A stretch of 38,689 nucleotides of DNA from a virus (lineage: Duplodnaviria; Caudoviricetes): positions 1 to 38,689 of the IMG/VR virus record IMGVR_UViG_3300010362_000051; one strand, written 5' to 3'. Positions 1-38,689 of the stretch are shown one piece after another. Position 1 is the first letter of the stretch. Every line of letters begins with the position of its first letter. The position numbers were made by a program, and so were the translations under genes. The notes under the pieces are model-generated. The model did no database searches. It saw nothing but the letters and a program-made list of their open reading frames with translations, and was not told the origin of the DNA.

Positions 1-60
1 CCTATACCTACATATGGACAGAAAATAAAAAGCTAACTACGATCAATTGTGGCGAAGGTT

Positions 61-113
61 AATTGGTCTGACCAATTCGGATACATAGTCAGATGATTAC
101 TTGGTCTGACCAA
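61..113. promoter_or_regulatory. Two operator-like palindromes, AATTGGTCTGACCAATT (61-77) and TTGGTCTGACCAA (101-113)
   Basis: Perfect odd-length palindromes 40 bp apart; match the GntR/FadR-subfamily operator consensus TGGT-N3-ACCA; third copy at 36706-36716. Confidence 0.7.
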
Positions 114-256
114 TTTACAATAGACATAAACACTGTTTAAACTAAATCTTTAGTAGGTATGTTTTAGAAACAGACAGATCATATATGGTTTTATAAGACT
201 CAAAAGGGCGGTGAATTTTAATGATCTGTAAGCCCTTTGTTTACAACACTTTATAC

Positions 257-285
257 TTGACAAGACCATTTTAATGTGATACAAT
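257..285 (+). promoter_or_regulatory. Sigma70-type promoter for the replication arm
   Basis: TTGACA (257-262), 17-bp spacer, TACAAT (280-285) with extended TG. Confidence 0.8.
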
Positions 286-400
286 TATCGAGCGTTGAAA
301 GTATGGCCGTTTTTTCAGGTTTGAATCCCCATTTAAACACTGTTTACGGTCTGGGATTAACAAGGAGAAAGTTTTACTTAAATGTACCAAGTGAGATAAT

Positions 401-877
401 ATGGACACAAATCATTCCCTCTATAATGTGCCAGAGTACGTTCGGAAATATTGCAAAGGAAGGTTGACAGAAGTAGTTGAATACCTGACTGAAAAGCAAT
501 ACTCAATTTACCTTAGAAAATATCAACATGGAGAAATCAAAAGACTAGAAGTTTTAGGTAGTGAAAAAGATAGCCAATACATCAGATGCCTAGTTACACG
601 CCAAGTTCTGCCACTTACAGTAATGAAAAATCCAATGCTCAAACGAGCAGCGGAATTAGAATATAAGACCTACAATGGGGAATTCCCCATAAGCCTACAA
701 GAAGCCAGATGGATATTGGTTGATGAATATGGGGACAAGTATCCAGATCTCAACTCCATCAATCAGCCTACTTCCTGCCTTGTATTGATTCAACACAGAA
801 GAGGACAATTTAAACTCTGTTTAAATGACACTGTTCGGATTGCCAATGAGAGGAGATCCAGACTATGTATTGTGTAG
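401..877 (+). CDS. Hypothetical protein
   Basis: 158-aa ORF, first gene after the promoter, overlaps next ORF. Confidence 0.7.
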   Translation: MDTNHSLYNVPEYVRKYCKGRLTEVVEYLTEKQYSIYLRKYQHGEIKRLEVLGSEKDSQYIRCLVTRQVLPLTVMKNPMLKRAAELEYKTYNGEFPISLQEARWILVDEYGDKYPDLNSINQPTSCLVLIQHRRGQFKLCLNDTVRIANERRSRLCIV

Positions 878-1227
878 TATGTGTTCAAAACAGAGCTAGT
901 GATTTCTTTTGCCCATTCTGTCAAGGTAATATAGGAAAGCTACTTAGAAAAACTCAAATAGAAGTTACTAAAGATTGGAAAGATATTTATCAGAGTTTAA
1001 CAATGGAGCAACAGCATAAAATTGCCTCATTGATAAGCAAGAGGATTCTTAGTGGACTCAAAGCCGGTATCTATAATGAGTCTGATTTCAGAGTAGATAC
1101 TATGGTCAAAGAATATTGTGAGATGACTCTCAAAAGACATGAATATTTAGAAATTCCCATCTCAACTGATTATAGTGATATGAACGGTTGTAGATATACT
1201 CAATACACTTCACCTAGAGGAGATTGA
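865..1227 (+). CDS. Hypothetical protein with N-terminal Zn-finger-like CxxC...CxxC
   Basis: CVVC...CPFC; AGGAG RBS upstream. Confidence 0.7.
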   Translation: MYCVVCVQNRASDFFCPFCQGNIGKLLRKTQIEVTKDWKDIYQSLTMEQQHKIASLISKRILSGLKAGIYNESDFRVDTMVKEYCEMTLKRHEYLEIPISTDYSDMNGCRYTQYTSPRGD

Positions 1228-1228
1228 T

Positions 1229-1411
1229 ATGCCAGAAGATGTAAACAGTGTTTATGGAGATACATTAGAAATAAATGCTGATGTAAATAATTCTCAGAAA
1301 CAAATCGAAGCACTAAAAAGACAAATAAAGGCGCTTAAGCAGTGTTTAAAAGAAGTAGGAATTGAAATCAACGGAGATGAAGTAAACTTAGAAGGAGAGG
1401 TAAAGGGCTGA
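1229..1411 (+). CDS. Small coiled-coil hypothetical protein
   Basis: 60 aa, GAGGAG RBS, heptad-like QKQIEALKRQIKALKQCL. Confidence 0.6.
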   Translation: MPEDVNSVYGDTLEINADVNNSQKQIEALKRQIKALKQCLKEVGIEINGDEVNLEGEVKG

Positions 1412-1521
1412 GGTCATATATGTTTTGCGTTGATAGTATATATGGAACCCAAGTGTAACTATATACTACCACAACATTTACCTTATGTCAAATTTAAACA
1501 GTGTTTAAGAAAGAGAATAAA

Positions 1522-1608
1522 GTGAAAAAGAAAGATCCTAACTTTTGGTTATTGTGGGCATTTATCTTGGCTATATTAATTAGCATAATTGCCTTTATCT
1601 CAAAATAA
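1522..1608 (+). CDS. Small membrane peptide (not in ORF track)
   Basis: GTG start, MKKKDPNFWLLWAFILAILISIIAFISK; an in-frame alternative GTG at 1501 lies inside a palindrome copy. Confidence 0.45.
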   Translation: MKKKDPNFWLLWAFILAILISIIAFISK

Positions 1609-1622
1609 TTAAAGGAGATAAT

Positions 1623-1871
1623 ATGAACTGGGAAGAGATAGACAACATAGAAAGAGTAACACCGAGACATAATTGGAAAAGAAAGGAGAACCCACCTTCT
1701 GTTGATAAGATCATTGGAGACTTTGACAAGTTAGCCTGTGATGAAAATCCAACAGAAGAAGACTTTCATCAAAATACTCAGAAAACTAAGGTCGAAGGAA
1801 AATTGGTATACATTCAAAAGGCACTTGCTCAGACATTACGATGGCAATCCTTTTGTAAAACAACTACTTGA
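1623..1871 (+). CDS. Hypothetical protein
   Basis: AAGGAG RBS before ATG; overlaps the next ORF in another frame. Confidence 0.45.
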   Translation: MNWEEIDNIERVTPRHNWKRKENPPSVDKIIGDFDKLACDENPTEEDFHQNTQKTKVEGKLVYIQKALAQTLRWQSFCKTTT

Positions 1872-2178
1872 AGACTGGCATTCTCTCTGCAAACTGGCAA
1901 GTAAGGCAGTATCAGTTAAAAGGGGGATGTCTAAGAAAACGGTATGGGAGTTGATCGAAAGGTCAACTCCTCTACACCTTGAAGGTTATAGAGATAATGA
2001 ATTCCTAATTATTAGGGTACTTTATAACAAGGTAGACAAGAAGAAGTATGTGGACATTAGGATATATGAGATCAACAATGGTATTCCTAAGAAGACAGAC
2101 AAAGGAACTTACTTCCCACTCAAGCTATGGGAGAATCTTAAACAGTGTTTAAATGAAATAACAAGGAGAATAAAATGA
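1738..2178 (+). CDS. PC4/YdbC-like ssDNA-binding protein (start uncertain)
   Basis: C-terminal KKYVDIRIY...KKTDKGTYFPLKLWENLK resembles the PC4 signature (IDIREYW...PGRKGISL...W..LK). Confidence 0.7.
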   Translation: MMKIQQKKTFIKILRKLRSKENWYTFKRHLLRHYDGNPFVKQLLEDWHSLCKLASKAVSVKRGMSKKTVWELIERSTPLHLEGYRDNEFLIIRVLYNKVDKKKYVDIRIYEINNGIPKKTDKGTYFPLKLWENLKQCLNEITRRIK

Positions 2179-2179
2179 A

Positions 2180-3739
2180 ATGAATAAGAAAACGATTAGA
2201 TGTCCAGACCATAAGGATAAACATGCTAGTGCAGCTATCTTTACTAGGCCAGATGGCAGTGAGTGGTTACACTGTCTTGGATGTGGAGCTAACAGACTCT
2301 TCAAAGAAGGAGACAAGAACTTGAGAAATGAAGTTTACATAGAGGATGAAGTGTATGATGTGGGGGATTTTGGAGTAGATATTAAACACTGTTTAAATCC
2401 TCTTGAACTTCTAGAGGATCTTGCTAGAGATAAAGGTATTACATCTGAAATGCTTGATGCACTTGGAGGATTTGTAACTGATGAATATTATCTAGGCTTT
2501 AAGTATGGAAACGGGAGGGAGGTCTATCGAAACCTAGCTAAAGACAATAGACCAAGGTTTATAAATGTAGGTGGTAACAAAGGGTTGATGAATGATGAGA
2601 TCATAGATCACTATGATGAATGGTTTCTAGTAGAAGGATTAACTGATTGGGCAATGTTCAAATACTTCATCAGACCAAACGTAACTACATCTTTTGGAGC
2701 AGAGATATCAGATGAGCAGGCTTACCTGTTAAGAGGTAAGACAGTCTTTATGTTATTTGATAGAGACTTCGCAGGATATAGGGGATCTAAGCAAGCAGAA
2801 GCTAAGCTAATGGAATATGGAGCCACTCCTATTAACTTTGAGCTACCCAATGGATTCAATCTTAAACCTAGCGGCAAGGTGGATGTAGGTTATCTCATTC
2901 ATAAAGAGCTAGAAGAGTTTAGAAACTGGATAGATTTCAAGGTTAGAAGGTATAAGACCTTTGATGATACTTATGTGGACAGGTTCAAGAAGAGAGATCC
3001 TTTGCATTTCTATAAGACTGATATACCATTCATCAGGTTTACTCAAGGTCTGTATGTATTGACTGGCCCACCTGGAGTAGGTAAGACCACAGCAGGAATC
3101 AGCTTTACAGATAACTTCCAAGAACAAGGAGGATCAGTTCTCTATGTTAACTATGATCTACCAGAGGATCAGATAGTAGCTAGGCTAGCATCTAGATATA
3201 CAGATGCATTTAGTTGGGCAGAGATAGAAGCTATGCCCCATCTCCTTAATGATGAAAGAGAAGCAGAGGAGAAGCTTAAACAGTGTTTAAAGAGAGTCAA
3301 GGTAATGACTAAGCTTACTCCATCTGAACTTAAACACTGCAAGAAGTATTACACTCATATGGTTATTGATTATCTTCAGAGGGTTCCTAATAATCATCCT
3401 GATCAGAGAGTAGGTTTAGAACATTTGATGGATGATCTATCTGATATGGGAGTAACTGATGGCATGACTGTTGTAGGTATCAGCAGAGAGAGTCTTAATG
3501 GTAACAAATTTAGTGGCACTGCTGCCATAGAATACCATGCACAGGGAGCTATGATCCTAGATAAGACAGACAATGATATAGTATCCTGTGAGATCAGGAA
3601 GAATACTAGAGGTAAGACTGGACATACTCTGTACAAGGTAGACTATCCACATCAGAAGCTAGTACCTACCAAGTTGAGTGGTATAGCAGATGATAAGTTT
3701 AGAACATTATGGGGAGAGGAAGATGAAAAAGATAATTAA
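2180..3739 (+). CDS. Fused DNA primase / DnaB-like helicase
   Basis: Zn finger CPDH...CLGC, TOPRIM VEGLTD and FDRD, Walker A GPPGVGKT, Walker B VIDYLQ, KNTRG arginine finger. Confidence 0.92.
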   Translation: MNKKTIRCPDHKDKHASAAIFTRPDGSEWLHCLGCGANRLFKEGDKNLRNEVYIEDEVYDVGDFGVDIKHCLNPLELLEDLARDKGITSEMLDALGGFVTDEYYLGFKYGNGREVYRNLAKDNRPRFINVGGNKGLMNDEIIDHYDEWFLVEGLTDWAMFKYFIRPNVTTSFGAEISDEQAYLLRGKTVFMLFDRDFAGYRGSKQAEAKLMEYGATPINFELPNGFNLKPSGKVDVGYLIHKELEEFRNWIDFKVRRYKTFDDTYVDRFKKRDPLHFYKTDIPFIRFTQGLYVLTGPPGVGKTTAGISFTDNFQEQGGSVLYVNYDLPEDQIVARLASRYTDAFSWAEIEAMPHLLNDEREAEEKLKQCLKRVKVMTKLTPSELKHCKKYYTHMVIDYLQRVPNNHPDQRVGLEHLMDDLSDMGVTDGMTVVGISRESLNGNKFSGTAAIEYHAQGAMILDKTDNDIVSCEIRKNTRGKTGHTLYKVDYPHQKLVPTKLSGIADDKFRTLWGEEDEKDN

Positions 3740-3977
3740 ACAAGTTGCAAGTGAAGTCTATATGATAGTTGATTGTGATAATTGTAACAACTATCATTTC
3801 TATGCAAAATCATTTGATAGATGGATCTATTTGAGAAGTGAACCAAAATGTATTTGGCTAAGTGATAAGCAAACGATGGAGTATGTAGACTATGAAACAG
3901 GAAACTCTCCCACTGAAGTTTCAAGCGCAACTGGAGATACCGGAGAACTTTCATCATCTGAAGGAACTGACCTTTGA
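3723..3977 (+). CDS. Hypothetical protein
   Basis: GAGGA RBS, CxxC; 3' end overlaps the polymerase start. Confidence 0.45.
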   Translation: MKKIIKQVASEVYMIVDCDNCNNYHFYAKSFDRWIYLRSEPKCIWLSDKQTMEYVDYETGNSPTEVSSATGDTGELSSSEGTDL

Positions 3978-5796
3978 AGATGTAGAAGGTGAAGCAGTAG
4001 GCTTCGATATAGAAACTAATGATAGCATAGATCCTTATGATCCTATGTCAGAAGTAGTATGTCTATCTATTAGTGGCTATACACAGGTTTTCTATCTTCA
4101 CAAGGCAAAGTTTAAACAGTGTTTAAATCTGATTAAGCAAGTAGTAGAGTCTCCAAATTGTATGGTCATAGGTCATAACATAATGTTTGATTTAAAGTTT
4201 ATGGCTGTCAAATATGGATGGACTATAAGGTGTCTGGCTTATGACATAATGCTAGCAGAGTATTTCTTGGATGAAGAAAGGAAGTTTACCAAGCTAAAAG
4301 ATCTGATCATCAAATATGGTATTGATACTGGAGATCATAAGAGTATATATGAAGGAAGGAAGATCTCTCAAATACCATATGAAGATTTAACGGTCTACAA
4401 TGGAAATGATGCCAGAGCTTGTGTAATACTCAAAAGGGATGTGTTTGATCCAGCTTTAGAGGAACAAGGATTAACTAAGATAATGGGTATAGCCTGTGAA
4501 GCAATACCTGTACTGACTAAGATGATGGTTAGAGGAATAAATGTAGATCTTATGTATGGACAGCAACAGCAAATGAAATTATATGATAAAATGATAAAGA
4601 TGAGACTTAAGTTGAAAGATCTAGCTCAATCTACATTCAATCCTGATAGTCCACAACAGTTATCTAAAGTTTTATATGGGAAGTTTAAGTTTGAAGCTTT
4701 TAAAATTGGTAAGGCTCATGGCAGTACAGATTATGAAAGCATAATTAGAATTAGGCAAGAACAATGTGATGGAGATGATATAGATGTCAAGTTCATTGAT
4801 ACTTTGATAGAGTACAATAAGCTTAAGACAATGAATAATAAGTACTATACTAAGCTTCCCTATTGGGTCAGACCAGATGGTTGTATCCATACAAATTTTA
4901 ACTTGGGAGCTACTGATACTGGTAGATTAACTAGCAGTGGTACTAGAGATGAAGATGGAAATACGCTTGGCCCTAATATGCAGCAGCAAAAGAGGGGGGC
5001 TGAGTTCAGAGGAGTATATGTTCCACGTCCAGGCTATACATTTTTAGAGGGAGACTGGTCAGCAGTAGAGATGAGATTCCTTGCTCATTTTGCAGGGGAA
5101 ACAGCGATGATTGAGATGTTTAAACAGTGTTTAGATGTGCATACAGCTACTATGTGTCAACTGAAAGGATGGAACTATGATGAAGCTCTGGAGATATATC
5201 TTAATGCAGATCATCCCGAACATTTATCAATCAAGAATCTTAGAGTTGGAGTTAAGAACTTCAACTTTGGAGAAGTCTATGGAGCAGGCATTGACAAATT
5301 ACAAAATGAACTCGTTAAGCATGGAATCTACTGGACAAGAAAGCAGTGTGAAGATATTTATTATGAAAAGAAGAAGCTCTTTCCTAATATCGTCAGATGG
5401 AAAAAGGAAGTTGCAAACTTTATCAAGAAGTATCAGTACGTTAGGATGCCTTTCGGTCAACTCCGAAGGCTACCTGACGACTCATGGGGCAGTATCCTCA
5501 AGGGTATTAACTTCATCATACAGTCTACCGCATCAGGATGGTTCCCCATAATAGGAATGATCCTACTAGACAGATACTTTGATGAGAACAAACTTGATGC
5601 TCACATCTTACTCAGCGTTCACGATTCTATCCTATGCGAAGTTAAGATCTATGGAGAGAGTAAGATGGAAAAGATAAAGAAAGACTTTGAAAGGATAATG
5701 ACTGAAGATATTTTAGAATATGTAAAAGCTATCTTTGACTTTCAATTAACTGTGCCTTTAGAATTTAAAACAGAATATATGGAAAGGTGGAGATAA
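3892..5796 (+). CDS. polA: Family A DNA polymerase with 3'-5' exonuclease
   Basis: Exo motifs FDIET, GHNIMFDL, YNGND; TDTGRLTSS; motif A DWSAVEMR; motif B RVGVKNFNFGEVYG; motif C VHDSI. Confidence 0.96.
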   Translation: MKQETLPLKFQAQLEIPENFHHLKELTFEDVEGEAVGFDIETNDSIDPYDPMSEVVCLSISGYTQVFYLHKAKFKQCLNLIKQVVESPNCMVIGHNIMFDLKFMAVKYGWTIRCLAYDIMLAEYFLDEERKFTKLKDLIIKYGIDTGDHKSIYEGRKISQIPYEDLTVYNGNDARACVILKRDVFDPALEEQGLTKIMGIACEAIPVLTKMMVRGINVDLMYGQQQQMKLYDKMIKMRLKLKDLAQSTFNPDSPQQLSKVLYGKFKFEAFKIGKAHGSTDYESIIRIRQEQCDGDDIDVKFIDTLIEYNKLKTMNNKYYTKLPYWVRPDGCIHTNFNLGATDTGRLTSSGTRDEDGNTLGPNMQQQKRGAEFRGVYVPRPGYTFLEGDWSAVEMRFLAHFAGETAMIEMFKQCLDVHTATMCQLKGWNYDEALEIYLNADHPEHLSIKNLRVGVKNFNFGEVYGAGIDKLQNELVKHGIYWTRKQCEDIYYEKKKLFPNIVRWKKEVANFIKKYQYVRMPFGQLRRLPDDSWGSILKGINFIIQSTASGWFPIIGMILLDRYFDENKLDAHILLSVHDSILCEVKIYGESKMEKIKKDFERIMTEDILEYVKAIFDFQLTVPLEFKTEYMERWR

Positions 5797-6134
5797 TGTT
5801 AGAACATACCCTTCATGAATGTAAAAAAGATGATTGCTTCATATGTTCAGGAGGTCTAAGTTCATGTGAAGTTTGTGGTGGTGGTGAAGGATCTTTAAGT
5901 ATGCACTGCTATGGAGCAAAACTAGAAAGTTATGTATTAGAAGCCATATATAATAAGTGGATAGACTATATTGGGGGTTATTTTTGGTACTATTCCAAAG
6001 AAGACCACAAAATATTTCATGCTGACAGATCTCCAATTACTCTTGAAGGTTTAGAAAATCTTTATGGATACCAAGCGAGCAAGGAACAAAGTAAAGAAAG
6101 GCAAACAGGCAGGAGACAGGGCAGGAAAGCCTAA
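5796..6134 (+). CDS. Cys-rich hypothetical protein
   Basis: TAATG coupling with polymerase; CFIC..CEVCGGGEGSL..HC. Confidence 0.65.
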   Translation: MLEHTLHECKKDDCFICSGGLSSCEVCGGGEGSLSMHCYGAKLESYVLEAIYNKWIDYIGGYFWYYSKEDHKIFHADRSPITLEGLENLYGYQASKEQSKERQTGRRQGRKA

Positions 6135-6405
6135 ATATTCTCAGAAGCATAGGTATTATCCTGAATGGATGCCTGATGACAAGGGATTCACAAGATACTA
6201 TTGGCATCTCAAAAGACGATGCTTATGGACACTAGGGCTTGTAACTATAAAGGGGAAAAGAAATGATAGACACTTGACATTTACTCCAGACAAGATAGCA
6301 ATGCTACATGAAATGATAGACAGATGTGATGAGCATTTGAATAAGGCGAAAAAAGAATTCTATGAAAGCATTAAGGATAATGCTTTTGAAGATGATGAAA
6401 CGTAA
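6064..6405 (+). CDS. Basic hypothetical protein
   Basis: 113-aa ORF; stop TAA is the first triplet of a palindrome copy. Confidence 0.65.
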   Translation: MDTKRARNKVKKGKQAGDRAGKPKYSQKHRYYPEWMPDDKGFTRYYWHLKRRCLWTLGLVTIKGKRNDRHLTFTPDKIAMLHEMIDRCDEHLNKAKKEFYESIKDNAFEDDET

Positions 6406-6449
6406 ACAGTGTTTAAGAACTTTAGTTCGATGAAATAGGAGAAAACAAA

Positions 6450-7709
6450 ATGGCTAAGATGAGTTTTGATGAAATGATGGAATGGTCAAAGAAAGTTAAA
6501 GAATATGATAGTCCTTTTAACTTTCTTAAATTCCCCCAAGGTATTCATCTTGTAAGGATTGTAGCTGCTGAAGATGATGCTTATTTCAGGAGCTATACTC
6601 AGCATGATTGTGGTCATGAAAAAGATTACAGGTCTTGGTTGTGTTGGGATTACATCATGGACAATAAAGAAGTGAGAGAGTATCTAGCAGAGAAAGAACT
6701 TCTTACAGAAGCAGATGCTAAACTAGCTGCTAAATATGGAGATCCTGTTTGTACTACTCTTGAAGTTATCAAGAAGTATGTCAAGGATATAGAGCCTGTC
6801 TACAAGGCTATGAGAACTAAGATTAGGGTAGTAATGAATGTGTTTTATGTTGCTCAAATCTACCCAGAGAAACCAAGTGAAAAAACTCCTAAGCCTGGGC
6901 TATATGTGCTGGAGCAATCAGCATTTTTCAATAAGCAAATCATCTCTGCGATGGAGAAAGACTCTTCATTTGAGGGAGAAGATCCCTTAGCTCTACTTAG
7001 TTCTGAATCTGGAAAAGTAATGTCTATTCAAGTTGAGGGTGAGGGAATTGGAAAGAACAGAAGGCAATACACTATAGATTTTAAAGGTAAACCAAGTCCA
7101 GTTGTTTTCTGTGAAGATGGAGCTAATCCATATCTTGCATCTAATAAGAACAAGAGACAGGGATTGCCAGAAGATTTTGAGATTTATAATTTGAGAGATG
7201 TAGAAGCTGTCAGGTTTACTGCTTATCAGGAAACGATCAATCAGCTTAAGGCTGTTAAGACAATCAAATCTATAATGGATCAGATTGGATATGAGGTAGG
7301 AGGAGATCAACCAAGTGATAATCCTCTTGATGATAATTATGATGATAAGTTTGCTAAGAAGACTGTTGGTAAACCTATCGCAGTTAAAGAAATCAAGGAA
7401 GATTCTTGGACTAAGCAAGTAAATGGGAAGAAGGAAAAAAAGGAAGCTTGGGAAGATGAAGAAAACATAAAAGAAGAAAGAGCAAAGGTTCAGTCTAAGA
7501 AGGTTGTAGAAGTTGAAGAGGATGACGATGAAATCCCTTTTGATGATGACTTTGATCTTGAAGAATCAAACTTAGTTACGCCAGCAGAGAACACTAAGTT
7601 TGCTAAAACCTCCAGAGAAAAGGATACCTTTGAAAAAGCTGTACCCAAATCAGATCCAGCAAAAGAAGTGATCACTAACGCTCCTAAAACTAAAAGGAAA
7701 ATCTTCTAA
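6450..7709 (+). CDS. Putative single-stranded DNA-binding protein (gp32-like) with long charged C-terminus
   Basis: FLKF..G.HLVRIV, His/Cys cluster, GEG...RQYTI, acidic EEDDDEIPFDDDF; position in replication module. Confidence 0.65.
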   Translation: MAKMSFDEMMEWSKKVKEYDSPFNFLKFPQGIHLVRIVAAEDDAYFRSYTQHDCGHEKDYRSWLCWDYIMDNKEVREYLAEKELLTEADAKLAAKYGDPVCTTLEVIKKYVKDIEPVYKAMRTKIRVVMNVFYVAQIYPEKPSEKTPKPGLYVLEQSAFFNKQIISAMEKDSSFEGEDPLALLSSESGKVMSIQVEGEGIGKNRRQYTIDFKGKPSPVVFCEDGANPYLASNKNKRQGLPEDFEIYNLRDVEAVRFTAYQETINQLKAVKTIKSIMDQIGYEVGGDQPSDNPLDDNYDDKFAKKTVGKPIAVKEIKEDSWTKQVNGKKEKKEAWEDEENIKEERAKVQSKKVVEVEEDDDEIPFDDDFDLEESNLVTPAENTKFAKTSREKDTFEKAVPKSDPAKEVITNAPKTKRKIF

Positions 7710-7762
7710 AGATGGACTAAAGTCCTTTAAACAGTGTTTAAACCAAAAGGAAATGATTGAGG

Positions 7763-7823
7763 TAATCCGTAGTAGGATGATCGAAAGATATATAAAGAAT
7801 AAAGGTTGTCCTACTACGGATTA
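7763..7823 (+). other. Long RNA stem-loop
   Basis: TAATCCGTAGTAGGA (7763-7777) / TCCTACTACGGATTA (7809-7823), a perfect 15-bp inverted repeat extended inward by G-U pairs on the + strand. Confidence 0.85.
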
Positions 7824-7844
7824 TGTAATGAAAGGAAAATGGTT

Positions 7845-8213
7845 ATGACGTGCTTAGAATTACATAACAAATATGGTATGACATTGCAGATAGACCTCAA
7901 TGGAGAGGCATTTAATAGTCCGAGAATAATTGTACGGAGTAGCAGTGAGCCTACTTCAAACCATCAATTCATGCTATCTGAACTTGATATAGAACAATTA
8001 AAAGCTTTCTTTTTTATCAAAACAAATGTTGGAGTTGATGGGGAAGATCTCAAATCTATGCTCCAAGCTGTTAGGTTTTGTATGTCTGATATCCATAATA
8101 AGATACAAGCAAATGAAAGAGCATATGAAAGACTGAATGAAATCTATGGAAAGTATATTATCAAGGAGGAAGGTAATGAAGATAGAATTGAATCCAATAG
8201 ATCCTCTGAGTAG
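7845..8213 (+). CDS. Hypothetical protein (start uncertain)
   Basis: ORF 7806..8213; ATG at 7839/7845 downstream of AAGGA. Confidence 0.6.
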   Translation: MTCLELHNKYGMTLQIDLNGEAFNSPRIIVRSSSEPTSNHQFMLSELDIEQLKAFFFIKTNVGVDGEDLKSMLQAVRFCMSDIHNKIQANERAYERLNEIYGKYIIKEEGNEDRIESNRSSE

Positions 8214-9114
8214 GTTGATTTATGATAAGCATAAGATAGGAGCTAATGTGAGATCTTCTGTACCTCCTTGCACTTTATGCAGAGAAGTTCCTGAGGGGGC
8301 TGTCAGGGGACACTTTCATGGGTCTGAGTTAGGTCAATGCAAACTCAAAACTTATTGGGATTGTACTTCTGGATCAACATTTGAAGATCCTCTAGAAGGT
8401 AGAGTTAGCGAAGATGATATAGACGCTAGAGCAGCTTTCCTACTTGATGGACATCTCCATGAAGAGAACATCATCAAGAACATAGCTGCTTCTGGAATGA
8501 ATATCATGGGATATGGTAATCAAGATGAGTATGAAAGAAAGATTCAAGTCTATGTCAGGTATACTAAAAATGGGGAAAAGAGTTCAATTGATTTTACTAT
8601 GCCCCATAATAAAGCTCCCAATAGGGATAAGGTATTAGAGGGATTTGAAGAATCATTCAAGATAATTGCTCATCTTGATGGAATACTTGAAGTCAAGAGT
8701 AAAAAGACTGGTAAAGAGATGTTAGCTGGAGTTGAGTGTAAGGCTGTTAAAGATTACACTTGGAAGAAAATAAAAGAAACATCTGAAATTTCTGATATTT
8801 GGTATGGACAAATCCATAGTTATTTCATATCAAACCATCACATACAGAGGTTCTATTTATTTATCAAGCATAGGCATACATCTCAGATGATGAAACCTAT
8901 ATTGATAATGAGGAATGATGATTATATCAAGAGGAGACTAACAGCTTTACATGATGTGTATAGTGCAATTCTAGATGATGATCCAGATAAATATGGAATA
9001 AAGGCAGAGCATACATCTCCCAAAGATAGTGAATGTAAATTCTGTCCCTACAAAGAAAGATGTTATGGAAAAGTGAAGGTAGATTTAAACACTGTTTACG
9101 AGGAGGAAGAATAA
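8176..9114 (+). CDS. Cas4-like PD-(D/E)XK exonuclease
   Basis: SELGQC, HLDGIL...VECK, YGQIHSY, C-terminal CKFCPYKERC (1+3 Cys Fe-S pattern); AAGGAGG RBS. Confidence 0.85.
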   Translation: MKIELNPIDPLSRLIYDKHKIGANVRSSVPPCTLCREVPEGAVRGHFHGSELGQCKLKTYWDCTSGSTFEDPLEGRVSEDDIDARAAFLLDGHLHEENIIKNIAASGMNIMGYGNQDEYERKIQVYVRYTKNGEKSSIDFTMPHNKAPNRDKVLEGFEESFKIIAHLDGILEVKSKKTGKEMLAGVECKAVKDYTWKKIKETSEISDIWYGQIHSYFISNHHIQRFYLFIKHRHTSQMMKPILIMRNDDYIKRRLTALHDVYSAILDDDPDKYGIKAEHTSPKDSECKFCPYKERCYGKVKVDLNTVYEEEE

Positions 9115-9578
9115 TGAATGAACTAGAAATCGTACAATGTGCTAGATGTGGTAAGATCAGAGAGAAATTTCTAGTAGGATGCCCCGCTTGTGGAGTTATT
9201 GAAACTGTTGATCCAAATCAGCCTCCATCTGCTAAAGATATTGACCTTAATGTTATTAAAGCTGGAGCAGAATTTCATAAAACTAATCTTGAAGATGAAC
9301 AGATAGCACAACTTAGAGAATGGATTCCTAAAGGCCAGAACTGGCAATTTTATGCTGGAATGATACTAGCTGCAAGACTCATTATCTATTGGATAAAATA
9401 TCTTGTTCCAGTAGATCAACTTTCATTACCTATGAGCATTCAAAACTCAAGGGTATATTATTTGATGTCTTTTATGACTAAAGAAAAGCAACAGAACTTT
9501 TGTGATCTGTTGAATACATTTAATCCAAACAAGGAGAAAAAGAAAGATGAAGAGAATAGACAAGGTATGCAATCATAG
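9114..9578 (+). CDS. Hypothetical protein with N-terminal Zn ribbon
   Basis: CARCG...CPACG; TAATG coupling; GAGGAGG RBS. Confidence 0.7.
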   Translation: MNELEIVQCARCGKIREKFLVGCPACGVIETVDPNQPPSAKDIDLNVIKAGAEFHKTNLEDEQIAQLREWIPKGQNWQFYAGMILAARLIIYWIKYLVPVDQLSLPMSIQNSRVYYLMSFMTKEKQQNFCDLLNTFNPNKEKKKDEENRQGMQS

Positions 9579-9672
9579 TGATTACTGTGATAGATTTGTT
9601 ACTATCAATGGGAAGAAGTACAAAGTAATGAGATGCAAGAAATGTGGAAGGGAGTATAAAGTACCAGCATGA
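9547..9672 (+). CDS. Small Zn-binding protein (not in ORF track)
   Basis: MKRIDKVCNH...MRCKKCGREYKVPA, 41 aa; ATGA overlap with next gene. Confidence 0.6.
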   Translation: MKRIDKVCNHSDYCDRFVTINGKKYKVMRCKKCGREYKVPA

Positions 9673-10034
9673 AACAAACTGAAATAAAAGAAACATATAA
9701 GGATAGACTAGAGGGACTTCTTAAAAGAGAAGATTCAGAAGTCCTCCTCAAAGAATATAAATTCATGTATAGTAGAGGATGGAAATTTGATTATGCCTTT
9801 CCACAACTAAAGATTGCTATTGAATATGATGGAATAGTATATAAACCAAGTCAACAGAGAGGAGGCCATCAAACCCCAAAGGGAATTATCAATGATCAGG
9901 AGAAAAGGAATGAAGCTCAAGTAAGGGGGTGGATAGTTCTGTTAGCCAATCAGACATCAATAGACAATAGAACATTCATTGATCAACTTGAAAGGGCTAT
10001 TAAAGTTAGAAGAGGAGATATTAGATATGAATGA
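9669..10034 (+). CDS. DUF559/Vsr-like endonuclease
   Basis: EYKF..SRGWKFDYA...KIAIEYDG...H...D.EKRNEAQ..GWIVL. Confidence 0.8.
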   Translation: MKQTEIKETYKDRLEGLLKREDSEVLLKEYKFMYSRGWKFDYAFPQLKIAIEYDGIVYKPSQQRGGHQTPKGIINDQEKRNEAQVRGWIVLLANQTSIDNRTFIDQLERAIKVRRGDIRYE

Positions 10035-10239
10035 AAGACTAGAAAGAATATTGAAAATGTCAGAAGATTTTAGTGAAGATCAACTACTTGGAACATTAGA
10101 CGTTTCTTTAATGGATGGATCTAGGTATGAACTTGCTTTTGAGGTAATGATGTCGTTGTTGATGAACAAGATCAAACAAATTGATAAGCAAATAGAAATT
10201 CTTAAACAGTGTTTAAATGAATTAAAAGGAGAAATATAA
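10027..10239 (+). CDS. Hypothetical protein
   Basis: AAGGAG RBS; TAATG coupling to next gene. Confidence 0.65.
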   Translation: MNERLERILKMSEDFSEDQLLGTLDVSLMDGSRYELAFEVMMSLLMNKIKQIDKQIEILKQCLNELKGEI

Positions 10240-10628
10240 TGAAAGATCCTTGGACAGATTTTTTAACGTTTGATCATTTTCAAAAGGTCAATGAACGTAG
10301 ATGTGAAGAAGGCTTCCGTCATAGGGTAGCTAAGTGGTCTATAAATGATTGGGCTGCTGCTACTGGAGGAGAAATTGGAGAAGCTATTCAAGAACTTGGA
10401 AAGCTTCTTACATTCCTTGATACTGCTAAGAAGATCAAAAGACTTGAAGATGAACCCTTTGATGGGGAGAAACTAGAGAAATTTTTAGATCAGCTTGCAG
10501 AAGAAATCTCTGACATCATTACATATTGTGATTTGACCATGACTAGAATAGGTAGAAAGACAGCAGAAGAAATAGTCAAGAAATTCAATAAAGTATCTGA
10601 CAAAAGAGGATGTAGTATAAAGTTGTAA
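10239..10628 (+). CDS. MazG-like nucleotide pyrophosphohydrolase
   Basis: GEIGEA...LAEEISDIITY...IVKKFN, all-alpha NTP-PPase acidic motifs. Confidence 0.8.
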   Translation: MKDPWTDFLTFDHFQKVNERRCEEGFRHRVAKWSINDWAAATGGEIGEAIQELGKLLTFLDTAKKIKRLEDEPFDGEKLEKFLDQLAEEISDIITYCDLTMTRIGRKTAEEIVKKFNKVSDKRGCSIKL

Positions 10629-10642
10629 ACAGTGTTTAAATC

Positions 10643-10679
10643 TAGAGAGACTAGAGGATCTTAGTCTCTAGTCTCTCTA
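10643..10679. terminator. Hairpin at the junction of the two converging transcription arms
   Basis: TAGAGAGACTAGAG / CTCTAGTCTCTCTA, 14-bp stem, 9-nt loop; no classic U-tract. Confidence 0.6.
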
Positions 10680-10878
10680 TCCTCCTATTCATAGCAAGTA
10701 ATGCTTCCCTATTAGCTGCCATTTCTGCCAAGACTGCTCCTTTTTCCTCTGCCATTTTTAACTCTATCTTGGCAAAGTTATCCCTAGAGTTCCACCCTAC
10801 TTTCAGTATAGTAGAAACAATAGTTATTATTCCCACTATGACTGAAACCATCAACAACGCAAATTGACCTTGGGACAT
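10651..10878 (-). CDS. Small membrane protein, holin-like
   Basis: One N-terminal TM helix plus coiled-coil tail; last gene of the late arm. Confidence 0.45.
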   Translation of the reverse strand: MSQGQFALLMVSVIVGIITIVSTILKVGWNSRDNFAKIELKMAEEKGAVLAEMAANREALLAMNRRIERLETKIL

Positions 10879-10883
10879 GGTTA

Positions 10884-13800
10884 CTATTTACTCTCCTGAT
10901 CTAGACGTTCTTTATCTGCCAATTGTTTTTGACCAAGTATACCAAGTCCTCTGACTTGATACTGATTTTTAAGTTTGTTACCGGCTTTAATTACTTCTAG
11001 AAAGTTTCTGTATTCTTCCAAGTATTTCTCATAATCTGTATTAGCTCCTCTGATCTTGGCATTCCTTAGCTCATCTACAATGTCTTTTAGGTGAGAGACA
11101 TTTGCTAGATCCTGCCACTGCTTTTGCTCCTTTAGATCCATCCCTCTAGGAACAACTCCAACTACAAACTGCATAGCTTTATCTAAACTAGACTGAGATG
11201 AGTCACCAATATTTAACCACTGTTTAAGAGCAGGAACAGCCTGCATAACAGAATAACCAAGATACGTATTAACATATGTGGCTGTCTTACCTGTACTCAG
11301 ATTAACTCTGTCCTCCCACCCTATAGCATCTTTCACAAATTTAGGTAGGAAACTATAATCTCCAATCCTTTGACCTTCTGATACAGTTCTACCTGTAAAG
11401 AAGTTCTTATCTATAGCAGTCTCTAAAGGAACTTTGATAAATGGAGTTAAAGCAGCTAGTAGACTCTTCTCTACTGTCCTCTTAGGATCAAAATCTCCAG
11501 TCTTATTGTCATAGACCATAAGAGATATAGCATCTAGAGGAGTCATATTATTTAGGATATTGAATTTTGCTTTGCCTTCTTTATCAAATCCAGTATAGAT
11601 AAAGGGCTGCTCTATCAAATAACTGTCCCCAAGTATAGCTCTCTCAGAAGGAGAAAGATTGTCACCCTCTCCAGTCAATAGTCTCTCCATCAATCCAGTT
11701 AGTTTATTAGCTGCTGCTACAGTTCCAGGCTCGTTCATTGCTTTCTTCAAAGCAAACGGAATAGCAAATCTTGGAAAAGTATAGAAGGGTATTACTTCTC
11801 TTACTCTACGTTCAAAGTGAGTAAGACCTCTCTTGTAGTCAAATAGGATCTCATTGACTTTATTAGCTGCCTGCTTGGGAGAATAACCTTGAGTAACAAA
11901 ATTGATATATGAAACCATTCTCCCATAATCTTCTACTATGGCAGGATGCTTCCAATATTGAATTAACTCTTTAGTAACAGACCATCTATTATTTGGATCA
12001 TATTGTAATTGCTCCTCTATCTTTTTCTTGAATGTAGATCCTGTAGCGTCAGTCCCCCTGATAACATTATTCTCCCTAGCTGTTCTGATAAGATCTTCCC
12101 CGGTATAAGTCTGACCAAAGGCAGTTACTCTTTTGAACTCTGACGCTACATCAAGTAATCTCTCCTCTCCTAAAATATTCTCTAGAGCTACCCTACTAGC
12201 TAGGACTGCATCAGATCCCTCTCCACCAAAGTTCTTACTGATCATATTTGAAATGTACTTTGGTAGAGTTGGGGTCTTCTTACCCCTATAGAAATCCATC
12301 AGCAATAGACTAGCATCTGCCAAGGCTCTAGGATCAAATGTCTTTCCACCTTTAAGGCCAAGTTCTAACATAATCTGTATTGTATTTGATATTCCCTGCT
12401 TGAATCCAAATGAAGGTTTAGCTACTGTAGCTCCTTTTCTGAACATACCAGTTAAGGTACTCATAAACTTCAAAGCTGCCCTAGTTGAAGTATTCATGCC
12501 AGTAGGATATACAGATTCTCCAAGCAGCTTAATATCATCAAGATACTTCTTACCATTGGGAAGTGATGTTAGCTTGACTAAATCATTTTGACTTCTAATC
12601 AGCAAATCCTTTCCAGTAGTAGACTTATACAAATCTCCAAAGGCTTCTTCCAGATCTTCAAAGAACTGCTTCTTAACTAAAGCTCTACGAGAAGATGTTA
12701 CTCTAGTAGCGTATATCAAAGCCGCATCTAATTCCGGTATGTGTCCAGCCAATTCGGCTTCTTGCATAGTAACATACTTACGTTTTTGTGAAGATGACAG
12801 CTCAGTAGATAAGCCATATTTCTGCTTAGTTATAGCTACCATATCATTAGCATCATCAAGACTATCATAATAACGTGGGAAGTAATTCTTGATTTCTGTT
12901 TTCAGTAGATTGGAATCCATTTCCAAGGCTGCTATATTTGCAAACTCTTGTTTCAATCCTGCTATAACAGACATCTCTTCAGCACTTAAATTGGTGTTAG
13001 AGATAGCATCTTGGAAGATTTTATCTGCTTCAGATTGTAAGACTGTCCTGTCTTCTACAAACTCAATTCTCCTTGTATTATCGTCAATCTCCCTCATCAC
13101 CTTAGTTATTCTATCTCTTCTATCTTGAGTCATTCTCTCAAACAACCTTCTGGATTCTCTGATAACTTGACCTTCAATATAATCATAGTGGTTTTCAAAT
13201 TCTGTTATAACTCCCTTGAATGGTTCTTCTTTTGGTCTAACAAATAATCCAGCCAATCCCTCTTTAAATCCCTTAGCAGCTACTCCAGTTACTTCAAACA
13301 TCCTAGCTATGGGGGATGCAATTGGAATATTCTTTACAACTACTGTGTGGTTGAAAGCTTTGATAAAGTCTAATGACTTCTTCAATGGGCCTAGTCCTGT
13401 AAGTGTAGCTATCTCTTTTGAGATCTTTGTAAATGGAACTTCAAGTTTAAGTTTTAAGCTTGGTTCTTTAAACAGTGTTGATGCAACTTTAGAATCAAGA
13501 TTAGCAAGAGATTGCATAACCTGTTCAGCTTTATACTGTATCTCATCAACAGAAAGCTTACGTACAAATACTCTAGTGAAATCAGTAGGCATCTCACTAA
13601 GGCCAAGTTCAGTTTGTGCAAGTTCTGTAGCGGGGGTTTTTCCAAACTTACCTCCTACTCCTCTCTTCTGAATATTAGCTATGCCAAGATCTGCCATCTG
13701 ATCGGCATAGAACTTCTTCAGTATATCAATTTCTTTTTTGACTCTGCCTGGGGTAGCTTCTTGAACTACTCCTTTAACTTCTTTTCTAGCTAATTCAGCA

Positions 13801-14672
13801 TTGATTCCTGCTATATCAAATTCCCTATTAACTATTGGTTCAAGCTTCTTTCTTTCTTCTAGTAATATTTCTTTAGCTACTTTTTTATTTTTTCCAGTTA
13901 GATTCTGTAAGTCTATGGGAGCTTGTGCCTGTCTTAGATTAGTAGGCATTATTTGATCTAAGTCAACTACTATTCCTTGATCTCCCAATTTCTTTTGAAC
14001 ATTCTTTAATGACTTAAATTCCTTTTCATTCAAAGCTTCCAAAGCTTCAGTAATCCTATGGTAATTTATCTGGGCCTGCTTCTGGACTAGAACCTCTCTT
14101 GTTAATCCTCCCACGCCTTTTCTAGCTAGATCCTTTGTAACTCCCTCTCCTACGGCAGTCATAAAGAATTGTCTACCTTCCATAGTTCTGATAAGCTTCT
14201 GTAGTACATCCTCTCCAGCTTGTGTAACTAGCTTAGATCCTACCTTAACTCCCTTACCAGCTAAACCTACTCCCAAGTAAGTTGTAGGATCTAACGCAAC
14301 ATCTCCAAGGAATCCTAAGACAGCAGTAGCTTTAGGATTCTGCTTGGCAAACTCTGGCGCTCTTTCTCTAATCACATCAGCATATGAAAGTTTCCTAACA
14401 GGATCAATAAACTCATTGAATGAATCTGAAATAGCATCAAAGATGGACTTTGAATTATCCATCATACTATTAAAGAACATGGCTGAGGCATACTGTGGTC
14501 TTGAGAGAATGTCTAAAGCTGGCGCTATGACAGAAACCACAGATCCAGCAAATCCTTTTCTTGGAGTAGCTTCTGCTGGAACAATACTATTATTGAACAA
14601 TGCACTTTTACTGTTAGAGTCATTAAGCAAAGTATTAGTTAGACTGTCATTATCATCAAATAGGATTCCCAT
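10884..14672 (-). CDS. Large internal virion / DNA ejection protein (putative)
   Basis: 1262 aa, helical, last of three genes after tail genes as in podoviruses; PFYTFPR motif typical of such proteins. Confidence 0.65.
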   Translation of the reverse strand: MGILFDDNDSLTNTLLNDSNSKSALFNNSIVPAEATPRKGFAGSVVSVIAPALDILSRPQYASAMFFNSMMDNSKSIFDAISDSFNEFIDPVRKLSYADVIRERAPEFAKQNPKATAVLGFLGDVALDPTTYLGVGLAGKGVKVGSKLVTQAGEDVLQKLIRTMEGRQFFMTAVGEGVTKDLARKGVGGLTREVLVQKQAQINYHRITEALEALNEKEFKSLKNVQKKLGDQGIVVDLDQIMPTNLRQAQAPIDLQNLTGKNKKVAKEILLEERKKLEPIVNREFDIAGINAELARKEVKGVVQEATPGRVKKEIDILKKFYADQMADLGIANIQKRGVGGKFGKTPATELAQTELGLSEMPTDFTRVFVRKLSVDEIQYKAEQVMQSLANLDSKVASTLFKEPSLKLKLEVPFTKISKEIATLTGLGPLKKSLDFIKAFNHTVVVKNIPIASPIARMFEVTGVAAKGFKEGLAGLFVRPKEEPFKGVITEFENHYDYIEGQVIRESRRLFERMTQDRRDRITKVMREIDDNTRRIEFVEDRTVLQSEADKIFQDAISNTNLSAEEMSVIAGLKQEFANIAALEMDSNLLKTEIKNYFPRYYDSLDDANDMVAITKQKYGLSTELSSSQKRKYVTMQEAELAGHIPELDAALIYATRVTSSRRALVKKQFFEDLEEAFGDLYKSTTGKDLLIRSQNDLVKLTSLPNGKKYLDDIKLLGESVYPTGMNTSTRAALKFMSTLTGMFRKGATVAKPSFGFKQGISNTIQIMLELGLKGGKTFDPRALADASLLLMDFYRGKKTPTLPKYISNMISKNFGGEGSDAVLASRVALENILGEERLLDVASEFKRVTAFGQTYTGEDLIRTARENNVIRGTDATGSTFKKKIEEQLQYDPNNRWSVTKELIQYWKHPAIVEDYGRMVSYINFVTQGYSPKQAANKVNEILFDYKRGLTHFERRVREVIPFYTFPRFAIPFALKKAMNEPGTVAAANKLTGLMERLLTGEGDNLSPSERAILGDSYLIEQPFIYTGFDKEGKAKFNILNNMTPLDAISLMVYDNKTGDFDPKRTVEKSLLAALTPFIKVPLETAIDKNFFTGRTVSEGQRIGDYSFLPKFVKDAIGWEDRVNLSTGKTATYVNTYLGYSVMQAVPALKQWLNIGDSSQSSLDKAMQFVVGVVPRGMDLKEQKQWQDLANVSHLKDIVDELRNAKIRGANTDYEKYLEEYRNFLEVIKAGNKLKNQYQVRGLGILGQKQLADKERLDQESK

Positions 14673-14698
14673 ATTGATCTCCTTAAACAGTGTTTAAA

Positions 14699-16303
14699 TT
14701 ACTTCTTTGCTACTGGCTTTAGTTCAGGATGTTGACTATAGGCATAGTCTAATCGCTCTTTGAGATCTTGAATATCATGCTCAAGTTCTGGTATATTATT
14801 TTTAAAAGCCTTATTAGTTTTAGCTCTTTCTAAAGCTTTCTGTTTATTCTGAAGCCTTTCAATTAACCCATTAACTACATTAGCTGCTCCAACTTTCTGC
14901 AATCTATTCTTTATTTCAGCTTCTATTTCTGCTGCTGTAGCTTCCTTAACTCCTGGCTGAGCTTGTATATCTGAAACTGCTGTAGCTTCTGAAGTTCCTT
15001 TCTCAGCTAAAGCTGGAGTTAATGGAATTTCTGTACTTTGAGGATTTACTTTATTCCTACCTAAAGCCTCTTGAACTTGTTGTGGTGTTACTCCAAGCTT
15101 CTGTTGAATAGCGGGATCACTAAGTCTCTGCATTATTTCAGCATCAGATCTCCTCTCATTTCTAGCTTGTGTAATTGCTTCATCAAGCCTAACTCCCAAA
15201 GCCTTCTCATCTGGTAGATCTGTTTGACCAAATAGGCCAGACATATTAGCCAAGCCTGGAGTAGTCTTAGCATAGTAATCAAAGAAGTATTTGAATGTCT
15301 CTTGTTGATTTAGATACTTAACTACTTTAGAATTAGGATCTACTGGATTATATTGACCAAGCATATCCTTTTGTAGTTCAACTACTTTCCCATTTTGATC
15401 TATTCCAAGTACATTTGTAGTAGCTTTATTTTGTGCCCACTCTATTCCTTTAGCTATGGGGGATTCTGTTCCTCTGTTGTGAGCCATAGCCACATTGAGA
15501 TCATGTCTATACTTCTCATCCCTTAGGGCTTTAGCTGCTTTAGAAATCATAGCATCTTCATTTGAAGAGAGTTTCTGACCTTTAGAGATCTTATCATATA
15601 GGTTAGATGCTTCCTTACCTGTAAAGAATCCACTATAAATCAATGGGAGGACAAAACCTAATTCGTTACCTATCTTTTGTTCTGTTATATTATTTGAACT
15701 TCTAAGATTTTCTAGTTCTTTCTGATTAGCAAATTGAGTTTTATTATTCTCAATGTCGTAACCTTGTTTTATGTCAAGAAGTCTCTTGTTCTGATCGAAA
15801 GACAGATTGGCCATTTTCTCTTGTTGGAAAGCTTCTCTGTTGAACCTTTGAACATCTCTAACATTGGCTCTAAATTCAGCACCAAATTGTCTCGCTTCTC
15901 CTCTAGCTTCTGCTCTGATCTGAGTAGCTTCCGCTCTCCTTTCTTTACCCCTAGCTAGGATATCTTCAATTTGAAGCTGTGCTCCAAGCTGCTTAGTTCT
16001 TTCTCTTCTCTCTTTCTCTATATCCTGCCTCTGCTGCTGTCTAGATAGAGTCTCTTGTAACGCTTGACCTGGATTTGGAGACAAAGCTACAGCTATAGCT
16101 TGAGGAATCAAAGACAATAAGCTCTGAGCAATGCCAGGCCCTTGCTCTGGAGCATTCAATCCTTGTAAAATTTGCTGAACTTGAGCCATATCATCTTCTG
16201 GACTAGGCCCATTTATATCTGACAAAACTCCTCTTGAAGGTTGAGGAGTTTGAGATGCTGCATTTAATAGAATTGATGGTAATGCAAATGGATCAAATGC
16301 CAT
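14699..16303 (-). CDS. Putative internal virion / ejection protein
   Basis: 534 aa, Gln/Ala/Glu-rich coiled coil; synteny. Confidence 0.55.
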   Translation of the reverse strand: MAFDPFALPSILLNAASQTPQPSRGVLSDINGPSPEDDMAQVQQILQGLNAPEQGPGIAQSLLSLIPQAIAVALSPNPGQALQETLSRQQQRQDIEKERRERTKQLGAQLQIEDILARGKERRAEATQIRAEARGEARQFGAEFRANVRDVQRFNREAFQQEKMANLSFDQNKRLLDIKQGYDIENNKTQFANQKELENLRSSNNITEQKIGNELGFVLPLIYSGFFTGKEASNLYDKISKGQKLSSNEDAMISKAAKALRDEKYRHDLNVAMAHNRGTESPIAKGIEWAQNKATTNVLGIDQNGKVVELQKDMLGQYNPVDPNSKVVKYLNQQETFKYFFDYYAKTTPGLANMSGLFGQTDLPDEKALGVRLDEAITQARNERRSDAEIMQRLSDPAIQQKLGVTPQQVQEALGRNKVNPQSTEIPLTPALAEKGTSEATAVSDIQAQPGVKEATAAEIEAEIKNRLQKVGAANVVNGLIERLQNKQKALERAKTNKAFKNNIPELEHDIQDLKERLDYAYSQHPELKPVAKK

Positions 16304-16361
16304 AATTCCTCCTCTTAAACACTATTCGTTTCACTCATCTAGTTTACTTCGTAAACACTGT

Positions 16362-16583
16362 TTACGCTGGAGCAGCTACTTCAAACCCATCTAAAACTAC
16401 TTCATAATTCATAGTTTTAAAAGTCTGAAATACCCACTTTTCTCCCTCTCCAGTTGGACAAGAAGTTTGAATTTGAATGTAGTCTCCAGAAGGTATTCTT
16501 AATCCTGTGAAGATGATTACTATATCATATGTGGGAGCTTTATAAACTACAATCTTAATTATTGGTATTGGTATGTTCATCAT
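16362..16583 (-). CDS. Hypothetical protein
   Basis: 73 aa; fills the gap; stop supplied by palindrome. Confidence 0.55.
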   Translation of the reverse strand: MMNIPIPIIKIVVYKAPTYDIVIIFTGLRIPSGDYIQIQTSCPTGEGEKWVFQTFKTMNYEVVLDGFEVAAPA

Positions 16584-16587
16584 ATAT

Positions 16588-17538
16588 TTATCCTAATCCT
16601 GAAAATGAAATTTCTGGTAGTGAGCCAGATGCTATAGTATTAGTTCCTCCAATTTTCTTTCCTATTGCTCCTCCTATAGCTGCTCCGGCAGGTCCACCAA
16701 GTAGACCTCCACCTATAGTAGCTACGGCAGATAGGATAGATGGAAGAATTGATTTCTTCTGGCTAGCTTGAAACTTCTGCCATTCAAGTAAGAAGTTTCT
16801 AGCAGCTTCATCTGACTGTTGATTTAGTTGTTCCTTACCTAATCCAATTTGAGCAGAGGTATTAGCTCTACTTGTTTCCTGACCAGATACATTATTCAGC
16901 ACATCTAATCCTGTACCAGTAGCTAGTTGAGTTACAAACTTTTGAAGATCAAGCTTTCTTTGTGCAGCATTGGCAGCTTGATTACCTAAAGCTATCCCTA
17001 CAGCTTGAGCAAATTGGGCAGCAGCATCATTAGCTATACTACTTCTATTAACTCCCTGACCATATAAACCAGTTACTAATTCTCCCTGTCTCAAATTAGC
17101 TTCTTGGTTTAATTGTGCCCTTTCATTTTCTGAAATAGCATTTAACTCAGATTCATTTTGTGGAGTTAAAGTAGCTAGGTTTCCACTTAAGCCAGAATTG
17201 ACTGCTTGAATGGCTGCTTGTAAAGCTCCAGACAATCCAGCAATTTGATCTGTCAATGGGAGAACTGCTGGTCTATCTGTTTGTAGTTCTCTTACTTGAC
17301 CAAAGTTGGGAGAATTAGCATCACCTTCTCTCTGAATCCTGTGAGTATAACCTTGGGCATCTTTATAGATAAGATCATTTAATCCACCTTCAAGTATAAC
17401 TGAACCTTGGGGTAAACTATACCTATCTTTCAAATTACCTAGAACCTGAATAGTTGCCTGTTCAGGAGACATTCTGTTCCTAATGATCAACTCATTAACT
17501 CTTTTACCTGCATCTGTTGGAGCTTTTATACTTCCCAT
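16588..17538 (-). CDS. Putative ejection / DNA pilot protein
   Basis: Gln/Ala-rich with Gly-rich hydrophobic C-terminus (IGGGLLGGPAGAAIGGAIG). Confidence 0.6.
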   Translation of the reverse strand: MGSIKAPTDAGKRVNELIIRNRMSPEQATIQVLGNLKDRYSLPQGSVILEGGLNDLIYKDAQGYTHRIQREGDANSPNFGQVRELQTDRPAVLPLTDQIAGLSGALQAAIQAVNSGLSGNLATLTPQNESELNAISENERAQLNQEANLRQGELVTGLYGQGVNRSSIANDAAAQFAQAVGIALGNQAANAAQRKLDLQKFVTQLATGTGLDVLNNVSGQETSRANTSAQIGLGKEQLNQQSDEAARNFLLEWQKFQASQKKSILPSILSAVATIGGGLLGGPAGAAIGGAIGKKIGGTNTIASGSLPEISFSGLG

Positions 17539-17562
17539 AATTCTCCCCTATTTAAACAGTGT

Positions 17563-18174
17563 TTAAGTTCCAAGTAAAAATCTAAACTCATTTCCTGCTC
17601 CTGATGGAGTTTCTGCTTCTAGCTTTATGTTGCTAATAGTAGTATCAATAGCAGCTATAGATGTAACAGTTCCTCCAATTCCAGCATTTGCATTAGCAGT
17701 AGCATCTATCAAATCTCTGACTTGAACTAGAGCAATATTCTGTGTTGGACTAAGATCTATTGTTTCTGATCCAGATTCATGTATTGAATTGGATTGATTT
17801 GTTAAAGCTGTTTTGGACTTACTTACTTGAGAAATCCAATTAGATCCTCCATCCAAAGTATATTCAATTGTAAAATGAACAGACGCAGATCCAGATCCAC
17901 TGCCAGTTTTGGTACACTGAACACTGCCATCAGCAGTCCACTCAAACTTCAATCTTAATCCAGATAACCCTCCAGGCCCAGCAGAAAATGAAGACCATCT
18001 AGCTGAATCGTGACTTTCATCAGACTGAGAATCAGGAAAATCAGTTCCAATTGCTCCAGCACTAGCAGAAGTTGTAGTTGTAGTATGTCCAGTATTACTA
18101 ATGCCAGATACAGCAGTTGTTCCTGCTTGATCTGGAGTAGTATTTACAGTTGGGTTTAAGTTAGTTATTGGCAT
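17563..18174 (-). CDS. Putative virion structural (tail/fibre) protein
   Basis: Ser/Thr/Gly-rich beta-type sequence with YTLDGGSNW (Asp-box-like). Confidence 0.55.
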   Translation of the reverse strand: MPITNLNPTVNTTPDQAGTTAVSGISNTGHTTTTTSASAGAIGTDFPDSQSDESHDSARWSSFSAGPGGLSGLRLKFEWTADGSVQCTKTGSGSGSASVHFTIEYTLDGGSNWISQVSKSKTALTNQSNSIHESGSETIDLSPTQNIALVQVRDLIDATANANAGIGGTVTSIAAIDTTISNIKLEAETPSGAGNEFRFLLGT

Positions 18175-18920
18175 TACACACTCTTAACTTTTTGATAATA
18201 TTCCAGTTCGATACTTATTGATCTTTCAGCAATAACTCCTGTCTTAGTTTTTATTCTGATCCAAATAGGTTGATTTTCTGTTAATGCAAAATCAGCAATA
18301 TCAGAAGTATAAAAAACTCCTGATCCATTGTTGGTATTATCTAAATGGATAGTTCCTTTCTCAGCCCCATTCTGTATTACAGCAAATTCTATATCTGTTC
18401 CTGGAGTATGAGATCCTGCTGCCCTTATAACATGTAACTTTGTAACAAAAGCAGATGTTATAGCTGGAACTCTCCATATGGGGAGAATGCCATCATCCCC
18501 TGCCGACATGGAAGTTGGATCTAGTATGAACCAAGTATGGTTCAAAAATATAGCCTTATCATCCACATATTGCTTTCTAACTGCATCATTAGCCCCCACA
18601 GGACTAGAAGCTGGCAATACTGGAATACTTCCAAAAGTATATATTCCTCCAGATCCAGTCAGACCATTACCTACTATGTCCCCATCTTTTTCAACTCTAA
18701 ATACTTCTGCTCCATCAGCAAACCCTTCAATAATATCATTAGTTCCACGTTGATCAAATCTAGCAGCAGCAAAGCTAGAATCATTGCTAATGACTCTGAT
18801 AGATTTATTTTGGGAGACTCCAGCTAGTAAATTAACAAGCTGATTGAATTCATCATCAAAAGGTTGAGACTGAATTTCTGTCCCTGGAGCAAAATCTGTC
18901 ACTCTTGCAAGTAAAGACAT
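18174..18920 (-). CDS. Putative tail fibre/appendage protein
   Basis: N-terminal anchor shared with 19145..19903; fibre motif PVGANDAVRKQYVD. Confidence 0.65.
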   Translation of the reverse strand: MSLLARVTDFAPGTEIQSQPFDDEFNQLVNLLAGVSQNKSIRVISNDSSFAAARFDQRGTNDIIEGFADGAEVFRVEKDGDIVGNGLTGSGGIYTFGSIPVLPASSPVGANDAVRKQYVDDKAIFLNHTWFILDPTSMSAGDDGILPIWRVPAITSAFVTKLHVIRAAGSHTPGTDIEFAVIQNGAEKGTIHLDNTNNGSGVFYTSDIADFALTENQPIWIRIKTKTGVIAERSISIELEYYQKVKSV

Positions 18921-18941
18921 AAAACCTCATGTAAACACTGT

Positions 18942-19136
18942 TTAATAATTTCCCATTATCTTATGAACTTTGGACATCTGAGAACTAAAAGATTTAGATT
19001 TACCTTTTCCCTTATGCTTGAAATATTCTATCTGCTGCAATCTCTTTTTAGCTTTCTTCTTGGAAGTAGGTTTAGACAAACGTTTGTCAGACTTTTCAGA
19101 AACTACTTCATACTTACTTCCCACCTTTTTAATCAT
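18942..19136 (-). CDS. Small highly basic protein
   Basis: MIKKVGSKYEVVSEK...AKKRLQQIEYFKH; AGGAG RBS. Confidence 0.7.
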   Translation of the reverse strand: MIKKVGSKYEVVSEKSDKRLSKPTSKKKAKKRLQQIEYFKHKGKGKSKSFSSQMSKVHKIMGNY

Positions 19137-19144
19137 ATTAGCTC

Positions 19145-19903
19145 CTAAGAGTTTTGAATTGCATCTATGCAAGAGAAATTCTGAAACACATCATTATCTG
19201 CTGTAGCATCTCCTTGAATCAAGAGAATTAGATTGTTACTTCCCATATCAGAAACAGTTATACCAGATACAGTATTGAATGAGTAACCTAAGAAACTATT
19301 AGCAAATCCATCTAGAGCGTTACCAGAATCTATAGCCTTAAAGTTAATAATCATAATTCCAGATACTCTAGCAGTTGTAGCAGTCATCCTGACTATCCTA
19401 TAAAATGTATTCCATCCAACTGCTCCATCTATATCTAGGAGGCTTGTATCAAAGAAAGTTTGTCCTCCAAACTTACCAATCAATTTCTTGTCATTATTGT
19501 TAGCTGTAAAATTCCCACCTTGATGAGCTACTAGAAGATCATTGTTAGCTGCTAAGGTATTGGCATTTATAGTAATACTATGAAGATCATCTGGGCCTGC
19601 CCCAACATTTCCAACTTGATCGAATCTAGTTGATATATTTTTAGCATATCCTACTATAAATCCATTAGCTTTAACCTTAAAAGTGTCAGAACTATTTTGC
19701 TGGCCTTTAACTAGTAAAGCCCCAACTCCAGTATTAAGTTGATTGATATTGACAACAGGAGTTGTAGCATGGGAAAATTTATGGAGTATTTCAATTGTAT
19801 CAACTCCATTTAAAGCCTTAACAAGTTGATCAAATTCAGAATCAACACTTCCAGAAAGTATAGTTGTGCCAGGAGCAAAATCATTTAATCTAGCTAAAGC
19901 CAT
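19145..19903 (-). CDS. Putative tail fibre/appendage protein
   Basis: N-terminus paralogous to 18174..18920; beta-rich C-terminus. Confidence 0.6.
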   Translation of the reverse strand: MALARLNDFAPGTTILSGSVDSEFDQLVKALNGVDTIEILHKFSHATTPVVNINQLNTGVGALLVKGQQNSSDTFKVKANGFIVGYAKNISTRFDQVGNVGAGPDDLHSITINANTLAANNDLLVAHQGGNFTANNNDKKLIGKFGGQTFFDTSLLDIDGAVGWNTFYRIVRMTATTARVSGIMIINFKAIDSGNALDGFANSFLGYSFNTVSGITVSDMGSNNLILLIQGDATADNDVFQNFSCIDAIQNS

Positions 19904-19923
19904 ATATACCTCGTAAACACTGT

Positions 19924-21654
19924 TTAAACCGTCTTAGCTCCATATTCACTAAGTTCTTCATACTTAATTCCAAAACTTAGTATGCCAAATCCTTGATTTT
20001 CTTGATTACATAAGAAGCTAAACTGAACCATTACTGCTTTTCTAGGCTTAGGATCTTCTGGAGTTCCAAATAAAAATCCTCTTCTAAGCCTCTCTACATT
20101 TCTAACACTTCCTGTATCAAACAACTGACCATCATCAAACTTAACTATAGGACTATCAAAAATAGCTCCAGATGTAGCAAGTTCAAAATTGAATGTGTAA
20201 GTTCCTGTAGAAGTTTCCTGTTCATCAAGATAGTAAGAGATACTAACTGATGAATTTTCTGATGGTACAAGTATCCTAGCAAACCAATCAATTAAATACT
20301 TAACTATATCATCTAGATCGAAATCATATATCTTAGTTAGGATAAAGCTTCTAATGGGTAAACTAGAATCTAAAAATGTTTTAGATGTAGCTCTGGGAAT
20401 ATACTGGCCTATGAAGTAGTTATTATTAGCTACATCATGACATCCTAAAAGGTATACTAATTTCTGAACATCATGATCATAAACTTCAAAAGCAGTACCA
20501 AAAGCTAATCCATCAAACTCAACTATTCTAGTTATACCCTTCTTGATATCCCTATAATCAAAAACATAGGTTATATTTTCCCCAGTTTTAGATACACTTT
20601 GATCCACACACAACCAATACTGGCTCCGATCTGGCAAGACCCCAGAACATACATTCTCATCAGTCAGATCTTGATGAATATCTTGTATGTCTGATACATT
20701 CAAACTGACTATGGCAGATTCAAAATCAGCCACAATTTGAGCAGCAGCCAGACTAGCTATTCCTCCTCTAGCTAGAAAAAAGACATCATCAAGAACTGGC
20801 TGAATAGTTGAAGCTGCTAGGCATCCAACTAAACTAGAGTATTTTTCAAACTTAACAAACCTAAGATCATTTGGATGATCGGGATTCTCAGTTCCTACAT
20901 AAATTCCTCTTCTCTTAAAAACAAATAGTCTTTCTTTCTCAGCATATAAACCTGTTATGAAATCTCCATCATCTTTATCAAAATCCCACTTAGCTCCATG
21001 AGCAGGATTAGCTCCAGCATCAGTGTCCCATCCAGTATGGGAGCCTATGTTTGAAGCTTGAAGTTGATTTGGTTGATCAGATCTAGCAATCCATAACCTA
21101 TTCTTCCAAACTTCAATAAGCTTCCCTGGAGGGGCACCAGTTAGCTTGGATGCTGTCCCTGGGGCGGGAGAGACAACTTGAATAGGATTGTCTCCAGAAG
21201 TCAAACTATTAACACCAATAGCTACTCCATTGAAGATTCTCCAATACCATCTAACTCCGTCAGGAAGAACTAAACCACCTGTCAAGTCAGTTATGATCCC
21301 TTCCAGAGTTCTAGAAAGGAGCTTAATTCCAGTAGTATAAAGTATACCAACAAATGCTGTAGCTCCTTCAAAATCTAGTTCACTCAGAATAGGATCTGGA
21401 TAAAATGTACCAAGTGAATCCCATAGACTTTGATCCCACAAAGTATTATCCCAAACTCCAACTACTCCTCCTGCTCCTATTACTCCATTTCTAGTGATCA
21501 GATTGCCATTCTGATCATACTCCATATTACGGATTCTAACAGCATTTTCATTGTCAATCTCATTAGCTGGATCAGCAGTATTCATTCCTTTACGGAATGC
21601 CCCAATCCGCATAGTATCTCTTTTAACTTCTGGTTCTTGTGCTGCTACTGGCAT
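19924..21654 (-). CDS. Tail nozzle / head-closure protein (tubular B or P22 gp10-like)
   Basis: 576 aa; GMNT...N...RNG, KNRLW, ITGL...LFVFK, VGCLA..TIQ...VFFLA..GI beta-propeller-like pattern. Confidence 0.75.
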   Translation of the reverse strand: MPVAAQEPEVKRDTMRIGAFRKGMNTADPANEIDNENAVRIRNMEYDQNGNLITRNGVIGAGGVVGVWDNTLWDQSLWDSLGTFYPDPILSELDFEGATAFVGILYTTGIKLLSRTLEGIITDLTGGLVLPDGVRWYWRIFNGVAIGVNSLTSGDNPIQVVSPAPGTASKLTGAPPGKLIEVWKNRLWIARSDQPNQLQASNIGSHTGWDTDAGANPAHGAKWDFDKDDGDFITGLYAEKERLFVFKRRGIYVGTENPDHPNDLRFVKFEKYSSLVGCLAASTIQPVLDDVFFLARGGIASLAAAQIVADFESAIVSLNVSDIQDIHQDLTDENVCSGVLPDRSQYWLCVDQSVSKTGENITYVFDYRDIKKGITRIVEFDGLAFGTAFEVYDHDVQKLVYLLGCHDVANNNYFIGQYIPRATSKTFLDSSLPIRSFILTKIYDFDLDDIVKYLIDWFARILVPSENSSVSISYYLDEQETSTGTYTFNFELATSGAIFDSPIVKFDDGQLFDTGSVRNVERLRRGFLFGTPEDPKPRKAVMVQFSFLCNQENQGFGILSFGIKYEELSEYGAKTV

Positions 21655-21668
21655 AATTTAAACACTGT

Positions 21669-22004
21669 TTAAGCTGTTGCGAATCCTAACATTCTTATTC
21701 TGACATCTTCAGTAGAAGGATTGAAAAATCCTAAATTAGTTCCTATGCCTACAGCAGCATTAGGAACTTGGGACTCATAATATTCTCTCATGTCTCCTGT
21801 TTCTATCACATCTCCAAATATAGTAGTAGATACTTGGTCTGGGGCTGTAGCTTTTCCTACATTCACTGCTCCAGGATTTGGCCCAATCTTATCTATATAC
21901 ACCAGAATCTTCTCATAAGTATTGCTCCCAATAAGACTGGATGCAGTTATTACCCCAGAAGTAGAATTTATAATCTGATTTTTACCAAATACTCCAGCAG
22001 CCAT
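21669..22004 (-). CDS. Hypothetical virion protein
   Basis: 111 aa, AGGAG RBS, structural operon. Confidence 0.6.
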   Translation of the reverse strand: MAAGVFGKNQIINSTSGVITASSLIGSNTYEKILVYIDKIGPNPGAVNVGKATAPDQVSTTIFGDVIETGDMREYYESQVPNAAVGIGTNLGFFNPSTEDVRIRMLGFATA

Positions 22005-22012
22005 AATTTCTC

Positions 22013-22714
22013 CTATTCAAAAGGATAACGAAGTCTAGCTGGCCTATTTCTGGTAGTAATATCAGACCATCTCTTAATTTGCTTACGAGATGGTTTGTTA
22101 GTTTCCTGCCTCAATAGACCAGCTAGATTCTTAGCATACTCACCTCTTTCGACATTGTATGCTGTCCATTCTTTTTCTGCCTTAGTAATATACATCCTCA
22201 ACCTACTTTCTAGACAAAGTATTGCCTGTGGGCTGAGAGGTAAAACATCACTAGATGTAACGTTCAATACATCATAATAGTATTGACCATCAATCGTTAG
22301 TGATGAATTAGGAACTGGCCACAACTTAACTCTTTGAATAAAATCATTATTGATGTCTATTCTAGGATCTGTTACCCAATGTTTATGGGGGGTTCCAAAT
22401 TGCTCCAAGTCTACATTATATGCTACCAAAGTTTTAGGATTTGTATAATCTATCTCATCATCTGTATTGATATGACGAAGATACTTAATAGATCTAAAAT
22501 CTTGTGGTAGATCATATAGACCGTCAGTAACTAGAGGATCAGTTGTAATAGTAAAGTTCCTAGCAAAGATCTTCATATTGCCTTCTGAATCCACTTCTAC
22601 CATAGCAGCTTTAAGCCAGGTTTCACATTGAGTGACAAAGGCAGGATCATCAAGATGATTACCTTGCTCATTGATGATTCTAGTAGCTAATTGATTTAGA
22701 GTTACTGTTGACAT
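22013..22714 (-). CDS. Head-tail adaptor (tubular A-like)
   Basis: YDLPQDF, GTP, KLWPVPN motifs; position between capsid and nozzle genes. Confidence 0.75.
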   Translation of the reverse strand: MSTVTLNQLATRIINEQGNHLDDPAFVTQCETWLKAAMVEVDSEGNMKIFARNFTITTDPLVTDGLYDLPQDFRSIKYLRHINTDDEIDYTNPKTLVAYNVDLEQFGTPHKHWVTDPRIDINNDFIQRVKLWPVPNSSLTIDGQYYYDVLNVTSSDVLPLSPQAILCLESRLRMYITKAEKEWTAYNVERGEYAKNLAGLLRQETNKPSRKQIKRWSDITTRNRPARLRYPFE

Positions 22715-22730
22715 ATTTCATAAACACTGT

Positions 22731-23267
22731 TTAAATTGTAGGAGACAACCAAGATGTAGGAATATGAGCTTTATCAACTATATCCGTATCTCGGAACTTA
22801 TGCCTAAGTTGAACATGACGCTCAAGAGCTATAAGGGCTATCTTCCTTTTATTAACAGGAACTTTGTGCCAGTTCTTAAACTTGATCGCCTTCGCTCCAT
22901 CATAGAAGCAATCTCTATAGACACAAACTGATGGAGTACGTTCAACAAATTCTCTCAGAACAAGAAAATGTGGTTGAACAATATTTTCTTTCAATTGACA
23001 CTTGACTCCACTTTCTGGAACATTTTTGGGAACAAGATCATCAAAAGACAAACCATCCAACTTGCTATCTTCAAAATTTACATTTTCGAGATAGGCTTCT
23101 ACCTCTTCGTCGTCAAAGACATCTTCCTCTTCTGAGAGTTCATATGACTGTTCAATGAGTGGAACATCTTCAGGCATATCTACATCTCCTGAATATGTAG
23201 CTTCCATAGCTCTGACAGTTTCCATCTCTTCAAAAAAGTCATCTACCATTGGTTTCTTTTTTGCCAT
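22731..23267 (-). CDS. Hypothetical protein, acidic N-half with possible C2H2 site
   Basis: CVYRDC...HVQLRH. Confidence 0.65.
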   Translation of the reverse strand: MAKKKPMVDDFFEEMETVRAMEATYSGDVDMPEDVPLIEQSYELSEEEDVFDDEEVEAYLENVNFEDSKLDGLSFDDLVPKNVPESGVKCQLKENIVQPHFLVLREFVERTPSVCVYRDCFYDGAKAIKFKNWHKVPVNKRKIALIALERHVQLRHKFRDTDIVDKAHIPTSWLSPTI

Positions 23268-23271
23268 TGCC

Positions 23272-23574
23272 TTATTTCCTTATGATAAGAAACTCATTAT
23301 GGGGAGGTGCATGATCACCTGGAGTGTATTTGACTTGACACTTCCTATGAGCTTCAGTTGGATAATGTTCATGCTCTTCTGGATAATGATGAATGATAGC
23401 TGGAGCACCCAGAACTGCTAGGGCTTCTTCTACTTTCTCTTCAGCATTATCAGCAAGGACATAATCTACTTCTTCCTCTTCGTCATCTTCCTCCAAAAGG
23501 TATCCTTCCTCTTCCTCACTTTCTCTACCTTTTTTAGGAATTTCCTTTTCTTTGTTTCCTTTTTTAGCTGGCAT
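23272..23574 (-). CDS. Acidic/His-rich hypothetical protein
   Basis: 100 aa; GGAGG RBS. Confidence 0.6.
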   Translation of the reverse strand: MPAKKGNKEKEIPKKGRESEEEEGYLLEEDDEEEEVDYVLADNAEEKVEEALAVLGAPAIIHHYPEEHEHYPTEAHRKCQVKYTPGDHAPPHNEFLIIRK

Positions 23575-23600
23575 TACTCACCCTCCTATTTAAACAGTGT

Positions 23601-24254
23601 TTAATTGATGAATACCCAAGTCAGATTAGCTTTAAATCCTGTTGCAGGTTCAGTAACCATAGCCTTGATTCCTTTACCAGCAGCAAGATTAGCAATCCTT
23701 CTAGTTTCAGCAGCAGTTGGAGTAGTCACAGCTATTGTAATTAGTTGCCCTGCTACTGTACCTCCCGCCAAAAGATCCTCAGCAGCTACAGCAGCATTAC
23801 AATTAGCAATAGCTTTACCCTTAACAGTCATAAATCCCTGAACACCTGCAAGATGAGATGTTAGGGCTGGATCTGTAGTCAAAGGGCCACCATCTCCAAA
23901 CTCAATAATACCATCTACTGTATTTCCAAGGTTATCATTAGCAGCAATGTTGACTACGTTTTCTGCCCTTTGTTCCTCAGTAGCAAAGCTTATGTCAGCT
24001 TTAACTGCATTAAACTGAGCTACTGTACCATTAAGTCTAACAAACTTATACCTATTGCCAGGACGATAACGGTTGATAACATAGTTCTGAGCAGATTGAC
24101 CTCCTCCAGATCCAGTCACAGGAAAGAGCCTAGTTGTTACTTGTGTATCTTGACGACCTCTTTGGTCATCCAATTCCAAACCCAATTCAGGAAGTCCACC
24201 TTGAAATGCAGTGGTTGACGTTCCAAAATCAGTTACATTATGAACTTTATCCAT
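23601..24254 (-). CDS. Putative capsid decoration/cement protein
   Basis: Ala/Gly/Thr-rich, downstream of MCP; GNRYKFVR motif; strong RBS. Confidence 0.6.
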   Translation of the reverse strand: MDKVHNVTDFGTSTTAFQGGLPELGLELDDQRGRQDTQVTTRLFPVTGSGGGQSAQNYVINRYRPGNRYKFVRLNGTVAQFNAVKADISFATEEQRAENVVNIAANDNLGNTVDGIIEFGDGGPLTTDPALTSHLAGVQGFMTVKGKAIANCNAAVAAEDLLAGGTVAGQLITIAVTTPTAAETRRIANLAAGKGIKAMVTEPATGFKANLTWVFIN

Positions 24255-24277
24255 ATTCCTCCTTTTTTAAACAGTGT

Positions 24278-24559
24278 TTAAGCTGAAGTTATTCCAAAGA
24301 AATCAAAGACTCCTGGCCCTAAGACGTTTATGTTAGCTCCTATAATTGTGCCAGCATTCAGCACTAAGGGATCATCATCTACGCTAGGCAGAGACATACC
24401 GTTTCCAGCAGTTAAGCCACTATTCCCAATAAATACTACTCCAGCTATAGCTCTAATGGCAGCATAAGAATAAGTCTTAGCTCCTGCTCCTAAAGCAGCA
24501 TCTAAAGTTTGAATAGTAGTAATAGCAACTCTGTTGTTGACAATATCTCCAGCAGGCAT
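24278..24559 (-). CDS. Hypothetical virion protein
   Basis: 93 aa; GGAGG RBS. Confidence 0.65.
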   Translation of the reverse strand: MPAGDIVNNRVAITTIQTLDAALGAGAKTYSYAAIRAIAGVVFIGNSGLTAGNGMSLPSVDDDPLVLNAGTIIGANINVLGPGVFDFFGITSA

Positions 24560-24562
24560 TTT

Positions 24563-24640
24563 CTACCTCCCTAAGAGAGCTAACAAAATAGACCATGAAG
24601 ACCCAGACTTCGGAAAATCATATCTAATCAATACATCCAT
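24563..24640 (-). CDS. 25-aa peptide directly after MCP (not in ORF track)
   Basis: MDVLIRYDFPKSGSSWSILLALLGR; AGGAGG RBS overlapping the MCP stop; fills the gap exactly. Confidence 0.5.
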   Translation of the reverse strand: MDVLIRYDFPKSGSSWSILLALLGR

Positions 24641-24648
24641 AAAACCTC

Positions 24649-25689
24649 CTAGAAACCTGCTTGAAAATCAATATCATTCATACGGCCTTGAAGTGACCTA
24701 TTGTTAACAATATACTGACCGTAAAGAATGATTTGAGCGACTTTAGCTTCTTGATTGTATGGTCTGATGAATGGAGACATCATGAAGTTCCGTCCTGATC
24801 CAACCACAAACTTCATGTAATTGGTATTGCACCCTTCAATTTCTTGGTTAGTAGCTCCAGGGTTAATGCTGGTATTATTAACCAAGTTATCAAGAACCAT
24901 TGAAGTGGCTTTGAACTTCAGAACTTCAAATCCAGCATTGGCCAAAGCTGAATCACCGATGTTACCGTCCTTGACATACCTCTCATTAACAACAATAGTT
25001 GATTCAAAATACTCATGAACCTTTTGGCCCATCATGAATAGGGTAGCCCTATCAGTATTCCTCATCATTGAATTATAGAAGGTAGTCAATATCTGCCTGA
25101 ATTGACGAAGGATAGTATCAGTCTGATTGAGATCTGCTCCAGAAAAGGCCCTATAACCAATCCACTGATTCCTCCAGTACAGTTGGGTGTTGGAATCAAT
25201 TCCTCCATAGACGTTCCAAGCTGCCCCATCTTCAATGGCAGCAAGAAACCCTGTGAGATCTTTTCCACCATTTCCAGTTCCGTCCGCATGGGACTGACGA
25301 TTGAAAAGATTTGTCATGGTCATCTGAGCTTGCATAGTTTTACCCTTCAACAAGCTAAAGATTCTGACTTGATTATCAGCATTGACAAACTCTTGTCTAC
25401 CAGAAATGGTAATAGACACAGCCAATTGTGCCCAAGGAAATTCAGCAGCAGAGATACCACCTTGTGGATCTGTGGGGATGATGTCATAATCCCTGAAAGA
25501 TCCCGCTGTAGTATTTTCAGCAAAGATGGTTGGCTCAACTAGAGTACGTCCACCATCTTGCTCCTCCATACCACCATTCTTTTTGAGGTAGAACATAACT
25601 GCTGACTTATCAGTTACGTTATCAGCAAGTTTTGGCCTGTATCTCTGGACAGTTGTAGCCGCAACTTGATCGAAGTTAGGATTACTCAT
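24649..25689 (-). CDS. Major capsid protein
   Basis: 346 aa; LADNV...DGGRTLVEP, DGTGNGGKDLTG, YGGID....YWRNQ typical of a widespread phage MCP family; follows scaffold. Confidence 0.9.
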   Translation of the reverse strand: MSNPNFDQVAATTVQRYRPKLADNVTDKSAVMFYLKKNGGMEEQDGGRTLVEPTIFAENTTAGSFRDYDIIPTDPQGGISAAEFPWAQLAVSITISGRQEFVNADNQVRIFSLLKGKTMQAQMTMTNLFNRQSHADGTGNGGKDLTGFLAAIEDGAAWNVYGGIDSNTQLYWRNQWIGYRAFSGADLNQTDTILRQFRQILTTFYNSMMRNTDRATLFMMGQKVHEYFESTIVVNERYVKDGNIGDSALANAGFEVLKFKATSMVLDNLVNNTSINPGATNQEIEGCNTNYMKFVVGSGRNFMMSPFIRPYNQEAKVAQIILYGQYIVNNRSLQGRMNDIDFQAGF

Positions 25690-25773
25690 ATTCCTCCTTT
25701 GAAGGATTTTATTGTGGTTATTATGAGAATCCCTGGCTCATATGCAACTAGGAATCAGGGATTTAAACACTGT

Positions 25774-26571
25774 TTACGCTGACTTCTTACGTTTGACCGT
25801 AGAAAGTAAAGAGGTGTTCCAAGCGTGCTGAAAGACATCTGTATCAGACATTTCTTTCATCTTCTTGGAATTGAATTTAGGTCTAGGTGGAGGGGTTCCA
25901 ACAGAATCCTCTGAGTCAGCGTCTACTTGAACTGACTTTAGAGTTTTCTTGGTGGTGGCCTGAGTTTTAGTTTTACCTGTCTTAGTTCCAGAAATAGCTC
26001 CAGCATCTACAAGAGAAAGATAAGCATCTTCAGCAGTAATCTTACCTCCAGCTTTCTCAACCCTGCTGATCATCTTAGCTACTGGAATCATGTTATTCTT
26101 GAAGTTTTCACCATACTTGATAGCACATCCTTGGAACTCAGCAGTAACTCTAGCTTGTTTCAAGGCTGGCTCATTTTGTTCCATAATAGCACTGATACGC
26201 TTATTAACAGATTTCTCCATCCTTTTAGCTAGGATATTGACCATCTGTTTGTTATCAAGCTCCTCTGGAATTTCTTCTTCCTCTTCTTCCTCTTGCTTCT
26301 GACCTCCTTTGCCCATAGCTTGAACTATAGCATTAGTGACCATCTGAGGGATATTTTGAATACTCCTTTCCATATTGGTAAGCCTAGTTTCAAAGTCAGA
26401 AGAACCTACTTCTTCCTCTTCTTCTACTTCTACTTCTTCCTCTTCTTCTACTCCTTCCTCTTCCTCTATCTCATCCTCTTCAAAAACATCATCTTCACTA
26501 AACCCTGTAAGTTCAAGCTCACCATCATCTCCAAAATCAAAATCCAATTCGGCTACACTTCTTTTAGCCAT
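25774..26571 (-). CDS. Capsid scaffolding protein (putative)
   Basis: Very acidic N-terminus, coiled coil, directly upstream of MCP; GGAGG RBS before ATG 26571. Confidence 0.7.
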   Translation of the reverse strand: MAKRSVAELDFDFGDDGELELTGFSEDDVFEEDEIEEEEGVEEEEEVEVEEEEEVGSSDFETRLTNMERSIQNIPQMVTNAIVQAMGKGGQKQEEEEEEEIPEELDNKQMVNILAKRMEKSVNKRISAIMEQNEPALKQARVTAEFQGCAIKYGENFKNNMIPVAKMISRVEKAGGKITAEDAYLSLVDAGAISGTKTGKTKTQATTKKTLKSVQVDADSEDSVGTPPPRPKFNSKKMKEMSDTDVFQHAWNTSLLSTVKRKKSA

Positions 26572-26572
26572 T

Positions 26573-26980
26573 TTAGCTTCCTCCAATTGAACATATTTTC
26601 TTTAATAGCATTCCTGCCATAGAATCTTTTTCAGGAACAGTCCAAACCCTACTAACATGCATCATAGTATTTAAAGAGTTCCCAAGTTGAATAACTCTAT
26701 CAGCTTTCTTTTCACAATCAAACTCCCATATAGCATACCTTTCTCCCAACTCCTTAGTAGTTACTTTCAAAGTTAAGATAGTATTACCAGACTGATTCAG
26801 TAGCAGGCTACCCCTCAGCCCATAAAAGGAAGTTCCTTCATCATTCTTTCCAAGAAATATCCAAGCTTCATCCATTGCATAACTTTTAAATCCAGAAACA
26901 AATCCAACTATAAAAACAAATACTACCCAAGTTATAATAGTTTTAATGACATAAGTTTTCCAATTAAAATCCTTAAACAT
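26573..26980 (-). CDS. Exported protein, surface-adhesin E-like
   Basis: N-terminal TM/signal; W..LG.....FY, EFDC, W..PE.DS....LLKKIC. Confidence 0.55.
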   Translation of the reverse strand: MFKDFNWKTYVIKTIITWVVFVFIVGFVSGFKSYAMDEAWIFLGKNDEGTSFYGLRGSLLLNQSGNTILTLKVTTKELGERYAIWEFDCEKKADRVIQLGNSLNTMMHVSRVWTVPEKDSMAGMLLKKICSIGGS

Positions 26981-27007
26981 ATCTTTTTCTCCTTGTTTAA
27001 ACACTGT

Positions 27008-27208
27008 TTAAATTTTATCTATCAAAATTACTAATGTTACATATACAAAAAGAATGAGTATTATCTCAAACGTTTGTACATATTTATTTAAATGCAGGAT
27101 CTTCAAAAACATCAGAGGGGCATTCAGATTCAAGTCTGGCCCTTTCTCTAGCTTTTTTGTTTCTTTCTCTAACAGTTCCATAATCGCCATATTCATCCTT
27201 CCAGGCAT
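27008..27208 (-). CDS. Possible small membrane peptide (start uncertain)
   Basis: Hydrophobic C-terminus; stop supplied by palindrome; largely overlaps upstream gene. Confidence 0.3.
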   Translation of the reverse strand: MPGRMNMAIMELLEKETKKLEKGPDLNLNAPLMFLKILHLNKYVQTFEIILILFVYVTLVILIDKI

Positions 27209-27590
27209 GATCCTCTATTATTTGTTTTTCTACATCCTTCATTGCCTTCCTATCCTTAGCCTTCATTCCCTCTTCTGCCATCTTAGTTAAGCCTTCTCTA
27301 TCAGTCCTATCTCCTATAAAGACTAAATCATTATCTTTAAGATGTTGATTAAATTTGGATTCAGATGTCCAATATTCATCTAATCTATCGTCATAGTATC
27401 CAAACCAGAACCTATCAGGACGCATTGTAGTCAATGAAAACAATTGAGTAGAATGCTTTCCACATTTAGGGCAATCCTGATGATCGGGATCATCTAAAAC
27501 GTTTATTCCATCTGACACTCGCCAGACGTATAATTCCTTAAACGTATACCCACATTTCTGATTGTCACACTCAAATTCATATTCAGGCAT
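27084..27590 (-). CDS. FmdB-family zinc-ribbon protein
   Basis: MPEYEFEC...CGYTF...CPKCG signature. Confidence 0.8.
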   Translation of the reverse strand: MPEYEFECDNQKCGYTFKELYVWRVSDGINVLDDPDHQDCPKCGKHSTQLFSLTTMRPDRFWFGYYDDRLDEYWTSESKFNQHLKDNDLVFIGDRTDREGLTKMAEEGMKAKDRKAMKDVEKQIIEDHAWKDEYGDYGTVRERNKKARERARLESECPSDVFEDPAFK

Positions 27591-27598
27591 ATTTTATA

Positions 27599-27668
27599 TT
27601 CAGGATGCTAGTTTAGCTTCGTCCCACCTTGACCTAACTCAAGACAAAGGTTCAACTAACATCCTGAA
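27599..27668 (-). other. Long intergenic RNA stem-loop
   Basis: Minus strand UUCAGGAUGUUAGUU / AACUAGCAUCCUGAA plus inner CUUUGUC/GACGAAG and UUGA/UCAA helices. Confidence 0.7.
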
Positions 27669-27715
27669 CCCCTTACTTGCGCATTACTCGCAAGCTCCTT
27701 TAAACACTGTTTAAA

Positions 27716-28270
27716 TTACCAGAAGCTTACTCCAAGCCCGGCATAAAGTTTATGGGTAGAGGGAGAAAGAAATCCCTCTGTTCTCTTATACCCAAATCCA
27801 ATAGGCTCAATATAAAAATTACCTAGAACAAGCCTTGGCCCAAACACATATTCCCTGGAAAAATTCTTATCTTGATTATAAGTAGTATCAAAACCAAGTC
27901 TAGCCTGGGCATAAAGATCAAGCCTAAGACTTTTGGTCTTAGCTACAGCTACGGCAAGCTCTGGCCCAAAGGCATATGTATCAGTGGGAAACTCAAAGCT
28001 GTCACGTTGATAATTGAATACAACTCCAACTCTAACTCTACCTCTACTATTCTCTCCAGTCTGATAAACCTTAGCATTCAAAGTGGCAGAGATACCTTGA
28101 TTATCCTGAACAATCTCTACTGGATTAGTGATCCTATATTCTGTATTGATGGCAGCCACTCCCAATTGAAGTGTCTGACAATGAGCTACTTGAGCCATAC
28201 AGATAATTGAGGCTGCTACAAAACCAAGTGCAATAATTGCTTTAGAAATATTTTTTTCCATAGTTACCAT
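27716..28270 (-). CDS. Outer-membrane beta-barrel protein (putative)
   Basis: Signal peptide (..VAHC|Q), alternating amphipathic strands, C-terminal LYAGLGVSFW beta-signal-like end. Confidence 0.7.
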   Translation of the reverse strand: MVTMEKNISKAIIALGFVAASIICMAQVAHCQTLQLGVAAINTEYRITNPVEIVQDNQGISATLNAKVYQTGENSRGRVRVGVVFNYQRDSFEFPTDTYAFGPELAVAVAKTKSLRLDLYAQARLGFDTTYNQDKNFSREYVFGPRLVLGNFYIEPIGFGYKRTEGFLSPSTHKLYAGLGVSFW

Positions 28271-28276
28271 TTCTCC

Positions 28277-28510
28277 TTAAACTAAATGTTTGATATTTAT
28301 TGGGCCTTCATTCTTAATGCAACTTCTCATAGAAGCTACAACTTGATTGAGCTTTGAATATAATGTCCAATATGAACCCCAATCGGCACACATAAAGGTA
28401 AGCTTTCCATCAATTACTTCTACCCTTACATTTACGTCTGGAACATTTACCTCACTACTCAAATTGAAGGCAGTAGCAATTCCTGTTTGGTAAATTCCTT
28501 GTTCAAACAT
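28277..28510 (-). CDS. Hypothetical protein
   Basis: 77 aa filling the gap after portal. Confidence 0.55.
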   Translation of the reverse strand: MFEQGIYQTGIATAFNLSSEVNVPDVNVRVEVIDGKLTFMCADWGSYWTLYSKLNQVVASMRSCIKNEGPINIKHLV

Positions 28511-28523
28511 ATTTAAACACTGT

Positions 28524-30404
28524 TTACGCTGCTCCTGCTACTTGCAGTCCAGCGTTGTTTCCTGATGCTATGCTTCTAACAAGATCTTGGCCAGACGTAG
28601 CTCCTGATGCCTGCTGTATTTGCTGTTGGCCTGGAGGCAAGGCTAGCTGTTGACCAAATTCCTGAGAAGTCATAGATCCTTCTTGTAATGGTTGAACTGG
28701 ATTTAGGGCAGTTGGGAAGAATCTTCCAAGATCAACTCTCTCAAATCCTTCAAATCCAAACTTAAGCAGTTCAACAAAATTGATTGCATTTGCTGGAATT
28801 AAACCAGCTTGTACCAAAGGAACTACAGATGACATAATGTATTGAACAAATTGAATCTGCTGCTGAGCTACCACTTCTGGATTACGCTTAGGAGCAGATA
28901 CAGTATCCATCCTAACATCAACTTCGTCCTTTAAGTCTTCCTCATTTACATTTACCCAAAATTCGCCTTGTGCCCCTCTGAGCTTAACTATTCTAGATTT
29001 AGTATATTGGGCACTAATATGTGCTGAAAGATGCTTACCCACTCTCAAGAACATCTTATCAATGGCAGCAATTCTTTCATTCAATTTCAGGCTCAGAATA
29101 TTTGTTCTAACTTGAACTTCCCCAAGCGTGGCACGACTTTGCAGATTCTCTCCTCTAGCTAGGGAATCTGCTCCTGTTGTTTCTGCTATGATTTGTTTCA
29201 TCATTTGCAAAAACAAGATGTAATCATGGGGAAGTTCTACATCCTGAATGGGAGTAATTGCATTTGACCTTTTAACAAACACAAAGTCCACATCAGGATC
29301 TCCAACTTTCTCTGCTTCATCTGCATCAATATCATCTTCTACAACTTGGAGTTGTCGTTTTGAATATCTCCTTCTATGATCTACTCCTGAAGTTATATGT
29401 CTGTTAAGTTCAAATCCCATATCTTCTGTAAATTCAGGAACTCCCATTCCATAGAACTCATTTGGCCTATAAATGAAGTCCATCTTAGTATATGGGAACT
29501 TGCTATCAAGATACGGATATGGATGCTCTATTACTTGCAAAGGTTCAGGAACTCCATCCATAAGGTACAATACTTGTTTATACTTATTGTCCCAAACTTC
29601 GTACATTCTACAAGTCTCTGATTCATAGTTCCAATAGCTTGAATCCTGAAGCCAAGCTAGATCTGAGTTATTAGCGTAAACACTGTTTAAGCCTTGAACC
29701 ATATTTGGCTTATAGATTCCATCAGCTATCTTCTCACGTACAGAAGCTTTATAGAATGTGTTCTCAACTACATCAGGAAGGTATTTATGATACTCCTCAA
29801 AACAAAACCTAGCCGTATCCAGATTCTTGCTAGGAGCAGAATAATCAAACCAAAACTTGCGAGGGTCAACTCTTTTGGCATAAATACTTTCTTTCTGTAT
29901 CATCTCATCATATTCAATATTTCCTGTTCCTTTATTGGCTGCTTGATCTACTACTCTTGTGAAACCATCTTTTGCTATACCATGGCCTATAATAATCCCA
30001 TCATAGGAAGACATAGTTAATTGATCTTGAATTTCCATTCTATGAAACTCATCATTCAAGACCTTCTGCTTAAGCATAACATTAACTACATCTTGAATTC
30101 TTTTAGGATCTAGAAAGTATGATGCTCTCTCATTGATAAGAAAAGGCATAATAGTCAAGATGGTAGAAGTGATAATAGGAAAGTTAATCCTATCAGATGG
30201 ATTGTCAGCAGATTTGTCATAATCATACTCTTCTGCATCTTCCCACATAAGCATGCTGTAGAGCCTATAGTATCTCTCCCACCTTCTTTCACCAAAGATA
30301 TATTCTTGCCTAAACCTTTGACAGGCACGAATACGTGTCCACCACATTGCCCAAGCAAGATCTCCAGTTCTTCTTTCTTTCTCTGTATAGCCTACTAATG
30401 ACAT
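28524..30404 (-). CDS. Portal protein
   Basis: 626 aa; GIIIGHGIAK, RVDPRKFWFD, FYGMGVPE, ETTGA....RG, ATLGEV, Gln-rich tail; lies between terminase and capsid. Confidence 0.9.
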   Translation of the reverse strand: MSLVGYTEKERRTGDLAWAMWWTRIRACQRFRQEYIFGERRWERYYRLYSMLMWEDAEEYDYDKSADNPSDRINFPIITSTILTIMPFLINERASYFLDPKRIQDVVNVMLKQKVLNDEFHRMEIQDQLTMSSYDGIIIGHGIAKDGFTRVVDQAANKGTGNIEYDEMIQKESIYAKRVDPRKFWFDYSAPSKNLDTARFCFEEYHKYLPDVVENTFYKASVREKIADGIYKPNMVQGLNSVYANNSDLAWLQDSSYWNYESETCRMYEVWDNKYKQVLYLMDGVPEPLQVIEHPYPYLDSKFPYTKMDFIYRPNEFYGMGVPEFTEDMGFELNRHITSGVDHRRRYSKRQLQVVEDDIDADEAEKVGDPDVDFVFVKRSNAITPIQDVELPHDYILFLQMMKQIIAETTGADSLARGENLQSRATLGEVQVRTNILSLKLNERIAAIDKMFLRVGKHLSAHISAQYTKSRIVKLRGAQGEFWVNVNEEDLKDEVDVRMDTVSAPKRNPEVVAQQQIQFVQYIMSSVVPLVQAGLIPANAINFVELLKFGFEGFERVDLGRFFPTALNPVQPLQEGSMTSQEFGQQLALPPGQQQIQQASGATSGQDLVRSIASGNNAGLQVAGAA

Positions 30405-30418
30405 GATTTAAACACTGT

Positions 30419-30679
30419 TTAAATTTCTTTGCCTATCAAATTAAAGTTTTGATCAAATGTCATTGCTGGAATTATAGATTGATAACCATCTTCATAAACC
30501 ACATAATAATTTCCAACAACTCCACTTGGACTATGCTTTAACAAAAATTCCATATCTATTTGGATTTTATCATATTCCTTATCAGTTGGAACCAAATAGA
30601 TAACATCACCATGATGCTCAACTCTATCAATAATAATCGCTCTGACAGGCTTGTGACATTCATATGCTGGTAAATTCAT
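30419..30679 (-). CDS. Conserved phage hypothetical protein
   Basis: YECHKPVRA...YYVVYEDGYQS..PA..F pattern common in phage genomes. Confidence 0.7.
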   Translation of the reverse strand: MNLPAYECHKPVRAIIIDRVEHHGDVIYLVPTDKEYDKIQIDMEFLLKHSPSGVVGNYYVVYEDGYQSIIPAMTFDQNFNLIGKEI

Positions 30680-31177
30680 TTAGGCTCCTACATTAAAACA
30701 CGTTACAAATTCTTCTCCATCATAAGCTACGGCCTCTGTAACTTCATTGATGAATGATGCGTTATTGGGGAGCTTGTCTTTAAAATGATCTGGTATAATT
30801 CCTTGTGACCAAAGATTATGTGTGTCAAACGTATGACCGTCTGTATTAGATTCAGTAGGAAACATATGAATAATAAATTTCCTTCCACCAAATCCATTAT
30901 ACTTTCCTGGCTTACGAAACAAACTATTCTTATGAGTTTGATAATGCCTACCTTCAATCCTGATACTGTAGATTTGAGGATCATCAATCATCTCTACAAG
31001 TTCTTGCCAATGGTCACAATGAGTACACAGATCAGGATATGTTAGATATCCTGTAATTATCTTACCTGTTGAATCTTTAGCACATCCTGCAAATCCATAA
31101 CAATGCTCATAATTTAAACACTGTTTAATTCCATCTAATTTTACGTCTTCTGGCATCTTTATTTTTACTATAGTCAT
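30680..31177 (-). CDS. Hypothetical protein (start uncertain)
   Basis: 165 aa; GFGGRKF...THNLWSQGIIP..F...LPNNA. Confidence 0.7.
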   Translation of the reverse strand: MTIVKIKMPEDVKLDGIKQCLNYEHCYGFAGCAKDSTGKIITGYLTYPDLCTHCDHWQELVEMIDDPQIYSIRIEGRHYQTHKNSLFRKPGKYNGFGGRKFIIHMFPTESNTDGHTFDTHNLWSQGIIPDHFKDKLPNNASFINEVTEAVAYDGEEFVTCFNVGA

Positions 31178-33062
31178 GTTTTATTCCACTTCTCTTATCT
31201 GATAGCATTACAATCCATCCCATTGTCCCTGGCCCTGGCTTCTCTACAACAGGAACTTCTGATTTAATATGAATTGATTTTGAAAGCTGTTCAGCTATTA
31301 ACTTGGCCATTACAAGATCGTCAAAGTTTCCAGCACTGGCTTGAATCTTTCCAGTTTTTGGATTCTCTGTGAATGTATCCATTTGTTCTAGAACTTCCAT
31401 ACTTCGTATAACAATGTATCCCGCCTTAAACCAAGTAATTCCATCCCTAACCATTATCTGTCTATTTGGCCCCTCAACATCCATCCCATACTTGATTCTA
31501 TTGCTAGAGTTTTTATCAAGGGGATCATTACCATATTGATAGTAAAGATTAGTGTATCTCAGAACTTTCCTGACATTCTCTATTACTGCGATACCAACAT
31601 TATTCCATTCAATACCAAGCAAAGCAGTATTATACCAATTACAGATAATGAACAACATTGCTGCAAATTCTGTAGCTTCTATCTTTCCATTAAAGCTTGC
31701 CACTTCAACAAGTTTATTAAGCTCAGTGGCAAATCTAAAAATAAAAAATGCAGAATCATCACTATCTGGCGTACCATGACTACAATCTGCTCCACAAACA
31801 TAATTAGCTCCTACTTGGGGAGGTTCATAAATTCTTATTGATCCTTTTGAGAATGGGAATAATACATCTCGAATTGTTGCGGCCCTGACATCAACTGGAT
31901 GACGGTAGCTAAATCTATGTGGTTTGATGCCAGAAGCCCTAAGAGTTTCCTTAGCTTCCAACAGCTTAATTGATCCAAAGACTGATTTCGAACTGACTCC
32001 AAAAGCATCTTGCACTGTTGTCGGATACTCCTGTTTGAAGGCATCTTTATCCCCTTCGCATTCTGCATCTATCATCTCCCTACGCCAAGCCAAACGACAA
32101 TAGCTTTCATGATGTAACCAAGCTTCATAAGATTTGGCTACCCTTCCAGGCATCTCATGTAATTGTGGGAAATCACCAAAGTTACCTACACGTAAACAGT
32201 GTTTAAATTCTTCCTCTGGATACCACTTCCTAAGTTCTCCTAAGATTTTCTGTCTTTCGACAACTTCATTACCATATTCAGAAGTTTCATCATCAAGCTC
32301 GGAGAGATCAAAATATTTAAAACTCCAATCAAGATTAAGCCTGTACTCGTCATCAGCAAGCCACGATACAAAAACTTTCTCATATTCATTTCTAGGATTA
32401 TCCCACATTTTTTTAGTATAGTTCTCTCCTTGTGCAGTAGACTCTAAAAAGATAGCAGTATTCTTTCTCCTTGGTATGGCTTGTTTCAAACCAATCATCA
32501 TCTTTTTGACATCAATCCCAATCTGAGGAAGTTGACATATCTCAGTTATCAAACAGCCATTCTTTGTATCTCCTCTACCTAAGTTAAGATCCTTAGCAGT
32601 TTGAACATCTAGGAATGTATTCAAGCCTGGATCTGTAACAGCCCCACTCTTGATGTCTTTTAATGGAGTAGCAAAATGAATTTGAGAAGGATTAAATTTC
32701 TTAACTCTAGGTCTAAGTTCTTCTAAGGAGTTTATATAAAAGTTTTGCCATCTGGAATTTAAGTTAATGGCAGCGTCGTCTGACTGAGCAATACCAAGAA
32801 TCTTTTTGTTAGCATTGAGAGAAGCTAACCAGTATAGGACTGCTGCAAAGAAAGTGGTAGATCCAAGTTGTCTGGCTTTTATGAGATAAATCCTGATTGG
32901 CTTGCCAGCAGCTATCAGTGTTAATATCAATGCCCAAAGAACTCTCTGCATACGATTAAGGACGAGAGGCACAAGCTTCCCATCCTTGTCAATAATTCTC
33001 AGATTGACTCTCGCATATGTAGGGAAATCATCCCTCAAGAGTTGTAGTTCTTTCTTCGTCAT
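31125..33062 (-). CDS. terL: Terminase large subunit
   Basis: LNRMQ, Walker A KARQLGSTT, ESTAQG, FKQEYP, nuclease GADCS.G..DSD.S, DDLVMA. Confidence 0.95.
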   Translation of the reverse strand: MTKKELQLLRDDFPTYARVNLRIIDKDGKLVPLVLNRMQRVLWALILTLIAAGKPIRIYLIKARQLGSTTFFAAVLYWLASLNANKKILGIAQSDDAAINLNSRWQNFYINSLEELRPRVKKFNPSQIHFATPLKDIKSGAVTDPGLNTFLDVQTAKDLNLGRGDTKNGCLITEICQLPQIGIDVKKMMIGLKQAIPRRKNTAIFLESTAQGENYTKKMWDNPRNEYEKVFVSWLADDEYRLNLDWSFKYFDLSELDDETSEYGNEVVERQKILGELRKWYPEEEFKHCLRVGNFGDFPQLHEMPGRVAKSYEAWLHHESYCRLAWRREMIDAECEGDKDAFKQEYPTTVQDAFGVSSKSVFGSIKLLEAKETLRASGIKPHRFSYRHPVDVRAATIRDVLFPFSKGSIRIYEPPQVGANYVCGADCSHGTPDSDDSAFFIFRFATELNKLVEVASFNGKIEATEFAAMLFIICNWYNTALLGIEWNNVGIAVIENVRKVLRYTNLYYQYGNDPLDKNSSNRIKYGMDVEGPNRQIMVRDGITWFKAGYIVIRSMEVLEQMDTFTENPKTGKIQASAGNFDDLVMAKLIAEQLSKSIHIKSEVPVVEKPGPGTMGWIVMLSDKRSGIKHDYSKNKDARRRKIRWN

Positions 33063-33249
33063 CTGAATTTAAACACTGTTTAAAAATTTCATTATCAATG
33101 AATAACGTTTCAACTTTAACTCTATTATGTCTAGTTACAGCAAGTTCATAATAGTTCTTAACTTGTTTCTCATTTATCATTTCAGATAAGACAGGCTTAA
33201 ACTTCTTTAGTGTCATATTAGCTATCTTCTCAAATTCTGAATCTGACAT
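33028..33249 (-). CDS. Hypothetical protein
   Basis: 73 aa overlapping terL start. Confidence 0.5.
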   Translation of the reverse strand: MSDSEFEKIANMTLKKFKPVLSEMINEKQVKNYYELAVTRHNRVKVETLFIDNEIFKQCLNSDDEERTTTLEG

Positions 33250-33266
33250 TTTTATCTTCTTTCAAA

Positions 33267-33405
33267 TTTAAACAGTGTTTAAGCTTTTCCCAAGTTAACG
33301 TTCAGAGTGCTATCTATGCCAGCAACTTGTGATCCCGTATCGTTCTAACACCGTCTGATAAAGGATTTGGTACGCTTGTACCTTAAAGCTTAAACACTGT
33401 TTAAA
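33267..33405. repeat. 21-bp perfect inverted repeat flanking 97 bp
   Basis: TTTAAACAGTGTTTAAGCTTT (33267-33287) and AAAGCTTAAACACTGTTTAAA (33385-33405). Confidence 0.85.
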
Positions 33406-33446
33406 CTCACTTCGTTCCTTTAAGGCCGAAATGAATTTCTGTTTAA

Positions 33447-33517
33447 ATTAGTCCCGACTAGTATCTAGTAGAATGATCCTTACAATGATGTACATCCTAC
33501 AAGCATTCGGAACTAAT
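33447..33517 (-). ncRNA. Candidate structured RNA
   Basis: Minus strand AUUAGUUCCGA/UCGGGACUAAU and GUAGGAUG/CAUUCUAC helices, with mismatches that are G-U pairs only on the minus strand. Confidence 0.5.
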
Positions 33518-33532
33518 ATTTCAAATAACTTT

Positions 33533-33580
33533 TAAAAGAAGTGGGAGAGGATTTAAACACTGTTTAAATTTCCCTCTCCC
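33533..33580 (-). terminator. Intrinsic terminator-like hairpin capped by the palindrome
   Basis: GGGAGAGG...TTTAAACAGTGTTTAAA.CCTCTCCC followed by ACTTCTTTT on the minus strand. Confidence 0.65.
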
Positions 33581-33632
33581 TAGTACTTGCTTAGTTCCCA
33601 CTAAACAAGGAGAATGCAAATAAACACACAGA

Positions 33633-33980
33633 CTAACTATTAGAAGGACGTACAACATAGTTCTGAGTGAATGGAAGATCTACAATCTTTTCTATCATAT
33701 GCTCAGAACAATTCTGATTAGAACACCAAACCACTTGCTTACCACGTCTTGGAACTTCAGAAACCATGAAATTTCCACAAGAGCATTGCCAACCATTAGA
33801 GGTAAAATAAATGGGAGTATTGTTATTTTTTGGAAGTTTCATTTCCTCCGCCAATTGATCCCCAGTTACAGGGGATTCACTATAATCAAATTCTTTTCTT
33901 GCTATTCCCATTGGTATATCCTCAATCCTTCCTACTCTCTTCTGATACAAATAAATTGGAACCTGTTGAAATTTAAACAC
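33633..33980 (-). CDS. Hypothetical protein with Zn ribbon
   Basis: GTG start inside palindrome, AAGGAGG 9 nt upstream; CSCG...CSNQNC. Confidence 0.7.
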   Translation of the reverse strand: MFKFQQVPIYLYQKRVGRIEDIPMGIARKEFDYSESPVTGDQLAEEMKLPKNNNTPIYFTSNGWQCSCGNFMVSEVPRRGKQVVWCSNQNCSEHMIEKIVDLPFTQNYVVRPSNS

Positions 33981-34007
33981 TGTTTAAATCCTCCTTACGT
34001 TCCTTTC

Positions 34008-34037
34008 AAAAAGTGGAGCTAGTCACATCCTAGCCCC
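34008..34037 (-). terminator. Intrinsic terminator
   Basis: GGGGCUAG-GAUGUGA-CUAGCUCC then ACUUUUU. Confidence 0.75.
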
Positions 34038-34068
34038 GTTCAAATGATGCCTGTCGTACTTGATGGGA

Positions 34069-34097
34069 AGTATACCATAACACAAGAGGCTTGTCAA
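34069..34097 (-). promoter_or_regulatory. Sigma70-type promoter
   Basis: TTGACA (34097-34092), 17 bp, TATACT (34074-34069) with extended TG. Confidence 0.8.
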
Positions 34098-34297
34098 GTA
34101 CTTTCTTTCTCAGAGATCTCAATAATATCAGATCTCTTTTTACATTCTTCCAATAACTCTAGAGCGATCTTCTCATCATACTGTTCACCTAGAACTATCA
34201 TCAACTCAACAAAGTTATCAAACACATATTCTCTAGATCCTTGCTGAACTATAAATCCATTCTCTACTTTTCTAATTTCTGATTTTGGATATTGCAT
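34094..34297 (-). CDS. Hypothetical protein
   Basis: MQYPKSEIRKVENGFIV...; ATG follows palindrome. Confidence 0.6.
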   Translation of the reverse strand: MQYPKSEIRKVENGFIVQQGSREYVFDNFVELMIVLGEQYDEKIALELLEECKKRSDIIEISEKEST

Positions 34298-34302
34298 AAA
34301 AT

Positions 34303-34422
34303 TTAAACACTGTTTAAATTCCAATAGCTTGTTAAAAATTCTACTGCCTTTGACCAATCCCAATCACGTTGATCATAATAGTCAATGAGCCTCTTGATAA
34401 ATTCTCTACGAGCCTTACTCAT
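34303..34422 (-). CDS. Small protein (not in ORF track)
   Basis: MSKARREFIKRLIDYYDQRDWDWSKAVEFLTSYWNLNSV; AAGGAG RBS; ends within palindrome. Confidence 0.6.
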   Translation of the reverse strand: MSKARREFIKRLIDYYDQRDWDWSKAVEFLTSYWNLNSV

Positions 34423-34898
34423 TTATTCTCCTTGCCCAGATAATAATTCTTGTCTCTACGTGATAATTCTTCTTTTGGTTGAATACTGTCTTCTATGGGG
34501 CGTGAGGCGCAGTCTCTACAAATCTGTACTCCTCCAAGATATGTCCCTAGTTTCTTATCACATATAGCACATTGGTCTACGTCATCTTCGTTTAGTATGA
34601 CAAGAGCTATGCCATTCATATCAAGCATCTCTCCTGATGCAGTTTCATGAAAAACGTGATAGTAACTTACAGCTAATAGACGTTGTTTGATTTCCTCAAA
34701 AGCTTCCTTGCTTATGGGAAGTGTGGCAAGTGAATGTGTTTGACGCATATTATTTTCCTTTCTGAACTTAAAACATTTATCATTCCAATCTTCTGTAGTT
34801 ATTGTTCCATGTCCCAATCCATTGAGATTACAAGGGCCATTATTTGGATGGTCTTTCCTATAGTCTCCACAATAACATATATCTCTTGGATGTCCCAT
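34419..34898 (-). CDS. Cys-rich hypothetical protein
   Basis: CYCGD...H..C, CAIC...CRDC. Confidence 0.65.
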   Translation of the reverse strand: MGHPRDICYCGDYRKDHPNNGPCNLNGLGHGTITTEDWNDKCFKFRKENNMRQTHSLATLPISKEAFEEIKQRLLAVSYYHVFHETASGEMLDMNGIALVILNEDDVDQCAICDKKLGTYLGGVQICRDCASRPIEDSIQPKEELSRRDKNYYLGKENK

Positions 34899-34912
34899 AA
34901 TTTAAACAGTGT

Positions 34913-35302
34913 TTAAATTTCTTGTAGTCGTTTACCTGTTGATACTTCTAATATGGAGGAGAGCCTGTAATCTAATCTGACAATAGATTCTCCATCGTCC
35001 AGGTCATAACGTCTGTACATTATGTGTGGTTCTAGTCTCCACATATCTACAAATCCTATGGGAACATCTTCTCTGAAGAATAGCCCAGTTCCTTTGTATG
35101 ATGTAAATTCAGGAATTACTTTAATTAACTCTCTAGTTTCTTTTATTCTGTTTTTTATTTCTTCAGTGTTATGTTCATCTTCATATGGGATGTATATACC
35201 TTTCTTGTACCAATCCCATTCTGCTGGATTCATAGCTATTACATCAGGTCTATAGATTCCCTGAATGAAATTGTTGTAGGCATTTGCTAATTGTTTGAAC
35301 AT
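34913..35302 (-). CDS. Hypothetical protein
   Basis: 129 aa, AGGAG RBS; stop supplied by palindrome. Confidence 0.65.
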   Translation of the reverse strand: MFKQLANAYNNFIQGIYRPDVIAMNPAEWDWYKKGIYIPYEDEHNTEEIKNRIKETRELIKVIPEFTSYKGTGLFFREDVPIGFVDMWRLEPHIMYRRYDLDDGESIVRLDYRLSSILEVSTGKRLQEI

Positions 35303-35481
35303 ATAACTCCTGCAACATAGACTAGGATATACATTCCAAACAGGAAGATAAAGTAGTCCAGGCGTTTGATGATCCTGTCTAGTTGATCTATTTTCTCATG
35401 TTGAATATCTCTTTCTTCTTGACTCATATGGGAGATATTCCAATTTCTTTCCTCTGCATCCCCTAATTGTTTATATTCCAT
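35287..35481 (-). CDS. Small membrane protein
   Basis: GGAGG RBS; C-terminal TM helix. Confidence 0.6.
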   Translation of the reverse strand: MEYKQLGDAEERNWNISHMSQEERDIQHEKIDQLDRIIKRLDYFIFLFGMYILVYVAGVICSNN

Positions 35482-35501
35482 GATCCCTCCAAATTTAAAC
35501 A

Positions 35502-35759
35502 CTATTCCATCGAGTTTACTTCGTAAACACTGTTTAAATTTAAATCCTCTATCATTTGTCTGAAATGACTTTCACTCCAGATAATAGTGACAGGTACATT
35601 CCTGAATCCCTCTGGGGCAGGTTCTTTACTAACTCCAGTCATTGCTATTAGTTTCTCTGTTCTATGGGGAGGTACATTACTAGAAAATATAATCCTAGCT
35701 TGTTCATTTTCATAGATTATCATTCCATCTTTAATTGTTTTTTTAAATTTATTTGACAT
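35502..35759 (-). CDS. Hypothetical protein
   Basis: 85 aa; AAGGAG RBS. Confidence 0.65.
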   Translation of the reverse strand: MSNKFKKTIKDGMIIYENEQARIIFSSNVPPHRTEKLIAMTGVSKEPAPEGFRNVPVTIIWSESHFRQMIEDLNLNSVYEVNSME

Positions 35760-35774
35760 ATTATTTCTCCTTAG

Positions 35775-35888
35775 CTATGGGAGGTTATTGTCCATTTTGT
35801 TTAGTAATTCTACTAATAGGTAAATTAAGATTAGCGCAGTTATAAAGAATATACCTATTATGATTTTGTTAGTTGTTTTATCTTTCAT
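35775..35888 (-). CDS. Small membrane peptide (not in ORF track)
   Basis: MKDKTTNKIIIGIFFITALILIYLLVELLNKMDNNLP; overlaps upstream stop. Confidence 0.55.
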   Translation of the reverse strand: MKDKTTNKIIIGIFFITALILIYLLVELLNKMDNNLP

Positions 35889-36417
35889 CTTCATCATCCT
35901 CAAAGATTGAATCAATATCAATCTCTCCTAAATGGGAGGGTACAGTTTGTTTAGTATCGGTAATTTCAAAGATATTACCAGAGGTCTTCTTCACTTCGTA
36001 AACAGTGTTTAAATTATCTTTAGTATGGGGAGTTACATCTTTTTCTTTTACTTCTGCGCTGTTATTTTTAAGTAATACTTCTAGAGATACTTTCATTCCT
36101 TCTGAACTATTATCTTTCCCATTACCAATTGCTTTAATTAACCTATCATATGAATCATAGAATTTAACTTCAGTATCTAGATCTCTAATTAAATGGGGGA
36201 TAGCTTTACTATGATATGCTAATCTCATTATAGACATACTGCTTGCGCAGATGTAATTATAGAATTCATCATTGTTAAGTATTTCTACTATTAGGGATTC
36301 TTCTACATCTAGTATATTACTTATTTCTCCTGGAGTAGATATTTCAGAAGTAGATATAACTTTAAGTATATCTTTCTCTAACTCACTTAACTCTTTCTTA
36401 ACTAAAGCATTACCCAT
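35878..36417 (-). CDS. HTH-like protein, candidate terminase small subunit
   Basis: ELEKDILKVI...TPGEISNILDVEESLIVEIL HTH-like pattern; first gene of the packaging arm. Confidence 0.4.
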   Translation of the reverse strand: MGNALVKKELSELEKDILKVISTSEISTPGEISNILDVEESLIVEILNNDEFYNYICASSMSIMRLAYHSKAIPHLIRDLDTEVKFYDSYDRLIKAIGNGKDNSSEGMKVSLEVLLKNNSAEVKEKDVTPHTKDNLNTVYEVKKTSGNIFEITDTKQTVPSHLGEIDIDSIFEDDEDER

Positions 36418-36469
36418 ATAATCTCCATATTTAAACACTGTTTATATTTTTTTTTATTTCTATTTCATC

Positions 36470-36649
36470 AAACTAAAGTTTTACTATTTTCATTTAAAAA
36501 CTAAAGTTTTACTATCAACTATATAATTATACTATATCATATATACTAAGTCAAATGGGGAGTTATAATTATACATTGTTTAAAAATTTTATGTAACCAA
36601 TATCATCAATTTTATATAAGCAATATCAAATTTTATATAAGCAATATCA
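36470..36649. repeat. AT-rich region with two pairs of direct repeats
   Basis: AAACTAAAGTTTTACTAT twice (about 36470, 36498); TTTTATATAAGCAATATCA twice (36610, 36631). Confidence 0.8.
36526..36554 (-). promoter_or_regulatory. Sigma70-type promoter for the leftward arm
   Basis: TTGACT (36554-36549), 17 bp, TATAAT (36531-36526). Confidence 0.8.
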
Positions 36650-37061
36650 TCAAACCATCAACAATTTATACAAGTGTGCCGGGGGCACTACTACCCATCT
36701 AAACTTGGTCTGACCATTATACTTAGTCATTCTGGGTCTGATAATAGGTCTTATGTAAATACCACAATATCTAGTGGTCAAATAGGACTAATACCACTAG
36801 TTTATTGACCTATTTACCTAGTCTAATACTTAGACACTTAAGGTAAGATCTATCAATCACTTAGGAACTAAATTCATGGTGTCTGGTCTTTATAGGTTTA
36901 ATCTCTCACTTTGTTAAGATGGCTCGCCAATGTGCTGTGTTTGTCTCGCAAGGGTCAGCGTCGGTATCCAGTACTCTCCAGATCCTCGTTCCACTCCTCA
37001 ACATTACGTCACAGGAAGTATACTAAACCAATTCTCCCCATACTCTCTACTATATTCCTCA

Positions 37062-37130
37062 TACACTTACCTTACACTTCCCATTTATTTCATACACTTC
37101 AACATATTCTCTTACACTTCACTTACACTT
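37062..37130 (+). repeat. Five phased TACACTT direct repeats
   Basis: Starts 37062, 37073, 37093, 37113, 37124. Confidence 0.75.
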
Positions 37131-37134
37131 CCAT

Positions 37135-37163
37135 TTGACTGACTGTAAATCATAGTATATAAT
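37135..37163 (+). promoter_or_regulatory. Sigma70-type promoter
   Basis: TTGACT (37135-37140), 17 bp, TATAAT (37158-37163). Confidence 0.8.
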
Positions 37164-37205
37164 GGAGTTATTCAGTTACGTATACAGTGTTTACTTAATG
37201 AAATA

Positions 37206-37766
37206 ATGTTTAAATGGAGGAATATGAGAAAAGAATTGAAGAATAACTATCTATTCTTAGCTGTTAATAGCAAGACTAGAGAGTTAAAGATAAGCGCAAT
37301 TACAAACATAGATAGCTTTAGGAATATGATGAAAGAGAGATGGCCAGAGTTTGAGATCATAAATGATAACTTCCCATTAAGATTGAAGTTTGAGGAACAT
37401 TTGATAGATAAACTTATGACCTTACTTAAAGATTGTAAGAAGAGATCTGGTAATAAGTTTAGGACATATGAATTAGATAACTACAGGGTACAGACTGTCC
37501 TTAGACTTATAATGGGGAGTAAAGATCTGGTATTTGGATCTGATACATTATTGTGCTGTAAATGTAATGAAGAGTTTGAAGCAGACTATAGCAATGTTGA
37601 CAGCATATATGAGTTTGTTAGGCTAGATTTTAGTTATTGCTCTGATGAGTGTAAGACAAAAGTAACTAGAATGAATAACACACAAGATAGATATTGTAGA
37701 TGTGGGATTGTATTTACTCCCACAAAATCTACCCAATTTTACTGTCAACAGTGTTTAAAAAAATAG
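37206..37766 (+). CDS. Hypothetical protein; degenerate GIY-YIG/T5orf172-like N-terminus and Cys-rich C-terminus
   Basis: YLFLA......LKISAITN...FEEHL; C.KC..EF...YCSDEC; CRCG..F.P....QFYC..C. Confidence 0.6.
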   Translation: MFKWRNMRKELKNNYLFLAVNSKTRELKISAITNIDSFRNMMKERWPEFEIINDNFPLRLKFEEHLIDKLMTLLKDCKKRSGNKFRTYELDNYRVQTVLRLIMGSKDLVFGSDTLLCCKCNEEFEADYSNVDSIYEFVRLDFSYCSDECKTKVTRMNNTQDRYCRCGIVFTPTKSTQFYCQQCLKK

Positions 37767-37767
37767 T

Positions 37768-37837
37768 TAAGTTATTGATTCTAAAGGAGATAAATATGTT
37801 TGATAGCACTTGACTTTCCCATATAGAGGAGTATAAT
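37768..37837 (+). promoter_or_regulatory. IHF-like site plus sigma70-type promoter
   Basis: TAAGTTATTGATT (37768-37780) matches the IHF consensus YAANNNNTTGATW; TTGACT (37810-37815), 16 bp, TATAAT (37832-37837). Confidence 0.65.
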
Positions 37838-37897
37838 AACAATTCGCCCCATTACTAGATGTTTTCAAGTAACGCAGCTAACAAGGAGAATACGACA

Positions 37898-38689
37898 ATG
37901 CAAAACACGTTCAAATGGTTTACGTATCTTATGGGAGATATTACATTATTCAGAACTAGACAAGAGTTTAGAGATTATCGCAAGAAGTACACAGGCACAA
38001 TTCACAGGGACAGGGATCTAAAGTCTATCTCTGTTATTCACACTTACAACACAATCAATCGAGTCTTCACAGTCACTAGTGCTGGCGCAGTGTTAGGCAA
38101 GAGTCTTGATGAGCCTTTGGATATGGAACAAATGAAGTGTGATGCTTGGAATCAAGGAGAACTAGACAGACAGGCTAGCAGACCTATGACAAGCTTTGGG
38201 GACTGGAGAGACAAAGAAGGCATTCTGATTGACGCCTACTATGATGGCTACAATGTACATTGTGATGCCCCTCAGAATCCTTGCGAAGCGTGGATACCTG
38301 ATACAGAAGCTAGAGTAGAGATGCCAGTCAATAACGCTCCGATGCGATTGAGTGATACTCCCCTAGACATGTCAGACCTCATAGAGGATCTAACAGAGAC
38401 TTATGTTATGCCTGTCAATCCTTGCAAGGATGAGGCATGCACAGCTAGCCATGCTGGCCATCAGCATGAGCATGTTGATTACAATCACAAAGATTCTCCA
38501 GTTCATTTGGATGGATGGCAAGGAATGAAGCTATTGACTCATGATGGCCAGACCTTTTTAAGTGGTGAGTCTATGGCTCTGTTTGAGAGCTTAATCGCTT
38601 GTGGATGGCAGTTTGAGGATAACTACATTGCAGGAAATAAGATTTACGTTGTTCTCACGCGTCCCTTGTCTGAATTGGAAGAGGATCTA
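37898..38689 (+). CDS. Hypothetical early protein, truncated by window end (not in ORF track)
   Basis: AAGGAG RBS, ATG 37898, 264 codons open to the last base (MQNTFKWFTY...ELEEDL). Confidence 0.8.
   Translation, partial: MQNTFKWFTYLMGDITLFRTRQEFRDYRKKYTGTIHRDRDLKSISVIHTYNTINRVFTVTSAGAVLGKSLDEPLDMEQMKCDAWNQGELDRQASRPMTSFGDWRDKEGILIDAYYDGYNVHCDAPQNPCEAWIPDTEARVEMPVNNAPMRLSDTPLDMSDLIEDLTETYVMPVNPCKDEACTASHAGHQHEHVDYNHKDSPVHLDGWQGMKLLTHDGQTFLSGESMALFESLIACGWQFEDNYIAGNKIYVVLTRPLSELEEDL

What the first reader, a model, noticed from the sequence alone, without database searches (positions are those of the whole stretch)
127..36444. Genome-wide iterated palindrome TAAACA[C/G]TGTTTA (about 41 copies, about 1 per kb): candidate undescribed phage cis-element system
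Seen: 41 exact 13-mers in both arms, in intergenic and coding DNA, often extended to the 17-mer TTTAAACASTGTTTAAA. A rough hand estimate at about 35% GC gives well under 0.1 copy expected by chance. Known analogues: mycobacteriophage L5/Bxb1 stoperators (13 bp, at gene junctions, but asymmetric and tied to a temperate repressor), cyanobacterial HIP1, DNA uptake sequences, and matS/parS/SlmA sites. I do not recognise this sequence as any of them, and no repressor or integrase is visible. Inference: the dyad symmetry implies a dimeric DNA-binding protein (phage or host) that coats the whole genome for silencing, compaction, localisation, packaging or self-marking against defence. Alternatives are a recombination/conversion hotspot or an RNA signal.
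Basis: partly seen in the sequence, partly recalled or inferred. Interest (0 to 1): 0.95.

Follow-up and report, generated by a model that had tools for sequence, protein, structure and literature searches.

The report
Phage-specific palindrome lattices for orphan ParB
A soil phage carries one 13-letter DNA palindrome about every kilobase and its relatives carry their own versions, often at matching places; these are likely docking sites for a phage-made ParB-type DNA clamp (found in the relatives, predicted to lie in the unassembled part of this genome) that would coat the whole viral chromosome.

Summary
Confirmed: 41 exact TAAACA[C/G]TGTTTA, none in 100 shuffles; 15 begin at a stop codon, 14 lie in genes. 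The window is an 87%-complete soil phage. Of 15 family records (window included), 13 carry an equally dense odd palindrome of a lineage-private sequence (six 13-mers); two have only a degenerate core. Sites sit at orthologous positions inside PolA, terminase and primase, rewriting residues, and intragenic sites fill gaps, so coverage is selected. All 9 relatives that span the early region encode an orphan ParB/Noc/KorB-like protein (no ParA, no tyrosine integrase); its slot falls in the window's missing part. Two relatives sharing the virion genes lack both ParB and lattice. KorB's operator has the same 6-1-6 form. Against: no ParB-motif covariation (7 genomes), binding untested, host unknown. 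The published precedent, Cluster O mycobacteriophages (34 palindromes, function unknown), encodes a ParB with an HTH, which gives a cultured test. The scan noted similar pairings in eight other findings on other DNA. New variant of a known kind; ParB as reader about 0.6.

The parts
127..36444 (.). Lattice of 41 exact palindromes TAAACA[C/G]TGTTTA, median gap 853 bp
127..139 (.). site, intergenic
334..346 (.). site, intergenic, about +48 from a strong sigma70-like promoter
1242..1254 (.). site, coding
1495..1507 (.). site, intergenic
2139..2151 (.). site, coding (3' end of PC4-like gene)
2383..2395 (.). site inside primase-helicase; G002 and G008 have their own motifs at the same alignment columns
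3277..3289 (.). site inside primase-helicase; same column as a G015 site
4113..4125 (.). site inside PolA; G002, G004, G005, G009 have their own motifs within 5 columns
5121..5133 (.). site inside PolA
6403..6415 (.). site beginning with a stop TAA
7728..7740 (.). site, intergenic
9086..9098 (.). site, coding (3' end of Cas4-like exonuclease)
10203..10215 (.). site, coding
10626..10638 (.). site beginning with a stop TAA, where the two arms converge
14684..14696 (.). site, intergenic
16352..16364 (.). site beginning with a stop TAA (- strand)
17553..17565 (.). site beginning with a stop TAA
18932..18944 (.). site beginning with a stop TAA
19914..19926 (.). site beginning with a stop TAA; G002 and G004 have their own motifs at this junction
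21659..21671 (.). site beginning with a stop TAA
22721..22733 (.). site beginning with a stop TAA
23591..23603 (.). site beginning with a stop TAA
24268..24280 (.). site beginning with a stop TAA
25764..25776 (.). site at the scaffold/major capsid junction; G002, G004, G005, G006, G009 each have their own motif there
26998..27010 (.). site, intergenic
27701..27713 (.). site, intergenic
28514..28526 (.). site beginning with the portal stop TAA
29677..29689 (.). site inside portal gene
30409..30421 (.). site beginning with a stop TAA
31115..31127 (.). site beginning with the terminase stop TAA
32193..32205 (.). site inside terminase, in an unconserved insertion; G001 and G003 have their own motifs within 3 columns
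33070..33082 (.). site, coding
33269..33281 (.). site, intergenic
33391..33403 (.). site, intergenic
33554..33566 (.). site, intergenic
33974..33986 (.). site, intergenic
34304..34316 (.). site, coding
34903..34915 (.). site beginning with a stop TAA
35524..35536 (.). site, coding
35999..36011 (.). site inside the TerS-like HTH gene
36432..36444 (.). site just upstream of the first late gene
811..823 (.). one-mismatch site
1336..1348 (.). one-mismatch site
11214..11226 (.). one-mismatch site inside the 1262-aa gene, filling the 4-kb gap
13469..13481 (.). one-mismatch site inside the 1262-aa gene; G006, G007, G008 have their own motifs within 4 columns
36570..36582 (.). one-mismatch site (centre T) upstream of the late promoter
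37181..37193 (.). one-mismatch site, about +17 from a strong promoter
37745..37757 (.). one-mismatch site
24..118 (+). Synteny anchor: aligns to G002 28888-28795, about 1.2 kb downstream of G002's parB; places the predicted parB about 1.2-2.3 kb before base 1, outside the record
35878..36438 (-). TerS-like HTH gene, rival reader; also present in lattice-less relatives G020 and G022
401..877 (+). Conserved unknown early gene, rival reader; not found in G004, which has 67 exact sites

Best explanation
The palindromes form an evenly spaced, lineage-private lattice that is likely the set of loading sites for the phage family's own orphan ParB (CTPase domain plus HTH, no ParA), whose gene is predicted to lie in the unassembled part of this genome. 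By analogy with ParB and KorB, a dimer would bind each site, close on CTP and slide about a kilobase, so that sites no more than about 2.5 kb apart would give a continuous protein coat; the lysine-rich C-terminal tails would help condense it. The likely purpose is to organise and shield the phage's own replicating DNA and tell it from host DNA and co-infecting relatives, which would explain why reader and lattice keep changing sequence together. Shown: lattice, even spacing, positional orthology, private sequences, ParB homology and co-occurrence. Inferred: binding, CTP clamping, coating and purpose. ParB as reader, whatever its purpose: about 0.6.
For: 13 of 15 family records have about 1-2 sites/kb; six 13-mers, each exact only in its own lineage. 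Gap CV 0.49-0.72 (0.32 in G003) vs about 0.97 random in 12 of the 13 (G001 was distorted by overlapping hits there, CV 0.60). With junction sites fixed, intragenic sites fill gaps at p<0.05 in 11 of 12 records, window p=0.003, largest gap 1.3-2.6 kb. Sites from different phages cluster at the same alignment columns in PolA (p<0.001), TerL (p=0.0007) and primase (p=0.007). ParB in 9 of 9 relatives that span the early region; the profile hits solved ParB/Noc/KorB at E 4e-17 to 1e-7; the model's best folds are ParB/Noc/KorB. G77, R80 and N128 are invariant; G77/R80 are needed for CTP binding in B. subtilis (PMC8494293). 12 of 12 other >=90% complete records without a lattice lack it; G020 and G022 share the virion genes but lack ParB and lattice. 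Five of six HTH_3 hits in 10 records fall in the parB genes. KorB's operator TTTAGC[G/C]GCTAAA is also 6-1-6 (PMC13768133) and KorB acts up to 1.5 kb away (PMC11790492). Only 2 of 51 strong promoter-like sites have the nearest site within -36 to -7. G004 and G009 share a motif and group in the PolA tree (quick tree, SH-aLRT 100) but not in the capsid tree. Corndog gp90 has ParB_N plus an HTH region (E 9e-9 to Spo0J).
Against: The window itself has no parB, and laying the source run on G002's parB found no matching contig. No covariation: Mantel rho 0.10-0.26, p 0.19-0.32, for ParB whole, core DBD and CTPase parts (-0.19 for the distal helices) over 7 genomes, while SSB (0.49, p=0.035), a zinc-finger gene (0.51, p=0.023) and the capsid gene (0.49, p=0.05) score higher, none surviving 16 tests. 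Recognition helices differ between phages sharing a motif (G004 vs G009; G005, G008, G015). G010 and G018 have ParB but only a 2.2-fold excess of TAA-N5-TTA. Co-occurrence is with the whole replication module (PolA, primase, SSB, Cas4, PC4), not with ParB alone. For 10 of the 12 outgroup records the lack of a lattice was judged on 11-22 kb loci only. No clustering by column in portal (p=0.58). The catalytic E78 is replaced in 9 of 9 and E111 kept in 5 of 9, so CTP turnover is uncertain. The host could not be searched.
Confidence: 0.45

Rival explanations
1. Same reader, different purpose: ParB acts as a KorB- or stoperator-like silencer that holds the phage in a dormant or carrier state or times late genes, with the changing motif acting as an immunity type.
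For: 15 of 41 sites start at a stop codon and many lie 4-20 bp before the next start; 13 of 51 strong promoter-like sites have the nearest site at +15 to +60 (no null computed); KorB silences at a distance (PMC11790492); stoperators sit in short intergenic gaps (PMC9283540); an outer-membrane barrel gene is of a kind often expressed from dormant phages (own knowledge).
Against: No tyrosine integrase, ParA over cut-off or RHH co-repressor in 10 records; sites are symmetric and fill gaps inside genes; junction placement is also the cheapest place for a site.
Confidence: 0.18
2. A host-encoded dimer (nucleoid protein or a regulator with a 7-1-7 box such as the Fur or CodY families, recalled) binds the sites; the motif follows the host rather than a phage gene.
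For: No residue-level ParB covariation; the same 13-mer recurs in phages with very different ParB helices; the window also carries a second palindrome resembling a host FadR/GntR box (resemblance recalled).
Against: Near-exact conservation (41 exact vs 7 one-off) and six private sequences fit a dedicated reader; G020 and G022 have no lattice. Hosts are unknown, so untested.
Confidence: 0.15
3. Another phage protein reads the sites: the TerS-like HTH (packaging marks), a zinc-finger gene, or the unknown early gene at 401-877.
For: Extra sites cluster beside the TerS-like gene in G005 and G006; the zinc-finger and capsid genes correlate weakly with motif distance.
Against: TerS-like, zinc-finger and zinc-ribbon genes are also in lattice-less G020 and G022; the 401-877 family was not found in G004 and gave no fold lead; the G004/G009 motif follows the PolA tree.
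Confidence: 0.13
4. Recombination or gene-exchange boundaries.
For: 27 of 41 sites lie at junctions or between genes; two indels between repeats were described in Cluster O (PMC4351075 section 8).
Against: Sites are kept deep inside essential genes at the cost of residues; no tyrosine recombinase; private motifs would hinder exchange between lineages.
Confidence: 0.05
5. RNA hairpin signal or technical artefact.
For: Centre base is G on the transcribed strand in 29 of 41.
Against: 4 of 4 sites folded give z-scores -0.41 to 0.39; no Rfam match; a second assembly agrees; relatives from other records carry analogous motifs at orthologous places.
Confidence: 0.03

Closest known systems
KorB and its OB operators on IncP-1 plasmid RK2 (PMC13768133, PMC11790492, passages)
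   Same: ParB-family CTPase-HTH protein; 13-bp odd palindrome, 6-1-6 with G/C centre; dispersed sites mostly away from promoters; action at kb distance.
   Different: KorB has a ParA partner (IncC) and clamp-locking co-repressors; here no ParA or RHH partner was found, density is about 1 per kb, a third of sites are inside genes, the host is a phage, and the motif changes between lineages.
Cluster O mycobacteriophage 17-bp repeats (Corndog; PMC4351075, sections 8 and 13)
   Same: Non-integrating phage, more than 30 dyad-symmetric near-invariant sites, about a third in genes, mostly not at promoters, function unknown; the genome encodes a ParB-like protein (gp90) that has an HTH region.
   Different: Unrelated phage and sequence (7-3-7); one motif in one cluster; the authors did not tie gp90 to the repeats.
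Noc and its NBS sites; chromosomal ParB-parS (PMC7383237, PMC12704722, passages)
   Same: Orphan ParB paralogue with changed specificity binding many dispersed palindromes; homologous domains.
   Different: Chromosomal, even palindromes, role in division or segregation; the four ParB/Noc specificity positions vary freely here.
Cluster A mycobacteriophage stoperators (PMC9283540, passages)
   Same: More than 20 13-mers across the genome, in short intergenic gaps.
   Different: Asymmetric, oriented with transcription, bound by a monomeric repressor of a temperate phage.

Membership tests
ParB/Noc/KorB protein family (candidate reader, in relatives) | N-terminal ParB-CTPase fold | tested here: met
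   PDB profile hits E 4e-17; Pfam ParB_N over cut-off in G015; fold search
ParB/Noc/KorB protein family (candidate reader, in relatives) | Central HTH DNA-binding domain | tested here: met
   HTH_ParB over cut-off in G010, G015, G018; DBD profile hits ParB, Noc, KorB
ParB/Noc/KorB protein family (candidate reader, in relatives) | CTP-binding and catalytic residues (GxxRxxA, EN) | tested here: inconclusive
   G, R, N invariant; E78 replaced in 9 of 9 (as in KorB), E111 kept in 5 of 9
ParB/Noc/KorB protein family (candidate reader, in relatives) | C-terminal dimerisation | not tested
   A helical C-terminal region is predicted; no complex prediction was obtained
ParB/Noc/KorB protein family (candidate reader, in relatives) | Specific binding to the palindrome and CTP-dependent sliding | not testable with these tools
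   Needs biochemistry; computational covariation was negative
ParB/Noc/KorB protein family (candidate reader, in relatives) | Gene present in this genome | tested here: inconclusive
   Absent from the 87%-complete record; syntenic slot lies outside it
ParABS partition system | Cognate ParA ATPase and ParA-binding motif | tested here: not met
   0 of 10 records over the AAA_31 cut-off, weak hits are in the helicase; motif absent in 9 of 9 ParBs
ParABS partition system | Few clustered centromere sites | tested here: not met
   About 1-2 sites per kb, evenly spread
KorB-OB regulon | Odd 13-bp palindrome with G/C centre | tested here: met
   other lineages have an A/T centre
KorB-OB regulon | Clamp-locking co-repressor (KorA/TrbA) at promoters | tested here: inconclusive
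   No shared HTH_3 or RHH gene other than ParB; KorA itself was not used as a query
Cluster A stoperators | Asymmetric site oriented with transcription | tested here: not met
   Perfect dyad
Cluster A stoperators | Temperate phage with immunity repressor and integrase | tested here: not met
   No tyrosine integrase in 10 of 10 records; serine integrase not searched by family in relatives, none in the window's PHROG/Pfam scans
Cluster O 17-bp repeats | Sequence TGTTCGG-N3-CCGAACA in a Cluster O phage | tested here: not met
   Different sequence and phage; works-like resemblance only

The most novel reading that the evidence does not exclude
Non-integrating phages use an orphan ParB clamp and a genome-tiling palindrome lattice as a self-identity code: protein and 40-70 sites switch sequence together across the whole genome, overwriting codons, so that each lineage coats, condenses or shields only its own DNA; the unexplained Cluster O repeats are the cultured example.
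Probability: 0.3. Interest if true: 0.9.

Novelty: new variant of a known kind. Interest (0 to 1): 0.74.

Why it matters
It would give partner-less phage ParB proteins, which are common and unexplained (PMC12704722, passages), a target and a role outside segregation, and offer a reader for the Cluster O repeats left open in 2015, testable in a laboratory host. The family is also a natural series of whole-genome specificity switches: six private motifs, kept at orthologous positions even inside essential genes. I found no paper tying an orphan phage ParB to such a lattice (open-licence library only; supplements not read).

Tried and rejected
Exact 17-mer scan of viral contigs: 94 stretches, the 80 listed each one site on a different contig, i.e. 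background. Single-protein capsid scan found no relative. The window's 13-mer has no exact match in 16 other records. ParB scan with the close alignment returned only G002; the PolA scan gave four family records already held and otherwise distant hits. No close cultured phage: capsid at most 32%, terminase about 25% identity. Laying run X1 on G002's parB region at 80% gave no parB contig (a hole proves nothing). No RNA holder listed. No tRNA or Rfam match. Mantel covariation negative. The TerS tree did not finish and the PolA tree is the quick one; G003 and G010 were left out of the capsid tree because my ORF calls were truncated. Motif refinement did not converge on a sharp site in G010 and G018. 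A dimer prediction for the ParB C-terminal domain was not obtained. The phiC31 conserved inverted repeats are recalled only; one search returned nothing on them. The scan's notes held nothing by place or sequence for this phage family.

Full report
Observation. The 13-mer TAAACA[C/G]TGTTTA occurs 41 times between 127 and 36444 and never in 100 dinucleotide shuffles; with proteins kept and synonymous codons shuffled the mean is 0.17, maximum 2, in 300 runs. There are only 7 one-mismatch and 3 two-mismatch copies, so the site is sharply defined. The full 17-mer is exact in 10 of 41. By my gene sites begin with a gene's TAA stop, 14 are coding and 12 intergenic. A Logan contig from the run that may be the source agrees but for one letter over the half I laid.

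The genome. G000 is a linear virus record, 87% complete, held by one soil run. It encodes primase-helicase, PolA, a Cas4-like exonuclease, terminase, portal, capsid and adaptor; I read it as podovirus-like, since those scans gave no sheath and only a weak coiled-coil hit to a tape measure. Its right end cuts an open frame. An outer-membrane barrel gene points to a diderm host; 3 of 10 structural rows name Acidobacteriota, a weak hint.

Relatives have their own lattices. Capsid and terminase profiles brought related records; I took 14 family records whole, plus outgroups. Exact counts: TTAACC.GGTTAA 14 and 20 in G001 and G002; TCAAAC.GTTTGA 11 in G003; TAAAGT.ACTTTA 67 and 13 in G004 and G009; TTAAAT.ATTTAA 38, 10, 16, 39 and 8 in G005, G008, G015, G016 and G017; TCAAAT.ATTTGA 49 and 34 in G006 and G007. 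Cross-matches are at most 1. With weight matrices 13 of 15 family records have about 1-2 sites per kb. G010 and G018 show only TAA-N5-TTA at 100 and 105 against about 46 expected. Among 75 further capsid loci (L153-L227), 5 had a six-base-arm palindrome four or more times: four family members and one distant phage with a different, even palindrome.

Coverage is what is selected. Gap CVs are 0.49-0.72 (0.32 in G003) against about 0.97; for the 41 exact sites alone 0.73, p=0.019. Holding junction sites fixed, the intragenic sites fill gaps better than random in 11 of 12 records (G002 p=0.054), and the largest gap is 1.3-2.6 kb. Sites of different phages fall at the same alignment columns in PolA, terminase, primase and weakly the 1262-aa gene (p=0.046), not in portal (p=0.58), each with its own sequence and therefore its own residues. 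The scaffold/capsid junction holds six phages' own motifs. The whole lattice has therefore been rewritten several times in place.

The candidate reader. All 9 relatives that span the early region encode a 332-398-aa ParB-like protein. Its profile matches solved ParB, Noc and KorB across the CTPase and HTH domains, and a predicted model finds the same folds. No ParA, ParA-binding motif, tyrosine integrase or RHH protein was found; five of six HTH_3 hits are the parB genes. The window has no parB, but its first 118 bases align to G002 about 1.2 kb downstream of parB, so the slot is in the missing part. Of 26 further records, ParB matched G018, an archaeal bin on another contig, and one weak stopped fragment; 12 of 12 other near-complete records lacked it. 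G020 and G022 share the virion module including the TerS-like and zinc-finger genes, carry other replication genes, and lack both ParB and lattice. KorB's operator is TTTAGC[G/C]GCTAAA (PMC13768133, passages), the same 6-1-6 form, and KorB slides to targets up to 1.5 kb away (PMC11790492, passages), the scale of the gaps here. Only 2 of 51 strong promoter-like sites have the nearest site over the -35/-10 region; 13 have it at +15 to +60, without a null.

What speaks against it. Motif distance does not track ParB distance over 7 genomes (rho -0.19 to 0.26), while SSB, a zinc-finger gene and the capsid gene show nominal correlations that do not survive 16 tests. Phages sharing a motif have unlike recognition helices. 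These ParBs are about 20% identical with long branches, and KorB takes its specificity from residues outside the HTH (PMC3597684, passages), so the test is weak, but it gives no support. ParB co-occurs with the whole replication module. G010 and G018 have ParB without a sharp lattice. The catalytic glutamates (PMC8494293, passages) are poorly kept. The host is unknown, so a host reader is untested.

Mechanism. I commit to load-and-slide coating by the phage's own ParB: binding, CTP closure, kilobase spreading, and condensation aided by lysine-rich tails (tails seen; role inferred). Without ParA, active partition is unlikely; a private code that changes between lineages fits organising and shielding self DNA. 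Silencing by the same protein is the main alternative, then a host reader or another phage protein.

Comparison and novelty. Cluster O mycobacteriophages carry 34 dyad-symmetric sites of unknown function, a third in genes, with no integrase; the authors named gp90 among possible binders but thought it unlikely to act in genome stability (PMC4351075, sections 8 and 13 read). Corndog gp90 has ParB_N and aligns to Spo0J through the HTH, and 34 of 36 matching records are at least 95% identical over its first 199 residues. So the phenomenon has a precedent and the protein family is known; the lineage-private, gap-filling, positionally conserved lattice and its link to an orphan ParB I did not find in print (listings and abstracts' starts; no supplements read, and they may bear on this). 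Stoperators differ in being asymmetric and oriented (PMC9283540, passages). PMC7383237 and PMC12704722 were seen as passages. The scan's notes list eight findings of similar ParB-palindrome pairings on other DNA; I had reached this reading before (note) and did not test theirs. Verdict: real, new variant of a known kind, interest 0.74.

Noticed in passing
window 63-75, 101-113, 36705-36717: A second palindrome, TTGGTC[A/T]GACCAA, three times near the early and late control regions and twice at the matching place in G002; it resembles FadR/GntR-family operators (recalled), perhaps a host regulator site.
   Followed up: partly
window 27716-28270 (-): Outer-membrane beta-barrel gene next to the portal, shared by 8 of 17 records; possible superinfection-exclusion protein and a sign of a diderm host.
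   Followed up: partly
G010 positions 2381, 7141, 10019, 15031, 17427, 26000, 30765: Seven copies of a different 20-bp spaced palindrome ATTTC[C/T]-N8-[A/G]GAAAT in a relative that lacks the sharp lattice; could be an alternative ParB site.
   Followed up: partly
L394:10425-11933 (-), Corndog gp90: The Cluster O ParB-like protein has an HTH region after its CTPase domain; 23 of the 17-bp repeats lie in the 25.8 kb fetched.
   Followed up: partly
P0121-P0132: Close ParB relatives (62-91% identical to G002's) fall into three recognition-helix variants, a ready set for a covariation test once their contigs can be read.
   Followed up: no
G020 whole record; L191; L266: Lattice-less relatives carry a few copies (3-4) of other, even palindromes.
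   Followed up: no
window 26404-26481: Glu-rich repeat in the scaffold-like gene, skipped by the read tool.
   Followed up: no
window 37898-38689 (+): Open frame of about 264 codons cut by the record's end; no exact lattice site after 36444.
   Followed up: no
window 1738-2178 (+): PC4-like gene present in all 10 family records that span the region and weakly in G022.
   Followed up: partly

Follow-up and report, generated by a model that had tools for sequence, protein, structure and literature searches.

A kilobase-scale lattice of 13-bp palindromes in a podovirus family and a ParB-family protein as its candidate reader

The 38,689-nt phage contig analysed here (the window, 87% complete by CheckV) carries a lattice of the 13-bp palindrome TAAACA-S-TGTTTA (S = G or C), with 41 exact copies from 127 to 36444 and no assigned strand. 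Within several genes the palindrome has been written in register into the encoded protein, and related phages carry palindromes of their own, in some cases at the same alignment columns. By analogy with characterised ParB-family proteins, we consider it probable that the lattice serves to load a KorB/Noc-like sliding clamp and that selection, not conversion, maintains it. A broader and distinctly more tentative proposal is that an integrase-free podovirus family may coat its genome through a partner-less ParB and a self-written kilobase lattice, that the need for coverage fixed a Gly-to-Cys change in the polymerase core, that drift re-writes dozens of sites in place, and that the same system would also explain the repeats of Cluster O mycobacteriophages.

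The palindrome in the window

A third-order Markov model, trained on the window with the motif excluded, predicts zero copies of the 13-mer. Six further copies carry one mismatch (0.1 expected; 811, 1336, 11214, 13469, 37181 and 37745, spanning 811..37757) and one carries two (1.3 expected). The 15-mer TTAAACASTGTTTAA occurs 23 times and in none of 100 shuffles, and the bases adjoining the 13-mer core are preferentially A or C (AA, CG, AG). Exact copies are separated by a mean gap of 908 nt, or about one per kb, and the longest gap (10626-14684, 4,058 nt) contains two of the one-mismatch copies. The G-centred and C-centred forms are reverse complements of each other, and the sole orientation bias of the palindrome lies in its centre base, where 29 of 41 copies have G on the coding strand.

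The + strand encodes PC4-like, primase-helicase, family A DNA polymerase (PolA; 3892..5796, with two in-gene sites) and Cas4-like exonuclease proteins, and the - strand encodes the terminase, portal, capsid, adaptor and large virion proteins. An open-ended ORF (37859..38689, +) runs into the broken contig end. Sixteen palindromes lie at gene junctions, where the upstream ORF takes its stop codon from their TAA (6403..34915; sites at 6403, 10626, 16352, 17553, 18932, 19914, 21659, 22721, 23591, 24268, 25764, 26998, where the ORF is doubtful, 28514, 30409, 31115 and 34903). Thirteen more are within ORFs and 12 are intergenic or precede a start (127..36444; 127, 334, 1495, 7728, 14684, 27701, 33269, 33391, 33554, 33974 and 36432, together with 34304, which falls within an ORF whose real start is likely downstream). 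Scans of window positions 1-12000 for sigma-70 promoters (53 against 46 expected) and for terminators (4 against 5) returned chance levels.

Because one of the three frames through the palindrome starts with a stop, the two open frames yield K[QH]CL and N[ST]V[Y]. The sequence-only reading of this DNA had listed 14 copies within coding sequence as KQCL/KHCL or NSVY/NTVY peptides, and all 14 are exact, lie inside ORFs and read as described. It had further proposed checking that all KQCL peptides use identical codons. In coding-strand ORFs, 11 of the 12 in-frame K[QH]CL peptides use the codons of the motif (AAA, CAG or CAC, TGT, TTA), and the twelfth, which uses AAG, is the one-mismatch copy at 1336. 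From the codon usage of the window, the chance of the motif codon set is ~0.03 for each KQCL and ~0.015 for each KHCL peptide. It is the DNA signal that is conserved rather than the peptide, in agreement with the original claim.

The palindrome is no assembly artefact, as a second assembly and the PolA proteins of other samples carry it. A Logan contig from run X1, possibly the same sample, matches window positions 19000-38314 with one base different, and read-based support covers this interval; a second Logan contig from run X1, of 743 nt, extends 620 nt beyond the right end of the window. We regard it as very improbable that the lattice reflects such an artefact or a hairpin in RNA or single-stranded DNA acting as a processing or pause signal. 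Any palindrome can fold, and many copies lie at gene ends, but four sites folded as RNA gave -1.3 to -5.0 kcal/mol (z +0.39 to -1.29), and four variant sites in the relative G001 (TTAACACGGTTAA, x4) break the symmetry of that phage's palindrome.

In-gene sites and overwriting of coding sequence

For PolA, the window protein was aligned with 19 homologues at 46-76% identity (20 rows); motif statements on these homologues (P0002-P0020, KQCL clade and others) concern peptides rather than DNA. The site at 5121..5133 (+), encoding FKQCL at residues 410-414, is a gap-free substitution. None of the 20 rows is gapped around residue 411, and the column of the Cys (residue 413) holds Gly in all 11 outgroup rows, which bears out the claims that the motif sits in register with a conserved PolA segment and places Cys where Gly is usual. 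The nine KQCL rows form one clade (support 100/100). Within it, the residue 411 site reads KQCL in six rows and KHCL in one, and is lost in two without a return to Gly; the KHCL row would be a flip of the centre base if its DNA follows the motif. In the relatives G005 and G008, 8 of 13 bases here already match the motif, and the window site is five base changes from the relatives' codons. The second PolA site (4113..4125, +; FKQCL, residues 74-78) reads KQCL at residue 75 in 9/9 clade rows, eight of which (P0002-P0009) are 69-76% identical to the window PolA, and the sole indels nearby are upstream, in P0018 and P0019.

In the other genes the substitution test used the DNA of relatives. The LKQCL of the PC4-like protein (2139..2151, +) does occupy the C-terminal helix, as had been stated, and is gap-free against G001. 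At residue 366 of the primase-helicase (3277..3289, +), LKQCL aligns gap-free with LKYVL of G001. These two sites and both PolA sites, at which the motif has been written in register, are the 4 of the 14 in-gene sites where clean substitution in an aligned protein, as claimed for the whole set, is upheld.

A further 6 of the 14 lie in linkers, loops, an insert or C-terminal tails of varying length, and for these the claim of substitution in conserved protein goes too far. They include IKHCL in a variable linker of the primase-helicase (2383..2395, +), with indels around it, and LNTVY in a C-terminal extension of the Cas4-like exonuclease (9086..9098, +), which probably began as a junction site and was then taken into the coding frame, given that G001 has a site directly behind its exonuclease stop. 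On the - strand are LNSVY in a variable loop of the portal protein (29677..29689), FKHCL in a terminase insert missing from G003-G006 (32193..32205), LNSVY in the C-terminal tail of an 85-aa protein (35524..35536), where the tail is longer than that of G002, and LNTVY in the variable acidic tail of a 186-aa family-core protein (35999..36011) that, by its position, may be the small terminase. The last four sites are without a usable homologue. VNSVY lies at the N-terminus of a 60-aa ORF (1242..1254, +) whose homologue is too distant here, homologues were not found for the 70-aa ORF with LKQCL (10203..10215, +) or the 73-aa ORF ahead of the terminase with FKQCL (33070..33082, -), and the site at 31115..31127 (-) both supplies the terminase stop and reads IKQCL in an overlapping ORF of 165 aa whose start is uncertain.

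The claim that the motif is not a mobile insertion holds at the ungapped PolA 411, PC4 and primase-helicase 366 sites and is ambiguous at the terminase, where the alignment is compatible with substitution or insertion. Scoring of indels against substitutions, as had been suggested, returned no clear motif-sized insertion at aligned sites, and the phages proposed as motif-free controls proved to carry palindromes of their own. A transposon footprint with TA...TA ends was rejected, there being no length gain at the sites.

The related claim that the signal overrides conserved protein sequence is true of PolA 411, but across the family the sites favour columns of low conservation: 41 in-gene sites in nine protein families have a windowed conservation of 0.24 against a background of 0.36, and 0 of 5000 draws were as low. 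Since in-gene sites lie in poorly conserved columns, their cost to the protein is probably mostly small, with PolA 411 as the exception.

It had also been argued that a directed process resembling that of DUS or HIP1 writes the motif. Site-to-site gene conversion or a comparable drive, acting with no benefit to the phage, would account for the scarcity of near-matches (6 one-mismatch against 41 exact copies), for a PolA 411 site five base changes from relatives' codons and for the one pair of sites with 11 flanking bases in common. DUS likewise occupy poorly conserved residues (PMC2817400) and arise by recombination (PMC2397512), as far as the parts of those papers compared here describe. However, flanks of at least 10 nt are shared by one pair of sites (0.07 expected, p=0.07), the longest being its 11 nt, and shorter shared flanks are in keeping with ribosome-binding sites and an A/T preference that extends beyond the core. 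Even spacing is not expected of drive, and DUS are non-palindromic and host-wide. With no copying tracts beyond the single 11-nt pair and no prokaryote found to iterate the motif in a two-copy scan of 185,579 species genomes, conversion has little in its favour and we judge a directed process improbable as the origin of the lattice, although conversion could help to homogenise cores that are under selection.

Palindromes and spacing in related phages

Relatives were found by scans with PolA, capsid and terminase alignments, and nine contigs (G001-G009) were fetched whole, seven of them long. A single-protein PolA scan of viral contigs found no relative, a PolA scan of genome contigs found nothing and a metagenome scan returned the window's own record alone. 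A 17-mer scan of viral contigs gave 94 stretches, with no stored locus holding more than two 13-mers, and a close cultured relative was absent from the phage collection (best PolA ~27%, best capsid ~32%, one weak match to the family ParB).

Five of the seven long relatives have a strong 13-bp palindrome of their own. In G001 it is TTAACC-S-GGTTAA (TTAACCSGGTTAA, 19 copies), which recurs in G002 (14 copies); G008 has TAAAGT-W-ACTTTA (TAAAGTWACTTTA, 67 copies), the densest lattice, and G009 has TTAAAT-W-ATTTAA (TTAAATWATTTAA, 38 copies), with looser forms of the G008 and G009 palindromes in G003, G004 and G005. The family lattices share the frame T(T/A)AA-N5-TT(A/T)A at 1-2 per kb, and their sites likewise lie at junctions, at stops and inside genes, where they encode LTGL, FNPVK, KVTL and LNNL. 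This frame is not in excess in G006 (20 against 17 expected) or G007 (27 against 21). G006 instead has a degenerate AACT-W-AGTT (128 against 46, allowing one mismatch) and G007 weak candidates only. The lattice was not seen in the fetched parts of 72 distant capsid loci and 63 distant terminase loci.

Sites of different motifs recur at the same columns. Taking one genome per motif class, seven pairs lie within 3 columns of each other against 0.9 under a uniform null and 2.1 under a stricter null confined to the least-conserved 30% of columns (p=0.007; at 5 columns p=0.03). The clearest reuse is at PolA residue 75, which at the DNA level reads FKQCL in the window, LTGLK in G001 and, more weakly, KENL in G003. 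A G009 site lies about 4 columns to the right, and protein-only rows have FKPGL, FKLGL and FKQGL. The PC4 column coincides with G003's own FKVTL site and the primase-helicase 366 column with an own site of G005. Regions rather than columns are shared in the variable primase-helicase linker (2383), which holds an own site of G001, in the portal loop (29677), with own sites of G002 and of G004/G005, and in the terminase insert (32193), where G002 carries FNRVK. The simplest reading would be that old sites persist while their cores are re-written in place; repeated recruitment of a few tolerant spots is an alternative explanation of column reuse.

Gap filling was assessed with junction sites fixed and in-gene sites scattered over coding DNA, using automatic gene calls in the relatives. 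The coefficient of variation of the gaps is more even than the null in G001 (p=0.003), G003 (p=0.003), G009 (p=0.006) and in G004, G005 and G008 (each p<0.001). The test is weakest in the window, where this measure is not significant (p=0.12); its in-gene sites have a nearest-neighbour distance of 590 nt against 327 nt expected (p=0.012). Such even coverage suggests that all of the DNA has to lie near a site, and not that single promoters are being controlled.

This bears on whether a different dimeric regulator encoded by the phage could use the sites as operators or stoperators and block transcription at one gene after another, an unlikely explanation, if the strongest of the rivals. The 16 sites that overlap stops, many of them just before the next ribosome-binding site, and the coding-strand G of 29/41 centres would suit such a regulator, as would the precedent of Cluster A phages, which in the published sections compared here have 20-30 sites with lineage-specific motifs in syntenic places (PMC6550527). 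Yet stoperators are asymmetric and oriented while the sites of the window are palindromic, and the in-gene sites fill gaps and do not cluster at promoters. In eight genomes we found no tyrosine integrase (serine integrases were outside the search) and no shared HTH_3 repressor besides ParB, 4 of 5 HTH_3 matches lying inside ParB itself. A zinc-ribbon core protein, for its part, is missing from G008, the phage with the densest lattice.

A ParB-family candidate reader

In G001, a 362-aa protein combines ParB_N with a GRQR patch and an HTH, and its predicted model (pLDDT 70) matches the fold of ParB, Noc, Spo0J and KorB structures. Orthologues occur in 7/7 long relatives (G001, G003, G005-G009), and this is the sole cluster present in all seven yet missing from the window, where no ParB-family gene was found in the 87% of the genome recovered. 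In G001, G003 and G008 the gene is found in the early region, a stretch missing from the window (38689 to 1), and we predict that the ParB of the window phage is encoded there. A GRxR-type (GR[QRK]R) arginine patch is found across the seven long relatives, with G007 reading GKRR; some family ParBs deviate there (GAQR, GVQR, GSRR), and those of G003 and G008 have no Pfam match on their own. The family ParB profile recovered three genomes outside its building set and matched 0/28 outgroup phages (16 at least 90% complete), a contrast of one family with others that amounts to a single evolutionary event. Nor did it match the first 50 of 81 kb of Vibrio phage SIO-2, which hold no repeated exact palindrome and a weak TTAA-N8 excess (18 against 5). 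No ParB was tied to a KQCL-clade contig among 20 ParB-family proteins looked up. ParB P0119 and PolA P0012 both have a longest contig of 15,908, and P0012, which is outside the clade, is closer to the window than G001 is. A ParA-type AAA_31 domain scored over cut-off in 0/8 genomes, the three weak matches lying in primase-helicase frames, and the system is thus not a ParABS partition system.

Covariation of protein and site is not evident, since pairs of relatives share a motif and have dissimilar ParBs. The same or nearly the same motif is found in G003 and G008, whose ParBs are 20% identical (PolA 39%), and in G005 and G009, whose ParBs are 30% identical; the recognition helices are unlike in both pairs. 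In KorB, site recognition relies on residues that lie outside the HTH, and the objection from unlike recognition helices would then carry less weight. Two genomes that encode ParB (G006 and G007) lack a strong lattice.

That the motif is better conserved than ParB within these pairs would also suit binding of the sites by a protein of the host, be it a nucleoid factor, a TetR-like or LysR-like one or a decoyed defence protein, with the motif following the host, a reading we also judge unlikely and rank next after a phage regulator. In a Bacteroidota MAG, two copies of the 13-mer flank the end of an ORF that we take to be regulator-like, ahead of an efflux operon, which indicates that the 13-mer can occur as a bacterial operator-like site. 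Against a host reader, when 185,579 species genomes were searched for pairs of copies spaced 180-210 nt apart, 2 loci emerged, with two copies each. No sequenced host therefore iterates the 13-mer, and the actual host may lie outside this set.

If the lattice loads a ParB-family clamp, each dimer would recognise two half-sites, close upon binding CTP and slide over a short distance, a clamp-and-slide step modelled on ParB, Noc and KorB biochemistry as set out in the portions of the literature compared (PMC11790492, PMC7383237). As sliding would be short on a small, heavily transcribed genome, sites would be needed every 1-2 kb, and at this spacing they would coat the whole genome. Such a coat would most likely serve to organise, position or shield the phage DNA after injection and during replication, and it may secondarily damp transcription at gene junctions. 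Selection for coverage would place sites first at junctions, the TAA arm also serving as a stop; in gaps left by long genes, a site would become fixed through point mutations at a tolerant, half-matching codon run; and as specificity drifts, existing sites would likely be re-written in place.

Were this correct, small lytic or carrier-state phages would possess something akin to a nucleoid, built from an orphan ParB clamp and closely set loading sites. Such a layer of phage chromosome organisation would be general and so far undescribed, and it would assign a role to phage repeats that lack an explanation, those of Cluster O among them. Proteins and sites can be compared as matched sets in this family, four strong motif types being available as DNA and three of these with the ParB of that genome, which allows the joint change of DNA-binding specificity and dozens of sites to be followed under coding constraint. 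Motif-encoded peptides (KQCL, LTGL, FNPVK, KVTL, LNNL) reveal a phage's site from protein alone and can mislead protein-level analyses of selection.

Among known systems, the DUS of Neisseria and Pasteurellaceae resemble the lattice in lying within coding sequence, raising specific peptides and occupying poorly conserved residues, as the sections of that work compared here report (PMC2817400). They differ in being non-palindromic, spread over host chromosomes, linked to natural competence and gained by recombination (PMC2397512, in part), and conversion tracts are not seen among the window's sites. Cluster A stoperators, according to the parts of PMC6550527 compared, are 20-30 sites of 13 bp, mostly away from promoters, that diverge by lineage at syntenic positions. 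They are, however, asymmetric, oriented with transcription and bound by the immunity repressor of temperate phages.

The published case that comes nearest is the 17-bp repeat TGTTCGG-NNN-CCGAACA of Cluster O mycobacteriophages such as Corndog (PMC4351075). In the parts of that study compared here, each genome has ~34 invariant palindromes, about one third of them in genes and absent from the host, with no integrase or ParA, and the authors did not establish a function. ParB-like gp90 is one of their three candidate binders and not the favoured one; in our searches gp90 has a Pfam ParB_N match over cut-off and matches the family ParB profile at E=3e-19. Cluster O phages differ in being unrelated siphoviruses whose sites have a 3-nt spacer and are denser at one end, and in sharing one motif among all five phages, with no turnover described; protein overwriting and gap filling fall outside the published analysis in the same parts of the study (PMC4351075). 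In the main texts of the open literature we found no paper that ties a lattice of dispersed palindromes to an orphan phage ParB, Cluster O alone coming close. What this phage family adds is direct alignment evidence that coding sequence is overwritten in register, along with evidence that sites fill gaps and that one motif gives way to another at the same positions.

Noc and ParB likewise act on palindromes scattered over a replicon (PMC7383237, PMC4331003) and switch specificity with few residues (PMC7383237), as described in the portions of these reports compared, and the predicted fold of the family protein matches their structures. Their NBS and parS sites, as given there, are chromosomal palindromes of an even length, 16 bp, and are far sparser, and the recognition-helix residues of the family are unlike either. 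KorB of the IncP plasmid RK2 is a ParB-family CTP clamp that slides and acts at a distance, and its operator OB is a 13-bp consensus palindrome, TTTAGC-G-GCTAAA, whose T/A-rich arms flank an odd centre (PMC11790492, PMC5577506; both in the sections compared), dispersed at several sites, 12 of them on RK2. RK2, by the same sections, has the ParA partner IncC and the clamp-locking KorA, whereas the window system has a density of ~1 per kb and a different half-site. By this comparison, the lattice is neither a ParABS system nor a stoperator set and likely works like KorB/OB or Noc/NBS.

In-gene copies, promoter and repeated flanks in the window

The sequence-only reading listed 14 copies of the palindrome TAAACA-S-TGTTTA within open reading frames; this listing stands with the addition of a fifteenth in-ORF copy, that at 34304, which it omitted and which reads FKQCL. 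Comparison with the homologue in the related contig G005 suggests that the true start of this ORF lies downstream of the copy. At the left end of the window, a near-consensus sigma-70 promoter on the plus strand (257-285; TTGACA-17-TACAAT with TG) is placed between sites 127 and 334, upstream of the rightward genes. Sites 16352 and 35524 have 11 flanking bases in common, and at both the flank joins a motif arm in a small hairpin whose loop is GAA (GTTTAC-GAA-GTAAAC). Their shared flank may reflect a single local copying event.

Site-free ends and signal-peptide-like genes

Exact sites are absent over approximately 2.4 kb of the window (36445-38689 plus 1-126), which may be a terminal or origin region. 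One-mismatch copies occur here at 37181 and 37745, and part of the stretch is non-coding and carries short repeats resembling GGTCTGACCA, which are also found at 62-112. Amid the head genes, two minus-strand ORFs (27716-28270 and 26573-27004) open with signal-peptide-like stretches, and most relatives have homologues of the 184-aa member. Judged by eye, both resemble proteins of the outer membrane or periplasm, a location that would point tentatively to a diderm host.

Lattices in related phages and a bacterial site pair

The G008 contig (47.8 kb) carries 67 exact copies, its in-gene copies encoding KVTL in one frame in 27 of 29 cases. In G001, an asymmetric variant, TTAAC-ACG-GTTAA, occurs four times, always in the early region (locus L001, positions 360, 706, 4254 and 5571), the exact palindrome being used elsewhere. 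The sister genomes G006 and G007 have ParB and lack a strong lattice; G006 retains a degenerate AACT-W-AGTT and has its own 69-aa HTH gene (27923-28132). A Walker-A scan of the other relatives found no counterpart of the P-loop ATPase gene of G003 (34848-35999), which did not match AAA_31, the profile used for the ParA search. The window's 13-mer also occurs twice, without mismatch, in a Bacteroidota MAG (locus L212, 276-485), between the end of a regulator-like gene and an efflux-type operon, in an arrangement that resembles an ordinary operator pair.
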